From NCBI GenBank assembly GCA_963851265.1, contig CAWKNZ010000008.1, positions 1-64,000 on the forward strand: DNA of 64,000 bases. Direction: 5' to 3'. Within the stretch, counting starts at the first letter, position 1, and each line of letters starts with the position of its first letter. The stretch is from an uncultured Gemmatimonadales bacterium. Its GTDB lineage: Bacteria; Gemmatimonadota; Gemmatimonadetes; Gemmatimonadales; Gemmatimonadaceae. Positions 1-64,000 of the stretch are shown piece by piece. The notes beneath the pieces are model-generated. The model made no database searches and was not told the origin of the DNA. It saw nothing but the letters and a program-made list of their open reading frames with translations. The translations under genes were made by a program, and so were the position numbers.

Positions 1-127
1 GGTAGCGCGGTGCTGCGGGGCCAGTGCGCGCGACCATGGGGCTGCGGATCCGGGTTCCAGGGCTGCGGTGCGGGGGAGTGCGACGGACCGGCGTCAGTCC
101 CTCGGCCCGATCCGTCTACTATAGTGT

Positions 128-185
128 TTTACCTGGTAAATGCCAACCGCGCCGATCGCTACGGCTGATAATCGGCCTTATCGGC
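128..185. promoter_or_regulatory. AT-rich island with two inverted repeats, candidate regulator sites
   Basis: TTTACC-T-GGTAAA at 128-140 (perfect); GCTGATAA-N6-TTATCGGC at 164-185 (imperfect, LysR-like). Confidence 0.35.
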
Positions 186-467
186 CGGACAGCGTGCGTG
201 GCGCGAGTTGCTGCCCGGGTCGAGTTCTCAACTGCCCACGCGCGGCCAATCAGGAACGCCACGCTAACCCCGGGCGGCAGGCCGTCCGGACGGCCGCGAG
301 CGTGAACCGCCATAACTGTACCGGCGGTTCCTCCCGCTGAGAGCAGCTGAGTTTGCGCGGCGACGGCGGCGGGCGCCCCGCTGTCCTCCTGGCGCTCCGC
401 CGCCTGGAGCCGCACTATGGATCCGCCCGGCGCACGCGGTGCCCCTGGCACTCCCAAGGCAGCGTTC

Positions 468-982
468 ATGTCACTGTCACCGCGCTACCCCGCACTCGTC
501 GGCCTCGCGTTCGCCGCGGGCCTCGCCCGGACCGTGACGGCGCAACGCGCCGCCGCGGACCCCGTGATCGCCCAGGCGCAGGGAGGAGTCGAGGGTTCAA
601 TCGCGCGCTTGATGATGCGACGCGGCGCATGGACAACGCCGCCGTCAGCGCGCTCTGGGAACACGACGGCGTGAGCCTCCTACCTGGGACCACGCCCCTC
701 GTGGGCAAGCCCGCGATCCGCGCATTCCTCGAGGCCGTCACCGCGGGGTACCCTGGCGCACGCATGCAGACGTTCACTTTCACGTGCTCCGGTCTCGATG
801 TCGCCGGCGCGGGGGCGTCGGAGTGGTGCACGGAGCACCAAGTGGTACGGCTGGCCGGCGGGAAGCAGTTCGACGGCCGCGGCCACATGCTGCTGGTTCT
901 GCACCGCGGGGCGGACGGGCGGTGGCGCCTCCGTCGCGAGATGTGGAACCAAGCGCCCGCGCCGGACGCCACCGCGCGTTGA
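468..982 (+). pseudogene. SnoaL/NTF2-like (DUF4440) secreted protein, frameshifted
   Basis: Signal peptide MSLSPRYPALVGLAFAAGLA in the 417 frame; NTF2 body (FNRALDDA...GKPAIRAFL...DGRWRLRREMWN) in the 353 frame. One extra G at the run 593-595 joins them as VEGFNR. Confidence 0.7.
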
Positions 983-1530
983 CGCCGCGGCGCGACGGCC
1001 GGCGAGGTTACGCGCGGGGTGACGACGGGCCAGCTGCGAACACGCGGTGATCACGGTGTTCCCCGAGGTGCCCGCGCGCGCACCGGAGCGCGTCAGCGGC
1101 AGTCACCGATACATCGCGACACGACGTCGTGACGGCGGTGCAGGAGGCCGCCACGGTCGCGATCCCCGTCATCGTGGCCGACGGTCAGCGCGCCGAGACG
1201 ACGAGCGCGCGCGGGAGGGGGGCGACTGCGGGCTGACGCGTGCGGTCGGGTGCGGCATCCTGTTAGGCGTCAGGCCGGCGTTCGGCAAAGGGCGACGTCT
1301 GCGACGGTTGCCGCGGACGTCGGCGTTTCGATGTCCCTATCGACGTCTCGGTCGAGCAGCGGCACAAGCGGCCGGTGGGCCGCCGGTCGCGGCGGACTCG
1401 GTCGGCCCCTATTCGCGCGACGCGGTGGCCTGGTGGATCCCCCGGCTGCGCCGCACGGTGCCATACCCGAGCGTTGGGGGGACAGCTCGATGCTCGCGGG
1501 GCAGGCGTCACGGCGGGCGCACCGCCCGCC

Positions 1531-1803
1531 CTACGCGAGAAAACCGGCCAACAACCGCGCGCGCCGCGAAGCGAAGGCGCCCCGGGCCTTCTCCTTGACG
1601 TGCCACACCCGCTCGCGCGTCACGCCCAAGAGCACGCCGATGTCCTCGAGTGTGATCGGCTCGCCACCGTGCCCCTGCTGCAGCGCGTTGGCCCGGCGCG
1701 CGATCCGGTGCAGCGCGCCGGCGCGGTTGAGGGGGAGGCGCACGATGCGGCCCTGGTCGGCGAGGGCCTGCCGGATCGCCTGCCGGATCCACTACACGGC
1801 GTA
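1531..1803 (-). pseudogene. RpoD/RpoS-family sigma-70 remnant
   Basis: Reads YAV*WIRQAIRQALADQGRIVRLPLNR (region 2.4, TAG at 1792-1794 in place of W), joined directly to region 4.2 TLEDIGVLLGVTRERV. Confidence 0.8.
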
Positions 1804-1808
1804 GTCGC

Positions 1809-2039
1809 GACTGGATCGGTGGTGGAGGCCGGCTGATCCGGATCGCGGTCGAGTATCGGGACGACGCCCGCCCGGGCAACGCTGTGTGGATTGAGGAACT
1901 CGCCCGCAAGTACCGCAACACCCCCGTGGGGCAGGTGATTGTGGCGGTGCGGGCGGGCTTCACGCCGGCGGCTCGCCTGCCCGCTGCATCGTCCGCGGTG
2001 CGCACGCTGACGTGGGCACAGGCGATTCGGAACGATTGA
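1809..2039 (+). pseudogene. Mrr-like (PD-(D/E)xK) restriction endonuclease fragment
   Basis: Frame with no upstream start, absent from the ORF track: IRIAVEYRDDARPGNAVWIEELARKYRNTPVGQVIVAVRAGFTPAARL...VRTLTWAQAIRND*. Resembles the Mrr_cat C-terminal half (AVECxD...GFT..A). Confidence 0.55.
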
Positions 2040-2734
2040 CTGCGAGCCGTCCATCGCGCGGCAGGCACGATCGGCGCCGTGCCCACGGCGCGCCCGCATG
2101 CCGGGCCTGACCCGTGACACCGCGTGGCTTCGGGCCGGGCCGCGTCGCACGTCGACGCTCGGCTGGGTGCGCGAAGCCAACCTCGGGCTCGACGACGCTG
2201 TCGCGCGGCGCAAGGCGCCCGGTATGTCGGTGGGGAGTGCGGTCGCGCGTGGCCGAACACCAGTCGCCTAACGTCGGTCGCCGCCGGGAGGCAGCGCCGC
2301 AAGCGCGAACCGGTTTGGCGACTCCGTGCGCGACGTCACACCCCTCGCTATTGACCGTACCCCGCCGCGGTGGCGACGATTTCGGCGTCTCTGCCGACAT
2401 TGGGGGTGACCGTAGATCGTTGCGGCTCGCCGCCACGTAGCGCCGCTGCGGTGCGGGTGCGGTCGGCGGGGCGCGGGGGCGCCGCCAGCACGCGGCCCGC
2501 GCTCGCCCGCCCGATTCCGACTCGGCGTGCGACGACGGCGGAGCCGAGCCGCTCCTCGTCACACAGCCGGCGGACGGGGAATAGTCGTCGCCGTCGCTCC
2601 GTCTCCTCGTGGGCGCGCACCGGTCGATGCTGAGCCGGCGCCGGACGTCATCGTGCGGCTGATGCGACGCCCAGGGGCCTGGCGCCGCCCCCGCACCGTC
2701 CGGCTCGTGCGCGTGCACAACGCCCGAGGTGCCC

Positions 2735-4249
2735 ATGCGCAGATCCCGTGCAGCTCGCGTCATTCGCGTCGCGCTCGTTCCCGCCCTTCTCGCGGCCGCG
2801 TGCGCCGACCGCGGCTCGGCGCCCGCGCCGACCGCGCCCCAATTCGACCGGGGCGGTAGCGACCGCGGGAGCGACGACGCCGCACCCGCCGCGCTCGTGG
2901 GCCCGAGCCCGATGGGCGCGCCGGAGCCGGTCGGCGTCAAGGTCATCGCGTCCGGGCTGACCTCGCCGCTGCACTTGGTGCAGCCCGAGGGCGTCGAGCG
3001 CTACCGCTTCATCGTCGACCAGATCGGCCTCGTCCGCGTGCTCGACGCGCGGAACGGCTTACAGCCCGAGGCCTTCCTCGACCTCCGCAACAAGCTCCCG
3101 GTGCTCAACACCCGTTACGACGAGCGCGGCCTGCTCGGGCTGGCCTTCCACTCCGACTTCGTGCACAACGGCCGGTTCTTCGTCTTCTACAACGCGCCGC
3201 CACGCGCCGGCGCTCCGGCCGGCTACAACAACACGGTCACCGTGAGCGAGTTCCGCGTCGCGGGTGACCCGCGCCGGCTCGGCGCGGACGGGCCGGTGCT
3301 CGCGGATGCGAACTCCGAGCGCGTGGTCCTGCAGGTCGACCACCCGCAAGCCAACCACAACGGCGGCGGGCTCGCGTTCGGCCCGGATGGTGACCTCTAC
3401 ATCGCCATCGGCGACGGCGGCAACGCCAACGACGTCGGACTCGGCCACGTGGACGACTGGTATGCAACGAACGCGGGCGGGAACGGGCAGGACATCACGC
3501 AGAACCTGCTCGGCAACATCCTGCGGCTCGACGTTGATCACGGCGCGCCCTACACGATTCCGCGCGACAACCCGTTCGTCGGCAAGCCCGGGCTCGACGA
3601 GATCTACGCGTACGGGTTCCGGAACCCGTATACCATGTCATTCGACATGCGAGGCAGCCATGCGCTCCTCGCGATGGACGCCGGGCAGAACCTCTGGGAG
3701 GAGGTGAACCAGGTCGTGCGAGGGGGCAACTACGGCTGGAACGTCAAGGAAGGCACGCACTGCTTCTCGACGGCCAATCCGAACGTCTCGCTCGCGAGCT
3801 GCCCCACCGTCGACCCGACCACCGGCGCACCGTTGCGCGACCCCGTGATCGAGTTCGCGAACAGCGCAAACCCGATCGGGGGTCTGGCCATCACCGTCAT
3901 CGGCGGGCATCTCTATCGCGGTCGCGACGTGCACGGACTTGAGGGACGCTACGTCTTCGGTGGGTTCTCGTCCTCGTTCACGAGCACCGATGGGCGGCTC
4001 TTCGTGGCGACGCCGCAGCACGCCGGCCTGTGGCCGATGCACGAGTTGCTCATCGACGGCACACGGCGGCTCGGCTACGCGATCAAGGGCTTCGGGCAGG
4101 ACCGCAGCGGCGAGGTCTACGTACTCGGCACGCTCGCGATCGGACCCACGGGAACGACGGGCACGGTCTTCCGACTCGTCGCCGCGCCTGGGGGGCCGAA
4201 CGATGCCGCCGGCGCGGACGATGGAACGGACCATGGCGGCGACCGATGA
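2735..4249 (+). CDS. PQQ-dependent sugar dehydrogenase (GSDH/sorbosone family) lipoprotein
   Basis: ERGLLGLAFH, NHNGGGLAFGPDGDLYIAIGDGG, YGFRNPY, GGNYGW; lipobox LAAAC. Confidence 0.9.
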   Translation: MRRSRAARVIRVALVPALLAAACADRGSAPAPTAPQFDRGGSDRGSDDAAPAALVGPSPMGAPEPVGVKVIASGLTSPLHLVQPEGVERYRFIVDQIGLVRVLDARNGLQPEAFLDLRNKLPVLNTRYDERGLLGLAFHSDFVHNGRFFVFYNAPPRAGAPAGYNNTVTVSEFRVAGDPRRLGADGPVLADANSERVVLQVDHPQANHNGGGLAFGPDGDLYIAIGDGGNANDVGLGHVDDWYATNAGGNGQDITQNLLGNILRLDVDHGAPYTIPRDNPFVGKPGLDEIYAYGFRNPYTMSFDMRGSHALLAMDAGQNLWEEVNQVVRGGNYGWNVKEGTHCFSTANPNVSLASCPTVDPTTGAPLRDPVIEFANSANPIGGLAITVIGGHLYRGRDVHGLEGRYVFGGFSSSFTSTDGRLFVATPQHAGLWPMHELLIDGTRRLGYAIKGFGQDRSGEVYVLGTLAIGPTGTTGTVFRLVAAPGGPNDAAGADDGTDHGGDR

Positions 4250-4281
4250 TGGCGTGCGAGGCGTGATTCGACGATAGTCGG

Positions 4282-4323
4282 CGTTCACAGCGGGTCCAGC
4301 CAGCGCCGGACCCGCTGCGAACG
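4282..4323. terminator. 16-bp stem hairpin between convergent genes
   Basis: CGTTCACAGCGGGTCC / GGACCCGCTGCGAACG, one mismatch, 10-nt loop. Confidence 0.55.
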
Positions 4324-4580
4324 GTCGATCTGCGGGCGCGAACGGAACGAGCACGCGCTCCCCGTGCCGCTGCCGCAGGCCCGTGCGCCTGATCCGATCC
4401 GACTTCGTGTCGCGCGACCCGCAGTTCGTGCCAGCTCGCCACAGCTCGTGCCACGTGAGGGTCCGCCGGGCACGCGACGATCCTATCCTCAGATCGTGAG
4501 CTCGATGGGTCGCCTGGATCAGGGTCGTCCCGCACTCGTCCACGACGGGGTCCGACTTGTCGTAACGCACGCGGACCGGG

Positions 4581-5084
4581 TCAGGGTGACTGCGGCAGCG
4601 GCGACCCGCGGTGGCAGGTCACGCACGCGACCGCCACGGTCGGGCGGTGCCGCCGCGGAAGCGACGCGAGCACGACGTGGTTGAGGCTGCCGGCCGTCCG
4701 GATCATGAACCGCGCGGTCGCCTTCGTCGGCTTGTCGTCGAGCGCGGGGCGCAGCCGCTCGCGCGGCGCGCCGCCGGGCCCACCACCGGGAGCCCCCAGC
4801 GCCCCACCGGGCGCGGGCTCCGCGACGTGACAGTACTGGCAGTTGACCCCGAGCGCGACCGTGAAGCCGCGCATCGCCGTGAGCAGCGAGTCGCGCGACA
4901 CGTTCTTCGGGAAGACCTTCAGATTCTCGAACCGCGGCGGCGCGCTCGGCTGGGCGCCCGTGGGGGGACCTCCCGCCGGGGGACCGCCGGCCGGCGGTTG
5001 CGCGCGCGCAGCGGACACGGCGAGGCCAGCCGCCGCGACGAGCGCGGGCGCGACGGCGGACGGGCGGAACCGGGCAGCGGACAT
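4581..5084 (-). CDS. Exported diheme c-type cytochrome (CytoC_RC-like), possibly C-terminally truncated
   Basis: Signal peptide; FENLKVFP; M...LGVNCQYCH; TARFMIR; VACVTCHRG. Confidence 0.75.
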   Translation of the reverse strand: MSAARFRPSAVAPALVAAAGLAVSAARAQPPAGGPPAGGPPTGAQPSAPPRFENLKVFPKNVSRDSLLTAMRGFTVALGVNCQYCHVAEPAPGGALGAPGGGPGGAPRERLRPALDDKPTKATARFMIRTAGSLNHVVLASLPRRHRPTVAVACVTCHRGSPLPQSP

Positions 5085-5228
5085 GCACGCATTCCCGCGC
5101 TGAAGGCCGACCCAGTCGAGCTTTCGGCCACCAAGGTGCGGAACGGGCCGAGATTCGGCAACCGTGCGCCAGCGCAGTGCACGAGCGACTCCTGCACGCG
5201 ACTCGGCCGGCCCGCCGGTCCTAGCGGA

Positions 5229-5663
5229 CTACTCCGCGCCCCGGTTCGGCCGCGGGAGCGCGGTCGGCGGTACGAGGCTGTTGAGCCGCATGTAATTCGC
5301 GATCTGGCTGTAATGGTCGGCCATGTCGAGCGCGTGGCCGAGGACCATGCTCGCGCGGCTCACGCTGCGTGTCTGGCCGCCGAACGTCAGCGACACCTGA
5401 TCGGCGAGGTGGGCGTCGTCGAGCTGGGCGAACGCCGTCTCGCAGAACGCGAAGGACGCCTTGAGCTTGGTGACGAGGCTGTCCTTGGGCCACCGCGCCT
5501 TGACCGAGTCCGGGGTCGCCGTGTCCTGGCCGGGGACCTTCGCCTTCGCGTCGCCGAACGCGTTGCAGAACAGGTAGTTGTCGCTCGCGAGGTGTTGCGC
5601 GATGTAGCCGACCGTGAGCTGCGCGGGCGTCGGGCGGTAGCCGAACCTGGCCTCGGGGATCGA
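5229..5663 (-). pseudogene. DinB-family protein, 5'-truncated
   Basis: SIPEARFGYRPTPAQLTVGYIAQHLASDN...LKASFAFCETAF...DHYSQIANYMRLNSLVPP*. No upstream start codon; absent from the ORF track. Confidence 0.8.
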
Positions 5664-5664
5664 T

Positions 5665-5684
5665 ATGCTCGGAGATGCTCGGAG
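5665..5684. repeat. 10-bp tandem duplication ATGCTCGGAG x2
   Basis: Read directly; lies at the DinB truncation point. Confidence 0.85.
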
Positions 5685-6155
5685 TGCGTGGGCATGCTGA
5701 CCGGCGCACGATCGTCCACGCTGAACTTCGACGATTTCACGATCCGCTCCTTGGTGAATGGCGGACCCGAAACCTACCGGCTCTCTACTTCTGACCTGGC
5801 CGCGTTTCCCGGGGAGACGTCACTCGCTCACGAACTCAGTTACGCGGTAAAAGCGCTCGGTCGATCGGCCGCGGCGGATAATTGCGTATCAGCCTTTTCG
5901 GCCGATCCGCTGCGCTGCGACACAGCGCGCGTCGGCCCGAAGCATCTCGCCCGGTCGCGCGCGCGCCGCGTCATCCCGCACAGGCCCGTGCCGCATCGGG
6001 GGCGAGATCTCGCGCACGCCGTCGTACGTCGCTCCCAAACCCTGCTATCCGTGGCCGACGCGCACGCCGACGTCGACGCGACGTCGGCGCAGCTGCCCGG
6101 CGCCGATCGACCGCGCCACCGGCCGGTCGGCGCGGGCCTGGCACGGCACGAGACC

Positions 6156-9100
6156 CTAGACCTCGAGGTGATCCCCGTCGCGGGCCACCAACTGATAGAG
6201 CACCGGCATCAGGAACACGCTGAGGAGCAACCGCGAGAACAGCCCACCGACGATCACCAACGCGAACGGGCGCTGCGTGTCCGATCCGACACCGTGCGAC
6301 AGCGCCGCGGGGAGCAGCCCGAACGCGGCGACGAGCGCGGTCATCATGATCGGCCGCAGCCGCAGCAACGCCGCCTCGCGCGTCGCCTCGGCGATGCCGA
6401 ACCCGTCGAGCCGGAGCTCGTTCGCGTACGAGATGTAGACCACCGCCGTCTGTACGGAGACGCCGAAGAGCGCGAGAAACCCGATCATCGACGACACCGA
6501 CAGCGCCGTGCCCGTAAGCGCCAGCGCGACGAGGCCGCCCAACGGGGCGGAGAGGATGACGCCGGCGACCGTGATCAGTGGGAACTTGAAGTTGTGGTAG
6601 AGCGCGAACAGGATCGCGAGGATGAGTACCACCGTGGTCGGCACCACCACGCCCATCTGCGCGCGCGACTCCGTGTACTGCTCGAACTCCCCACCCCAGC
6701 GCGTCGTGTACCCCGCGGGGAGTGGCACCTGGCGCGCCACCGCCGCCCGCGCGTCTGCGACAGTGCTCGCGAGGTCGCGCCCCTCGACCGAGTACTGCAC
6801 CCCGATGTAGCGCGAGTTGTCCTGCCGGTAGATGAACGCCGCTCCGCTCGCGACCGCGATGTTCGCGACCTCGTGCAGCGGGATCTGCTGCCCGCCGGGC
6901 GTGGCGAGCAGGATGTTGCCGATTTGCTCGGGGTCGGCGCGATACTGCGGCAACAGGCGCACGACGAGGTCGAAGGTCCGCTCCCCTTGCACGACCTGCG
7001 TCGCCGCCGAACCGCCGACCGCGGCCTCGACGAGGCCGTTGACGGCGGCGACCGTCAGGCCGTACCGCGCCATCTTTGCACGGTCCGCGGTGATCGTGAG
7101 GCTCGGCTGCCCCAGCTCCTGCACGAGGGTCACGTGGCTGATCCCGGGCACCTTTTCGATGACGGCCTTGATCGCGCGCCCGCGGCTCTCGAGCAGGCTC
7201 AGGTCGGTCCCGAACACCTTGACGTCGAGCGACGCCTTGAGCCCGGTCAGCGCCTCGTCCACCGCGTCCTCGGCCGGCTGCGTGTAGTTGAAGGTGATCC
7301 CCGGGTAGCTCGACAGCTTCTGCTGGATCGCGGCGATCAGCGCGTCCTTCGACCGATACGCGCCATGCCACGTGTCGTAGGGCTTGAGGCCGACGTAGAA
7401 CTCCGCGTTGAAGAACCCCGTCGGGTCCGTGCCCGCGTCGTCGCGGCCGTGCTCGGAGGCGACGACCGTCACCTCGGGGAAGCTCTGCAGCACGCGGCGG
7501 ATCTCGGGGACGACCCGCGACGACTCCTCGAACGAGATCGTGTACGGCATCGTCGCCCGCACCCACAGCGCGCCCTCGTCGAGCTTGGGCATGAACTCAC
7601 CCCCGAGCGTGGCGGCGAGGGCGAGCGAGAGGGCGAAGAGGGCGACCGAGCCGATGACGGTCGCGCGGGCGTGCGCGAGACACCACGCGAGGCCCCCCGC
7701 GTACCGATCGCGGAGCCACTCGAACGCATGATTGCGGCGCTCCTTCACGCCGCGCCGGAGCCCCCACACGCAGAGCACGGGCACCGCCGTCAGCGTCAAC
7801 GCCAGCGCGCCCAACAACGCGTAGATCGTCGTGTCCGCCATCGGCCGGAACAGCTTGCCCGACGGTCCCGCGAGCGCGTAGATCGGCAGGAACGCGGCGA
7901 CGATCACCGCGACCGCGTAGACGATCGGACGGCTCACGTCCGCCGCGGCGGCGACCACGACGTCCCGCACGCGGTATTCCGTGCCGCGCCGTGCAGCGAG
8001 CTGTCGGTAGACGTTCTCGACCATCACGACCGCGCCGTCGACGAGAATGCCGAAGTCGATCGCGCCGATCGACAGCAGGTTCGCCGGGATGTTGCGCAGG
8101 TCGAGGCAGATGAACGCGATGAGCAGCGAGAGTGGGATCGTCGCGGCGACGATGAGCCCCGAGCGCACGTCGTAGAGGAAGAAGATCAGCACGACGACGA
8201 CGAGCACGATCCCGCGCGCGAGATTGTCGCCCACCGTGCGCGTCGTCAGCTGCACGAGGTCGCTGCGGTCGTAGAACGGCACGACCTTCACGTCCTGGGG
8301 CAGCACGTGGTCGTTGAGCCGCTTCGTCTCGGCCTCGACCCGTTTGAGGACGACCTGCGCCTGCTCGCCGGTGCGCATGAGGATCACGCCTTCGACCGCG
8401 TCGTTCCGGCCGTTGTAGCCGAACTGTCCGAGCCGCGGCGCGTGCCCGATCACGACGTTCCCGACGTCCTTGACGAGCACCGGGGTGCCGTCGCGCACGG
8501 CGAGCACGATGTTGCCGATGTCCTCGGGCGTCGAGACCAGCCCGAGGCCGCGCACGTAGTAGAACTGCCCGCCCTGCGCGTAGAAGCCGCCGCCCGAGTT
8601 GGTGTTGTTGGCGCCGAGCGCGGTGGTCACGTCGCTGACGCCGAGGCCGGCCGCGGCGAGTCTGGTCGGGTCGACGAGCACCTGGTACTGCATCGTCTCG
8701 CCGCCGAGCGAGGCGACGTCGGCGACGCCGGGCACGGCGCGATACGCCTTGTCCAGCACCCAGTCCTGCAGCACGTGCAGCTCCATTGCCGACCGGTCGG
8801 GGCTCTGCACGACATACCGGTAGACGAGGCCCGACGGCGACGTGGGTGGCGTGATGCTCGCGCTCACGCCGTCCGGCAGCGTGGCGTCGCGCAGGCGCTC
8901 GATCACCTGCTGGCGCGCGAAATACAGGTCGGTCGCATCCGCGAACGTGACGCGCACGTTCGAGAGCCCGTAGAGCGAGATCGACCGCATCACGACGAGC
9001 TGCGGCAGCCCGTTGAGCTGCGTCTCGAGCGGGACCGTGATGAGGCGCTCGACCTCCTCGGCGGCGTGCCCGGGCCACTGCGTCGTGAGCTCGACCATCG

Positions 9101-9341
9101 GCGACGACACGTCCGGGTACGCGTCGACCGGAAGTCGCGACAGCGACAGCAGTCCGATGCCGACGATCGCGAACATCAGCAGGGCGACCAGGAGCGGCTG
9201 CGCGATGGCGGCGCCGACGAGGCGCTGGATCGGACCGCGGCGGCGGTCGCCGCCCGTCACCGGCGCGCGCGCCGCTGCGGGCCCCGGCGGCGGTGGTGGC
9301 GGTGCCGCGGACTCCGTCGGGGGCGGAAGCGTCGTGCTCAT
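6156..9341 (-). CDS. czcA: CzcA/CusA-family heavy-metal RND efflux permease
   Basis: LPVDAYPDVS, EEVERLITVPLE, TM4 DFGILVDGAVVMVEN, RLRPIMMTAL; ATG at 9341 overlaps the upstream stop (ATGA). Confidence 0.93.
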   Translation of the reverse strand: MSTTLPPPTESAAPPPPPPGPAAARAPVTGGDRRRGPIQRLVGAAIAQPLLVALLMFAIVGIGLLSLSRLPVDAYPDVSSPMVELTTQWPGHAAEEVERLITVPLETQLNGLPQLVVMRSISLYGLSNVRVTFADATDLYFARQQVIERLRDATLPDGVSASITPPTSPSGLVYRYVVQSPDRSAMELHVLQDWVLDKAYRAVPGVADVASLGGETMQYQVLVDPTRLAAAGLGVSDVTTALGANNTNSGGGFYAQGGQFYYVRGLGLVSTPEDIGNIVLAVRDGTPVLVKDVGNVVIGHAPRLGQFGYNGRNDAVEGVILMRTGEQAQVVLKRVEAETKRLNDHVLPQDVKVVPFYDRSDLVQLTTRTVGDNLARGIVLVVVVLIFFLYDVRSGLIVAATIPLSLLIAFICLDLRNIPANLLSIGAIDFGILVDGAVVMVENVYRQLAARRGTEYRVRDVVVAAAADVSRPIVYAVAVIVAAFLPIYALAGPSGKLFRPMADTTIYALLGALALTLTAVPVLCVWGLRRGVKERRNHAFEWLRDRYAGGLAWCLAHARATVIGSVALFALSLALAATLGGEFMPKLDEGALWVRATMPYTISFEESSRVVPEIRRVLQSFPEVTVVASEHGRDDAGTDPTGFFNAEFYVGLKPYDTWHGAYRSKDALIAAIQQKLSSYPGITFNYTQPAEDAVDEALTGLKASLDVKVFGTDLSLLESRGRAIKAVIEKVPGISHVTLVQELGQPSLTITADRAKMARYGLTVAAVNGLVEAAVGGSAATQVVQGERTFDLVVRLLPQYRADPEQIGNILLATPGGQQIPLHEVANIAVASGAAFIYRQDNSRYIGVQYSVEGRDLASTVADARAAVARQVPLPAGYTTRWGGEFEQYTESRAQMGVVVPTTVVLILAILFALYHNFKFPLITVAGVILSAPLGGLVALALTGTALSVSSMIGFLALFGVSVQTAVVYISYANELRLDGFGIAEATREAALLRLRPIMMTALVAAFGLLPAALSHGVGSDTQRPFALVIVGGLFSRLLLSVFLMPVLYQLVARDGDHLEV

Positions 9342-10522
9342 TGCGTCTCCGCGAACTGGAGGAAGAGCGCGCCCTCGGCGACGACCTGGTCGCCGGCCGC
9401 GAGCCCCGCTCGCAGCGCGTACTGGTCGCCGACCTGCTGGCCTAACGTGACCTGCCGTCGGCCGAACGAGCCGTCCGGCGCCGCCACGAACACGAACGGT
9501 AGGTTCTGCTCGTCGCGCAGCACGGCGGACACGGGGACGAGGATGTCGGTCCGCTCCCGCGCGGCGTGGATGCCGACGCGCACGAACATCCCGCGCCGCA
9601 GCACGAGCCCGCGGTTCGGCACCAGTAGACGGACGCTGACGGCGTTGCTCGCCGAGTCCACGAGCGACGCGATGTACGACACGCGCCCCGTGAGTGGGGT
9701 CGGCGCGGCGTCCGTGATCACGTCGGCCGCCTCGCCCACCGTCACGTCGCGCAGCGCGTCGGGGAACACGCTGGCCAGCACCCACACGCTCGAGAGGTCG
9801 GCGACGGTGAACGCCTGCGTGGTCCCGGCCGTGAGCAGTTGCCCCGGGCTGATGAGACGCTCGACCACGGTACCAGCGATCGGCGCGCGGATGGTCGCGA
9901 CGAGCGGCGGCGTGCCGCGGTTGTTCTCGATCGCCGAGATCTCCGCCGAACTCACGCCGAGCGCGCGCATCTGTTGGATGGCCGCGTCGCGGTCCGCGGC
10001 GGCGCCCGCGGCGTCCGTCTGCGCCTGCTCCAGGTCACGCCGGGCGAGCGCGTCGTTCTTGAAAAGCTGCGCGTCGAGCGTCGCGATGCGCGAGAGGTTG
10101 CCGTACGCGCTCTGCGCTTTGCGGAACTGGGCGACGGCGGTCGCGAAATCCGGCGACGACACCGTCGCGAGCGGGTCGCCGCGGTTCACCATCGCGCCGG
10201 GATCGACGAAGATGCGGAGCGCCGGGCCCGAGACGTCCGACAGCACGGGAGTCGAGCGGTCGCCGTTGAAGGCGACCGTTCCGGTGGTCTGCACGACGGG
10301 CTGGTAGCGCGTCGGCTGCACGGAGACGATGTGCAGGCGCGCGCGCTGCGCAGGCGTGACGGCGAAGCCCGCAGCCCGGGAGCGGGCCGGGGACGACGCG
10401 GGCGGTGACGCGGACGTGGCACTGCGGTCGGTGCCGCCGCACGCGACGGCGCTGCACGCGACGACGCCGAGCAGCGAACCTGCGGCCGCGCGCGCCGCGC
10501 GCTGATTACAACGGGTCATCAC
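9338..10522 (-). CDS. czcB: RND periplasmic adaptor (CzcB-like)
   Basis: IRAPIAGTVVER, ADLSSVWV, LRRGMFV, GLAAGDQVVAEGA; lipoprotein signal. Confidence 0.9.
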   Translation of the reverse strand: MMTRCNQRAARAAAGSLLGVVACSAVACGGTDRSATSASPPASSPARSRAAGFAVTPAQRARLHIVSVQPTRYQPVVQTTGTVAFNGDRSTPVLSDVSGPALRIFVDPGAMVNRGDPLATVSSPDFATAVAQFRKAQSAYGNLSRIATLDAQLFKNDALARRDLEQAQTDAAGAAADRDAAIQQMRALGVSSAEISAIENNRGTPPLVATIRAPIAGTVVERLISPGQLLTAGTTQAFTVADLSSVWVLASVFPDALRDVTVGEAADVITDAAPTPLTGRVSYIASLVDSASNAVSVRLLVPNRGLVLRRGMFVRVGIHAARERTDILVPVSAVLRDEQNLPFVFVAAPDGSFGRRQVTLGQQVGDQYALRAGLAAGDQVVAEGALFLQFAETQ

Positions 10523-11784
10523 GGGGCCGTGGGAAGCGAGGTGAGTGGCACGCCGAGCGCGCGCTGCAGGTCGGCGCGCGCGGAGTTCGCGGCGCCCAAC
10601 GCGACCGCGAGCTGGGTCTCGGCGTCCTGCAGCGAGCGGCGCGCGTCGAGCACGTCGAGCGCGGAGAGGCCGCCGAGTCCGTAGCTCACCGACGCGACGC
10701 GGAAGGCCTCGCGCGCCGAGGGCACGAGCTGGTCGCGTAGGAAGACCACCTGCCGCAGCGCCGTATTCGCGTTCGCGAACGCGGAGCGCACGTCCTGCGT
10801 GACCTGCGCGCGCAGATCCCGCGCGCTCGCGGCAAGCTCCCGCTCGCGATACTGCGACTCGGCGATCTCACCGCGCGTGTGCTGGCGAAAGAGGATCGGC
10901 AGCGGGAGCGCGACTCCTGCGGAGACGAGCGGCGCGTCGGGGAGCGTGAAGTCGTGCGTGATCCCGAACGTGAGGTCGGGTAGCCAGAACTGCTTGAGGA
11001 GCGTCGTGTTGGCCTGCGCCCCGCGCTGCTGGCTCTCGAGCACGGCGACCTCCGGACGCGAGGCGAGGGCGATGCGTTCGATGGTCGTCGAGTCGGGGAG
11101 CGCTGGCGGGGGCGCGAGCGAGTCGACTGGCGCGATCGGCAGCCCGATGACGCGGCCGAGCAGGCGGTTGAGCGAAGCCTGGGCGTTGGCGACGTCGCGC
11201 TCGTTGGCGATCAGGGCGTTATCGGACTGGGCGACGTCGACCTGTGCGCGGATAACGTCGAGCCGCGCGACCGTGCCCGCCGTGTAGCGCGCCTGGGTGC
11301 GCGTGAGGAACTCCATCGAGAGCTGGCGCGCCTCCTGGAGGATGGCGCGGAGCCGGCGTGCCACGAGCAGCGAGTCGTAGGTCGCTGACGTCGACGAGGC
11401 GATCGTCTGCTGCTGGAGCCGAATGTTCGACTCCGACGCGCGCACGTCGGCCGTGGCGACGCGGTTGCGCAGTCCGAACTTGGTCGGGAACGGCACGTCG
11501 AGCGCGACGCCGACCGCGCGCGACGCCGCGAGTCCGGGATTGAGGGTGGCCGAGTTTTGGGCGATGGAGCCGACCAGCGCCGGATCGGGTATGGCGACTG
11601 CCTCGACGCGGCGCGCGCGGGCCTGCGCACTCTGTTCGCGGGCGACATCAATCTGGGGATTTCGCGTGAGCGCATCGGCGATCGCGTCGCGCCTGGTCAG
11701 GCGCAAGGAATCGACGGCCAACGGCTGCGCCCGCGCGGAACGGGCCAGTGCGAGACACGCACTCAGCCCAACGACGACGCGCAT
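10519..11784 (-). CDS. czcC: TolC/CzcC outer-membrane channel
   Basis: ALTRNPQI, ARYTAGTVARLDVIRAQV, YGLGGLSALDVLDARR; translationally coupled to the adaptor. Confidence 0.9.
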   Translation of the reverse strand: MRVVVGLSACLALARSARAQPLAVDSLRLTRRDAIADALTRNPQIDVAREQSAQARARRVEAVAIPDPALVGSIAQNSATLNPGLAASRAVGVALDVPFPTKFGLRNRVATADVRASESNIRLQQQTIASSTSATYDSLLVARRLRAILQEARQLSMEFLTRTQARYTAGTVARLDVIRAQVDVAQSDNALIANERDVANAQASLNRLLGRVIGLPIAPVDSLAPPPALPDSTTIERIALASRPEVAVLESQQRGAQANTTLLKQFWLPDLTFGITHDFTLPDAPLVSAGVALPLPILFRQHTRGEIAESQYRERELAASARDLRAQVTQDVRSAFANANTALRQVVFLRDQLVPSAREAFRVASVSYGLGGLSALDVLDARRSLQDAETQLAVALGAANSARADLQRALGVPLTSLPTAP

Positions 11785-11841
11785 GGGAGACCTCGAAGGT
11801 GAATGAGTCGGGCGACGTCCGGACGACGTTGCCGACGGAAC

Positions 11842-12207
11842 TCAGTTCACGGTCGGGGGAGCGCGCGAGCGATGGGACGACGTCGCGGACGAGAGGGGGA
11901 TGTCGGCCGGTGCGAATGGGCCGATCGCCGCGCTGCGCCACGTCGGATCGAGGTCGACGGCCACCCGAAGCGTGGGCGCCGGATGTGCCGTGAGCGCGCC
12001 CACATGGCACGCCGTGCACATGTCCTCGGCGTGTGCATAGTGCGGCGCGCGACCCGCCGCTTCGATGTGCGGACCCGCACCGACGCCGTGCCACCCGTCG
12101 ACCAGTGGCAGCAGCGTGCAGGCGAGCTGCGCGACCATGGCGAGAACGACGGCCAGGGCACGGAGCCAGTGCGGCCGCTGTTGTGGCCGAGCAAGGGGGC
12201 GGATCAT
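11842..12207 (-). CDS. DUF2946-like leader ORF with TM segment, CxxC and C-terminal RAPP
   Basis: LRALAVVLAMVAQLA (TM), HYAHAEDMCTACH, ends SRAPPTVN; 57 nt upstream of czcC. Confidence 0.75.
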   Translation of the reverse strand: MIRPLARPQQRPHWLRALAVVLAMVAQLACTLLPLVDGWHGVGAGPHIEAAGRAPHYAHAEDMCTACHVGALTAHPAPTLRVAVDLDPTWRSAAIGPFAPADIPLSSATSSHRSRAPPTVN

Positions 12208-12284
12208 GGCCTCCGGTGACCGACCGACACTGCGGTGGATACTGGTGAGCGGAGGCAGCGTCTGTCGCGGGACCGGCGGGCGCC

Positions 12285-13190
12285 GTGTCCGACGTTCAGA
12301 TTAATGGCGTGTCGGACTTCCTGCACGACGTATGCGCCGTCGCTCACGCACGGCATACGAGGTACGCGGGTGCGGTCGCGTGCGTTGCGCTGTACGTCGG
12401 CGGATGTACGACGCTTCCGGGCACGCGCGCGGGGGCCACGCGAGTCGAGCCATCCGCAGCCGCAATGCATCCGACGATCGGCGACCGATGTGAGCGCCTG
12501 CTGCCGCGCGCCGCGCGCAGCGCGCCGGCAGCTCGCGCTGACGAGGCGACCGTTGCCGCCCTGGCACGGACGCTTGTCGCCGAGAGCCTCGCGCGTTCGG
12601 GGGGTACGGTGGTGCGTTGGCCGGCCGAGCAGATGCCGATTCACGTGTGGATCGATGCGTGGAACGGAATGCGGCGTCACGACGACGCATCCGGCGCCGA
12701 GTTCGTCTTCGCGGTCGTGCGCGCGGTGCGCGATTGGGATCGTGCGACGACGGGCGTCCGGCTCGACTTCGTTCAAGACTCGGCGTTCGCCAAGGTCCGG
12801 GTTCGGTGGGCACGCCGCGTTCAAGCCGGGTCGTCCGGTACCGGGCGCGACGCGGCGGGCCAGAGTGCCGTTTTTCACGACGCGCGAACGGGCGCGATTA
12901 CGGACGCGGCCATCACGCTGAGCGAAGTTGACGACCGTGGCGCGACGCGCACGCCGAACGACGTGCACGCCGTCGCGGTGCACGAGATCGGACACGTGCT
13001 GGGGCTCGCACATGCGACGCCGGCGCGTCGGGGCGAGGGACACGCGTCGTCCGTGATGGCGGCGTGGATCGCGACTGATGCAGTGAGCGCCGTCGACCGC
13101 CTCGCGCTGCAGGTCTGGTACGCGCTGCCCGTAGGCGCGTCGTGCGCCGGGACGGGCGAGGTGCGCGTCGAGGTCGTCGCACACCCCTGA
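12285..13190 (+). CDS. Matrixin (M10) zinc metalloprotease; start uncertain
   Basis: HEIGHVLGLAH zinc motif, SSVM Met-turn, possible lipobox VGGC. Confidence 0.8.
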   Translation: MSDVQINGVSDFLHDVCAVAHARHTRYAGAVACVALYVGGCTTLPGTRAGATRVEPSAAAMHPTIGDRCERLLPRAARSAPAARADEATVAALARTLVAESLARSGGTVVRWPAEQMPIHVWIDAWNGMRRHDDASGAEFVFAVVRAVRDWDRATTGVRLDFVQDSAFAKVRVRWARRVQAGSSGTGRDAAGQSAVFHDARTGAITDAAITLSEVDDRGATRTPNDVHAVAVHEIGHVLGLAHATPARRGEGHASSVMAAWIATDAVSAVDRLALQVWYALPVGASCAGTGEVRVEVVAHP

Positions 13191-14642
13191 CGGCCGGCCG
13201 TCGCGCCACCTCGTCGCGCGCGGCGAGGTCGGGCCGTGTACGGCTATTTCGCGCCGGGCACTGGGAACGCGGACGGCGGCTTCGCAACGACCCGCCGCTT
13301 TCGGTTACGCCGAACCGACCCCGGCCGTGCCGGCGGCAGACGCGCTGAGCATGTCAGGACGCGTCCCGCACGAGGCCACGCCGTCGGATTCGCTGCACGT
13401 ACGCGCGCCAGCGACAAGGAATTCGACGTCACGCGCCTCTCGGCGGACCGCGGAGCCGATGATGCGCAGCGTCCGCGCGAGCCGCTCCGTGCGGCCGCAG
13501 CGCGGATCGCGGCGCGGAGGTTCACGACGCGGGCGGGACAACGCATGGTGGGGTCGAGCATCCCTCAACCCGAGTACAATGACGTGTCCGTGGGTCGCGA
13601 CGAGTACGCGCGTGCAGCGCCGCCGGCCCAGCACCGCGACCCGTAGCGCCGCGAAGGCCCGGGCCGCGGATCCTGCCGCGGACGCGTGCCGCTCCAAGTC
13701 GCGCCACGCGCGGCGAGCGATAACCGGGCGACGCTGCCCCTTATCTGCCAGAGATGCGGCGTGTGTCGGCCATCCGATTTGCGGAAGGGCAGCCGCACGA
13801 CCGATGGTGGCGCGGCGCGTACCGGCGCGTACAGTCACCGGTGCACGCGACGCGGTGCGCCTGCCTGCCGATCATCGACCGAGGGAACAGGCCAGAACGC
13901 GGCCGACCGTAAAGCGGATCGAGAGATGCGCGGTGGTTGGCCGGAACCGGAGGTGGGTGCTACACTCGCGCCGGAGAATGACCGGCGGTCCGGTACCCAG
14001 GACGTGTGCGGCTCGGCCGGTCCATCGCATCCATTTTCGGCAGAAGCGCCCATTCCACGTACAGCGCAACTGGACAATGGCCGACTCGGCAGACTGTGCC
14101 CCGACGCGGGACTCGGTCGCGCCCACGTCGGCGGTACCCGCGTGGCGAGAGCGCACCGACCACGTGGGATCGGCACGGTCCGGGAGCGTGCGAGGCGGTA
14201 GTTCGGACCTTGGCCGCCCGGTCGATCGCCTAGGACCTCCACCACATGCCGGAATCGTGTCCCCGGATCGTGCCATCGCTCGAGCGCCCGGACCTGCGGG
14301 GTACCTCGACGATGTGGCGCGCGCCGGCCAACCGCGTCGTCGATCACCACGTGCCCTTCGCAGTGCAGTGGTCACGCGCAGGTCTCGCGACGCGATGGGA
14401 GCCGCGGTTCGATGCGAGCCATGCGCGCGCCCTGGTATCGGCCCTGATGACCGGCGCCGTGCAACCCCGCGATGCCTTCGTCGACTCGCTCCCGGGTGGG
14501 CCGCGTATACCCCCCTCAATGGCGTGAACGGGCCGTCGATCGCTTCGCACTGCGACCGGCGACGCACGAACGCCGCGAGCAGGACCCGGATGCCGGCAGT
14601 TGGCTGTTGGGGTCCGCATCTGGCTCAACCGGGATTGGCGCC

Positions 14643-15608
14643 ATGCTGACGATCGCCGTGGTCATCCCGGCCTACAATGCCGCCTCCTATCTCGCTGACG
14701 CGCTCGCGTCCGTCGCAGCGCAGACGCGACGCCCGGCTGAAGTGATCGTCGTGGACGACCACTCGACCGACGGTACGGCCGCCATCGCGCGCCAGTGGGG
14801 CGCGCGCGTCCTAACGACTCACGTCAACTCCGGTCCGAGTGCCGCGCGCAATCTCGGTATCGGTGCAGCCACGACCGACCTCATTGCGTTCCTCGACGCC
14901 GATGATTTCTGGGAACCCGGGCACCTAGCCATCGTCGCGGGGCTTCTCGACCTCCACCCCACGGCAGTCCTCGCGAACGCGCGATGCCGCATTTTCGGTG
15001 CGTGGAGCAGCGTGACCGCCGCGCACGGGGACGCCGAGACGCCGCAGCACGTTTTGATGCCGTTGTTGGCTAAGAATCTCGTAACCCAGACCACGGTCGT
15101 CGTACGCCGCGATGCCGTTCTCGCTGTCGGCGGCTACGACGTCGGACTCCGATACGCAGAGGACTACGCGCTCTGGATGACGTTGGCCCGCTCGCACGCG
15201 TTCGTCTTCAGTCACGCGATCACCGGCCACTACCGCGTCCACGTCGGGCAAGCGACGCAGGATCGGCCGGCGATCGCCGCCGGACAGTGGGCCGCGCGCG
15301 AGCGGCAATACGCCTGGCTCGTTGCGCAGGATGACGCGGCCCTGCTCGCGGCAGCAAAGGGCGTGCTGCAGCGCGCCATCGATATGGACGCACGCACGGC
15401 ATGGATCCGCCCCGACCGCGTCATCCTTGAGCGCGTGCTCACGGCGGCGGCCTGGGTGCCCGGTGCGGCGCGAATCGTGCGCGCGTGGCGGTGGCGCATC
15501 GCCGCGCTATGGCCGATCTGGTCCGGGATCAAACGGGCCCGACACGCCGCCCGTCGTACTGGCTGGGATTCATTGCAGCGAACCTGCAGATCAGGACGCC
15601 TAACCTGA
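14643..15608 (+). CDS. GT2 glycosyltransferase
   Basis: VVIPAYNA, VVDDHSTDGT, GPSAARN, FLDADD, EDYALW. Confidence 0.9.
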   Translation: MLTIAVVIPAYNAASYLADALASVAAQTRRPAEVIVVDDHSTDGTAAIARQWGARVLTTHVNSGPSAARNLGIGAATTDLIAFLDADDFWEPGHLAIVAGLLDLHPTAVLANARCRIFGAWSSVTAAHGDAETPQHVLMPLLAKNLVTQTTVVVRRDAVLAVGGYDVGLRYAEDYALWMTLARSHAFVFSHAITGHYRVHVGQATQDRPAIAAGQWAARERQYAWLVAQDDAALLAAAKGVLQRAIDMDARTAWIRPDRVILERVLTAAAWVPGAARIVRAWRWRIAALWPIWSGIKRARHAARRTGWDSLQRTCRSGRLT

Positions 15609-16092
15609 CCCATCAACGCGCCGCAGGGCGAGGAGGGTGCGGCCGAGCGAAGTACGCCTGGTGAACGTCGCCGCGGCGTCCGTCCCGCAACGCCACCCGG
15701 CGCATCTGTTTCAAGCGCGCGAACCTCCGTTCCACGACCCGACGGTCACACCCAGGCGGCGCCGCACACCGGGGTAACTTGTACCCGCGGTCGCCGACTC
15801 ACTGGGCCGGACGGCTGCGCGGCCGCCCGCGGCCCGCTCGCCATCCGTGCCCCCGCGCGAGCAGCGCGCGGACGTACCGCGACTCGTGCCGCTCGCCGCC
15901 GGCAATGACTAACGTTAGCGGCTTCCCGGCCCCTTCAGCGCGGAGATGGACCGCGGCGTCGCTCAGTTCAACCCGTCTGCACCGGACCAGATACTCCCGT
16001 TCTGCGCACGCGCCCCAGCCTGTTCTACCCGCCGCAACGAGGGCGCCCGTGTCGTGCTGACTCGTGGTGCCGAACGGTGAAGAGACAACTGA

Positions 16093-17691
16093 ATGCCGCC
16101 CGTCCCGACCTGTCCGACGGACCGACCCTCGCGGGACCAGATCCTACGCCGCGCGGACTGGCGGTGGCTCCTGCCGCAGCCGTATTTCGCCCGCGCCCTG
16201 TGTCTCGGTAGCGGTGATCTACGTGCGTCGCTTCACGCCGTTGCGGGTGACGTCGTCGGGCGCGTCGACGACCCGACTCGGGCACTGCGGGAGCGGGAGT
16301 ATGATCTCGTACTCGTGACCGGTGCCGACCGGCGGACGCTCGACCGCGCGCACCGCGCGCTACGCCCGGGCGGCGTCTTGTACGCCGAATGCGATCCGAT
16401 GAGCGACGGCACAGTGCGGCGCCTCCGGTCGCGCGTGCTCTCCGCCGGATTCGTCGACACGCGGCTGGTGACGCGGTGGGGTACACCGAATGCGGATGAT
16501 GCGTGGGTGCCGCTCGACTCGCGCGCCGCTCGGGACTACGTCCTGCTTCGGCATCCGGTTCCGGCGCGACACCCGCTCCGGCGGCTGTGGCTCAAGACAC
16601 GGCGCCGTTCCGCACGCGTGCTGCACGCCGTCGGTCGCGCACGAACCGTCGCCTTGGTCGCGCGCGCCGGACTCGCCACCGTCGACCCGGAAGCACGGGC
16701 GATACCTGGCGCCATCGCGCCGTGGTGGGTCGTGCGCGCGCGGGAGGTAGCGCCTGGTGGTGCCGAGGCCGACTGGCTGCTGCTCACGCCGGGGCGCGTT
16801 GCCGACGCGAAGGTCGTGGGCCTGATGTTCGCCTCGAACGCGCGGTGGCCGTCGGTCGCGGTGAAGCTGGGGCGTACCGCGGCGGCCGTCGAGCGCTGCA
16901 GTCGCGGGTTTCGAGTGCTCGAGCGGCTGCGCGACGCGCACATCACCGCCCTCGGGTACGCGCCGGAGCCCTATGCCGAACTCACGGACGAAACAGGTCG
17001 GTCGGTGGCGACGGTCGAGCGCGCCGTCAACGGGTGCTGGCTCGACACGGCGGTGCGCGCGAACACGCTCGTGCGCCACGTCGAGCAGACGACGGCCTGC
17101 CTCATCACGCTCGCCCTGGCCACGCGTGGGCCGCCGCGCGAGGACACGTGGGAGCGCCTGCTACGGCCGACGGTGTCCCGTTTTTCGGAGTGCGCGGCCG
17201 GACTCGTGGACGGCGCGCTACTGGACGACGCGACCGCCCTGATCGGAGGCGTTCGCGCGCTCCCCACGGTGCTGGAGCACCACGATTTCCGCCCGTGGAA
17301 CATTTACGTCACGCCGGAGCCACGCCTCGTCGCGTTCGACTGGGACAACGCCGATCGTGCCGGCGTGCCAGCGCTCGACCTCCTGCAATGCCACGCGTAC
17401 CTCGCGTTCACCGTCGACCGGGCGCTCGCGACCGGACGCTACGTGTCGTCGCACGTCCGCCGCGACTCCGGCGCGCTCGGTCGCGCGCGACGGGCGTGCC
17501 TCGCGCGCTACGCCGATGCGGTAGGACTTGACGACGGCGCGATCCGGGTGATTCGCGCGTTCACGTGGATGGGGCTGGCTGCCGACGAGGTCGGCGCGCG
17601 CCACGCTGCGGGATCGCCGATCACGCCTGCCGACGTTAGGCGTTCACTCCTCGCCCTGTGGGAAGTCGAGGCTCGCGCCGCGCTCGGGTGA
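16093..17691 (+). CDS. Methyltransferase-like N-terminus fused to APH/choline-kinase-like phosphotransferase
   Basis: YDLV...RALRPGGVLY (class I MTase-like); HHDFRPWNI (HxDxxxxN) and FDWD kinase motifs. Confidence 0.75.
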   Translation: MPPVPTCPTDRPSRDQILRRADWRWLLPQPYFARALCLGSGDLRASLHAVAGDVVGRVDDPTRALREREYDLVLVTGADRRTLDRAHRALRPGGVLYAECDPMSDGTVRRLRSRVLSAGFVDTRLVTRWGTPNADDAWVPLDSRAARDYVLLRHPVPARHPLRRLWLKTRRRSARVLHAVGRARTVALVARAGLATVDPEARAIPGAIAPWWVVRAREVAPGGAEADWLLLTPGRVADAKVVGLMFASNARWPSVAVKLGRTAAAVERCSRGFRVLERLRDAHITALGYAPEPYAELTDETGRSVATVERAVNGCWLDTAVRANTLVRHVEQTTACLITLALATRGPPREDTWERLLRPTVSRFSECAAGLVDGALLDDATALIGGVRALPTVLEHHDFRPWNIYVTPEPRLVAFDWDNADRAGVPALDLLQCHAYLAFTVDRALATGRYVSSHVRRDSGALGRARRACLARYADAVGLDDGAIRVIRAFTWMGLAADEVGARHAAGSPITPADVRRSLLALWEVEARAALG

Positions 17692-17707
17692 CGGCGGACC
17701 GGGCACG

Positions 17708-18817
17708 TCAACGGTACTTGGCGAACGACGGGGCGTGCTTCTCGATGCGGGTGTCGAGCTCGCAGTGACAGTTCGGGCAGTTGAGTTGGAAGGCGTCACG
17801 CGCGGCGCGCCGGTGCGTGTGGGTGAAGAGCATCTCGGAGAACCGTTGCTCGTGGAGGTTGCCGAGGCGGAAGGTCACGTAACAGAGCTGGACCGTGCCG
17901 TCCGCACCCACCCAGACGAGCTGGTACGCGTCACAGGGCACCTTCATCGCGGGCCCCAGCATCAGCCAGTCACCCATCGACCGGATCGCCGCGACACTCT
18001 GCGTGAAGCGTTCAGGTCGCGCGAGCCGGCGCTGGACGAGTGCGTCGACGACGGTGCGCACCGCGGGCTCGTCCTCCGGGCCGAACTGTAGACACCGATC
18101 GGGCCCTTCCTGGAAATACGGGAGCGAGTAGTGGATTAGGTCGACGCGCGTGAGGAGGTCGTACTTGTCCGCAAACGCGAGCATTTCGTCGAGCGCCTCG
18201 ACCGAGCAGGTGGGCCGCATGAGCAGCCAATTGATGCGGAGGCGCACCTCGCTCCCATACCGTTCGCGGACTCGAGCGATGCTCGCTTCCACGCGCGCAA
18301 AACGACCCGCACGCTGCACGTATCGGTCGTACGCCTCGCCCACGCCGTAGAAGCCGATCGTGATGTTGCGCAGTCCGGCCGCGTACAGCTCGTCGATGTG
18401 CCTGTCCAGGCGCACCGCGTTGGTCGTCACGTAGCAGTCCATCCCCAGCTTCACCGTGTGCTCGACCATCTTGGGGAGGTCGGGGTGTAGCAGCGGCTCG
18501 CCGCCATAGAGTCGGACGTCCCACATCCCGACCTTCCGCGCGTCGTCGAGCAGGTCTCGCACGATCGGCCACGGCAGTTGACTGCCCGGCATGAAGTCCC
18601 GCCCGTAGCGGCATCCGATGCACCGCTGATTGCAGTGCGCCGTGACGGCGATGTACAACTTGCGCGGTTCCGGCCGGATGAGCACAGGGAGGGCGCGGGC
18701 GATCGTATGGCGCGTCCGCTCGAGTCCCGAATCGATGCCGCGCACTGCGTCCCATATCCCCGGATGCTGCTTCAGCGTCGGCGCGAGCGCGGAGCGCAGG
18801 TGCGAGCGGATCGACAT
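17708..18817 (-). CDS. Radical SAM protein with SPASM/twitch domain
   Basis: CNQRCIGC (CxxxCxxC), GGEPLL, TTNA, C-terminal PC...ADGTVQLC...CPNCHC. Confidence 0.9.
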   Translation of the reverse strand: MSIRSHLRSALAPTLKQHPGIWDAVRGIDSGLERTRHTIARALPVLIRPEPRKLYIAVTAHCNQRCIGCRYGRDFMPGSQLPWPIVRDLLDDARKVGMWDVRLYGGEPLLHPDLPKMVEHTVKLGMDCYVTTNAVRLDRHIDELYAAGLRNITIGFYGVGEAYDRYVQRAGRFARVEASIARVRERYGSEVRLRINWLLMRPTCSVEALDEMLAFADKYDLLTRVDLIHYSLPYFQEGPDRCLQFGPEDEPAVRTVVDALVQRRLARPERFTQSVAAIRSMGDWLMLGPAMKVPCDAYQLVWVGADGTVQLCYVTFRLGNLHEQRFSEMLFTHTHRRAARDAFQLNCPNCHCELDTRIEKHAPSFAKYR

Positions 18818-19187
18818 ACGGCACCCAATGAGTAGAAGTAGCAGGCGCGCTACGCGGCGTGCCCGGCTTCGGCTCACTCGTCGCGGAGAATGTCGGCATC
18901 CCGGGCGGAACGCGTGCGACTAACGCGCGAACCGCGTCGACACGTGAGTGGCCCCGAACGCCGGCGCACAACATGGGGAGCGCGTGTGGAGGGCGCAAGA
19001 GCGTGTACCGCGGCCCGGCTCACGGCGGGTGTCGGCGGCTCTGGGTATCGGCGGCTCTCAATTGCGACCGTCCTCTTGCGAGCCCCACGCCGTCCAGTAT
19101 CGTTGCGCGACCGTGATCGACTCGCGAGACCTCCGATCGCCTTCGGCGACGACGTGCGTGCCCCCGAACCCGGTACGGCACGGCCCA

Positions 19188-20327
19188 GTGCGTACGCGAC
19201 TCCGCACGGTGCTGCTGATCGACACGCTGGCGGTGGGCGGCCCGGCCCGTGTCGCCATCACGCTGAGTGCGGGGTTGAGAGCGCGAGGCGTCGACGCGTG
19301 GGTGGCCCATTTGGGTGCGCGCGGCGAATCGGGCTCGCTCGTGGCCGAACTGCGCGACGCGGGCGTGCCGGTGCTGGATCTCGCACTGCGCAGCCTCTTC
19401 GACCCGCGGCCCACGATGCGCCTCGTGTCGTTCCTCCGCCGCGCGCGCGTGCACCTCTTGCATACGCACAACCGCTACGGACACCTCATTGGCCGACCCG
19501 CGGCCGCGATCGCGGGCTGCCCGATCGTTTCGACCGATCACTGGATTCACGACACCGAGACGGGGTGGCGGAGTGCGGTGCGCGGTCAGCTCGACATGCT
19601 CGGTGCGCGCGCGTTCCGCGGGCACACGGTGATGGTCTCGCACGCACAACGGCGGGTTCACGAACGGCTGGGCCGATTGCCGACTACGTGCGTCGAAACG
19701 ATCCCGAATGGGGTGGATACGCGTGCTTTTCGTCCCGACCCCGCCGCCGGCGCCCGCCTCCGGGCCGCACTTGGACTGTCGCATGCGGCGCCGGTGTTCG
19801 TGAACGTCGCGATGCTGCGCCCCGGGAAGGGGCACGCGGACTTGCTCGCAGCGCTCGCGGTGGTGCTGCAACGCGCCCCCGCGGCGCGCCTGCTCGTCGT
19901 CGGCGACGGAGTCGAGCGCGCGCCACTCGAGGCGCGCGCGAATGCGTTAGGCGTGGGCGGCGCAGTTCGATTCCTCGGCGTCCGGTCGGACGTGACCGCC
20001 GTTCTCGCGGCCGCCGACGTGTACGTCCATCCGTCGCTCTTCGAGGCGCTTCCGACGAGCATCCTCGAGGCGATGGCGGTAGGACTGCCGGTGGTCGCGA
20101 CGAACGTCGGCGGCGTCCCGGAGCTCGTGGCGGACGGGCGTACCGGGCTGCTCGTTCCGCCGGCGAGCGCGCACGCGCTCGCCGGCGCGATGCTGACGCT
20201 CCTCGATCCCGCGCTGCGCACCGCGTTCGGCGCGGCTGGCCGCCGATGGGCGGAGTCGGAGGGATCGGCGCAGGTCTGGCTCGATCGGATCGAAGCGCTC
20301 TATCGGCGCGTCGTCAGACCCGGGTAG
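19188..20327 (+). CDS. GT4 glycosyltransferase; start approximate
   Basis: IPNGVD, KGHADLL, EALPTSILEAMAVGLPVVATNVGG. Confidence 0.9.
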   Translation: MRTRLRTVLLIDTLAVGGPARVAITLSAGLRARGVDAWVAHLGARGESGSLVAELRDAGVPVLDLALRSLFDPRPTMRLVSFLRRARVHLLHTHNRYGHLIGRPAAAIAGCPIVSTDHWIHDTETGWRSAVRGQLDMLGARAFRGHTVMVSHAQRRVHERLGRLPTTCVETIPNGVDTRAFRPDPAAGARLRAALGLSHAAPVFVNVAMLRPGKGHADLLAALAVVLQRAPAARLLVVGDGVERAPLEARANALGVGGAVRFLGVRSDVTAVLAAADVYVHPSLFEALPTSILEAMAVGLPVVATNVGGVPELVADGRTGLLVPPASAHALAGAMLTLLDPALRTAFGAAGRRWAESEGSAQVWLDRIEALYRRVVRPG

Positions 20328-20549
20328 GTAGCTGCGCTCCGGCTGGACGCGACGCGTCCGGTCCGGCCGTGCGCGCGAACTTCGCGGGCCGGCTCCGCCG
20401 GTCCGACCGCGCGGGTCTCGGCCCGGAGGCCCACGAGGCGGTCGGGAAGCGGCATGATGGCGGGTCGCGCGCGCGCCACCACCCTGGCGAACTTCCAAAC
20501 CGCCGTCCGTCGCGCACCCGTCTCCGCCGCCATCGCCCCGCCGCCACCC

Positions 20550-23396
20550 ATGAGCTCCGACCTGTCCCGCCGCACCTTCCTGCGTTACGCCGGCGCCGCC
20601 GTCGCCACTTCCGGCGTGGGACTCGGGTCGTGGGTACCGGCGGCCGGGGGCCAGCCGACGCGTGCCGCGGCCACGCCCGACCGCGCCGCGTTCCTCCGCG
20701 GCATGCGCTGGCGCATGCTCGGCCCGTTCCGCGGGGGACGCACGGCTGCAGCAACCGGCGTACCCGGGCGACCCAACGAGTTCTACTTCGGCGCGGTCAA
20801 CGGCGGCGTGTGGAAGTCGATCGACGCCGGCCGCGTCTGGACGCCGGTGTTCGACGCGCAGCCCGTCGCTTCGATCGGCGCGATCGCGGTCGCGCCGTCG
20901 GCGCCGGACACGGTCTACGTGGGGAGCGGCGAGTCGACGCTCCGGGACTCCGCCGGCTACGGCAAGGGCGTGTACAAGTCGGTCGACGCCGGCCGCACCT
21001 GGACGCATCTCGGACTCGACGACACGCAGCACATCGGCAAGATCGCGGTCCACCCGACCGACCCCGACGTGGTCTTCGTCGCGGCCATCGGGCATCTCTA
21101 CGCGGCCAACGAACAGCGCGGCCTGTACCGGTCGACCGACGGCGGGCGCCGGTGGACCAAGGTGCTGGACCGCGGGCCCGACGTGGGTGCCGTCGAGGTC
21201 GTGATCGACCCGCGCGACCCGCGCGTCGTCTACGCCGGGCTCTGGAACACGCGCCGCCCGCCGTGGTTCACGTACGCGCCGACCAACGGCCCGGGCGGCG
21301 GGATCTTCAAGTCGACCGACGGCGGCACCACCTGGCGCCAGCTCACGACGGGGCTCCCGCCCGCCGGCATCGGACGGACCGGGATCGCCGTCGCGCCCAC
21401 CGACTCGCGGCGCGTCTACGCCGTCGTCGACTGCCTCGTCCCCGACCCCACCGCGCCCCTGCCCGGCGCCGACCACCCGGGCGGCCCGCGCCCGGGCGCG
21501 CCGCGGCCGGGGCAGGGCGGCTTCTTCCGCTCCGACAACGGCGGCGAGAGCTGGACGCGGCTCTCGGCCGACCCGGCGCTGTGGGGGCGCGGGTGGTACT
21601 TCGAGAAGCTCGCCGTCGACCCCCGCAACGCCGACGCGGTGTACGTGTCCAACGTGTCGGTGTCGCGCTCGCTGGACGGCGGTCACACCTGGGTGCCGCT
21701 CCGCGGATCGCCCGGGGGCGACGACTACCACCAGCCGTGGATCTCGCCCGACGACTCCAACACGATGATCGTCGCGAGCGACCAGGGCGCGATCGTCACG
21801 CGCAACGCGCTCGCCCCGGACCCCCGCGAGGTGACGTGGAGTTCGTGGCTCAACCAGCCCACGGCGCAGCTCTACCACATCTCGGCCGACTACCGCACGC
21901 CCTACTGGGTGACCGGGGCGCAGCAGGACAGCGGGGCCGTCGCCGTGCGCTCGCGCGGCAAGTTCGCCGAGCTGTCGGTGCGCGATTGGGAGCCGATCGG
22001 CGCCGGCGGCGAGAGCGGGTACACGGCCGGCGACCGACTGCACCCGGGCGTGATCTTCGGCGGCACCGGCACGCGCTACGACCTCGTGACCAACACCCCC
22101 GTGCCGGGCACCACCGCGCCGCACTCGGCGGCGCCGGCGCGGGCCGACTGGACGCAGCCGCTCGTCTTCTCCAAGGCCGACCCGACGGCGCTCTACTACG
22201 CGAGCCAGTTCCTCTTCCGGACGACCGACGGCGCCCGCACATGGACGCAGATCAGCGGGGACCTCACGCGCCCCGACCCGGGCGTACCGGCCACGCTCGA
22301 CGCGAGCGCGGCGGCGGCCGTCGACCGCAACGGAAAGCGCGGGGTGATCTACACCATCGCGCCGTCGCCGCGCGCGGCCCGGGTCGTGTGGGTCGGCACG
22401 GACGACGGCCTGATCCAGCTCACGACGGACGGCGGGGCCGCGTGGCGCGACGTCACGCCGCCCGCGCTCACGCCCTGGAGCCGGGTGACGATGGTGGAGG
22501 CATCGCCCTTCGACGACGCGGCGGCGTACGCGAGCGTCGACCGGCACCAGCTGCAGGACTTCGGCCCGCACCTCTACCGCACGCGAGACCGCGGCCGCAC
22601 GTGGCAGCCGATCACGCGGGGGCTCCCGGCGGACGGGTACGTCCACGTGGTGCGCGCCGACCCGGTGCGGCGCGGGCTGCTGTTCGCGGGGACGGAGCGC
22701 GGCGCGCACGTCTCGTTCGACGACGGCGATTCGTGGGAGCCGCTGCAACTCAACCTGCCGGTGACGTCGGTGCGCGACTTCGAGATCGTGGGCGACGACC
22801 TCGTGGTCGGCACGCACGGACGCGGGATCTGGGTGGTCGACGGCATCGGTCCGCTCCGGCAGGTCACCGACGCGCTCCTCGCGTCGGACGCCGCGCTCCT
22901 CCGCCCGGCCGACCTGGTTTACATCGCCCCGGGCGGGGACAACGGCACGCCGCTCCAGCAGGACGAGCCGCACACCGCGAACCCGCCCGACGGCGTCGCG
23001 CTCGAGTACTGGCTCCGCGTCGCGCCGCGCGGCCCGGTCACGCTCGAGGTGCTCGACGCGCGGGGCGCCGTCGCCCACGTGTTCGGGGGCGGGGCGGCGA
23101 GCGGCGCGGCATCCGGCCCCGACGGGTTAGGCGCCGGCGGCCGCCCGTCGGCGATTCCCAACACGACGGCGCTCTGGCGCCCGGCGCCGGAACCGTTCGC
23201 GACCGCGCCGGGACTGCACCGTGTCGTCTGGACCCCGGTCGCCGACCCGGCGCCCGGGGCGCCGGCCACCGCGCGCCCGGCGCTGCTCGCGGGCACGTTC
23301 ACGGCGCGGCTCACGGTCGACGGTCGCCGGTACACGCAGACGTTCACGGTGCGGCCGGACCCGCGCGGCGACCTGCGCGCGGTCGAGGATTCGTGA
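20550..23396 (+). CDS. Tat-exported BNR/VPS10 beta-propeller (glycosyl hydrolase-like)
   Basis: Tat signal SRRTFLR; WRMLGPFRGGR; repeated S/TxDGGxTW Asp-boxes; GTHGRGIW. Confidence 0.85.
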   Translation: MSSDLSRRTFLRYAGAAVATSGVGLGSWVPAAGGQPTRAAATPDRAAFLRGMRWRMLGPFRGGRTAAATGVPGRPNEFYFGAVNGGVWKSIDAGRVWTPVFDAQPVASIGAIAVAPSAPDTVYVGSGESTLRDSAGYGKGVYKSVDAGRTWTHLGLDDTQHIGKIAVHPTDPDVVFVAAIGHLYAANEQRGLYRSTDGGRRWTKVLDRGPDVGAVEVVIDPRDPRVVYAGLWNTRRPPWFTYAPTNGPGGGIFKSTDGGTTWRQLTTGLPPAGIGRTGIAVAPTDSRRVYAVVDCLVPDPTAPLPGADHPGGPRPGAPRPGQGGFFRSDNGGESWTRLSADPALWGRGWYFEKLAVDPRNADAVYVSNVSVSRSLDGGHTWVPLRGSPGGDDYHQPWISPDDSNTMIVASDQGAIVTRNALAPDPREVTWSSWLNQPTAQLYHISADYRTPYWVTGAQQDSGAVAVRSRGKFAELSVRDWEPIGAGGESGYTAGDRLHPGVIFGGTGTRYDLVTNTPVPGTTAPHSAAPARADWTQPLVFSKADPTALYYASQFLFRTTDGARTWTQISGDLTRPDPGVPATLDASAAAAVDRNGKRGVIYTIAPSPRAARVVWVGTDDGLIQLTTDGGAAWRDVTPPALTPWSRVTMVEASPFDDAAAYASVDRHQLQDFGPHLYRTRDRGRTWQPITRGLPADGYVHVVRADPVRRGLLFAGTERGAHVSFDDGDSWEPLQLNLPVTSVRDFEIVGDDLVVGTHGRGIWVVDGIGPLRQVTDALLASDAALLRPADLVYIAPGGDNGTPLQQDEPHTANPPDGVALEYWLRVAPRGPVTLEVLDARGAVAHVFGGGAASGAASGPDGLGAGGRPSAIPNTTALWRPAPEPFATAPGLHRVVWTPVADPAPGAPATARPALLAGTFTARLTVDGRRYTQTFTVRPDPRGDLRAVEDS

Positions 23397-23401
23397 CCTG
23401 A

Positions 23402-23438
23402 GTCGCGACGACGCGTCACGCCGGCGCGTCGTCACGAC
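23402..23438 (+). terminator. Hairpin after the BNR gene
   Basis: GTCGCGACGACGCGTC / GGCGCGTCGTCACGAC stem, 5-nt loop. Confidence 0.45.
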
Positions 23439-23708
23439 GGCCGACGTGACGCCGAGGGCCCTGTTAGACCCTGTCACGCCAGCACACGTCACTGAGGCGC
23501 TCGCGAATCGTCTAACTGCACGGCGTCCCGGGACGCGCAGCGCGCGTGCATCGAATGTTGGGCGCACACGGTTCGTGGCCGGGCCGTCATGCCCAGCGTG
23601 CTGCAACTCGGGGCCCGTGCGAGTACGCGAAACGGTAGCGCGGTCGCCGCATTTTGGGGCTTGCGTAAATCCGCGCGCAAAGAGGTCTGTGACCAACACG
23701 CGTAACTC

Positions 23709-23741
23709 TTGACAACCGTTGCGCCGAGTGCGTTATAGGCT
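23709..23741 (+). promoter_or_regulatory. Sigma-70-like promoter for susC
   Basis: TTGACA at 23709-23714 and TATAGGCT at 23734-23741 (19-nt spacing, suboptimal). Confidence 0.5.
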
Positions 23742-23945
23742 CATTCAACTTCGCTTCGCGCGCGCCCGAACCGGTTCACGTCACGTGAATCGGGTCGGTC
23801 GGGCGTGCGAGCACCCGGGATTGGTCGGTGGTCCCGGCGGCCACGCGTAGCACCCGCCTGGTTAGGCGGGTGCAGGGGTCGCGTGCGCTCGCGTGGGTGA
23901 GGCGTGGGTGGGAGCGGCGCAGTTCAAATCACTCGGAGGAACGCA

Positions 23946-26900
23946 ATGGAGACAACGTTGTCCGACAGGCCGGCACGTCCGCGGAGTCAGCCCCAACTCC
24001 TACGCACGGTGGTGACCTGCTGGTCGATCGTGCCGATGATGCTCGTCGCGACGGGCACGGCATGGGCGCAGGTTCAGCGGATCCGGGTGACCGGGACCGT
24101 GGCCGATTCTGGAGGCACACCGCTCACGGGGGCCGTGGTGCGCGTGCTCGGGGATTCCGGCGCCGCGACCACGACCGGGTCCGGGCGATTCAGCATCTCG
24201 GCAACCCCGACCGGGACCCTCACGGTGCGACTGGTCGGCTATCAGCCGTACCAGACTCCGATCAACGGGCAGACATCGATCAGCGTGATCCTGCGGCGGC
24301 GCCTCGCGGTGCTGTCCGAGGTCGTCGTGCAGACGAGCGGCTACGGCGGCGACGCGCAGAAGCGCTCGCAGATCACCGGCGCGGTCGGCACCGTGAACGT
24401 CGCGGCCACGCAGAATCGCAGCCAGGCGAGCGTGGTGCAGAGCCTCGACGCCACGGTGACCGGCGTGACGGTCCAGGACAACGGGTCGCCCGGCTCGCGC
24501 AGCACCGTGCGCATCCGCGGCATCAGCTCGTTCCAGAACAACGACCCGCTCTACGTCGTCGACGGCACGCCGGTCCAGGACACGTACGTCAACTTCATCA
24601 GCCCGGAAGACATCGCGTCCATCCAAGTCCTCAAGGATGCGTCGGCGGCGTCGATCTACGGCTCGCGCGCGAGCAACGGCGTCATCCTCATCGAGACCCG
24701 CAAGGGCGGCCAGAACGGACCGCCCCGCACGACGCTCTCGGTGCGCACGGGCACCCAGTCGCCGTTCCGCGGATACAACGACTTCGTGTCGTACGACCCG
24801 ATGTACAGCTTCCGGATCCAGAAGCAGGGGCTGCTCAACGAGGGGCTGAGCCAGGCGGATATCCAGGCCGCGCTCGGACCGATCTACGGCGACATCAACA
24901 ATCCGTCGATCCCGACGTACCTCTACGCGGCGCCGAGTGCGATCACCGGGACGGACGCGTACGGACGGCCGACCTCGGTGAACGCGAGCGCGTACTCGTA
25001 TGCGGCGGGCCCGAAGGGGCTGATCGAGCCCGGCAGCGCCGGAACCGACTGGTGGAAGGCGGTCTTCGGCTCGGCCCCGGTGAGCGAGGTCAATCTCGGC
25101 ATTTCGGGGGCCGGCACGGGTACCCAGTACGCCGTCTCGGGCAACTACTTCGACCAGACCGGCACGGCGGCGTACAACCGGTACCGCCGCGGGAGCCTGC
25201 GCGCGAACACCCAGTTCACGCGCAACCGGTGGACGGTCGGCGAGAACCTCGCCGTGATCGGTGAGAACAACTTCGGCGGGCTCGCGAGCGACGCGTTCGG
25301 CGAGGGCGGCTTCCTCGGCAAGAACATCCTGAGCCAGGGCGTCATCCCGCTCTACGACATCGCCGGGAACTACGGCGGCCCGAGCGCCGCGCCTCGGGGC
25401 GGCAACAACAGCAACCCGCTGCAGCAGGCCTACCAGGCGCGCAACAACACGTTCACCACCGACCGGTTCTTCGGGAACCTGTTCGCGAGCTTCGACATCA
25501 CCCCGCGCATCGTGCTGCGCAGCCAGCTCGGCGGGAACGTCGGCGCGACGGCCGGGCGGGTGTACAACGGGTCGACGCCGCAGAACGCCGAGGCGACCTA
25601 CGGCGACAACTACTCGGACCAGAACACGAACTTCACGGACTGGACCTGGAGCAACACGGCGCGCTACAGCAACCAGTCCGGCCCGCACAACCTGACGGTG
25701 CTCCTCGGGCAGGAGATCAACCGGGGGAACAGCCGGTACCTGCAGGGCACCGTCCAGAACCTGATCAGCAACAACCCCAGTTCGCTGTTCGTCAACGCCG
25801 GCATCGGCGCGCTCGGCAATCCGTTCAGCAGCGGCGGCCAGTACGCGCTCGTCTCGTTCTTCGGCAAGACTGATTACAGCTACAACGACCGCTACACCGC
25901 GAGCCTCACGGTGCGGCGCGACGGCTCGTCGAACCTCGGACCCAACAACCGGTACGGGACGTTCCCGGCCGGCGGCCTGGCCTGGCACGCGTCGCGGGAG
26001 TCGTTCCTCGCGAACAATCCGATCATCTCGGACCTCCAGTTCCGCGTCGGCTACGGCGTCACCGGCAACCAGAGCATCCCGACGGGGCGCACGGTCAACC
26101 AGTACGGCGCCGACCCGGGCGGCACGGGCTACAACATCTCGGGCGGCGGCACGCTGCAGACGGGCTACAAGCTGACGGCGCTCGGCAACCCCAACCTGAA
26201 GTGGGAGCAGAACCAGTCGGTCAACGCCGGATTCGACCTCGGGCTGTACAACAACAACCTGAACGTCATCTTCGACTACTTCAGCCGTCTGACCAACAAC
26301 CTGCTCTTCGCCCCGGTCACCCCGGCTTCCGCAGGGACGGCCGCCCCGCCGTTCCTCAACGTCGGCGCGGTGAAGAACGCCGGGTTCGAATTCTCGCTCG
26401 GACACCAGAGCCGGAACTGGAGCCTCAACTTCAACGGCAGCCACTACAGCAACCGGATCACCCGCATCGACGGCGCGACGAACTTCTTCTTCGGCTACGG
26501 CGTGCGTCAGGGGAACGTGACGATCAACCAGGTCGGCTCGCCGATCGGCGCGTTCTACGGGTTGGTCGCCGACGGCTTCTTCAAAGACTCGGCTGACGTC
26601 GCGAAAAGCCCGCACCAGGACGGCGCCGCGCCGGGCCGCATCAAGTTCAAGGACGTCAACGGCGACGGGCAGGTCACCGCTGCCGACCGGACGGTCATCG
26701 GGAGCCCGGACCCGAAGTTCACCGCCGGGCTGGACGGGACGTACCGCGTCGGGCGCTTCGACGTGCGGGGCACCGTGTTCGGGACGTTCGGCAACAAGGT
26801 CTTCGACGCGCAGAAGCAGTGGTACGTGTTCCAGGTGTTCCCCTCGGCCGTGCGGAACGACCTGCTCCAGAACTCCTGGACGCCGACCAACCAGAACGCC

Positions 26901-27227
26901 AAGTACCCGCGGATCGACCCGAGCGACACGTACAGCACCGCGGTCAGCAGCTACTACCTCGAGAACGGGTCGTATGTCCGGCTGCGGAACGTGCAACTCG
27001 GGTACACGCTGCCGCAGGGCTTCCGCTTCCTCCCGTCCGGGACGCGCATCTACCTGCAGGGCGAGAACCTCTTTACGATCACCGGCTACGACGGCCTCGA
27101 TCCGGCGCTCCCGCCGGCCAACATCACCGGGTCGTCGGGCGACGTCCGCGACCAGTTCCGCGGCGTCGACCAGGGCGTGTACCCGACCAGCCGGATCTTC
27201 AGCCTCGGCATCACGACCCGCTTCTGA
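23946..27227 (+). CDS. susC: SusC/RagA-family TonB-dependent transporter
   Basis: GGAGGA RBS; VRIRGISS, PLYVVDG, LKDASAASIYGSRASNGVILIETRKG, LKWEQN, ENGSYVRLRN, terminal F. Confidence 0.95.
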   Translation: METTLSDRPARPRSQPQLLRTVVTCWSIVPMMLVATGTAWAQVQRIRVTGTVADSGGTPLTGAVVRVLGDSGAATTTGSGRFSISATPTGTLTVRLVGYQPYQTPINGQTSISVILRRRLAVLSEVVVQTSGYGGDAQKRSQITGAVGTVNVAATQNRSQASVVQSLDATVTGVTVQDNGSPGSRSTVRIRGISSFQNNDPLYVVDGTPVQDTYVNFISPEDIASIQVLKDASAASIYGSRASNGVILIETRKGGQNGPPRTTLSVRTGTQSPFRGYNDFVSYDPMYSFRIQKQGLLNEGLSQADIQAALGPIYGDINNPSIPTYLYAAPSAITGTDAYGRPTSVNASAYSYAAGPKGLIEPGSAGTDWWKAVFGSAPVSEVNLGISGAGTGTQYAVSGNYFDQTGTAAYNRYRRGSLRANTQFTRNRWTVGENLAVIGENNFGGLASDAFGEGGFLGKNILSQGVIPLYDIAGNYGGPSAAPRGGNNSNPLQQAYQARNNTFTTDRFFGNLFASFDITPRIVLRSQLGGNVGATAGRVYNGSTPQNAEATYGDNYSDQNTNFTDWTWSNTARYSNQSGPHNLTVLLGQEINRGNSRYLQGTVQNLISNNPSSLFVNAGIGALGNPFSSGGQYALVSFFGKTDYSYNDRYTASLTVRRDGSSNLGPNNRYGTFPAGGLAWHASRESFLANNPIISDLQFRVGYGVTGNQSIPTGRTVNQYGADPGGTGYNISGGGTLQTGYKLTALGNPNLKWEQNQSVNAGFDLGLYNNNLNVIFDYFSRLTNNLLFAPVTPASAGTAAPPFLNVGAVKNAGFEFSLGHQSRNWSLNFNGSHYSNRITRIDGATNFFFGYGVRQGNVTINQVGSPIGAFYGLVADGFFKDSADVAKSPHQDGAAPGRIKFKDVNGDGQVTAADRTVIGSPDPKFTAGLDGTYRVGRFDVRGTVFGTFGNKVFDAQKQWYVFQVFPSAVRNDLLQNSWTPTNQNAKYPRIDPSDTYSTAVSSYYLENGSYVRLRNVQLGYTLPQGFRFLPSGTRIYLQGENLFTITGYDGLDPALPPANITGSSGDVRDQFRGVDQGVYPTSRIFSLGITTRF
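23951..23962. promoter_or_regulatory. LacI-family (NagR-like) operator GACAACGTTGTC
   Basis: Perfect 12-bp palindrome just inside susC; related TTGACAACCGTTGC overlaps the -35. Confidence 0.55.
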
Positions 27228-27256
27228 TGCCCGCCACCAACCAATTCGAAGAGCCG

Positions 27257-29095
27257 ATGAGAAACGCATCACAGCGCGGCGCGACGCGGCGCCCCCTGCT
27301 GCTCGGGGCGGCCCTGCCGCTCGTGGCGGCGCTCGGGCTCGGCGCGTGCAAGGACACCCTGGCCACCGCGGCGCAGCCGCTCGGCACGCTCAACGCCACG
27401 TCGCTCGCGAACAAAGCGGGCGTGGAGGCCAACCTCGTCTCCGCCTACCGCGCCCTCGACTGGAACAATGCCGTTGGCGGCGGCTGGGGGAACGCGGCGA
27501 GCGACTGGGAGTGGGCGAGCGTCAGCAGCGACGACGCGCACAAAGGATCGAACAGCGGTGACCAGCCCGGGGTCCAGGATGCCTCGCTGTACAACTGGGG
27601 GTCGGGCAACACCGACAGCGACCTCAACGACAAGTGGCGCGGCGCCTACGAGGGGGTCTCCCGGACGAACGCGGTGCTGAGCCTGCTCCAGTCGGTCCAG
27701 AAGAGCTCGCCGGGCGCGATCTCGGCCTCCGACGCGACGGGCATCGCCGGCGAGGCGATATTCCTCCGTGCGCACTACCACTTCTCCGCGTACCGCCTCT
27801 GGGGCAACATCCCGTACTACCGGGAGGGCGATACCGACCTCCGCAAGCCGAACGAGTCGGCCACGGCGGTCATCGCGGACATCGAGAAGGACCTCGATTC
27901 CGCCATCACCCTCCTGCCGTCGAGCCCGCGGAACGGCGACAAGGGGCGGGTGATGAAGATGACGGCGATGGCGTACAAGGGGCGCGTCCAGGCCTACGCC
28001 GGCCAGTGGGCGAGCGCGCTCACCACGCTGCGCGCGGTGCAGGCGAGCGGGGTATACAGCCTCGAGACCAGCTTCGACCACGTCTGGACGGGCCGCCCCG
28101 CGTACTGGAACGGCCCGGAGACGATCCTCGCCTACCAGGCGTCGGTGAACGACGGGGAGCCGAACGGCAACAACGCGAACTACGGCGAGCGTCTGAACTT
28201 CCCGTACTCGGGCAGCCCCTTCGGGTGCTGCGGATTCCACCAGCCGTCGCAGGACCTCGTCAACTTCTACGCGGTCGACGCGAACGGCCTTCCGGTCGCC
28301 CTGTCCAACCCGAACTGGGACGCCAACAACACCACCCTCGTGGGTGGGACCATGACGCCGGTCGACCCGCGGGTGGACTGGACCGTGGGCCGCTTCCGCA
28401 CGCCGTACAAGGACTGGGGTCTTCCGAACCCGTCCTGGATCCGCGACCAGACCTACAGCGGGCCGTACAGCCCGAAGAAGAACGCCCACGAGCAGGCGAC
28501 CGTCGGAACGTCGCAGAGCACCGTGGGGTGGACGCCGACGCAGCTCAACGCGGTGAAGATCCACATCTTCCGCTACGCCGACGCGCTGCTGCTGCTGGCG
28601 GAGGCGGAGGTCGAGGCGGGGTCGCTCGATAACGCCCGGGTGATCGTCAACCAGATCCGGGCCCGGGCGGCGGCGGGCGCGCAGGGGTGCGGGAGTGCCG
28701 ATTCCACCACGCTCGCGGCCTACCCGACGTGTAGGGGCGACACACGCCTCTCCGTCCCGATCAACGACCCGAGCATCAAGTGGGCGAAGTACCAGATCGG
28801 CCAGTACCCGGCCGGGTCGTTCTCCAACCAGGCCTACGCGCGCCAGGCCGTCCACGCCGAGCGCCGGCTGGAGCTGGCGATGGAAGGGCAGCGCTTCTTC
28901 GACCTGAAGCGCTGGGGCGAGTATCAGCAGCGGCTCACGGATTACCGCGCGGCGGAGGGGGCCCGGTTCCCGTCGTACTTCGCGGGCGCCGGACCAATCA
29001 GCTCGCGGCTGCTGTACTATCCCATCCCCTCGGCCCAGATCCAGCTGAGCACCGTCGGGAGCACGCCGACGCTGAAGCAGAACCCGGGGTGGTGA
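27257..29095 (+). CDS. susD: SusD/RagB-family lipoprotein (alternative start 27227)
   Basis: Lipobox LGAC; GEAIFLRAHYHF; RYADALLLLAEA; ERRLELAMEGQRFFDLKRWG; QNPGW. Confidence 0.95.
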   Translation: MRNASQRGATRRPLLLGAALPLVAALGLGACKDTLATAAQPLGTLNATSLANKAGVEANLVSAYRALDWNNAVGGGWGNAASDWEWASVSSDDAHKGSNSGDQPGVQDASLYNWGSGNTDSDLNDKWRGAYEGVSRTNAVLSLLQSVQKSSPGAISASDATGIAGEAIFLRAHYHFSAYRLWGNIPYYREGDTDLRKPNESATAVIADIEKDLDSAITLLPSSPRNGDKGRVMKMTAMAYKGRVQAYAGQWASALTTLRAVQASGVYSLETSFDHVWTGRPAYWNGPETILAYQASVNDGEPNGNNANYGERLNFPYSGSPFGCCGFHQPSQDLVNFYAVDANGLPVALSNPNWDANNTTLVGGTMTPVDPRVDWTVGRFRTPYKDWGLPNPSWIRDQTYSGPYSPKKNAHEQATVGTSQSTVGWTPTQLNAVKIHIFRYADALLLLAEAEVEAGSLDNARVIVNQIRARAAAGAQGCGSADSTTLAAYPTCRGDTRLSVPINDPSIKWAKYQIGQYPAGSFSNQAYARQAVHAERRLELAMEGQRFFDLKRWGEYQQRLTDYRAAEGARFPSYFAGAGPISSRLLYYPIPSAQIQLSTVGSTPTLKQNPGW

Positions 29096-29151
29096 GCTGA
29101 GCGGGGCGGCCACCGTTAGGCAGCCGCGGCGCACAGTCACACGAGTTCCCG

Positions 29152-29187
29152 CGAAGCGGGCGACCGGTCAGCCGGTCGCCCGCTTCG
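29152..29187 (+). terminator. Perfect 16-bp hairpin after susD
   Basis: CGAAGCGGGCGACCGG-TCAG-CCGGTCGCCCGCTTCG. Confidence 0.7.
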
Positions 29188-29259
29188 TGCGTACGCCCTC
29201 GACTCGGTCGGCCGCCGGGGTAGCTTAGGTGCGTCCCCTCTCACCCCGCCCCGTCGACG

Positions 29260-29709
29260 ATGCCCCGTACTGTCACCCTGCTCGCCCGGCCACTCGCCCT
29301 CGCCGCCGCGCTCGCCGCCTGCGGCGCACGCACGAACGCGCGCGAGGCCGGGCAGACCCGCTACCACGGGCGGACGCTCGAGGAGTGGTGGCAGCTGCGG
29401 CGCTCGCCGGACGACGAGACGGCGGCAGAGGCCAGCGATGCGATGCGGGCGTTGGGCGCGGCAGCGGTCCCGTTCCTCGCGGAGAAGGCGGCCAGCCACG
29501 ACCTCGGTGACGTGATCGGAAGCAGCGTGGCGCTCGAGGCGATGTGCCCGAACGTGATCCCCGCGATGGAGGCCGCGCGTGCGAGTCAGCCGTCGGCGGC
29601 GCTGGACGGCGCGATCCGGCGCGTCAGGGCGGACACCGCCGTCCGGGCCCATTCCGCAGCCTGTCGCGACAACGGCGACTCCGCAGGCACGGCTGCACGC
29701 GCCAAGTAG
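29260..29709 (+). CDS. Hypothetical helical (HEAT-like) lipoprotein
   Basis: Lipobox LAAC; YHGRTLEEW...ALGAAAVPFL. Confidence 0.6.
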   Translation: MPRTVTLLARPLALAAALAACGARTNAREAGQTRYHGRTLEEWWQLRRSPDDETAAEASDAMRALGAAAVPFLAEKAASHDLGDVIGSSVALEAMCPNVIPAMEAARASQPSAALDGAIRRVRADTAVRAHSAACRDNGDSAGTAARAK

Positions 29710-29730
29710 GACGGCGCGTGCAGCCGCCGC

Positions 29731-31374
29731 TCACCGCGGGGCCGCCGCGTACACCTGATCGAGGAAGAGGTACCGCGCGCGCGGCTCCGGCTCGGCGCGC
29801 GAGTGGACGTCGATGCGCATGCGGGTCACGCGCCCGCTCGCGTCGGGCGTGCCGACCGGCCACTGGGGGAGGCCCACGCCGTTGGGGTTCCCGGTCTTGA
29901 TGAAGTTCGCGAAGTAGCCCTGCATCGTCGCCGAGACCGCGTAGTCGTCGGGCGTCCACGCGAACACCGTGTTGAGCGGCAGGTTGCCTAACGCGTACTC
30001 GATCTCGGCGGAGTGGACCGCGCCGCGCGCGGGGGGCTGCGGCGGCGCGGCCGCACCGCGGGTGACGCCGCCGGCGAGGTTCGCGGTCACGCCCGCCTCG
30101 ACGGGCGCGGGCCGCGGGCGCGCGTACAGGTACCGGTACACCGGCTGCCCGCCCGTGCGGCCCTGCATGTCGAGCCACTTCCACGTCGAGTACCCGATGA
30201 ACTGGTCGCTCGCGAGATCCGTGACCGACTGCATCGCCTCGTCGGGGGTGGCGGCAGGGAAGACCCTGGCCGCGTCGCCCGCGCGGTCCTTGAACACGCG
30301 GGCGAGGAGCGCCGCGGTGGTCTCCTGATTCGGCGTGTCCTGCAGCACGGCGCGGGCGGACATCTCTTCGGAGTTCCAGCCGGCCAGCAGCGGGACGTGC
30401 GCCTGCCGCCCCGCGGCGTAGATCGCCGAGGGCACTTCGGGGAAGAAGTCGCCGTCCACGTTAGGCCCGAAGCGCACGGCGCCGGGGCGGCCCGCCGCCT
30501 CGAGCAGTTCGGTGGCCGACAGCGTGCGGAGCGCGGCCAGCGACGGTGCGCCGACGCTCTGCGCGAAGCGGACGCCGTTCTGCTCCGTCGCGCCGCGCGT
30601 GGGGGTCGCGATCGTGGTCGAGAAGAACGCGCCGCTCTCGCCGATGGCGCGCGCGAACAGGCCCTGGGCCAGCGGCGACGCCATCTGCGCGCTCACCGAG
30701 AACGAGCCGGCCGACTCGCCGGCGATCGTGACCTGCGCCGGGTCGCCGCCGAAGGCGGCGACGTTGGCGCGCACCCAGCGGAGCGCCGCCGTCTGGTCCA
30801 TGAGGGCGTAGTTGCCCGAGGCGTGCCGCGGCGACTCGGCCGTCAGCTCCGGATGTGAGAAGAAGCCGAAGATGCCGAGCCGGTAGCTGAGCGTGACGAC
30901 GACGATGCCGCGCTTCGCCATGCTCTCGCCGTCGTAGCGCGGCTCGGAGCCGTCGCCGGCGACGAAACCGCCGCCGTAGAAGTAGACGAGTACTGGTCGC
31001 TTGGCCGTGGCGGTGGCGGCGGGCGGCGTCCACACGTTCAGGTACAGGCAATCCTCGCTCACGCCCGCGTTGCGGAACATCATGTCGCCGAAGACGCGCG
31101 CCTGCATGCACTGGTCGGCGAACCGGTCGGCCATGCGCACGCCCGTCCACGCGCGCGCCGGCTGCGGCGCGCGCCAGCGCAGGTCGCGCACCGGCGGCGC
31201 GGCGAACGGGATCCCACGGAAGAGCCGAACGCCGCTCGACGCGACGGTGCCCTGCACCACGCCGTGGTCCGTCCGGACCTGCGGCGCGGAGCCCGCGTCG
31301 GTCGGGGCCTGCGCGCACAGGATGGCGGCCGGAATGAGCGCGGCGATGGTGCCGGGGGCGAGCGTTCGCATCAC
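29731..31374 (-). CDS. Type B carboxylesterase
   Basis: FRGIPFAAPP, SEDCLYLNVW, GGGF, GESAG nucleophile, HSAEI. Confidence 0.93.
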   Translation of the reverse strand: MMRTLAPGTIAALIPAAILCAQAPTDAGSAPQVRTDHGVVQGTVASSGVRLFRGIPFAAPPVRDLRWRAPQPARAWTGVRMADRFADQCMQARVFGDMMFRNAGVSEDCLYLNVWTPPAATATAKRPVLVYFYGGGFVAGDGSEPRYDGESMAKRGIVVVTLSYRLGIFGFFSHPELTAESPRHASGNYALMDQTAALRWVRANVAAFGGDPAQVTIAGESAGSFSVSAQMASPLAQGLFARAIGESGAFFSTTIATPTRGATEQNGVRFAQSVGAPSLAALRTLSATELLEAAGRPGAVRFGPNVDGDFFPEVPSAIYAAGRQAHVPLLAGWNSEEMSARAVLQDTPNQETTAALLARVFKDRAGDAARVFPAATPDEAMQSVTDLASDQFIGYSTWKWLDMQGRTGGQPVYRYLYARPRPAPVEAGVTANLAGGVTRGAAAPPQPPARGAVHSAEIEYALGNLPLNTVFAWTPDDYAVSATMQGYFANFIKTGNPNGVGLPQWPVGTPDASGRVTRMRIDVHSRAEPEPRARYLFLDQVYAAAPR

Positions 31375-34300
31375 GGTGAGTTGGAGTTCGATGTCAGCAG
31401 GAGTGCGCCGGTCTTTCGGGCCGGCGCCCTGCCACCGTGTACGAGGAGCGGCGCCTGCGCGTTCGCGGCGCGCGCGCGGCGGAAGAGCAGCGGCCGGGCG
31501 TTGTTGCGCGCGACCACGTACTCGTCACCGGCGCGCGTGCGGACGCGGGCGATGTCGCGCACCTGGCCGGGAACGAAGAACCCGCTCTCGGCCGCGCGCA
31601 CGGGCGTGAACGGCGCGCAGAGGCTGTCGGCGCGACCGGCGTCGCCGGCCGGGCAGCGCGACGGGTCGCCGCGGAGGACGAGGCCGTAGCTCGCGGCCGC
31701 GCGTCCGATCTCGGGCTTGAAGCCGTCGAAGTTGCCGCCTAACAGGAGCTCGGTGCGTCCGTCGTGGCCGACGTCGGCCGCGAGCATGCCGTACACCGGC
31801 GCGAGCTGCGCCTCGGCCGGCAGCGGGATCACGGTGAAGCGCGGCCTGCCGTCGCGCCCGCGCCCGTCGTTGCGGACGAGCGAGGTCGCGAAGGTGAACG
31901 CGGTGTCGGCGACCGCGCCCGCCAGCTCCGACGCCGGAAACATGTCGGGCGTGGTCGCCTTCGCGTACGTGTCGTAGGCGAGGAAGCGCGACTTGAGGCG
32001 CGGGATGGCGCGGATCATGTCGTCGCGCAGCGGGAGTGGCCAGCTCTGGCTGCCGTCGTAGGTCGAGAGGATCTGCTGAACGAACCCGCCGCCGACGAAG
32101 TCCTTCACGTACATCGTGGCCGGCTCGGTCGCGCTCGCGCGCAGGCGCGTGTTGAGGCCGAGGTTGCCGACGACGAAGTCGACGCGCCCGTGGCCCGTGA
32201 AGTCGCCCGCGACGATCCGGTTCCACCACCCGTGGCTCTTCGCCAGTCCGGGCACGACCCACTTCCGCAGCCGCCCGCCCCCCTCGTTGTGGAAGATCGT
32301 GATCGGCATCCACTCGCCCACCACCACCAGGTCCGGGCGCCCGTCGCCGTCCACGTCCCGCCACACGGCGTCGGTGACCATGCCGACGTGCGCCAACTCC
32401 GGCGCGAGCCGTGCGGTGACGTCGGTGAAGTGGCCGCGGCCGTCGTTCTGCAGCAGCATGCTGCGCGGCGCCACGCCGTACTTGCCCGGCACCACGCGCC
32501 CGCCGACGAACAGGTCCTGCGTGCCGTTCCCGTCGTAGTCGGCCGCGACGGCGCGCGAGCCCGCGATACGTTCGTTCGGCAGACTGCCCGCCGGCGCTTT
32601 GCGGAAGTGGCCGCGCCCGTCGTTCAGGTACAGGCGATCCTGCAGCTCGGGAGCCGAATCGGCGAACGCGCTCCCCCCGCTGACGACGTACAGGTCGGGG
32701 TGGCCGTCTCCGTTGGCGTCGAAGAAGGTCGCGCCGATGTCCTCGCACCCGACGTCGGACGCGAACGCGCGTTCGTCGCCCGGTACGAAGCGGCCGTCGG
32801 GCTGTTGCAGCATGAGACGCCCGCCCTGCCCCCTGCCGCCGCCGATGTAGAGGTCGTCCAACCCGTCGCCGTTCACGTCGGCGACGGCGAGCGAGGGTCC
32901 TTCGGTCGAGAGGAGCTTGGGGGCGAGCCGTTCGTGGTCGAAGTCGACGTAGTCGTTGGCGCGGTGGACGAAGTCGAACGCGGAGCTGTCGGCCGCCAGG
33001 GTGAGGAGGCCCGCGTCGTGCGGCGCGAGCGGCGGGCGCGCGCCCGCGGGTCGCCCGGCGGCGGGCGCCTGCGCCTGGTGCACCGTCACGCGCCGGTCGG
33101 CGGCGACGCCCGTCAGCACGCTCGTCCGTCCGTCGGGCCACTCGACCCGGAGCGTGTCGACCGTCGCGTGCGCGCCGAGTCCGAACGTGAGCACCGGGTC
33201 GACGCTCGATTCGAAGCCGCGCGTCGGCGATTCCTCCTGCATCAGGATCTGGCTCTGGGCGGCGCTACCGCCAGTCGCGTCGCCGGCGACGCGGAGCGTC
33301 ACGCGCGCACCCACCGCGAAGCGATTCATCCCCGCCCCGTCGAGCGCGACCTGCAGGGAATGGCGCGCCGGGTACACCGTACGCGCGTTGTTGCGGTAGA
33401 TGAACGGCTCGCCGTTCACGTTGTTGACGACGAGGTCGGGCGCGCCGTCGCCGTCGAGGTCCGCGTACGCGGCGCCGCTCGAAAAGCTCGGCGCGTCGAG
33501 CCCCCACGCGTGCGCCTCGTTGGCGAAGTGCAGCCCCCCGAGGTTGTGGAACGCGTAGTTGGGGATCCGGGTCGACGGCATCGCCTTCGTCAGCTTCAGA
33601 TAGTTCGGCTCGCCGCCGACCGGGCCGTCGCCGGGCCGGTCGCCGCCGTCCGCCGCCTCCGCCGGGTCGCGGCGCGAGGCCTCGCGGTCGGCGGCCTGGT
33701 GATCGTTGGCCGAGTAGGCGATGTAGTCCTGCGAGGTGACGTCGCGGGCGACGCCGTTGGTCACGAAGATGTCCTTCTGCCCGTCCAGGTCGAGGTCGAC
33801 GATCAGGGCGCCCCAGCTCCAGTCGGTGCGCGCCACGCCGCCCATCCACGCGACGTCGCTGAACGTGCCGTCGCCGTTGTTGTGCTGGAGCATGTTGCGC
33901 ATGAGCTGGTGGCCGTACCCGTTGCGCACCTTCGACTGGTAGATGTCCCACCCCTCGAATGCGGCCATCGTGCGCAGCCGGTGCTCGTTCTCGGGGAGCA
34001 TGTCGGTGGTGTAGACGTCGGGCCAGCCGTCGTTGTCCAGGTCCGCGACGTCGAGGCCCATCGAGAACTCGCTCATCACCGGCATCGCCCGGTCGCCCAC
34101 CTCGGCGAAGGTGCCGTCGCCGTTGTTCACGTACAGGTAGTCGCGCTCGAAGAAGTCGTTCGAGACGTAGATGTCGGGCCAGCCGTCGCGGTTCACGTCG
34201 CCCACGGCCACGCCGAGCCCGAACGCGTTCTGCGGGCTGAAGATGCCGGCCTTTTCGGTGACCTCGGTGAAGTGTGGGTGGTCGGCGCTGCCGTCGTTGT

Positions 34301-35042
34301 GGTACAGCTTCGCCCCGCTGTACCGGTCGGGCATGTGGCGCGAGTAGAGGACGGCGAAGCCGGTGACCGGCTTCGGCGAGTTGTTGATCACGAGCAGGTC
34401 GAGGCGGCCGTCGCGGTCGTAGTCGAAGAACACGGCCTGCGTCGACCAGCCCTCGTCGGCGACGCCGTACTCCTTCGCCATCTCCTTGAAGTGCGGCACG
34501 CCGTCGCGGTCGACCCCCTGGTTGATCCAGAGCTCGTTGGCGCGGCTCCCCGGGTCGCCGGGGCCGGCCTTGCACACGTAGATGTCGAGCTTTCCGTCGC
34601 CGTTCACGTCGGCGAAGGTGACGCCCGTGGTCCACGCGTTGGGCCGCGTCGTGATCCCCGACGCCTCGGTCACGTCGCGGAAGTGGAAGCGCCCCTCGTT
34701 GAGGTAGAGCCGCGGGCCGCCCTGATTGGAGGTGAGCACCATCTCGGGCAGGCTGTCGCCCGTGAGGTCGCCGAGTGCCACGCCGCCGCCGTTGTAGAAA
34801 TTGCGGTAGGTGAACACGTTCATCGCCCGCGTCTCGGTGACCCGATTCGCGAAGGTGACGCCGGTGTACGCCGCGGGCAGCTGTGTGAACAGGCGGCCGT
34901 CGGCGGGGGGCGCGGCCGGGCGGGGATGGGGGGCGCCGCCGCAGGCGATCCCGAACCCCGCGGCGAGGGCGAGCGACGCGGCGGTCGCGAACCGGGCGCG
35001 GGTGCGCGCGAGGTGACGCCGGAACGTCGGTGCTGAAGGCAT
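31371..35042 (-). CDS. FG-GAP/VCBS-repeat, ASPIC/UnbV-domain lipoprotein (CRTAC1-like)
   Basis: YNGGGVALGD, many DxNGDGxxD repeats, AVGARV...RGFESS...FGLG (ASPIC/UnbV). Confidence 0.9.
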   Translation of the reverse strand: MPSAPTFRRHLARTRARFATAASLALAAGFGIACGGAPHPRPAAPPADGRLFTQLPAAYTGVTFANRVTETRAMNVFTYRNFYNGGGVALGDLTGDSLPEMVLTSNQGGPRLYLNEGRFHFRDVTEASGITTRPNAWTTGVTFADVNGDGKLDIYVCKAGPGDPGSRANELWINQGVDRDGVPHFKEMAKEYGVADEGWSTQAVFFDYDRDGRLDLLVINNSPKPVTGFAVLYSRHMPDRYSGAKLYHNDGSADHPHFTEVTEKAGIFSPQNAFGLGVAVGDVNRDGWPDIYVSNDFFERDYLYVNNGDGTFAEVGDRAMPVMSEFSMGLDVADLDNDGWPDVYTTDMLPENEHRLRTMAAFEGWDIYQSKVRNGYGHQLMRNMLQHNNGDGTFSDVAWMGGVARTDWSWGALIVDLDLDGQKDIFVTNGVARDVTSQDYIAYSANDHQAADREASRRDPAEAADGGDRPGDGPVGGEPNYLKLTKAMPSTRIPNYAFHNLGGLHFANEAHAWGLDAPSFSSGAAYADLDGDGAPDLVVNNVNGEPFIYRNNARTVYPARHSLQVALDGAGMNRFAVGARVTLRVAGDATGGSAAQSQILMQEESPTRGFESSVDPVLTFGLGAHATVDTLRVEWPDGRTSVLTGVAADRRVTVHQAQAPAAGRPAGARPPLAPHDAGLLTLAADSSAFDFVHRANDYVDFDHERLAPKLLSTEGPSLAVADVNGDGLDDLYIGGGRGQGGRLMLQQPDGRFVPGDERAFASDVGCEDIGATFFDANGDGHPDLYVVSGGSAFADSAPELQDRLYLNDGRGHFRKAPAGSLPNERIAGSRAVAADYDGNGTQDLFVGGRVVPGKYGVAPRSMLLQNDGRGHFTDVTARLAPELAHVGMVTDAVWRDVDGDGRPDLVVVGEWMPITIFHNEGGGRLRKWVVPGLAKSHGWWNRIVAGDFTGHGRVDFVVGNLGLNTRLRASATEPATMYVKDFVGGGFVQQILSTYDGSQSWPLPLRDDMIRAIPRLKSRFLAYDTYAKATTPDMFPASELAGAVADTAFTFATSLVRNDGRGRDGRPRFTVIPLPAEAQLAPVYGMLAADVGHDGRTELLLGGNFDGFKPEIGRAAASYGLVLRGDPSRCPAGDAGRADSLCAPFTPVRAAESGFFVPGQVRDIARVRTRAGDEYVVARNNARPLLFRRARAANAQAPLLVHGGRAPARKTGALLLTSNSNSP

Positions 35043-35239
35043 GTCCTGCGGCGGGAAGGGCGGGCGGCGACTCGGGCGGGAGAGCGCCGCGGGCGTCGCC
35101 GGGTGGGATATCGAATAATGGTCGCGGGGCAGGGGGGCGCAAGCAGGCGGCGGGGCGGGGCGCGCCTTCCCGCGCGGCCGTCCGGTGGGCAGTTTGCCCG
35201 CGGTCCGCACGCACGACCACTTCCCACGCGCCCGACCGC

Positions 35240-36919
35240 ATGATCCAGTTCCGCCCGTCGACGGCCCACATCGTCGCTGCCCTGATCCTCGCGGCCGGCG
35301 CGGCGCGCCGGCCCGCGCCGGCGACGGCACAAACGCCCGCGCCGGTCCAGCCGGCGCCCGCCCAGCCGCCCGCCTCGCCGTCCCCTGGCACCCTTCAGGC
35401 GCACCGCGTGGTGCCGGCGCCCACGGAGGTCACGCCCGACTCGGGGGCGCCGTTCGCGCTCACCGCGTCGACGGTGGTCGTCGTACCGTCGCGCGGCGGG
35501 CCGGCAGGCGTGGCGGCCGCGCGCGTGGGGAGCGCGCTCGCCGCGCTGCTCCGGCCGGCGACGGGCTTTCGCATGCCGGTGTCCGCCGAGGGCGGCGCGG
35601 TCCCGCACGGCGCGATCGTGCTCCGCCTGGGCGGCCCCGCGTCGCTCGGGCCGGAGGGCTACGCGATGACCGTCACGGCCGACTCGTTGCAGGTGACGGC
35701 GGTCGAGCCGGCCGGGCTGTTTCACGGCGTGCAGACTCTGCGTCAGCTGCTGCCCGCAGGGATCGAGGCCGAGCAGAGCGTCACGCGCCTGGCGGACGCG
35801 TGGACCGTACCGGCGGGGCGCATCGTCGACCGGCCGCGGTTCGCGTGGCGTGGCGGCATGCTCGACGTCGCGCGCCACTTCTTCACGGTGCGCGAGGTGA
35901 AGCAGTACGTCGACCTGCTCGCGCTCTACAAGCTCAACACGCTGCATCTGCACCTGGCCGACGACCAGGGGTGGCGCATCGCGATCGACGCGTGGCCGAA
36001 GCTGGCGACGGTCGGCGGGAGCACGCAGGTGGGGGGCGGGCCGGGCGGGTACTACACGAAGGCCGACTACGCGGAGATCGTGCGCTACGCGGCCGACCGC
36101 TTCGTCACCGTGGTGCCCGAGGTCGACATGCCGGCGCACACGCAGGCGGCCAGCGCGTCGTACCCGCGGCTCGGCTGCGGCAAGCCCGCGCCCGACGCGT
36201 CGGCCAACGACGTGCCGGCGCCTGGGCTCTACACGGGGATCCGCGTCGGCTTCAGCACGCTCTGCCACGACCGGGCGCTCACCTACAAGTTCGTCGACGA
36301 CGTGGTGCGCGAGCTGGCGGCGATGACGCCGGGCCCGTACCTCCACCTCGGCGGCGACGAGGTCGCGGCGCTCACGGTGCCGCAGTACGCGACGTTCGTC
36401 GAGCGCGTGCAGGACATCGTCGCGCGGCACGGCAAGACGATGGTCGGGTGGGACGAGATCGGGCGCGCGAAGCTGCGCCCCGGGACGATCGCGCAGCTGT
36501 GGCGCGCGGACACGGCGATGCTCGCCGCGCGCCAGGGCGCGAAGCTCGTGATGTCGCCGGCGAGTAAGGCGTATCTCGACATGAAATACACGCCGAACAC
36601 CGAGCTCGGCCTGCGGTGGGCCGGGCTGGTGGAGCTGCGCACGGCGTACGACTGGGACCCGGTCACGTTCTTCGCGGGCGTGACCGAGCGCGACGTGCTC
36701 GGCGTGGAGGCGCCGCTGTGGACCGAGACGGTGCGCAACATCACCGCGGCCGAGTACCTGATCGTGCCGCGGCTTCCGGCCCTCGCCGAGGTGGCGTGGA
36801 CTCAGGCGGGCGCGCGCGACTGGGAGGGCTTCCGCACCCGGATCGCCGCGCACGCGCCGCGCTGGCGCCTGCTCGGGATCAACTACTACCCGTCGCCGCA
36901 GGTGGAGTGGGCGCCGTGA
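35240..36919 (+). CDS. GH20 beta-N-acetylhexosaminidase
   Basis: DRPRFAWRGGMLDVARHF, HLHLADDQGWR, PEVDMPAH, HLGGDE, APLWTE. Confidence 0.93.
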   Translation: MIQFRPSTAHIVAALILAAGAARRPAPATAQTPAPVQPAPAQPPASPSPGTLQAHRVVPAPTEVTPDSGAPFALTASTVVVVPSRGGPAGVAAARVGSALAALLRPATGFRMPVSAEGGAVPHGAIVLRLGGPASLGPEGYAMTVTADSLQVTAVEPAGLFHGVQTLRQLLPAGIEAEQSVTRLADAWTVPAGRIVDRPRFAWRGGMLDVARHFFTVREVKQYVDLLALYKLNTLHLHLADDQGWRIAIDAWPKLATVGGSTQVGGGPGGYYTKADYAEIVRYAADRFVTVVPEVDMPAHTQAASASYPRLGCGKPAPDASANDVPAPGLYTGIRVGFSTLCHDRALTYKFVDDVVRELAAMTPGPYLHLGGDEVAALTVPQYATFVERVQDIVARHGKTMVGWDEIGRAKLRPGTIAQLWRADTAMLAARQGAKLVMSPASKAYLDMKYTPNTELGLRWAGLVELRTAYDWDPVTFFAGVTERDVLGVEAPLWTETVRNITAAEYLIVPRLPALAEVAWTQAGARDWEGFRTRIAAHAPRWRLLGINYYPSPQVEWAP

Positions 36920-38867
36920 CCGGGCCGGCACCGGCGCCGGGGCCGGCGGCGTCGGCGACGACGTAGGCTTCCATCGCGAAGTACTCGGCGAGCCCCAGGC
37001 GGTCGAGCGTCGTGGCCGTGTCCTTGTTGCGCTGCTCGACCCGCTGCCAGAACTCGCGCTCGTCCTGCCCGGGGAAGGGCGCCGAGTCCTTTTGCGACTG
37101 GTGCTTGAAGATCGCCTGGATCTTCACGCGCAGCTCCTCCTGGGACATCGGGACGAGGTAGGTGGCCTCGGTGACGGGCCACTCCTGCCACGCGCCGCGG
37201 TAGAGCCAGACTTCGGGCATCGGACGGCCGTCCCGCGCGCGTTCGGCGAGCGCGCGGTCGATGGCCTCCTTGCACATCCGGTGCGTGCCGTGCGGGTCCG
37301 AGAGGTCGCCGGCCACGAAGATGATCTCGGGGTCGAGCTCGTCGAGCAGGGCGCGCACGATGGCCACGTCGGCCGGGCCGATGGGGTTCTTCACCACCTG
37401 GCCGGTCTGGTAGAACGGCAGGTTGAGGAAGCGGGCGTTGTCCGTCGACAGGCCCATCACTTCGAGACCGCTCACCGCCTCGCTCTCGCGGATGAGGCGC
37501 TTGACGTCCTGGACCTCGGGGATGTCGACGTCGCCGGCGTGCTTGCGCGCGAAGAATTCGGCGGCACGCGCGCAGAGCGCCTCGACCGGCGCGCGGTCGA
37601 CGAGGCCCTCGCGCGCGAGGCGCGCGAGCAGGTCGAGGTAGCGGCGTACGTCGTGGTCGAAGACGGCGATGTTGCCGCTCGTCATGTAGGCGACGGTCAT
37701 CGCGTTCTCGTTCTCGACGAACTTGTGCAGGATGCCGCCCATCGAGATGACGTCGTCGTCGGGGTGCGGCGAGAAGCAGACGACGCGGCGCCCCCGCGGC
37801 AGCTTGCTCTTGCCGCGGATTTTTGCGCCGAGTGTGTTGAACACCGCGCCGTTGACCGCCCCGGGCGAGCCGTAGCGCGCGACGAGCGACGAGAGGCGGT
37901 GGTCGGCGTAGTCGCGCTGCGTGAGCTTGAGCACGCCCCGGCCGACGCGCGCCGAGAGCCACACCACGGCGCGCACGGCGAGGTCGGGGGTCCAGCGGAC
38001 CTCGTCGAGCAGCCAGGGCGTCGCGACGCGGGTGAGGTCGGCCGCCGCGGCGGCGTCGACGTAGAACGTGGTGTTGGGGTGGCGCTGGAGGAACGTCGCG
38101 GCGACTTCGAGGTCGAGGTCGCCCTCGACCGCGCGTCGCACGATGCTCGCCTTGTGCTCGCCGGTCGCGAGGATCGCGATCTCGCGCGCCTCGAGGATGG
38201 TGGCGACGCCCATCGTGACCGCCTCGCGCGGCACGAACTCCTCGCCGAAGAAGTCGGCCGCGGCGTCGAGCCGGGTCACGCGGTCGAGGTGCACGAGGCG
38301 CGTGCGGCTTTCGGCGCCCGAGCCGGGTTCGTTGAAGCCAATGTGGCCGGTCTTGCCGATGCCGAGAATCTGGAAGTCGATGCCGCCCGCGCGCTCGATC
38401 TCGAGCTCGTAGCGCATGCACGCCTCGGCGACCGCGTCGGGCGCGACGTTGCCGGGCGGGATGTGGACGTTCGCGGGGTCGACGTCGATGTGCGCGAACA
38501 GGTTCTCCCACATGTACCGGTGGTACGCGTGGATGCTGTCGGGCGCCATCGGGTAGTACTCGTCGAGGTTGAAGGTGACCACGTGCGCGAACGAGAGCCC
38601 CTCCTCGCGGTGCATGCGGATCAGCTCGCGGTAGACGCCGATGGGCGTGGAGCCGGTGGCGAGGCCGAGCACCGCGCGCTGGCCGCTGGCGCGACGTTCG
38701 CGGACGAGCGTGGCGATGCGCCCGGCGACGAGGCGGGCGATGGCGTCGTGCTCCTCGACGACGACGGTGCGGATCTTCTCGCGCGCGGTGAGGGCGCCGG
38801 CGGCGGGTGCGGCGACGGCCGCGTGCGGGGTGAGCGGGACGGCGGCGGGACGTTGGGCGGTGGTCAC
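36879..38867 (-). CDS. nagB: Glucosamine-6-phosphate deaminase fused to a PIG-L-like domain
   Basis: LGLATGSTP, FNLDEYY, GKTGHIGFNEPGS; C-terminal SPHPDDDVISMGG and DPHGTH. Confidence 0.92.
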   Translation of the reverse strand: MTTAQRPAAVPLTPHAAVAAPAAGALTAREKIRTVVVEEHDAIARLVAGRIATLVRERRASGQRAVLGLATGSTPIGVYRELIRMHREEGLSFAHVVTFNLDEYYPMAPDSIHAYHRYMWENLFAHIDVDPANVHIPPGNVAPDAVAEACMRYELEIERAGGIDFQILGIGKTGHIGFNEPGSGAESRTRLVHLDRVTRLDAAADFFGEEFVPREAVTMGVATILEAREIAILATGEHKASIVRRAVEGDLDLEVAATFLQRHPNTTFYVDAAAAADLTRVATPWLLDEVRWTPDLAVRAVVWLSARVGRGVLKLTQRDYADHRLSSLVARYGSPGAVNGAVFNTLGAKIRGKSKLPRGRRVVCFSPHPDDDVISMGGILHKFVENENAMTVAYMTSGNIAVFDHDVRRYLDLLARLAREGLVDRAPVEALCARAAEFFARKHAGDVDIPEVQDVKRLIRESEAVSGLEVMGLSTDNARFLNLPFYQTGQVVKNPIGPADVAIVRALLDELDPEIIFVAGDLSDPHGTHRMCKEAIDRALAERARDGRPMPEVWLYRGAWQEWPVTEATYLVPMSQEELRVKIQAIFKHQSQKDSAPFPGQDEREFWQRVEQRNKDTATTLDRLGLAEYFAMEAYVVADAAGPGAGAGPVTAPTPPAATGSS

Positions 38868-39029
38868 GGCCTGGCTCGGGACGGGGTGACGTCGGGCGGG
38901 CGAACGCGAGTGCGGCCGCGTCGCACGTCGCGCCGGCGGGCGGGTGCCCCGGGCGAGCGCGCCGCCCGGTATGTGCAGGGCGTGCGCGTGTCCTGTCAAG
39001 CCGGGCCGCGTAGCGGAATCGCGCCGGTT

Positions 39030-39067
39030 CTTGACATTCCTGTCCACGATCGTTACACATTCGTGTA
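39030..39067 (+). promoter_or_regulatory. tetR promoter/operator
   Basis: TTGACA at 39031 inside CTTGACATTCCTGTCCA; TACAC-N4-GTGTA palindrome at 39054-39067 abuts the ATG. Confidence 0.6.
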
Positions 39068-39681
39068 TGGGGCGCCCGAAGCAGTTCGACCGTGACGACG
39101 CGTTGCGCGCGGGGATGCGCGTGTTCTGGCGGCAGGGCTTCGCGGCGACGACCACCGAGGAGCTCGCGACCGCGATGGGGATCGGGCGCCAGAGCTTCTA
39201 CGACACGTTCGGCGACAAGCGGCGTTGCTACCTCGAGGCGCTGCGCGGGTACACGCGCGACGACGTCGGCGCGCAGATCGACGCGATCCGCCGCGCGGCG
39301 TCGCCGCTCGCGGCGCTCCGCGAGCTGCTGCGGTCGGCCGCCGCGGGGACCGCGGAGCGCCGCTCGATGGGATGCATGGCGATCAACTCGCTCGCGGAGT
39401 TCGGCGCGAGCGACGCCGAGGTTGCCGCGACGGTCGCGCCGACGGCGCTGCTCGTCGAGCAGACCATCGTGCAGCTGTTGCGCGAGGCGAAGGCCAAGGG
39501 CGAGGTCGCGCCGTCGCTCGACGAGCAGCGCGCGGCGCGCGCGCTCATCTGCACGCGCATGGGCATGATGCTCGGCGCCCGCGCCGGGCAGTCGGTGGAC
39601 GGCCTGCGCGCGGTCGCGGATTTCGTCGTCGATCAGCTCACGGCGGCCCCCGTCGCGGGCGGCGAGCCGGCGGCGCGGTAG
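39067..39681 (+). CDS. TetR/AcrR-family regulator
   Basis: MGRPKQFD...FWRQGFAATT...GIGRQSFYDTFGDK; GCMAIN. Confidence 0.93.
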   Translation: MGRPKQFDRDDALRAGMRVFWRQGFAATTTEELATAMGIGRQSFYDTFGDKRRCYLEALRGYTRDDVGAQIDAIRRAASPLAALRELLRSAAAGTAERRSMGCMAINSLAEFGASDAEVAATVAPTALLVEQTIVQLLREAKAKGEVAPSLDEQRAARALICTRMGMMLGARAGQSVDGLRAVADFVVDQLTAAPVAGGEPAAR

Positions 39682-39761
39682 GGCCGGGCGGGCCGACACG
39701 CGGAACTCGGGTGCACGCGGATCCTGTTATGGACACACATGTCAAGCAGAGGGGTGGCGTG

Positions 39762-40304
39762 ATGCCGGTGCGCCGGGCGCGTGTCGCCCTCGTCCTCGGG
39801 GCAGGGCTCGCCGCGATGAGCGTGGCGTGCGTTCCGGCGTCCCGGTACCACGAGCCGCGCCTCGCGTTCGCCGACGCCGCCGCGCCGGGCGCCGACGCTA
39901 CCGCCGCGTCGCTCGCGGGGGATTGGGCGGGGCAGTACGACGCGCCGTTCTACGCGCGGCGCGGCGCACTGCAGCTGTCGTTGCGGCGCGTCGCGCGCGT
40001 GTCGGGCGGCGTCGTGACCAACACGATCGTCGGCACCGCGACCATTGGCGGCGGGTCGGCGCCGGCCCGGGTCGCGATCGACTCGGCGCGCGTCGGGCGA
40101 GGCCGTGTCGCGCTGTTCCTTGCGCCCTTCGCCGACGCGGAGAGCGGCGCCACGCTGCAGGTGCGCATGGACGGCGCCGTCGTGGCCGACACGCTCGGCG
40201 GCCGACTGCGCGCCGACGGCGCCGTGACCGTCGCGCCGGAACACCGCGGCGGCTGGCGGCTCGTGCGCGTCACGCGCGGCGACGGCGGGCGCGGCGGCCC
40301 GTGA
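39762..40304 (+). CDS. Hypothetical lipoprotein
   Basis: GAGGGG RBS, lipobox SVAC, LAGDWAGQY beta-rich body. Confidence 0.6.
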   Translation: MPVRRARVALVLGAGLAAMSVACVPASRYHEPRLAFADAAAPGADATAASLAGDWAGQYDAPFYARRGALQLSLRRVARVSGGVVTNTIVGTATIGGGSAPARVAIDSARVGRGRVALFLAPFADAESGATLQVRMDGAVVADTLGGRLRADGAVTVAPEHRGGWRLVRVTRGDGGRGGP

Positions 40305-40339
40305 ACTCCCCGCCCACGACGGGCGGAACCGCCGTGGGC

Positions 40340-40372
40340 GTTCATCACCGGTTCATCGAGCGGGGCTAGGCT
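40340..40372 (+). promoter_or_regulatory. OmpR/PhoB-type direct repeat plus -10 element
   Basis: GTTCATC-N4-GTTCATC (11-bp period), then TAGGCT at 40367-40372. Confidence 0.5.
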
Positions 40373-40423
40373 TCGTCCACCCGCACGACCGATCAGGGAC
40401 CGTTCGCGGTCTGACTCCGGCTC

Positions 40424-40969
40424 ATGTCCACGTTGCCAGACCTCACGGCCGCCGACGCGGCGCCGGTGCCGACGTCGTCGGGGCCGCCGGACGAGCACCG
40501 GTTCGTGCTGCAGGTGGTGCAGCCGGGGCTGCTGGGGCTCATGGACGGCTCGGTGAGCACGCTCGCGCCGATCTTCGCCACGGCCCGCCTGACCAACAGC
40601 GCGCACGACGCGTTCTTCGTCGGCCTCGCGGCCTCGGTGGGCGCGGCCATCAGCATGGGGCTCGCCGAGGCCCTCTCCGACGACGGCAAGGTCTCGGGGC
40701 GCGGCAGCCCGCTCACGCGCGGCGCGGTCACCGGGCTCGGCACCCTGCTCGGCGGCATGGGGCACACGTTCCCCTTCCTCATCGGCACCCTGCACACGGC
40801 CCTCTGGGTGGCCTACGGGGTCGTGGTGGTCGAGCTGCTCGTGATCGCCTACATCCGCTACCACTTCATGGAGAGCCCGCTCGGCCGCACGGTCGCGCAG
40901 GTGATCGTGGGCGGCGGGATCGTCTTCGCCGTCGGCATCTGGCTCGGCCAGCTCGGCGCGACGGCGTGA
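40424..40969 (+). CDS. VIT1/CCC1-family Fe/Mn transporter (MbfA membrane-domain-like)
   Basis: [36 protein letters not shown]. Confidence 0.85.
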
Positions 40970-40982
40970 CCGCGCCGATCGC

Positions 40983-42083
40983 CTAACGCGAGAACGCCGC
41001 ACCGAGCGCGGCGACCGCGGCCAGCAGCGCCACCGCGGCGAGCCCCGCCGCGCCTAACGCGAGCGCGCGCCACCGCGCCTCGGCCGCCTGGACGAGCTGG
41101 GCGACCTGCCCGCCGAGCGACGAGGCGTCGGCCGTGAGCGCGGCCGGGTCGCCGGGCGCTCCCCCTGGCGCGTTCGGTGCGGGCACGTTCGACGCGGGCA
41201 ACTCGGGCACCTCGGGATCGAGCACCGACTGGCGCATCACGCGCTTGGCCGAGATCACCTCCTCCATCGCGCGCTCGAAGTGCACCTGGCGGATGGCCTT
41301 GGCGTCGTCGGGCCCGGGCTCGGCGGCGGCCGCGACGGCGGCCTTCAGGACGGCGTTCTTGATGTCGCCCCCGCTCCCCGCGAAGCGCTCGGCGAGCGCG
41401 CGGAAGTCGACGTCGGGGGCGAGCGGGGTCTTGAGCGGGTGCACCTGGACGCGCCAGATCTGCTCGCGCTCGTCGGGGCCGGGCATCTCGAACAGCACGT
41501 GCGTCCGCACGCGGCGCGCGAACGCGGGGTCGAAGTTGGCGGCCAGGTTGGTCGCGAAGATCACCACGCCGTTGAACGCCTCGAGCTCCTTGAGCAGCAC
41601 GTTGACGGTGGTGTTGGACTCGCGCTGGAAGGCGAGCGCCGCGCCCGCGCCGGTGCGCCGTGCGGCGATCGCGTCCGCCTCATCGAAAAACAGCACCGCG
41701 TTCTGCTCCCCCGCCGCCCGGAACACGGCCGCGACGTTCTTGGGCGTCTCGCCGGCCCACATGCTCTCGACCTCGGCGTAGTTGACGAGGAACAGCTGGC
41801 GGCCTAACGCGTGAGCGATCGCCTCGGCGCACACGGTCTTCCCCGTCCCCGGCGGCCCCGCGAAGTTGAAGGCGAGCCCGAGCCCGGTCGCGTGGCGCTC
41901 GCCGAGGCCCCAGCGGTCGAAGATGAGCGCCTGGCTCCGCACCTGCGCGAGCGCCTGGTCGAGCGTGGCGCGAGTCGCCGGCGGCAGGATCACGTCGGCG
42001 AAGGTCCGGCGCGGCGTGAACGTCTCGACGGCGCGGCGACCGCCGAGGCGGTTCTGGATGAGCGAGAGCAGCGGGGATGGCAT
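40983..42083 (-). CDS. AAA+ ATPase with C-terminal membrane anchor
   Basis: GPPGTGKT, LFFDEAD, ATN...DPAFARR, hydrophobic tail. Confidence 0.88.
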   Translation of the reverse strand: MPSPLLSLIQNRLGGRRAVETFTPRRTFADVILPPATRATLDQALAQVRSQALIFDRWGLGERHATGLGLAFNFAGPPGTGKTVCAEAIAHALGRQLFLVNYAEVESMWAGETPKNVAAVFRAAGEQNAVLFFDEADAIAARRTGAGAALAFQRESNTTVNVLLKELEAFNGVVIFATNLAANFDPAFARRVRTHVLFEMPGPDEREQIWRVQVHPLKTPLAPDVDFRALAERFAGSGGDIKNAVLKAAVAAAAEPGPDDAKAIRQVHFERAMEEVISAKRVMRQSVLDPEVPELPASNVPAPNAPGGAPGDPAALTADASSLGGQVAQLVQAAEARWRALALGAAGLAAVALLAAVAALGAAFSR

Positions 42084-42134
42084 GCCAGATTGTACCCCCG
42101 GGACGGCGGAGGGTCACGCGCCCATCAACCCCGG

Positions 42135-43738
42135 TCAGCCCGGCGCGGCCGGAAGGGCGGCCGGAAGGGCGGCCGGGAGCGCGTCGGGCAGCGCGGCCCG
42201 CAGCGCCGCGCGCTGCAGCTTGCCCGACGCGGTGCGCGGGAGCGGGTCGCGCACGATGCGCACCTCCGCGGGCACCTTGTAGCGCGCGAGCTGCGCGCGG
42301 CAGTGCTCGCGCAGCGCCTCGCCGAGGGCCGCGTCGATGACATCGCCCGGCGCCGCGTCGCCCGCGGGGGGGCTGTTAGGCGCACGACGCCCACCACCCG
42401 CTGCCCCCACGCGGGGTCGGGCGCGCCCACCACGCCCGCCTCGGCCACCCGCGGGTGGGCGAGCAACGCCGCCTCCACCTCGGCCGGGTAGACGTTCTCG
42501 CCGCCGGTGATGATCAGGTCGTCGCGGCGGTCGAGCACGTACAGGTAGCCCTCGGCGTCGAGCCGCCCCACGTCGCCGGTGTGCAGCCAGCCGTCGACGA
42601 CGGCGCGCGCGGTGGCCTCGGGTCGCCCCGCGTAGCCCGCCATCACCACCGGGCCGCGCACGAGGATCTCCCCCGTCTCGTCGGGGGCGGCGTCGCGCCC
42701 GTCGACGGCCACGCGCAGCGCGTTGGGGTAGAGCGCCCGCCCCGCCGACCCGAGCTTGCGGAGAGCGTCGGCGGGGGCGAGGGTGGCCACCTGCGAGGCG
42801 GTCTCGGTGAGGCCGTAGGTCTGCACGACGGGCACGCCTAACGCCGCGCACCGTTCGAGCAGCGGCGCGGGCGCGGGGCCGCCGCCGAGCAGCACGCAGC
42901 GGAGCGACGCCGGATACGCGCGCCCGCCGCCCGCCGCGCGCGCGTCGAGCATGCGCTGCAACATCACCGCGACGACGGAGACGATCGTGACCCCCTCGGC
43001 GTCGATCGCGCCGTTCACCGCGTCGGCGTCGAACGCGTCGTGGACGACGGCGGCGGAGCCGTAGATCGCCGAGCGCAGCACGATCGACAGCCCGCCGACG
43101 TGAAACAGGGGGAGGCAGGCGAGCCAGCGGTCGTCGGGGCCGGCGCCCAAGTTGAGCGCGGACCCGACGGCACTCCACCAGAAGTTGCCGACCGTGAGCA
43201 TCGCGCCCTTGGGCCGCCCGGTGGTGCCCGACGTGTACAGCGTCGCGAGCACGCGCTCGGGGTCGTGTGCGAGTTGCAGCGGCACCTCGGCCTCGGCGGC
43301 CGCGCCGAGCACCGACGGGCCGCCCGCCTCGGACGCGAGTGTCATGGCGGGGGCCGTCGCGGCGGGGAGCGCGTCGCACGCCGCGCGCGCGAGCGCGGCG
43401 GTGCGCGCGTCGGCGACGAGCGCGCGCGGCGCGGCGTCGCCGAGCTGCCAGGCGAGTTCGGCGGGGGTGAGCCGGACGTTGAGTGGGACCAGCGTGGCTC
43501 CGAGGCGGAGCGCGGCGTGCGCGAGCACGGCCGGCGCCGCGCCGTTAGGCAGGAGCGTCGCCACGCGGTCGCCCGCGCGCGCGCCGAGCGCGGCGAGCTG
43601 CCGGGCCGCGCGCGACGCCTCCGCGTCGAGCTCGGCGAAGTTCCACGTCCGCCCGCGCGCGACGAGCGCGGCGCGCGCGGGCGCCGCGGCCGCGCGGTGC
43701 GCGAGCCAGTCGGGGAGCGCGGCCGGCGCGCCCGTCAC
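42135..43738 (-). CDS. menE: o-succinylbenzoate-CoA ligase, frameshifted near the 3' end
   Basis: YTSGTTGRPKG, TYGLTETASQ, GWLHTGD, GGENVYPAEVE in one frame; LARYKVP...LPRTASGKLQR in another. The switch falls near the G7 run at 42366-42372. Confidence 0.88.
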
Positions 43739-43745
43739 GCCGGGG

Positions 43746-44570
43746 TCACGGGAAACGCGGGAACTTCGAGAAGTCGGGTTTCCGCTTCTCGAGGAACGCG
43801 TTCTTCCCCTCCTTCGCTTCCTCCGTCAGGTAGTAGAGCAGCGTCGCGTCGCCCGCGAGCTGCTGCAGCCCGGCCTGCCCGTCGGTGTCGGCGTTGAACG
43901 ACGCCTTGAGAAAGCGCAGCGCGATGGGGCTCTTCTCGACGATCTCGCGCGCCCACTGCATCGCCTCGTCGTGCAGTCGCTCGAGCGGCACGACGGTGTT
44001 CACGAGTCCCATGTCGAGCGCCTGCTGCGCGTCGTACTGGCGGCAGAGGTACCAGATCTCGCGCGCCTTCTTGTGCCCGACGACTCGCGCGAGATAGCTG
44101 GCGCCGTACCCCGCGTCGAAGCTGCCGACCCTCGGGCCGGTCTGGCCGAAGCGCGCGTTCTCGGCCGCGATCGTGAGGTCGCAGACGAGGTGCAGCACGT
44201 GCCCGCCGCCGATCGCGTAGCCCGCGACCACGGCCACCACCGGCTTGGGCAGGTAGCGGATCTGCTTCTGAACGTCGAGGATGTTGAGCCGCGGCACCTG
44301 ATCGCCGCCCACGTAGCCGCCCTCGCCGCGGACGCGCTGGTCGCCGCCCGAGCAGAACGCGAGATCGCCCTCGCCGGTGAGCAGCACCACGCCGGTGGTG
44401 AGGTCGTCGCGCGCGTGGTCGAAGGCGTCGATCAACTCGGCGACGGTCTCGGGACGGAAGGCGTTGCGCACTTCCGGGCGGTTGATCGTGATCTTCGCGA
44501 TCGCCTCACCGGCGGCGCGTTCGTAGCGGATGTCGGTGTAGGCCTTGATGGGCTGCCAGTCGATGCTCAT
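43746..44570 (-). CDS. menB: 1,4-dihydroxy-2-naphthoyl-CoA synthase
   Basis: [40 protein letters not shown]. Confidence 0.96.
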
Positions 44571-44723
44571 GCCGGGCGTGGAAGCGGGAGAACGCCGCCC
44601 GCCGGAGCGTGGCGCGGCGGCGCTCCGCAAAGCTAGGCCGCGAGGGGCGGCGCGGCCCGGCTCGCCGACCCGTATCTTGTGCGCGAGACCGCTGCTCCCG
44701 CCATCCTCCTCCTCAGGTGCCTC

Positions 44724-45344
44724 ATGCGCGCTCGACTCGCGTTGTCCCTCGTCGCCGCCCTTGGCTTCGTCCCGCTCGCCGCGCGCGCCCAGACGCCGGC
44801 CGCGGCACCTGCTCCTGCCGGTGCGCCGGCCGCGACGCCGGCGACGCGCCCGAGCGCCACGCGCCCGACGGCGGCGCTGCCCGCCGCGCGGCCCCCGCAG
44901 GCCGTGCTGCCCCCGGGACCAGCGCGCGCCGCGACCCCGGGCGGGGCCAAGGTCGCGAGCGTCACGTGCAAGGATGGCACGACCGGGAAGGTCGGCCGCG
45001 GCGCGTGCGCACGGCACGGCGGCGTGACCACTGTCGCCGCGCCCGCGCCCGCTGCGGCGCGGTCCGCCGCGGTGGCGTCGGCCAACCCGGGTGGGGTCGC
45101 GCCGGCCCCGACACCCCAGGCCACCGCGGTGGTGCCGAACGGGCCCACGCGCCGGGCCTCGGCCGTGGCGCCGGGCGGTGCACCGACGCCGGCCACCCAG
45201 GCGACGGGTGCGGCGGCTGGCGGCGCTGAGAACGCCAACCCGGCGGGCGCGGTGGCGCAGTGCAAGGATGGCTCGTACTCGCACGCGAAGGGGCATCGCG
45301 GCGCGTGCTCGCGCCACGGCGGCGTGGCGAAGTTCCTGTCCTGA
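44724..45344 (+). CDS. Secreted DUF3761-repeat protein
   Basis: Signal peptide; two CKDG...GACxxHGGV motifs with Pro/Ala linkers. Confidence 0.8.
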
Positions 45345-45379
45345 GCTGACGCGTTACAGCTGACGAGTCCCGGACGGGC

Positions 45380-46249
45380 TCACGCCCTGGTGGCGTGGGG
45401 GCCGTCCGGCGACGGACGTGGACCGAGGCTCTCGTCCAGGAACGTCCGGACGAGCGCGGCGAAGGCGTCGGGACGCTCCAGGTGCACGGCGTGCCCCGCG
45501 CCCGCGACGACGGTGATGCGCGCCCCGGGAATCGCGCGCCGCATCGCGCGGCCTAACGCGACGTACTTCGCGTCGAGCGCGCCGGCGACGAGCAGCGTCG
45601 GCGCGCGGATCGCCGCGAGCCGGTCGAGCGCCGGCGGGTCCGCGCCCGCGCCGGCGCCGCGCAGGCTGTTGGCGAGCCCGCGCGCGTCGTTCGCCAACCG
45701 CCCCGCGCGCAGCGCCGCCCGCGCGTCGTCGCCGAGCGCGGCCTGGGACGCCCAGAGCGGAAGCCGCTCCCAGCAGTCGACGAACGCCGCGACGCCGTCG
45801 CGCTCGATGGCGTCGGCGAGCGCGGCGTCGGCCGCGACCCGCGCCGCGCGCTCGGCGGGGTCGGCGATGCCGGGCGACGCGCTCTCGAGCACGAGCGCGG
45901 CGACGCGCTCCGGCCGTGCGAGCGCGAACCGCAGCGCGGCGCGCCCGCCTAACGAATAGCCGAGCACCGCGGCGCGCGCGACGCCGGCGGCGTCGAGCAC
46001 GCGGGCGAGGTCGTCCGCGAGGCGGTCGAGCGCGAAGCGCGCCGGGTCGGCGGGCGCGCCGGAGCGGCCGTGGCCGGGGAGGTCGACCGCGAGCGTGGCG
46101 TACGACCCGCCGAGCGCGGCGCGGAGCGGCGCCCACGTGCCGCCGGCGCCGGTGAAGCCGTGCAGCAGGAGCAGCGGGGGCCCGACGCCCGCACGGGCGA
46201 GGTGCAGCGAGAGCCCGCCGCCCACGTCGACGTCGCAGGCGTCGGACAC
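45380..46249 (-). CDS. menH: SHCHC synthase (alpha/beta hydrolase)
   Basis: LHGFTG, DLPGHG, GYSLGGR, LESASPG, GHAVHLE; men operon context. Confidence 0.9.
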   Translation of the reverse strand: MSDACDVDVGGGLSLHLARAGVGPPLLLLHGFTGAGGTWAPLRAALGGSYATLAVDLPGHGRSGAPADPARFALDRLADDLARVLDAAGVARAAVLGYSLGGRAALRFALARPERVAALVLESASPGIADPAERAARVAADAALADAIERDGVAAFVDCWERLPLWASQAALGDDARAALRAGRLANDARGLANSLRGAGAGADPPALDRLAAIRAPTLLVAGALDAKYVALGRAMRRAIPGARITVVAGAGHAVHLERPDAFAALVRTFLDESLGPRPSPDGPHATRA

Positions 46250-46255
46250 GGCGTG

Positions 46256-48136
46256 TCAGCCCGCGGCCGTGGGCGCGACGGATCTCGCCGCGTCTAACGC
46301 GGCCGCCACCGCCGCCCACGCGCCGCGGTGCAGCACCACGTTCCGCGCGCGGTCGGTGCGCATCTCGACGAGGTGCAGCCCGCGCCCGCCGACCCCCGCG
46401 GCCACCGCGGCGCGGAGCGCCGCGGGCGTCTCGACGCGGCGGTAGCACGCGCCGTAGAGGGCCGCCGCGGGCGCGAACTCCAACCCGTGCGGGGTGCCGA
46501 ACAGCTGCTCGAAGTGCGCGGGGTGCGCCGCCTGTGGCAGGAACGAGAAGATCCCCCCGCCGTCGTTGTTCAGCACGACGATCGTGGCGTCGAGCGCGTG
46601 CAGCCGCGCCGCGAGCAGCCCGTTCATGTCGTGGTAGAAGGCGAGGTCGCCGATGACCAGCACGAGCGGCCCCGCGCCCCCGTCGTTCGCCGCGCCGTTC
46701 GACGCGTCATCCGACGCGCCGCCGCGCGCGGCCGCGGCGGCGCCTAACGCCGTCGAGACGACGCCGTCGATTCCGTTCGCGCCGCGGTTGGCCAGCACCC
46801 GGAGCGCGCGCGCGTCGCCCGCGGCGAAGGCGTCGAGGTCACGGACGGGCATGCTGCTGCTCACGAACAGCGTTCCGCCCGCCGGCACGGCGTCGGCGAC
46901 CACGGCCAGCGCGCGCCCCTCGAACGGCTCGTCGAGTCCCGCGGCGTAGGCGGCGAGCGCCGCACCCGTGGTCGCGTCCACGCGGCGCCAGTCCGCGAGC
47001 CAGTCGTCCTCCTGAGGGCCGCCTGCTCCAATGATCGCGAGCAGTCGCTCGGCGAGCACGCGCGGGTCCGCATGCACCACCTCGGCGGCCAGCAGCGAGG
47101 GGTCGGGCCAGCGCGCCGGGTCGACGACGACCAGCCGGGCCGCGGCATGTCGATCGAGGTACTGGAGCAGCGGTTTGGACGTCGGAAGCCCGCCGACTCG
47201 CAGCACGAAGTCGGGGACGAGAGACGTCGCGGTGGCCTCGTCGCGGAGCGCGGCGTCGTAGCGGTCGATGACCGTGGAGTCGCCCGCGGACGCGTCGCGG
47301 TGCACGCCCCACCGCAGCTGGGACAGCGGATCGGCGAGCAGCGGCGCCCGGAGCGCGAGGGCGAGGGCCGTGAGCGGCGCGGCGAACGCGCGGTCGGGCT
47401 GGGGGCCGCAAACGATCAGCGGGCGCCGCGCGGCGCGCAGGTCGGCGGCGAGCCGGGCCACGGTCGCGTCGTCGGGGCCGGGCGGCGCGTCGTCGACGAC
47501 GACCCACGGCGCGCCGTCGGGACGGCCCTGCCACGCCAGCGCGTCGGCGGCCGAGAGCCCGGCCGGCATCCCGACCGGGACCGGAACGAGCGGCTCGCGC
47601 AGGGGGAAGTTCAGGTGGATCGGTCCAGCCGGCGCGGCGCTCGCGAGCGCGACGGCGCGCCCGGCCAGCGTGCGCACGTAGCGCAGGAGGGCGGGCGTCG
47701 CCTCGGGCAGGGCGACCTCCGCCGACCACTTGGCGTGCGCGCCGTACAGGCGGTGCTGGTCGATGGTCTGCGCCGCGCCCACTTCGCGCAGCTCGGGCGG
47801 GCGGTCGGCGGTGAGGACGAGCAGGGGTACTCCCGCGGCGCGCGCCTCGACCACGGCCGGGAAGAAGTTGGCCGCCGCCGTGCCCGACGTGCAGAGCAGC
47901 GCCACCGGCTCGCCGAGTGCGCGCGCCATCCCGAGCGCGAAGAAGGCGGCCGAACGCTCGTCCAGGTGCACCCACGCGCGAAGGCCGGGGTGCGCGACGA
48001 TCGTCAGGGCGAGCGGTGTCGAGCGCGACCCGGGGGCGATGCATGCGTGGCGTACCCCGGCGCGCACCAGCTCGTCGACGAACGCCCCGATGTACGCGTG
48101 CGCGGCCTGCGCCGTCTCGTCGGGTGCGGCCGTCAT
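46256..48136 (-). CDS. menD: SEPHCHC synthase
   Basis: PGSRSTPL, DERSAAFFALG, TSGTA, NRGANGIDG, GDLAFYHDMNG, NNDGGGIF. Confidence 0.96.
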   Translation of the reverse strand: MTAAPDETAQAAHAYIGAFVDELVRAGVRHACIAPGSRSTPLALTIVAHPGLRAWVHLDERSAAFFALGMARALGEPVALLCTSGTAAANFFPAVVEARAAGVPLLVLTADRPPELREVGAAQTIDQHRLYGAHAKWSAEVALPEATPALLRYVRTLAGRAVALASAAPAGPIHLNFPLREPLVPVPVGMPAGLSAADALAWQGRPDGAPWVVVDDAPPGPDDATVARLAADLRAARRPLIVCGPQPDRAFAAPLTALALALRAPLLADPLSQLRWGVHRDASAGDSTVIDRYDAALRDEATATSLVPDFVLRVGGLPTSKPLLQYLDRHAAARLVVVDPARWPDPSLLAAEVVHADPRVLAERLLAIIGAGGPQEDDWLADWRRVDATTGAALAAYAAGLDEPFEGRALAVVADAVPAGGTLFVSSSMPVRDLDAFAAGDARALRVLANRGANGIDGVVSTALGAAAAARGGASDDASNGAANDGGAGPLVLVIGDLAFYHDMNGLLAARLHALDATIVVLNNDGGGIFSFLPQAAHPAHFEQLFGTPHGLEFAPAAALYGACYRRVETPAALRAAVAAGVGGRGLHLVEMRTDRARNVVLHRGAWAAVAAALDAARSVAPTAAG

Positions 48137-49674
48137 CCCGTAGCGGCCGCCGTCGTCGCCTCGCCACGCTGGACGCCGCCGTTCGCCTCGCGCTCGCCGT
48201 CGTCGCCCTCGGCGAGCGCGGCCGCGAGCGCCTGGGTCATCGACCGCAGCTTGAGGCGCGATTCGGCGTACTCGGCGTCCGGATCGGACGCCGCGACGAT
48301 CCCGCAGCCCGCGAACATCCAGGCCTCGCGCGCGGCGACGACGGCTGAGCGCAGCGCGACCGCGAACTCGCCGCCGTCGCGCCCCACCCAGCCGACGGGC
48401 GCGGCGTACCAGCCACGGTCGAGCCGCTCGCGCGTGCGCAGGAACGCCAGCGCGGCTGCACGCGGGGAGCCGCCGACGGCGGGCGTGGGGTGGAGGCGCG
48501 CGACCAGGTCGAGGAGCGACCGCCCCGGACGGAGGCGCGCGCGCACCGGCGTATAGAGGTGGTACACGTGGCGGAGCGCGAGCAGCTCCGGCTCCGCCGG
48601 TGCGGTCACGTCGTCACACAGCGCGCCGAGCTCGGCGACGAGCGTATCGCGCACGAGCGCGTGCTCCGATCGGTCCTTCCGGCTCGCCAGCAGCTCCGCC
48701 GCGGACCGGGCGTCGTCGTCCGGTGTGGTGCCCCGCCGCGCCGATCCCGCAAGACTGCTCACGCGCACCTGCCCATCGTCGAGCCGGACGAGCCGCTCCG
48801 GACTGGCGCCCACGAACGCGCGATCACCGCGCCAGTAACCGAACACGTAGCAATCGGGGTGGGATACCTGCAGGTGCCGAAGTACCGCCGTGAGTTGGAC
48901 CTCGTGCGGCATGGCGGCGTGCACGGCGCGCGCGAGCACCACCTTGTCGAGCGTGCCGCCCTCGATCTCCGCGACCGCGTCGCGCACCAGCGCCCGCCAT
49001 TCGGCGCCAGGCCGGACGTCGTCGAGCGAGAGCGTCGCTTCATCGAGCGGAAGCGTTTCGTCCTGGTCTCGAGCGGTGATCGCGCCAGCATCGGCGCATG
49101 TTCCCAGCACTGCATCGCGGAGGTGCGCAAGCGACTCGGCACTGATATCTGGGCGCCCGTCGGCCGAGACCAACACCGTCGTCGTGAGCCAGCCGGTGCC
49201 GTCGGATACGGCGAGCTGCACGCGAGGCAGCGTCATGCGCGCGCTCGGGAAGCCCCGCCAGTGGTCGGCCCGCGGGCCGTCGGGATCGAACGCGAAGCCG
49301 CCCATGAGTACCGGCCCCGCCCCCGTCGCCGATGCGCCGTCGATCACCGCGTCGGACAGGAGCGCGGTCCACGCCTGGTCGACCGCGGTGAAGCGCGCCG
49401 CGCCATGTGGCGCGAACGTGGCTGCAGCACCGACTCCCAGCAGGGCGAAGCCATCGGCGGGCCGCGTCCAGAGTGCGCGACCCGCCGCGAGTTGCCGGGC
49501 CAGCAGCGGGTCGTGGGCTGCTGCGCGCGTGAGGGCCTCCAACACGTCGATCGTGTCCACCGCCGCGATCGGCTCCACCGCGCTCAGGAGCACCGGCCGT
49601 TGCGCGCTGCGGGCCCGGTCGCGCGCGTCGTCGAGACGCGCGAAGAGTGGGGGTTGGTCGAACGACGTCGTCAT
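48133..49674 (-). CDS. menF: Isochorismate synthase
   Basis: KVVLAR, GASPERL, LAGSARRG, LHPTPAVGG, RGWYAAP. Confidence 0.92.
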   Translation of the reverse strand: MTTSFDQPPLFARLDDARDRARSAQRPVLLSAVEPIAAVDTIDVLEALTRAAAHDPLLARQLAAGRALWTRPADGFALLGVGAAATFAPHGAARFTAVDQAWTALLSDAVIDGASATGAGPVLMGGFAFDPDGPRADHWRGFPSARMTLPRVQLAVSDGTGWLTTTVLVSADGRPDISAESLAHLRDAVLGTCADAGAITARDQDETLPLDEATLSLDDVRPGAEWRALVRDAVAEIEGGTLDKVVLARAVHAAMPHEVQLTAVLRHLQVSHPDCYVFGYWRGDRAFVGASPERLVRLDDGQVRVSSLAGSARRGTTPDDDARSAAELLASRKDRSEHALVRDTLVAELGALCDDVTAPAEPELLALRHVYHLYTPVRARLRPGRSLLDLVARLHPTPAVGGSPRAAALAFLRTRERLDRGWYAAPVGWVGRDGGEFAVALRSAVVAAREAWMFAGCGIVAASDPDAEYAESRLKLRSMTQALAAALAEGDDGEREANGGVQRGEATTAAATG

Positions 49675-49909
49675 CACCTGCACAGGGGAACGCGCGCCAC
49701 GCCCGGCGGGTGCCCGGGCGTGCTCGGGGGATCGGCGGAATGTATGAAGCCGGCCCCGGGGATGTCGGCGTACGCCCGGCTCGACACGCGTGCGTGGCGG
49801 TCGGACCCCACTGTTGCGGTCGCGACGATGCCGGACGACAGAGCGGGGCGGACGCCGTGTGGCGCCGCCCCGCTCTGTCGTCCGCAGTGTCGGACGGCCT
49901 ACGACACGA

Positions 49910-50611
49910 TCACGCGCGCGCGTTGCGGCGGCGGGCGACGAGGCCCAGGGCGCCGAGCCCGGTCGCCAGGAGCGCGTACGTGGCCGGCTCCGGCGTGGTG
50001 ACCGTCGCGGGGACGAGGAACTCCGCCGAGACCGACACGGCCGAGACCACGCCGCCCGAGTTGATCGTGTTGAAGACCTGCGCCGGCGTCAGGCCGGCGA
50101 ACTGCGCCGTGAACACGCCGCTGAACGTCTGCGTGCCCGTGAACGTCGGGCCCGTCGCGATGCCGTTCACCGAGAACGTCGCCGTCGAGCCCTGGGTGCC
50201 GGCCGGGTTGAGCGCGATCGGCCCGAAGGTGACCGTGCCCGGGCTGTTCTGCGTGCCCTGGAGCGTGAAGGTGTAGCCGCCGATCGTGAGGAACGGGCTC
50301 ACCGGCAGCCCGACCACGCCCGCGGGCGAGACCGTGAGGTCGGAGATGATGCCCTGGGTGCCCGGCGTGATACCCGGCAAGAAGATGCCGTTGATCGTCG
50401 GGACCGCGATCACGTTCCCCGTGGGCGTGCCGCCGATGTTCTGGTTGGGGCCCGCGAGGAAGTCGAGCAGCAGGTTCGCCGGGTTGGTCGGCGAATTCTG
50501 GAGATTGACCGAGCCGCTGAAGTTGAGCCGACTCTGGGTTTGCGCCGACGCGACCGACGCGACGGACAACGCGGCGATCGCGGTCGCCGTGATACTGAAC
50601 GTACGGAGCAT
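49910..50611 (-). CDS. PEP-CTERM surface protein
   Basis: Signal peptide, Thr/Gly-rich body, TTPEPATYALLATGLGALGLVARRR tail. Confidence 0.9.
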   Translation of the reverse strand: MLRTFSITATAIAALSVASVASAQTQSRLNFSGSVNLQNSPTNPANLLLDFLAGPNQNIGGTPTGNVIAVPTINGIFLPGITPGTQGIISDLTVSPAGVVGLPVSPFLTIGGYTFTLQGTQNSPGTVTFGPIALNPAGTQGSTATFSVNGIATGPTFTGTQTFSGVFTAQFAGLTPAQVFNTINSGGVVSAVSVSAEFLVPATVTTPEPATYALLATGLGALGLVARRRNARA

Positions 50612-50817
50612 GGCACCCTCGCTTCGGGGATGGACGTGCCGACACCTATCGGCGCGCCCAACGTACGGCCGGCTGGTCCGCTGCACCAGGGCGCATCGGT
50701 CGTTCGCCAGGGATCGGGCGATCCGCCGTGCGCCGAACGGGTCATCGACGGTGTCTGTGGCCTGTCGACCGCCGCAGAGCGGCATCGCGTACGCCCGGGC
50801 TCGCCTCACCGCGCGTG

Positions 50818-51525
50818 TTAGGCGCGCAACTCACGCCGGAGCCAGGCGCGCGCCACGGCCCACTCGCGCTTGACGGTCGCCGGCGAGACGCCGAGCGCGG
50901 CCGCCGTCTCTTCGAGGGTGAGGCCGCCGAAGTAGCGCAGCTCGACGAGCCGCGCCTGTGACGGGTCGAACGCCGCGAGCCGGTCCAGCGCCTCGTGCAG
51001 GGCGAGCACGTCGGCCGTGGCGTCGGGCGCGGCCACGTTCGCGCGGTCGTCGAGCGTGACGCAGACCGCCCCGCCGCCGCGCTTGGCGGCCTGCCGCGCG
51101 CGCGCGTGGTCGACGAGAATCTGCCGCATGAGGTGCGCGGCGGCGGCGAGGAACTGCGTGCGACTCTGCCCCGCGCCGCCCGCCTGCGCGGCGAGGCGCA
51201 GGTAGGCCTCATGTACGAGCGCGGTCGCGCCGAGCGTGTGTCCGGCCGCCTCGCGCCGCATCGCGAGCGCGGCCTGGCGGTGCAGTTCGGCGTAGATGGC
51301 GGGCAGGAGCGCGTCGAGCGCCGCCCGGTCCCCCGCATCGGCCGCGACGATGAGCGCCGTCACGTCGGTCGGAGGGGCGCCGGGGCCCCTGGCATCGGCG
51401 GTCGCCGCGCCGGGCGGCGTCGCGCCGAAGGCGGGCGAGTGGCCGATCCGCGAGCCGAGCGCGGGGGCGCAGGTCGGCGCGGCGGGGAAGGAGGGCAGGG
51501 AGGTGGCGTCCATCGCATCGTCCAT
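50818..51525 (-). CDS. ECF sigma factor (TIGR02999-type); start uncertain
   Basis: YAELHRQA...HTLGATALVHEAYLRL, MRQILVDHAR, LRYFGGLT, TVKREW. Confidence 0.9.
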   Translation of the reverse strand: MDDAMDATSLPSFPAAPTCAPALGSRIGHSPAFGATPPGAATADARGPGAPPTDVTALIVAADAGDRAALDALLPAIYAELHRQAALAMRREAAGHTLGATALVHEAYLRLAAQAGGAGQSRTQFLAAAAHLMRQILVDHARARQAAKRGGGAVCVTLDDRANVAAPDATADVLALHEALDRLAAFDPSQARLVELRYFGGLTLEETAAALGVSPATVKREWAVARAWLRRELRA

Positions 51526-51874
51526 CGGGCAGCCCGCGGTCGGCCGCGCGAGGCGCACGGGTCGCAGGCGTGCGACACGGCCCCCGGCGGGCGCGGGAGA
51601 AGACCGCGCGATGCCGGCTGACACCGCGCGACGATACGGGCCGCCGGGGGCGGCGTCAACACCCCGCGCGCCGCGCCGAGCCGTTTTGGTCGCGCATTCC
51701 GCATAACACGATGGGAGCAGCAAACCCGGGCCACTCTCGGCGGCGTCGTGGCGCCTCCCGGACGAGCGCGCGCCCCGCTCCCGCCCCACACCCTCACGCA
51801 CCGCGCTGCGGCGCGCGACCGCGTCCCACCACCGTCGAGCGCCACCTCAGGCGCCGCATCAGGAGACCCGCATC

Positions 51875-52129
51875 ATGTCCTCGCCCCTGCACACCCGCCG
51901 GACGCGCGCCCAACTGGCCGCGGCCGTCGTGCTCGCCCTCGCCGCCGCCTGCGGCTCGTACGCCGAGCCCACCGCCCCGCCGGTGCCGGCCGGGTCTCTC
52001 GCGGCGGACAGCACGCAGGACCCGACGATCGTCACGCGCGACGGCCGGAGGGCCGGCTGCACCATCAGCGCCGCCGCGGCCGGTGCACTGGTCGCGCCAT
52101 GCGCCGACGGAACCCCGTCGGCGCCGTAG
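51875..52129 (+). CDS. Small lipoprotein
   Basis: AGGAGA RBS; lipobox LAAAC; EPTAP. Confidence 0.55.
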   Translation: MSSPLHTRRTRAQLAAAVVLALAAACGSYAEPTAPPVPAGSLAADSTQDPTIVTRDGRRAGCTISAAAAGALVAPCADGTPSAP

Positions 52130-52241
52130 CCGCGGCCCGGGCCGCGGGCCAAGCCGCGGCCTAACATGCCCGCCGCGTGCCCGGAACCCGGGCCCGAGTC
52201 CGCGGATCCGGGTCCCGGGCACACACGCTGGAGACTCGACC

Positions 52242-52490
52242 GTGTATCCCATCCCCACTCGCATTCCCGCGTCGGCGCAGGCTGGCCGACCCACCCGCGC
52301 CGCGAGCGTCAGGACGGTGCGGGCCGCGGTGATCACCGCGGCGATCGCGACGACCCTCGCCGTCGCGTGCGTGTCCCCGCTCGAACCGGGCGTGCCCGCG
52401 GGCCCGCACGCGCGCGCGCCGGACGAACCCGTGCCGGTTCTCCCGTTGGTCGCGAACGGGGGCGGCGCGCCGGCCTTCAGCACTCCGTGA
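52242..52490 (+). CDS. Small lipoprotein
   Basis: GGAGA RBS, GTG start, lipobox LAVAC then SPLEP. Confidence 0.45.
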   Translation: MYPIPTRIPASAQAGRPTRAASVRTVRAAVITAAIATTLAVACVSPLEPGVPAGPHARAPDEPVPVLPLVANGGGAPAFSTP

Positions 52491-52496
52491 CCGGGC

Positions 52497-52527
52497 CGTG
52501 ATCGCGTCGTGACACGACGCGATCACG
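52497..52527. repeat. Perfect 31-bp palindrome upstream of the phosphatase operon
   Basis: CGTGATCGCGTCGTG-A-CACGACGCGATCACG. Confidence 0.85.
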
Positions 52528-52582
52528 TTATTGCCGCCGCGGGCCCTCCCGCCGCGCGGCACGCTCCCCCGACCGCCTCGTC

Positions 52583-53644
52583 ATGCGCCGCCCGCCCGCG
52601 TCCGCGCTCGTCGTCTCGCTCCTCGCGACCACCGGCGTCGTGCTCGCCTGCACCGACACGACGTCGCCCGCCGTCGACCCCGCCGCCCCGCGATTCACCT
52701 TCGCCGTGATCGGCTGCAATCGCGTCGACGCGGCCGACACGCTCGGCAACACGAGCACGGCCAACCTCGAGCAGCTCACGCGCACGTTCCAGGAGGTCGC
52801 CGCGCTCCCCACGCGCCCGCGCTTCCTCTTCTTCACCGGCGACCTCGTGTTCGGCTACACGCCCGACACGCTGCAGCTCGACCGCGAGCTGCGCGCGTGG
52901 CGTGCCGTCTACGAGGCGTCGCCGCTCCCCGCGCTCGGCGTCGAGCTCGTCGCCATGCCGGGCAACCACGAGGTGCAGAACCTCGCCAAGGTCGCCACCG
53001 CCGCGGCGGAGCGCACGTGGCTGCGCGACATGCAGCCGTACATCACGCGCGGCGGCAACGGGCCCACCGCGGGCGGCGCCGACAACCTGGCCACCGACCA
53101 GAGCAAGCTCACGTACTCGTTCGATTACTCGGGCTCGCACTTCGTCACGATCAACACCGACCCGACCGGCGCGGACTGGCACGCGCCCACCGCGTGGCTC
53201 GGCGCCGACCTCGCCGCGGCCAACGGGCTCGGCGCGCAGCACATTTTCGTATTCGGTCACAAACCCGCGTACTCGTACCCGACGGTCGCGACCGACGGCC
53301 TGTCGAAGTTCCCGGCCTCGCGCGACCAGTACTGGAGCGTGCTCACCGCGAACCACGTCGACGCGATGTTTTCGGCCCACAACCACGTGTACTGGCGTGC
53401 GCAGCCGGCCGCCGGTTCGGCCACGTGGCAGATCATCGCGGGCAACGGCGGCAGCAAGCTCGAGACGACCATCGACCCGACGATCCCGTCGACGGGCGGC
53501 TACTACGGTTTCGTCGTGACCACGGTGCGCAACGACGGGCGCGTGTTCGTGCAGAGCTACGGCCGCGACGTGCCGGCGGCCGGCTACACGGCGCCGTCGT
53601 CGCCGAGCACCGTGCGCGACTCGTTCGACGTGGTCGCGCGGTGA
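52583..53644 (+). CDS. Calcineurin-like metallophosphoesterase lipoprotein
   Basis: Lipobox VLAC; GCNR (replacing GDxH), TGDLV, PGNHE, GHKP, AHNH. Confidence 0.88.
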   Translation: MRRPPASALVVSLLATTGVVLACTDTTSPAVDPAAPRFTFAVIGCNRVDAADTLGNTSTANLEQLTRTFQEVAALPTRPRFLFFTGDLVFGYTPDTLQLDRELRAWRAVYEASPLPALGVELVAMPGNHEVQNLAKVATAAAERTWLRDMQPYITRGGNGPTAGGADNLATDQSKLTYSFDYSGSHFVTINTDPTGADWHAPTAWLGADLAAANGLGAQHIFVFGHKPAYSYPTVATDGLSKFPASRDQYWSVLTANHVDAMFSAHNHVYWRAQPAAGSATWQIIAGNGGSKLETTIDPTIPSTGGYYGFVVTTVRNDGRVFVQSYGRDVPAAGYTAPSSPSTVRDSFDVVAR

Positions 53645-55674
53645 AGCGGCCGCGCGCCGCGCTCGCCCGCGGCGCGCTCGACCGCGGCCTGCTCGGCAGC
53701 GGCGTGCTCGCGGGCGTGCTCGCGGTGATCGCGATCGCGCGTGCGCCGACGGTTCGTGCCCTGACGGTCCGCACCCTGACGGTCCGCACCCTCACGGCTC
53801 GCGCGGGCGGTCAGGGTGCGCCGACGCGGCCGGTGCCCGTGCAGGTCGACGGCCGCGCGCCCGGCGCGAACGGCGGGCCGCTCGGGGCGCGGCTGCGCGA
53901 CGACGTCGTGGCGCTCGACTCCGCCCTCGCGGGCCTGCCGCGGTGCGCGGGGCGGGGGACCGGCGGTGCGGCGTGCGCCGCGCGCGCTTTCGCCGACGCG
54001 CGCGCGGCGTACAAGCGTCAGGAGGCGCTGGTCGAACTACTCGCCCCGGCGGCGGCGACCGCGCTCAACGGCCGCCGGCAGGAGGTGGACGACGACGATG
54101 CCGCGCCGCCCGGTGCGACCGCGTCGGCCTTCGCGGCGGTCGAGCGCGCGTTGGCTGCTCCCGCGCCCGACTGGCGCGCGGCCGCGGAGGGCGTGCGGGG
54201 GGGACGCGAGGCGGTGCACACGCTCCTCGCGCAGCTCGGCGACTTCCGCATCTCGCCCCCGCTCGTCTTCGAGGCGGCGCAGCTGGAGGTGGCGCGCGTC
54301 GCCACCCTCGGCGTGACCGGGTTCGACACGCCCGACACGCGAGCCGGCGTCGGCGAGTCGGCGGTCGCGCTGCGCGGGGCCGCGGCCCTCGTCGCGGCGA
54401 CCGTGCCGGCTCCCGCCGCGGCACGCGCCGTTGCGTCGCTCGAACGTGCCGCGCGCTACGCGGCGACACGGCCCGACTTCGCGCGCTTCGACCGCCTCAC
54501 GTTCATCGCCGACTACACCGAGCCCGCGCTGCGCGAGCTGGAGCGGGCGCGGCGTTCGGCCGGCGTCCCCCGCGTCGAACGCCCGCGCGCGTGGACGGGC
54601 ACGACCCTGTTCGAGCGCGGCGCGTTCGACGTGCGCGCCTACGCGCCCGAGGCCGCCCCTCGCGCGACGCCGGCCCTCGTGGCCCTCGGCGCGCGCCTGT
54701 TCGCCGACCCCGCACTCTCGGGCGACGGGTCGCGCGCGTGTGCGAGCTGTCACGTGCCGGCCCGCGCGTTCGCCGACGGCCGCCGTGCGCCCGCGGTCGT
54801 GCGGGGCGTCGCCGGACACGTCGCCGCCGGGGGCGTCGCGCTGCGCAACACGCCGTCCCTGCTCGCCGTCGCGTACGAGCCCGCGCTCTTCGCCGACGCG
54901 CGCGCGGTCACGCTCGAGGACCAGGCGGCCGCCGTGCTCGCCAGCGCGCCCGAGATGGGGAGCAGCGCGGAGCGCGCGGCGGCGCGCGTCGCGCGCGAGC
55001 CGACCTACGCGGCCGCGTTCCGCGGCGCGTTGGGCGCCGCCCCCACCCCGCTCGGCGTTCGGCAGGCGCTCGCGGCGTACGTGCGCTCGCTCGGGCGTAC
55101 CGAGTCGCGCGTGGACCGCGCGTTCCGCGGCGACCGCGGCGCGCTCACGGCCGAAGAGCGCCGCGGCGCATCGCTCTTCCTCGGGCGCGCGGGGTGCGGC
55201 ACGTGTCACTACGCGCCCCTCTTCAGCGGCGCGACGCCGCCGCTGTTCCGGTCGGTCGACGCGGAAGTGCTCGGCGTCCCCGCCGTGGGCGCCCGGCGCG
55301 TCGACCCCGACCCCGGTCGCGGCGCGGTCGACGGCCGGCCCGAACACCTCCACGCGTTCAAGACGCCCACCCTGCGCAACGTCGCGCGGACCGCGCCGTA
55401 CATGCACAACGGGGCGTTCGCGACGCTCGACGCGGTGGTGCGGTTCTACGACGACGGCGGCGGGCGGGGGCGCGGCCTGCGCGTGCCCAACCAGACGCTG
55501 CCCGCGCGGCGGTTGCAGCTGACGGTAGACGAACGCCGCGCGCTCGTCGCGTTCCTGCGCGCGCTGAACGACGAGCCGGGCTCTGCTGTCGGTCCGTCCC
55601 CCCCGACGGTCGCGCGCCGCGACACGTCCGTTACCCGTTCGTCGGTCGATCGCGACAGAACGCGGAGACGTTAG
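53641..55674 (+). CDS. Diheme CcP/MauG-family protein with N-terminal helical domain, paralog 1
   Basis: CASCH, RNTPSL, PEMG, CGTCH, FKTPTLRNVARTAPYMHNG; GTGA overlap with the upstream gene. Confidence 0.9.
   Translation: MKRPRAALARGALDRGLLGSGVLAGVLAVIAIARAPTVRALTVRTLTVRTLTARAGGQGAPTRPVPVQVDGRAPGANGGPLGARLRDDVVALDSALAGLPRCAGRGTGGAACAARAFADARAAYKRQEALVELLAPAAATALNGRRQEVDDDDAAPPGATASAFAAVERALAAPAPDWRAAAEGVRGGREAVHTLLAQLGDFRISPPLVFEAAQLEVARVATLGVTGFDTPDTRAGVGESAVALRGAAALVAATVPAPAAARAVASLERAARYAATRPDFARFDRLTFIADYTEPALRELERARRSAGVPRVERPRAWTGTTLFERGAFDVRAYAPEAAPRATPALVALGARLFADPALSGDGSRACASCHVPARAFADGRRAPAVVRGVAGHVAAGGVALRNTPSLLAVAYEPALFADARAVTLEDQAAAVLASAPEMGSSAERAAARVAREPTYAAAFRGALGAAPTPLGVRQALAAYVRSLGRTESRVDRAFRGDRGALTAEERRGASLFLGRAGCGTCHYAPLFSGATPPLFRSVDAEVLGVPAVGARRVDPDPGRGAVDGRPEHLHAFKTPTLRNVARTAPYMHNGAFATLDAVVRFYDDGGGRGRGLRVPNQTLPARRLQLTVDERRALVAFLRALNDEPGSAVGPSPPTVARRDTSVTRSSVDRDRTRRR
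53761..53790 (+). repeat. In-frame 15-bp tandem repeat
   Basis: CTGACGGTCCGCACC x2 with degenerate flanking copies (TVRAL/TVRTL/TVRTL). Confidence 0.8.
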
Positions 55675-55770
55675 ACCGGAGCGGTGGGGCGCGCACGGTC
55701 GCGCCCCGCCGCGCCCCGCCCGCGCCCGCGTCCGAAGGACGGACCCGGCCCGCGCGCCCCGCCCCCGCTC

Positions 55771-57774
55771 ATGCCCCGTGCGACCCGGCATGCGCGCGCG
55801 GCCGGTTCCGTCCTCCTCGGCGCCGCCATCGGCGCCGGCGGTTGGACGGCCGCCCGCCCGCGCGCGATGCCGCCCCACCACTCGCCCGTCGCGTCCGCCC
55901 CGCGCGCCACGCCGCTCTGGCACGTCGACGCCGCGCTGTCGGCCCGGCTGCGCGGCCGCGTCGCGGGCGGGCTCGACACGCTCGACGGCGCGCTCGTCCG
56001 GCTCGCGGGCGCGCAGGCGGCGGACGCACGCCGCGATGCCTACCGCACCGCACGAGCCGCGTACAAGCGACTCGAGGGCGTGCTCGCCTACTTCGCGCCC
56101 CGCGAAGCGCTCGCCCTCGACGGCACGGAGGCCGAGGAGGGGGACGACAACCCCGACGCGGGGCGCGTCGTCACGCACGGGTTTCCGCGCATCGAGCGGC
56201 GCGTGTTCGTCGCGCCCGCCGCCCGCGGCGCGGCCGTGTTAGGCGCGCGCGACTCGGTGCGGGCGGAGGTGGCGCGCGCGCGCGGTGCGCTCGCCCGCGT
56301 GCGGGGCGCGCTCCCCTACCTCGCCGCCGCGGACGCGCAGCTGCTCGACGTGGCGCGCCTGGAGCTGGCGCGCGTGTGCACGCTCGGCATCGCGGGCACC
56401 GACGACGGCCCGGCCGGCGCCGCGATGCTCGACGCCGCAGCCGCCGTCGACGGCGTGCGCGCGCTCGTCGCCGACGCGGCGGACGCGGCCGGGGCGCCCC
56501 CGGCCGACGCGCGCGCGGCCGACGCGCGCCTCCGGGACGCGGCGGCCTACCTCCGCGCGCACCCGCGGTTCGCGACGTTCGACCGCTTCGCGTTCGTGAC
56601 CACGCGCGCGAACCCCGCGTTCGCCGCGCTCGCGGCCGTGGCCGCGCGCGTGCCGGCGCCCGCCGTGGCACTGCGCCAGGCGTGGCCCCGCGGCGTGGCG
56701 AGCGTGTACGACGCCCGCGCCTTCGACGCGATGGCGTTCGCCGCCGCGGACGCGCCCCGGCCGACCGCGGCGTGGGTCGCGCTCGGCCGCGCCCTCTTCG
56801 CCGACCCGGCGCTCTCGGGCGACGGCCGCCGCGCGTGCGCGTCGTGCCACCTGCCGGCGCGCGCGTTCACCGACGGCCGCGCGCGCGCGGCGGCGCTGGC
56901 ACCCGCGCGCGGCGCGGCCGTCGGCGAACGCGCGCTGCGCCACACGCCGCGCCTGGCGTACGCGGCGTGGCAGCCCGCGCAGTTCGCCGACGCGCGCGCG
57001 GCCACGCTCGAAGCGCAGGTCGACAGCGTGCTCGCGAGTCCGTCGGAGATGGGCAGCTCGACCGACGCCGCGGCCGCGCGCCTCGCGCACCGCGTCGCGT
57101 ACCGGCAGGCGTTCGCCGCGGCAACGGGCGCGCCGCCCGCGGCCGCCGTGACGCCGCACGCCGTGCGCGAGGCGCTCGCGGCGTACCTGCGCTCGCTCGG
57201 GCGGTTCGACTCGCGCTTCGACCGCGCCGTGCGCGGCGACGCCGGCGCCGCGCTGACGGGCGACGAGCGCCGCGGGTTCAACCTGTTCATGGGGCGCGCG
57301 CGCTGCGGCACGTGCCACTTCGCGCCGTTCTTCAACGGGACGGCACCGCCCGACTTCGCGACGTCGGCGGTCGAGGTACTCGGCGTGCCCGGGCGCTACC
57401 CCGTTCCGCCTAACGCCGTCCGCCCCCCGCCGGTCGACGCCGATTCCGGGCGCGCCGCGCTCGACCGCCTCGACGGACACCTGCACGCGTTCAAGACCCC
57501 ATCCGTGCGCGGCGCCGCGCACGGCGGCCCGTTCATGCACAACGGCGCCCTCCGCACGCTCGACGACGTGCTCGACTTCTACGACCGCGGCGGCGGCGCC
57601 GGGCTCGGCGCGGCCGTGCCCAACCAGACGCTCCCGCGCGAGCCGCTCCACCTCACCGCGCGCGACCGCCGCGCGCTCGTCGCGTTCCTCCGCGCGCTCG
57701 ACGAACCCGTCGGCGCGTACCCCGCCGCCCCCGGCGAACCGCCCCACCCACCAGCTCCGACCTCTACCCGATGA
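55771..57774 (+). CDS. Diheme CcP/MauG-family protein, paralog 2
   Basis: [28 protein letters not shown]...PFMHNG. Confidence 0.9.
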
Positions 57775-59138
57775 CCAGTCGTTTCACGCTTCGCGCCGCC
57801 GCCGGCATCGGCGCCGCGTGCGCCGCGGCCGCCTTCGCCGCCTCGTGCGATAGCAGCACCGCGCCCGTCTCCGCCGCCGCCTCCGACGTTTCGAAGGTCA
57901 ACCACGTCGTCGTCATCTACCTCGAGAACCGCTCGTTCGACAACACCTACGGCGAGTTCGCCGGCGCCGAGGGGCTGAGCGCGGGCGCGGCGCGCGCGAC
58001 CCAGGTGAACCTCGCCGGGCAGGCGTACACCACGCTGCCGCAGGTGACCGGCTCGCCCGTCCCGGCCACGCTGCCCAACGCGTCGTTCGACATCGCCCAG
58101 TTCGTGCCGCCGTCGACGCCCACGCGCGACCTCGTGCACCGCTACTACCAGGAGCAGCAGCAGATCGACGGCGGCAAGATGGACAAGTACGTCGCGGTGA
58201 GCGACGCGCAGGGGCTGTCGATGGGCTACTACCACACCGCGGTGCTGCCGCTTGCCGCCGAGGCCGCCAAGTACACGCTCGCCGACCACTTCTTCCACTC
58301 GGCGTTCGGCGGCTCGTTCCTGAACCACATGTACCTCATCGCCGCGGCCGCGCCCGTGTTCCCCAACGCGCCCGCGAGCATCGTCGCCAAGCTCGACGGC
58401 AGCGGCGCCCTGCTCACGGACGGCGCGGTGACCCCCGACGGATTCGTCGTGAACACGTCGTACACGGTCAACTCGCCGCACCCCGCCAGCGCCGCCGCCG
58501 CGAACCTCGTCCCCGTGCAGACCCTACCGACGATCGGCGACCGGCTGTCGGACAAGAACGTGAGCTGGGCCTGGTACTCGGGCGGCTGGAACAACGCCAT
58601 CGCGGGCACGCCGGACGCGACGTTCCAGTTCCACCACCAGCCGTTCGCGTACTTCGCCAACTACGCCGACGGCACCCCGGGGCGCGCCGCGCACCTCAAG
58701 GACGAGACCGACTTCGTCGCCGCCGCGCAGGCCGGCACGCTCCCGGCGGTGTCGTTCGTCAAGCCGTTAGGCGTCAACAACGAGCACCCGGGCTACGCCG
58801 ACATCCTCACCGGCGAGAACCACGTGGTGCAGCTCATCAACGCGGTGCGCAACGGCCCCAACTGGAAGGACGCCGCGATCATCATCACCTACGACGAGAA
58901 CGGCGGCTTCTGGGACCACGTCGCCCCGCCCACGGTCGACAAGTGGGGCCCGGGCACGCGCGTGCCCGCGCTCGTCATCTCGCCGTTCGCGAAGAAGGGC
59001 TACGTCGACCACACCACGTACGAGACGACGTCGATCCTCGCGTTCCTCGAGAAGCGCTACGGGCTCGCCCCGCTCGCCACGCACGACGCGCAGGCGGCCA
59101 ACATGCTCTCGGCGTTCGACTTCTCGCAGACCCCCTGA
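57771..59138 (+). CDS. acpA: AcpA/phospholipase C-family phosphoesterase lipoprotein
   Basis: [50 protein letters not shown]. Confidence 0.9.
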
Positions 59139-59267
59139 TCCACGCCGCGCGACGCCGGCGCGTGCCGGGCCGCCGCCAGCGGCCGGGCGCGCGGGCGTAG
59201 CGCGGAGCCAGCGGGGCGGCGTCGGCGGGGCGGTTGCGCGACGGCGGAGCGGGTGAGACGTTCGGGG

Positions 59268-59741
59268 ATGACAACCCCGCCGCCCGTGTCCGCCGAGCCC
59301 CCGTTCGTCTTCCGCGACCCCGGCGAGCTGCGCGACGGCGAGCTGACGCTCGTGCTCGACTACCGCTCGCCGGCCGACCCCGCGCGCGGCTGGATCCCGA
59401 CCTACCACTTCTCGCTCCACGTCGACGGTCGGCGCGTGGGCGGGATCGAGTTGCGCGTCGACCTGGCCGGCGCGCTCGACCACACGACGGGGCACTTCGG
59501 CTACTTCGTCGAGCCGGCGTCGCGCGGGCGCGCGCTCGCGGCGCGCGCGGCGCGCCTCGTGCTGCCGCTCGCCCGGGCGCACGGGCTCGATCCGCTGTGG
59601 ATCCTGTGCGAGCCCGACAACCTCGCGTCGCGCCGCACCTGCGAGCGGCTCGGCGCGGTGCTGGCTCCCGCGGAGGCGGGCGCAGCGGCGGGGGCGCGCT
59701 GCCGGTATCGCCTGGACGCGGCCGCCCCGCCCGAGCGTTAG
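59268..59741 (+). CDS. GNAT-family acetyltransferase
   Basis: GHFGYFVEPASRGRALA, CEPDNLASRRTCERLG. Confidence 0.85.
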   Translation: MTTPPPVSAEPPFVFRDPGELRDGELTLVLDYRSPADPARGWIPTYHFSLHVDGRRVGGIELRVDLAGALDHTTGHFGYFVEPASRGRALAARAARLVLPLARAHGLDPLWILCEPDNLASRRTCERLGAVLAPAEAGAAAGARCRYRLDAAAPPER

Positions 59742-59754
59742 GCGCGCGCGGGCG

Positions 59755-60348
59755 TCAGGCGTGCGGCCCGCACGCGTCGGCGAGGCGCGCGGCCAGGTCC
59801 ACCCCGCCGTCGCGCTGTCGCAGCCCGTTGAGGTGGGCGAACTCGTGGCGCGCGGTCTGGAGGATGGCCGGCAGGCCGCGGTCGGGGTTCAGCCGGTCGT
59901 ACCCGCGCGCGATGTGGACCGTGCCGTATTCCGCCGCGACCCCGGCCGGGTGCGCGTCGCCGGTGACCGGCATGACCTGGCCGTCCTCGTCCGTTTCGCG
60001 CCACATGTAGTCGATCATCCGTACGTCGCCCGCGTGCTCGCGCATCGTCGCGCCGAGCGCGTGGCACTGCCGCCCGAGCGCCGTGGTGTCGGCGGCGTAT
60101 CCGGTGAGGAGGCGGTCGGCTTCGGCGACGATCGCGGCGTGCTCCGCCTCGGTCGGCCGGGTGAGCGCGCACCACGCCGGATTGCAGCGCCCGTGACGGG
60201 CCGGAGCAGGTGACGGCGCACGCCCGGTGACACCCGGCCGGAGCGCGGCGAGCCCGGCCGCCGCGCGGGCCGAGGGCACGCCGAGGAGGGAAGCGAGGAG
60301 GGCGCCCGCGTAGAGCGGGCGCCGGAGTGAGGCGCGCGCGAGGATCAC
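59755..60348 (-). CDS. Secreted hypothetical protein with HExxH motif
   Basis: Signal-like N-terminus; ARHEFAHLNG; four Cys. Confidence 0.55.
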   Translation of the reverse strand: MILARASLRRPLYAGALLASLLGVPSARAAAGLAALRPGVTGRAPSPAPARHGRCNPAWCALTRPTEAEHAAIVAEADRLLTGYAADTTALGRQCHALGATMREHAGDVRMIDYMWRETDEDGQVMPVTGDAHPAGVAAEYGTVHIARGYDRLNPDRGLPAILQTARHEFAHLNGLRQRDGGVDLAARLADACGPHA

Positions 60349-60822
60349 GGATCGGTCGGGCTTCCGGGGACGGGCGGCGTCGACATCACGATGACATACA
60401 ACGCGGACCGGGAAAGGTTCGTTCTGCCGCGGTGTCGGGCGACACGCGCGCCCGGCGACGGCGAGGGCGGGCACATCTGTCGCCGCCCAGCCGCGGCAGC
60501 GCGCGGGGCGGGTGGGCGAACCGGGCGCGCGCCGCGCGGCCGACGGGCCCGCGGCGTGTAGCAGGCTTGCGCCGCACCGGGATGCCTCACATTTTGGCGC
60601 GCGTTGATACTCAATGGCGGACGGCGGCGCGGCTCGGCGGCGCGCCGCCCCCGCCGCAGCGGGGCCGGCGGGGAACGCCCGCGCCCAATGCCTAACGCGC
60701 GGCGCGTCCGACCACCGGCCGCCCCCGCCGCCCGCGCGGCCGCCGAGGAGCGCGCCCAACGGCGCGCCGAACGGCGCGCCGAACGCACGACCGCGCACCA
60801 CCCCACCCACACGGAGATTCGC

Positions 60823-61698
60823 ATGGCGAAGCACGCGGCAGCAAACCGGACGTCCGCCGGCCAGGGCGCCACCTACACCCGCGAGAGCGACGCGCGGCTG
60901 GCGGCTGCCGGCGGCGCGGCCCGCCTGCAGCCGCGGCGGACGCGGGGGTTCGGCTGGGTTCCGGACCTCCCCGACCACCGGGACTTCCTGTACGCGGCCC
61001 CCACACCGGTCCTACACACCATCCCGGCGAAGGTCGACCTCCGCCCGGGGTGCCCGCCCGTCTACGACCAGGGCGACCTCGGCAGTTGCACGGCCAACGC
61101 GATCGCCGGCGCGATCGAGTTCGACCAGAAAAAGGAATCCCAGACGTACCCGACGCCGTTCGCGCCGTCGCGGCTGTTCATCTACTACAACGAGCGCACC
61201 ATCGAAGGCACCGTCGCGCAGGACAGCGGCGCCCAGATCCGCGACGGCATCAAGAGCGTCGCCACGCTCGGCGCGTGCCCCGAAGACAAGGACTGGCCAT
61301 ACGACATCACGAAGTTCGCCGACGCGCCGCCGGCCGGCGCGTTCGCCGACGCCGCCTCTTACAAGATCAAGACGTACCAGCGCCTCATCCAGGACCTGAA
61401 CACGATGAAGGGCTGCCTGGCGTCGGGCTATCCGTTCGTGTTCGGCTTCACCGCGTACAACAGCCTGCAGACGCCCGCGGTCCAGCAAACGGGGCAGATC
61501 CCGATGCCCACCACGCAGGACCAGGTCATCGGCGGACACGCGATCGTCGCCGTCGGCTACGACGACGCGACCCGCACGTTCACCATCCGCAACTCGTGGG
61601 GCGCGGGCTGGGGCGACGCCGGCTACGGCTACATGCCCTACTCGTACCTGCTCGAGCGCAACCTCGCCTCGGACTTCTGGACGATCCGCAGCGTCTGA
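60823..61698 (+). CDS. C1 (papain) family cysteine peptidase
   Basis: QGDLGSCTANA, SRLFIYYNER, GGHAIVAVGY, RNSWG; GGAGA RBS. Confidence 0.93.
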   Translation: MAKHAAANRTSAGQGATYTRESDARLAAAGGAARLQPRRTRGFGWVPDLPDHRDFLYAAPTPVLHTIPAKVDLRPGCPPVYDQGDLGSCTANAIAGAIEFDQKKESQTYPTPFAPSRLFIYYNERTIEGTVAQDSGAQIRDGIKSVATLGACPEDKDWPYDITKFADAPPAGAFADAASYKIKTYQRLIQDLNTMKGCLASGYPFVFGFTAYNSLQTPAVQQTGQIPMPTTQDQVIGGHAIVAVGYDDATRTFTIRNSWGAGWGDAGYGYMPYSYLLERNLASDFWTIRSV

Positions 61699-61731
61699 CG
61701 CGCGCCTGACTCGCGCCTGACGCGCCGGCCG

Positions 61732-62004
61732 TCAGCGGAGGAACCGCCGCGCGACCTGCTCCAGCCGCTCGTCGCGCGCGGCCTCGGCCTCGGCCAGGAT
61801 CTCCTCCACGTACGGCCGGAGCAGCGGCTCGCCCCAGTAGTACCCGGTCGCGCGCTCGGCCAGTTGCGTCTCGCTCACGCGCGCCGCCTCGAGCAGCGCG
61901 CGCGCGGCCAGGCGCGGGTACTCGGGGTCGTCCCGCTCGGGGAGGCCGTAGTTGCGCCGGGGCATCTCGCCCTCGGCGTCGTCTCTCAGGAATGCCCGCG
62001 ACAT
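61732..62004 (-). CDS. Hypothetical protein
   Basis: 90-aa charged, helical ORF with coding-like codon usage (MSRAFLRDD...). Confidence 0.7.
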   Translation of the reverse strand: MSRAFLRDDAEGEMPRRNYGLPERDDPEYPRLAARALLEAARVSETQLAERATGYYWGEPLLRPYVEEILAEAEAARDERLEQVARRFLR

Positions 62005-62014
62005 CTGGCGGAAG

Positions 62015-63448
62015 TTAGCACCCCGCCAGATACCGCAGCGCGGTCACGCTCGGCAGAAAACAGTACGCCGCGCCGCGCGTGCGCACGAACCGCGAGAAGC
62101 CCGTCAGCACGACCGGCGCGGCACCCTCGACCGGGATCACGAACCGGCTCGTGGCCGCCGCGTTGTCGCCGAGCACGGGGTCGCGCGTGGCGCCGAGCCC
62201 GGGCGCGAACGCGCCGTCGTTCACCCAGTCGGCCATCACGAATTCGAACTGGTCTTTGAGGCTGACGCCGATGAAGACGCCGAGCAGGCCGCGCTCGACC
62301 CCGTCGTGCGGGCGCGCGGGGTCGTAGGGCGGGCCGTAGGGGAGCCCGCGGCGCATGATCCGGCGCTTGAGCCCGGCGGACCCCGCGACGGCCGAGCTGC
62401 GCGGGTTGGTGCGCCGCATGTGCGAGCCGATCGGGCAGCGGTAGCCCTTGCGGTCGTCGTAGACGTCGGGGCGGGCGGGCGTGGGCGCGTAGTCGAACGC
62501 ATTCATCCGCTCGAGCGGGATCGGCGGGTCGGGCGCGTCGGTGTCAGGCGAGAGGGCGAGCGGCACGCCGTTGCGCCAGCGCCCGCAGACCTTCGCCGCG
62601 ACGAGCTCGGGGTCGACGCCGTGCCGCGCGCCCGCGTCCCGCAGAAACTGCTCGAACGCGTCGCAGTCCTGCTCGAGGATGCGCACCGCGGCGAAGCTGC
62701 CGTTGCACCCGAGCGCGGCCGGCGCGGGCACGGGGTACGTGAGGCCGGCGTACTGACTCGGGTAACCGAGCACGAACTCGCCGACCGGGGCCGGCGGCAG
62801 CAGGTCGGGGATGAGCGGCGGCAGCCCGCCGTCGACCGTGGGCTGCGAGAAGCCGTCGCGGTAGCCGAAGTGGGCGAGGTCGCCCGGGAGCGCGCCCGCG
62901 TCCACCGCGCCGACCTCGACGAGCGCGCCGGCGGCGAAGCCGCCGGGGGCGAACCCGGCGCGGAGCGCGTCGCACACGGCGTCGCGTACGGCCGCGCTCT
63001 GCGCGAACACGAAGAGGAAGACGTGCGCGTCGGCCGGGGCCACCGCGTCCACCCACCCGGCGGGCGCGCTGTCCCCGACGTCTCCGACCCGCTCGGCCCG
63101 CGCCGCGGCGCCCTCGACGAACTCCGTCGGGAACGTCGCGAGCGTGGCCGCCGACACGCCGAGCGCCGTGAGTCCCGCGCTGGTGAGACCGACGTTGACG
63201 CAGGACGGCGGCTTCTCGCTCCAGGGCGCGCCCGTGGCGACGCGCGGCCCCGCGCCGTCCTCGCGCACCAACCCGCCCAGAAACTGCCGTGCCCCAGCCG
63301 CATCGGTCACGCGCAGCACCAGTAGGCGGAGCGCCGGCATCGTGTAGCTCCGCAGCACGAAGCCCTGCACGTCGCCGAGGTCGAGCGCCGCAGTCACCGG
63401 CGCCGGAGGAGGGCTCGCCGCGGCGGGCCCCGTCGCGTCGCCGCCCAC
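62015..63448 (-). CDS. Dye-decolorizing (DyP) peroxidase
   Basis: HFGYRDG (GxxDG), CPIGSHMRRTNPR (proximal His), RIMRRGLPYG. Confidence 0.9.
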   Translation of the reverse strand: MGGDATGPAAASPPPAPVTAALDLGDVQGFVLRSYTMPALRLLVLRVTDAAGARQFLGGLVREDGAGPRVATGAPWSEKPPSCVNVGLTSAGLTALGVSAATLATFPTEFVEGAAARAERVGDVGDSAPAGWVDAVAPADAHVFLFVFAQSAAVRDAVCDALRAGFAPGGFAAGALVEVGAVDAGALPGDLAHFGYRDGFSQPTVDGGLPPLIPDLLPPAPVGEFVLGYPSQYAGLTYPVPAPAALGCNGSFAAVRILEQDCDAFEQFLRDAGARHGVDPELVAAKVCGRWRNGVPLALSPDTDAPDPPIPLERMNAFDYAPTPARPDVYDDRKGYRCPIGSHMRRTNPRSSAVAGSAGLKRRIMRRGLPYGPPYDPARPHDGVERGLLGVFIGVSLKDQFEFVMADWVNDGAFAPGLGATRDPVLGDNAAATSRFVIPVEGAAPVVLTGFSRFVRTRGAAYCFLPSVTALRYLAGC

Positions 63449-63458
63449 GCGCCGCGCC

Positions 63459-63944
63459 TTACGCGGCCAGCGCCGCCTGGATGTCGAGCACCGTCCCGGT
63501 CGGGTACGCGCTGTAGAACGGCTCGAGGCCGCGCAGGTCGTTGGCCTGCACGTAGGCGAGGAACTCCTCGCGGTGCTGCTGCACGGGCAGCGGCGGCGCG
63601 CCGTCGACGTGCGCGAGGAGGGCGTTGAACACGTCGCCGATCTGGTCGACGAAGTCGTTGATGTACGCCTCGAACGACCCGTCGTACGTCGTGATCACCG
63701 CGAGCCGCGTGTCGCGCTCCATGAACACGAAGCGGGCGAAGTGCACCGTGCGCAGCGCGTCGAGGGCGCGGGCGATGGGGTTCATGCCCGGCGGCGCCGA
63801 CTGGATCTGCTGCAGCAGCGCGTGGAGCGCGGCGGCGTCGGCGGGCGACCGGATCGGCATGACGAGCGTCAGCGGACTCTGGACGGCCGCGCGCACGGGG
63901 GGCGGCGCGGGGGACGGCGGGGCGGAGATCGCGGACTCGGACAT
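63459..63944 (-). CDS. Hypothetical DyP-associated protein
   Basis: TVHFARFVF...TTYDGSFEAYINDF; ends 10 nt before the DyP start. Confidence 0.75.
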   Translation of the reverse strand: MSESAISAPPSPAPPPVRAAVQSPLTLVMPIRSPADAAALHALLQQIQSAPPGMNPIARALDALRTVHFARFVFMERDTRLAVITTYDGSFEAYINDFVDQIGDVFNALLAHVDGAPPLPVQQHREEFLAYVQANDLRGLEPFYSAYPTGTVLDIQAALAA

Positions 63945-64000
63945 GGGTGCTCGGGCGCGGCGGGTGTCACGCGGGCGCGGTCGCGGCCCGCAGGCGCCCC

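Follow-up and report, generated by a model that had tools for sequence, protein, structure and literature searches.

A strict, genome-wide YGTTAGGC word and its GC halo in a Gemmatimonadales bacterium: a possible DNA-uptake sequence

Copies of the word in the window

The window, the whole 64-kb stretch of DNA that was analysed, holds 28 copies of a heptamer, 13 reading GTTAGGC on the forward (+) strand and 15 reading GCCTAAC (- strand), and all 28 lie exactly where the preliminary description had placed them. The chance expectation of 5-6 copies offered there was too high, since dinucleotide shuffles of the window gave a mean of 2.52 and a maximum of 6, and 28 copies were reached in 0 of 100 shuffles. 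Genes were called with a home-made caller (3,639 genes). Measured against these calls, 13 copies are read as TTA-GGC, 4 as CCT-AAC, 3 form stop codons, 2 occupy other frames and 6 fall outside called genes.

Copies read in frame as TTA-GGC (Leu-Gly) lie at 9440..9446 (-), 19946..19952 (+), 23126..23132 (+, with G at position -1), 29986..29992 (-), 31737..31743 (-), 41052..41058 (-), 41802..41808 (-), 42836..42842 (-), 45551..45557 (-), 45947..45953 (-), 46742..46748 (-, inside a menD-like ORF, 46256-48136), 56238..56244 (+, inside ORF 55684-57774) and 58766..58772 (+, inside an acid phosphatase ORF, 57771-59138). Copies read as CCT-AAC (Pro-Asn) on the strand opposite to the word are found at 30460..30466 (+) and 43544..43550 (+), and on the + strand at 57408..57414 (-, again inside ORF 55684-57774) and, by our own caller, at 60690..60696 (-), where the frame is uncertain and ORFs overlap on both strands.

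Three copies form stop codons, in agreement with the preliminary description: 40981..40987 (-) supplies the TAG of ORF 40983-42083 and makes a rare close pair with the copy at 41052, 71 bp away; 50817..50823 (+) supplies, on the opposite strand, the TAA of ORF 50818-51801; and 59737..59743 (+) supplies the TAG of ORF 59253-59741. The remaining genic copies are read GTT-AGG-C (17635..17641, +) and, on the opposite strand, nGC-CTA-AC (42375..42381, +). Outside called genes are the copies at 1262..1268 (+, T at -1), 2266..2272 (-, C at -1), 15598..15604 (-, G at -1, overlapped by the mechanical ORF 14472-15608), 23861..23867 (+, G at -1), 29115..29121 (+, near the start of the mechanical ORF 27269-29140 on the - strand) and 52159..52165 (-, T at -1).

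Genome-wide abundance, spacing and the GC halo

In what follows G000 is the source genome, other G-numbers are comparison genomes and C-numbers are contigs. The word occurs 1,762 times in G000, 14-18 times the expectation of Markov models of order 3/2. It is present on all 12 contigs at 33-55 copies per 100 kb on every one of them, and the enrichment consequently extends well beyond the window. The full word is (C/T)GTTAGGC, i.e. YGTTAGGC. A protein-preserving shuffle of synonymous codons left a mean of 57.6 and a maximum of 72 copies in coding sequences (20 shuffles), compared with 1,285 observed (22-fold). The genome-wide signal at the DNA level that had been proposed is therefore upheld, and so is the absence of the strand bias typical of Chi and KOPS: copies are split 885/877 by strand and lack replichore polarity. 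On C2, C5 and C7, the contigs that could be oriented, the replichore effect was nil once gene strand was controlled (13.2 vs 13.5%, p 0.75; 13.0 vs 12.4%, p 0.84), whereas KOPS-like sites were polarised 309:139, unlike the word.

The word is non-palindromic and lies mostly inside genes, although copies also occur at stops and in spacers. It contains 993 of the 1,277 TTA codons of the genome, and it is used in 366 of 2,535 Ala-Leu-Gly and 51 of 255 Ala-Pro-Asn opportunities, the gene orientations being used similarly. TTA is the rarest Leu codon of this genome. Translational control through TTA codons was considered and rejected, given that the word reaches the same saturation when read as CCT-AAC and also stands at stops and in spacers; tRNA-Leu(TAA) is present.

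Copies avoid each other. In-frame pairs at 0-100, 100-200 and 200-300 bp number 2, 8 and 15, against 36, 35 and 35 in 200 permutations over identical amino-acid opportunities, and over all sites the short-range deficit (<300 bp) is present in all three pair orientations. Only 6 inverted pairs closer than 50 bp exist genome-wide, and terminator pairs are nearly absent. The word is also conserved: its TTA is kept at 10/17 orthologous sites in G004 and 17/27 in G001, roughly tenfold better than A/T-ending four-fold codons, which are kept at 6%. Two further readings of the word were rejected. Exclusion by parS was suggested by a 45-kb copy-free gap over parAB in G000 (C1:183-228 kb), but this gap is not common to G298 or G234 (G004 has gaps of 12 kb and 8 kb in the parAB region). 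Copies do not cluster at parAB either. The XerD arm of dif was discarded, as the word is missing from a dif-like site at C2:1368945.

A halo of elevated GC surrounds the word. The share of A/T at four-fold sites is 3.5% within 60 bp of a copy and rises to 7.3% at 1.2-2 kb; overall, the drop starts from about 7.5%. As a genome average the halo is symmetric, with a decay length of ~500 bp and a zone of ~1 kb. It persists within genes (3.8 vs 6.3% A/T; 478 genes lower and 161 higher, n=642; p 6e-34), where six control anchors were essentially flat (deepest dip 0.88, GGTAGGC), and it holds on 12/12 contigs; within the 64-kb window alone it was not significant (5.3 vs 5.7%, p 0.67). It is strong around copies with C/T at -1 and weak around those with A/G, and it touches every A/T-ending codon as well as intergenic DNA; highly expressed genes show a different pattern. 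Furthermore, the halo follows whichever genome carries the word: where only a relative has the word nearby, A/T in G000 is 6.4% (background 6.7%) and in the relative 2.7% (background 5.0%). Because G-C swaps are flat with distance from the word, the force is directional. With a cruder gene caller the halo was clear in G001, G004 and G234+G291, and weak or unclear in G298, G012, G205 and G008.

Of 300 genomes sampled from the phylum, 12 are rich in the word, with one copy per 0.7-2.6 kb in the richest. These genomes are scattered on a quick tree of one gene (the orphan methyltransferase), and the same word recurs in three families. G001, a genome in long contigs, holds 2,703 copies. G234 and G291 carry ~6,000 copies and their congener G287 lacks such abundance, which provides natural on/off pairs within one genus. 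Slight dialects occur between genera (GTTAGGY in G012, CGTTWGGC in G008), and samples of 17-100 kb from motif-poor genomes yielded no convincing replacement word. A named plasmid record, that of Gemmatirosa kalamazoonensis, contains the word 42 times in 50 kb. On G298:C4, a mobile integrase-primase element of 15 kb contains it 14 times, a small number. Nine lineage-specific genes, 7 kb in all, contain 2 copies and shared genes 12 in 43 kb, the same density in small numbers. Uptake sequences are typically rare in mobile and recently acquired DNA, a depletion that these small numbers do not show. No viral relatives of the G298:C4 primase were found, and neither 16S nor cusA had a close relative in the plasmid collection. 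A search for population variation gave one run with a small share, the contigs of which yielded scattered short pieces only.

The word as a possible uptake sequence

Judged from these patterns, an uptake sequence fits best among the candidates of the preliminary description. We consider the chances about even that YGTTAGGC is an uptake-sequence-like signal of donor preference, spread by molecular drive and flanked by GC-biased conversion. A putative protein would favour word-bearing fragments during homologous gene transfer, probably natural transformation, and such fragments would displace alleles lacking the word more often than they would be displaced by them. This drive would hold an AT-rich word at the very centre of the strongest GC-ward force. 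We propose that the exclusion zone arises because an additional copy less than a fragment length away would bring little gain, and that the halo arises because word-centred tracts would undergo extra heteroduplex repair, acting through GC-biased gene conversion or through more effective selection for GC.

The apparatus for uptake is in place. Genes for comEC, a ComEA-type HhH protein and a ComM-type protein occur in 56/56 genomes, an orphan FimT-like pilin with a FimU/FimT fold that ends in GRVR occurs in 53/56, and dprA, pilB/T and recA were detected by motif search. Motif-poor genomes have the competence genes just as often. Among the candidate families searched we found no protein that would read the word: comEC, ComEA-type HhH, ComM and FimT do not track it, nor do a PilX-like tip protein, the other pilins of five genomes or the stand-alone IntI N-terminal domain. 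A comparison of FimT at 6 motif-rich and 33 motif-poor loci gave no residue that told the two groups apart once multiple testing was allowed for, and ComP_DUS (PF16732) fell below cut-off in 5/5 motif-rich genomes. The literature matches listed include no report of natural competence in Gemmatimonadota.

Uptake sequences are best known from Neisseriaceae, where the minor pilin ComP reads the DUS, and from Pasteurellaceae, which have the USS. Like these, the word is non-palindromic, occurs on both strands, uses preferred frames and is conserved above its surroundings, and its hosts have a full set of uptake genes. Unlike these, it is shorter (8 bp), lacks a ComP match, nearly lacks terminator pairs, shows strong short-range exclusion, is abundant in a mobile element, occurs patchily in one genus and relies on the rarest Leu codon. 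The passages of literature covered describe no GC halo for DUS or USS. According to passages of one study of Haemophilus influenzae, uptake of short fragments peaks at the USS and two USS less than 100 bp apart add nothing, but USS show no short-range depletion, 17% lying within 30 bp (PMC7811141). In Neisseria, DNA near DUS is more divergent (PMC2397512); around the present word, four-fold identity between relatives is flat to slightly higher.

PRDM9 motifs of recombination hotspots erode because the motif-bearing copy is cut. Unlike them the word accumulates, and word-bearing DNA would consequently have to be the favoured donor. The likeness is that of a short motif centred in a local GC-ward substitution bias. 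A study that mentions PRDM9 found little or no link between GC and recombination in the majority of the ten species it covered (PMC4866539), which tells against the proposal. The halo is a within-gene, site-centred signal of GC-ward force at ~1,760 places per genome, and it allows a direct test of an old question, whether the GC content of bacteria is shaped by recombination (through GC-biased conversion) or by repair.

To our knowledge, sequence-specific self tags are established in two bacterial families only, HIP1 being a debated third case; a strict Gemmatimonadota word would thus be a new system under any mechanism. More tentatively, and as something possible rather than probable, the word may belong to a third independent family of self tags for DNA uptake, outside Proteobacteria and cyanobacteria. 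Its letters would have been borrowed from the attC core, an accessory-gene reader would have been gained or lost across Gemmatimonadales, and each copy would be a recombination hotspot with a footprint of GC-biased conversion. If the word is an uptake tag, it may aid transformation of a phylum that is hard to manipulate. G. kalamazoonensis KBS708 is one motif-rich strain that is already in culture (PMC3974934).

Alternative explanations

The halo, the exclusion zone and the conservation would be predicted alike if the word were a loading or nicking site for repair (of mismatches, or of deamination and oxidation), from which ~500 bp would be scanned each way and G:C to A:T mutation lowered, selection for coverage then spacing the sites. 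We regard this as the main rival, though unlikely on balance. It needs no DNA exchange, predicts a symmetric halo and fits the high density of the word in the resident mobile element of G298:C4. Genes like mutS and mutL were found by motif search, and, by the title of a study cited in PMC4390886 (its ref. 32), GATC affects mismatch repair in E. coli by distance and from both sides. However, MutH, NucS and NurA are absent from all 5 genomes tested and DUF559 from the 3 motif-rich ones among them, no methyl mark on the word appears in the G. kalamazoonensis methylome, and synonymous divergence as a whole shows no clear drop close to the word. By a rough estimate, selection per site would be ~1e-8 to 1e-7, which would need very large populations.

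Even spacing, orientation independence and symmetric decay would also be expected of a nucleoid or sliding-clamp protein that nucleates at the word and spreads over a few hundred bases, the halo being a by-product of protection; passages of PMC5861425 propose a structural role for HIP1 from its spacing. We find this reading, also raised in the preliminary description, improbable. The word is missing from most of the phylum, including G287 in contrast to its congeners G234 and G291, the motif-poor DNA sampled offers no replacement, and the 45-kb parAB gap of G000 is not shared with G298 or G234.

The R box of integron attC sites is defined as GTTRRRY. The preliminary description had noted that the word equals this core, and it is indeed the commonest attC R box of the genome's own cassette array. 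Defined as R boxes paired at a distance of 57-141 bp around an inner hairpin in a cassette array, attC-type arrays in G000 are confined to two places, C10:188-215 kb, with 13 sites listed, and C6:0.9-2.3 kb, with 3 sites. The R box is the word in 7/13 sites of the G000 array and in 19/22 of motif-poor G021, and the word with C/T at -1 outnumbers every other attC R box in G000, G021, G023, G120 and G139. With integrons in 39/56 genomes of the order and the identical word in three families, dispersed copies might be by-products or targets of integrons, driven or exploited by IntI or an IntI-derived protein that binds the attC/attI core. This, too, appears quite improbable. IntI does not track abundance (15/22 rich vs 23/31 poor genomes, p 0.76), and G001 has its 2,703 copies yet no IntI match. 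Unlike attC sites, ~99% of copies are solitary, with attC-like spacing depleted; they lack a hairpin partner and lie mostly in genes. The dispersed word is strict, whereas GTTCGGC, GTTAGGT and GTTGGGC are all accepted in attC sites of the same genome, and passages of bioRxiv 2022.09.11.507474 give known genomic IntI targets a GWT consensus only. The shared letters bear on the movement of integron cassettes.

HIP1 (GCGATCGC, cyanobacteria) resembles the word, in the passages seen, as an iterated 8-mer with codon-independent selection and non-random spacing; the same passages report no consensus on its function and a proposed link to transformation (PMC5861425; PMC13756078). Unlike HIP1, the word is non-palindromic, is without a cognate methylation that we could find and is not replaced by an alternative word in motif-poor relatives. 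That a cognate DNA methyltransferase makes and keeps the word is very improbable, and the methylation-linked motif of the preliminary description is not supported. A motif search for DNA adenine methyltransferases gave a single candidate apart from two short RsmD-like proteins, an orphan Eco57I-type enzyme (G000:C7:582086-585511). This enzyme is conserved in 30/31 relatives, but equally so in motif-poor genomes. The methylome of G. kalamazoonensis comprises RGATCY, ATGCAC and CCAGN7TCA only (PMC3974934) and lacks the word although the plasmid is word-rich; as a 2014 SMRT methylome it could miss m5C or unusual marks. C5 methyltransferase is absent from 9/10 motif-rich genomes checked (none in G000-G004, nor in 4/5 further ones; named set G000-G004, G012, G234, G291, G298 and G205, with the enzyme present in G158 and a partial match in G018), and G000 has no beta-class N6/N4 or C5 methylase. 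The Eco57I-type enzyme and its SNF2 partner, which occur order-wide, were rejected as a pair, windowed identity failing to split rich from poor genomes.

Chi sites act one-sidedly and have leading-strand polarity. The word shares with Chi (RecBCD/AddAB) an asymmetric 7-8-mer carried in genes through a favoured frame, at similar density and with a recombination-like halo, and could have served an end-resection nuclease in protecting self DNA or starting recombination. We hold this to be highly improbable and largely refuted: polarity is absent, and the halo and exclusion are symmetric and orientation-independent. Strong matches to an AddAB-type nuclease (PF12705) occur in 2/22 motif-rich vs 12/31 motif-poor genomes, G000 being one of the 2.

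Abundance and conservation of the GTTAGGC word

All 28 positions of GTTAGGC or its complement GCCTAAC (hereafter the word) listed for the window in the preliminary description proved exact, against an expectation of 2.5 and a maximum of 6 in 100 shuffles. The genome-wide signal proposed there was likewise borne out, with 1,762 copies in the studied Gemmatimonadaceae genome (G000), whose 12 contigs all carry it at 33-55 copies per 100 kb. The window is G000:C8:1-64000. This abundance is 18 times the order-2 and 14 times the order-3 Markov expectation, and the word is the top-ranked 7-mer at order 2. The sole flank preferences are for C (79%) or T (14%) at position -1 and against T at +1.

Genes of G000 were delimited with a home-made caller that was not benchmarked (3,639 genes, 87% coding). 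By these calls, 993 copies are read as TTA-GGC, 201 as CCT-AAC and 89 in a different frame, while 189 overlap a stop codon and 290 fall outside called genes; 993 of the 1,277 TTA codons of the genome are inside the word. The enrichment survives a protein-preserving codon shuffle (1,285 copies observed in called coding sequences vs 58 shuffled). The word takes up similar shares of the Leu-Gly and the Pro-Asn opportunities, and the raw leading to lagging ratio of 590:472 on contigs C2, C5 and C7 loses its bias when gene strand is controlled, unlike KOPS-like sites, which are polarised on these contigs. The word acts as duplex DNA rather than message. A dif-like site (C2:1368945-1368972), in which the word is not present, lies at the point where KOPS polarity switches and is 22 kb away from a xerC-like gene; it sits among genes strongly biased to the leading strand, resembling a ter-centred region described in PMC11237797.

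In samples of 240 kb from each genome, word sites of G000 are shared with orthologues of two same-genus genomes, G001 (31/46, expected 6.4) and G004 (18/26, expected 3.6). Among orthologous sites, TTA inside the word is retained at about 60% compared to 6% for A/T-ending four-fold codons. Close copies are avoided: in-frame pairs reach 0.05 of expectation at 0-100 bp, 0.23 at 100-200 bp and 0.43 at 200-300 bp, approaching expectation from 500 bp onward. The deficit over all sites is present in all three orientations, 150/253 control heptamers of similar abundance are without such a mean deficit, and the small samples taken from further rich genomes are noisy but for the most part concordant.

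A 45-kb stretch (C1:182876-227962) across mnmG-, parAB- and mnmE-like genes is free of the word and has raised A/T at four-fold sites (8.7-9.5%); this gap was not found in G298 or G234, two compared genomes. In the window, four copies lie within 42135-46748 of a menaquinone cluster (42135-49683; menF-, menD-, menB- and menE-like genes), and the window also holds a CusA-type efflux system (6156-11784) and two MauG-like di-heme proteins (52531-57774). The tripeptide ALG exceeds its reverse GLA in the G000 proteome (2,535 vs 1,646), as does MPN its reverse NPM (58 vs 20); PLG and APN show no excess over their reverses. The word may shape the proteome, the counts being those of G000 alone. CTAG is at 0.18 of its maximal-order Markov expectation genome-wide, and several 6-bp palindromes are also depleted: AGCGCT (0.55), CACGTG (0.73) and GAGCTC (0.75).

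A GC-ward halo around the word

Four-fold sites of G000 are depleted of A/T around the word: the share is 3.5% within 60 bp, climbs to 5.0% by 200-300 bp and reaches 7.3% by 1.2-2 kb, symmetrically about it. Single genes show the contrast too, with 3.8% A/T close to the word against 6.3% farther away (lower in 478 and higher in 161, n=642 genes), whereas control profiles within genes, around non-word xCG-Leu-GGC sites and five other heptamers, have practically no slope. The fitted logit shift is 0.78 with a decay length of 504 bp, and the direction agrees on 12/12 contigs, although the 64-kb window by itself is not significant (61/1,156 vs 263/4,633). Because A/T is 3.8-3.9% near copies with C/T at -1 and 5.7% near those with A/G, the working site is YGTTAGGC. 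Every A/T-ending codon is depleted, even ATT, a codon not avoided by highly expressed genes, and a like trend appears in intergenic DNA; hence the force is GC-ward and not translational. Neither the G-C swaps nor the amino-acid identity change with distance from the word.

The halo follows the genome carrying the word. A/T in G000 is 3.9% where it has the word itself vs 6.4% where only the relative does (p 0.001), and A/T in the relative is correspondingly 4.1% vs 2.7% (p 0.018), sites being pooled and not independent in both comparisons. With a cruder gene caller, the halo was clear in G001, G004 and in G234 and G291 together, and weak or unclear in four other genomes (G298, G012, G205 and G008). 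Overall, the word is a genuine iterated DNA signal: it extends over the whole genome, is maintained, occurs patchily among lineages and has an effect on nearby base composition that can be measured.

A proposed donor preference and its alternatives

An AT-rich word that needs two to three AT-ward changes, at the very place of greatest GC-ward force, must, we infer, be favored in its own right. A recombination hotspot that cuts its own copy would erode, as with PRDM9; it would consequently take either selection or a preference for word-bearing DNA as donor. Such a preference, acting over tracts several hundred bases long, would yield abundance, exclusion of close pairs and halo with one length scale, and an uptake-sequence-like signal with molecular drive and GC-biased conversion around the word has about an even chance of being correct. 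Uptake genes are present in the lineage (comEC, ComEA-type, ComM-type and FimT-like). The uptake sequence suggested in the preliminary description stands insofar as the word works most like DUS/USS, its closest likeness; we do not file it as a member, since uptake is only inferred and neither a ComP match nor terminator pairs were found. Alternatively, the word could be a repair-loading site, which predicts the same abundance, exclusion and halo, so that sequence comparison by itself does not tell the two apart; we consider it about half as probable. No candidate reader tracked the word among IntI, comEC, ComEA-type HhH proteins, ComM, pilins (including FimT and ComP) and repair nucleases.

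An orphan FimT-like pilin (C7:452369-452776, minus strand; locus L279:1369-1776) has an invariant VSRLGRVR tail and a net charge of +13, a GRxR motif being described for FimT in PMC8897410. It is likely a general DNA receptor, and its presence in 53/56 Gemmatimonadales genomes suggests competence in the order. Homologues of a G000 pilin occur in records named Gemmatirosa sp. (72%), Roseisolibacter sp. (59%) and Gemmatimonadaceae, which places the organism in Gemmatimonadaceae.

The methylation-linked reading finds no support: plasmid 1 of G. kalamazoonensis KBS708 (NZ_CP007129.1) is rich in the word (42 copies over 50 kb examined, expected 1.2), yet the SMRT methylome of the strain comprises only RGATCY, ATGCAC and CCAGN7TCA (PMC3974934). 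The sole candidate enzyme in G000, an orphan Eco57I/TaqI-type methyltransferase of 1,141 aa adjoining a SNF2 helicase (C7:579717-585511; L023:5717-11511), was rejected as order-wide; it looks domesticated because it is conserved in 30/31 relatives across the order. Neither the polarity nor the symmetry of the word suits a Chi site. AddAB-type nucleases are matched strongly (E <1e-20, a cut-off set once the table had been seen) in 2/22 rich and 12/31 poor genomes (p 0.025, with kin not independent, three intermediate genomes dropped and many assemblies incomplete), an anti-association that is a lead only. G000 itself has strong matches: an AddA-type helicase-nuclease with an AddB-like partner in two ORFs, adjoining rmuC (C3:244574-251614; L201). 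Strong matches were lacking in G001 and G004 of the same genus, so this locus may reflect later acquisition or differential loss.

Literature within reach yielded no paper describing the word or such a motif in this phylum; most subscription journals, REBASE, GEO methylome files and supplements lay outside it, and the word could still stand in a supplementary motif table. The only whole-word match listed was a cancer paper.

Integron link and spread among relatives

The identity with the integron core noted in the preliminary description extends to actual attC sites. G000 has a chromosomal integron (C6:1-6086 and C10:188000-215025) whose intI (C6:5202-6086) is apparently interrupted by an inserted recombinase-bearing element. 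Its attC sites, 89-112 bp long, number three in the C6 part and 13 in the C10 part. The R box is GTTAGGC in 7/13 sites of the C10 array and C-GTTAGGC in 19/22 detected in motif-poor G021; two other genomes, G006 and G060, have GTTGGGC. A chance match is unlikely. IntI presence does not track word abundance among the compared genomes, and dispersed copies are solitary, as they are in the intermediate genomes sampled, where they lie outside cassette arrays. Known genomic IntI targets need no more than GWT (bioRxiv 2022.09.11.507474). Possibly, cassette DNA was initially favored by a DNA receptor and the word was then spread by drive. The C6 cassettes include a probable toxin-antitoxin pair, judged from translations.

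All 4/4 same-genus genomes are rich. An even sample of the phylum has more than 100 copies per Mb in 12/300 genomes (hand count of the table), distributed as 9/70 in the family, 3/125 in a sister family and 0/105 elsewhere. On a quick tree built from a single gene, rich genomes occupy scattered positions. G012 holds 7,758 copies, G008, G017, G018 and G030 have 156-284 per Mb, and one genus is split between G234 and G291 (about 6,000 each) and G287 (99). G011 enters comparisons as one motif-poor row on which no conclusion depends. G008 has a two-word dialect, CGTTTGGC beside CGTTAGGC, seen on its contig C20 (L031-L033), where the former occurs 25 times in 57 kb against an expectation of 2.8. 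Finally, a phage-satellite-like 15-kb unit with integrase and primase genes (L139, on contig C4 of G298), partly repeated in its contig, bears 14 copies of the word.
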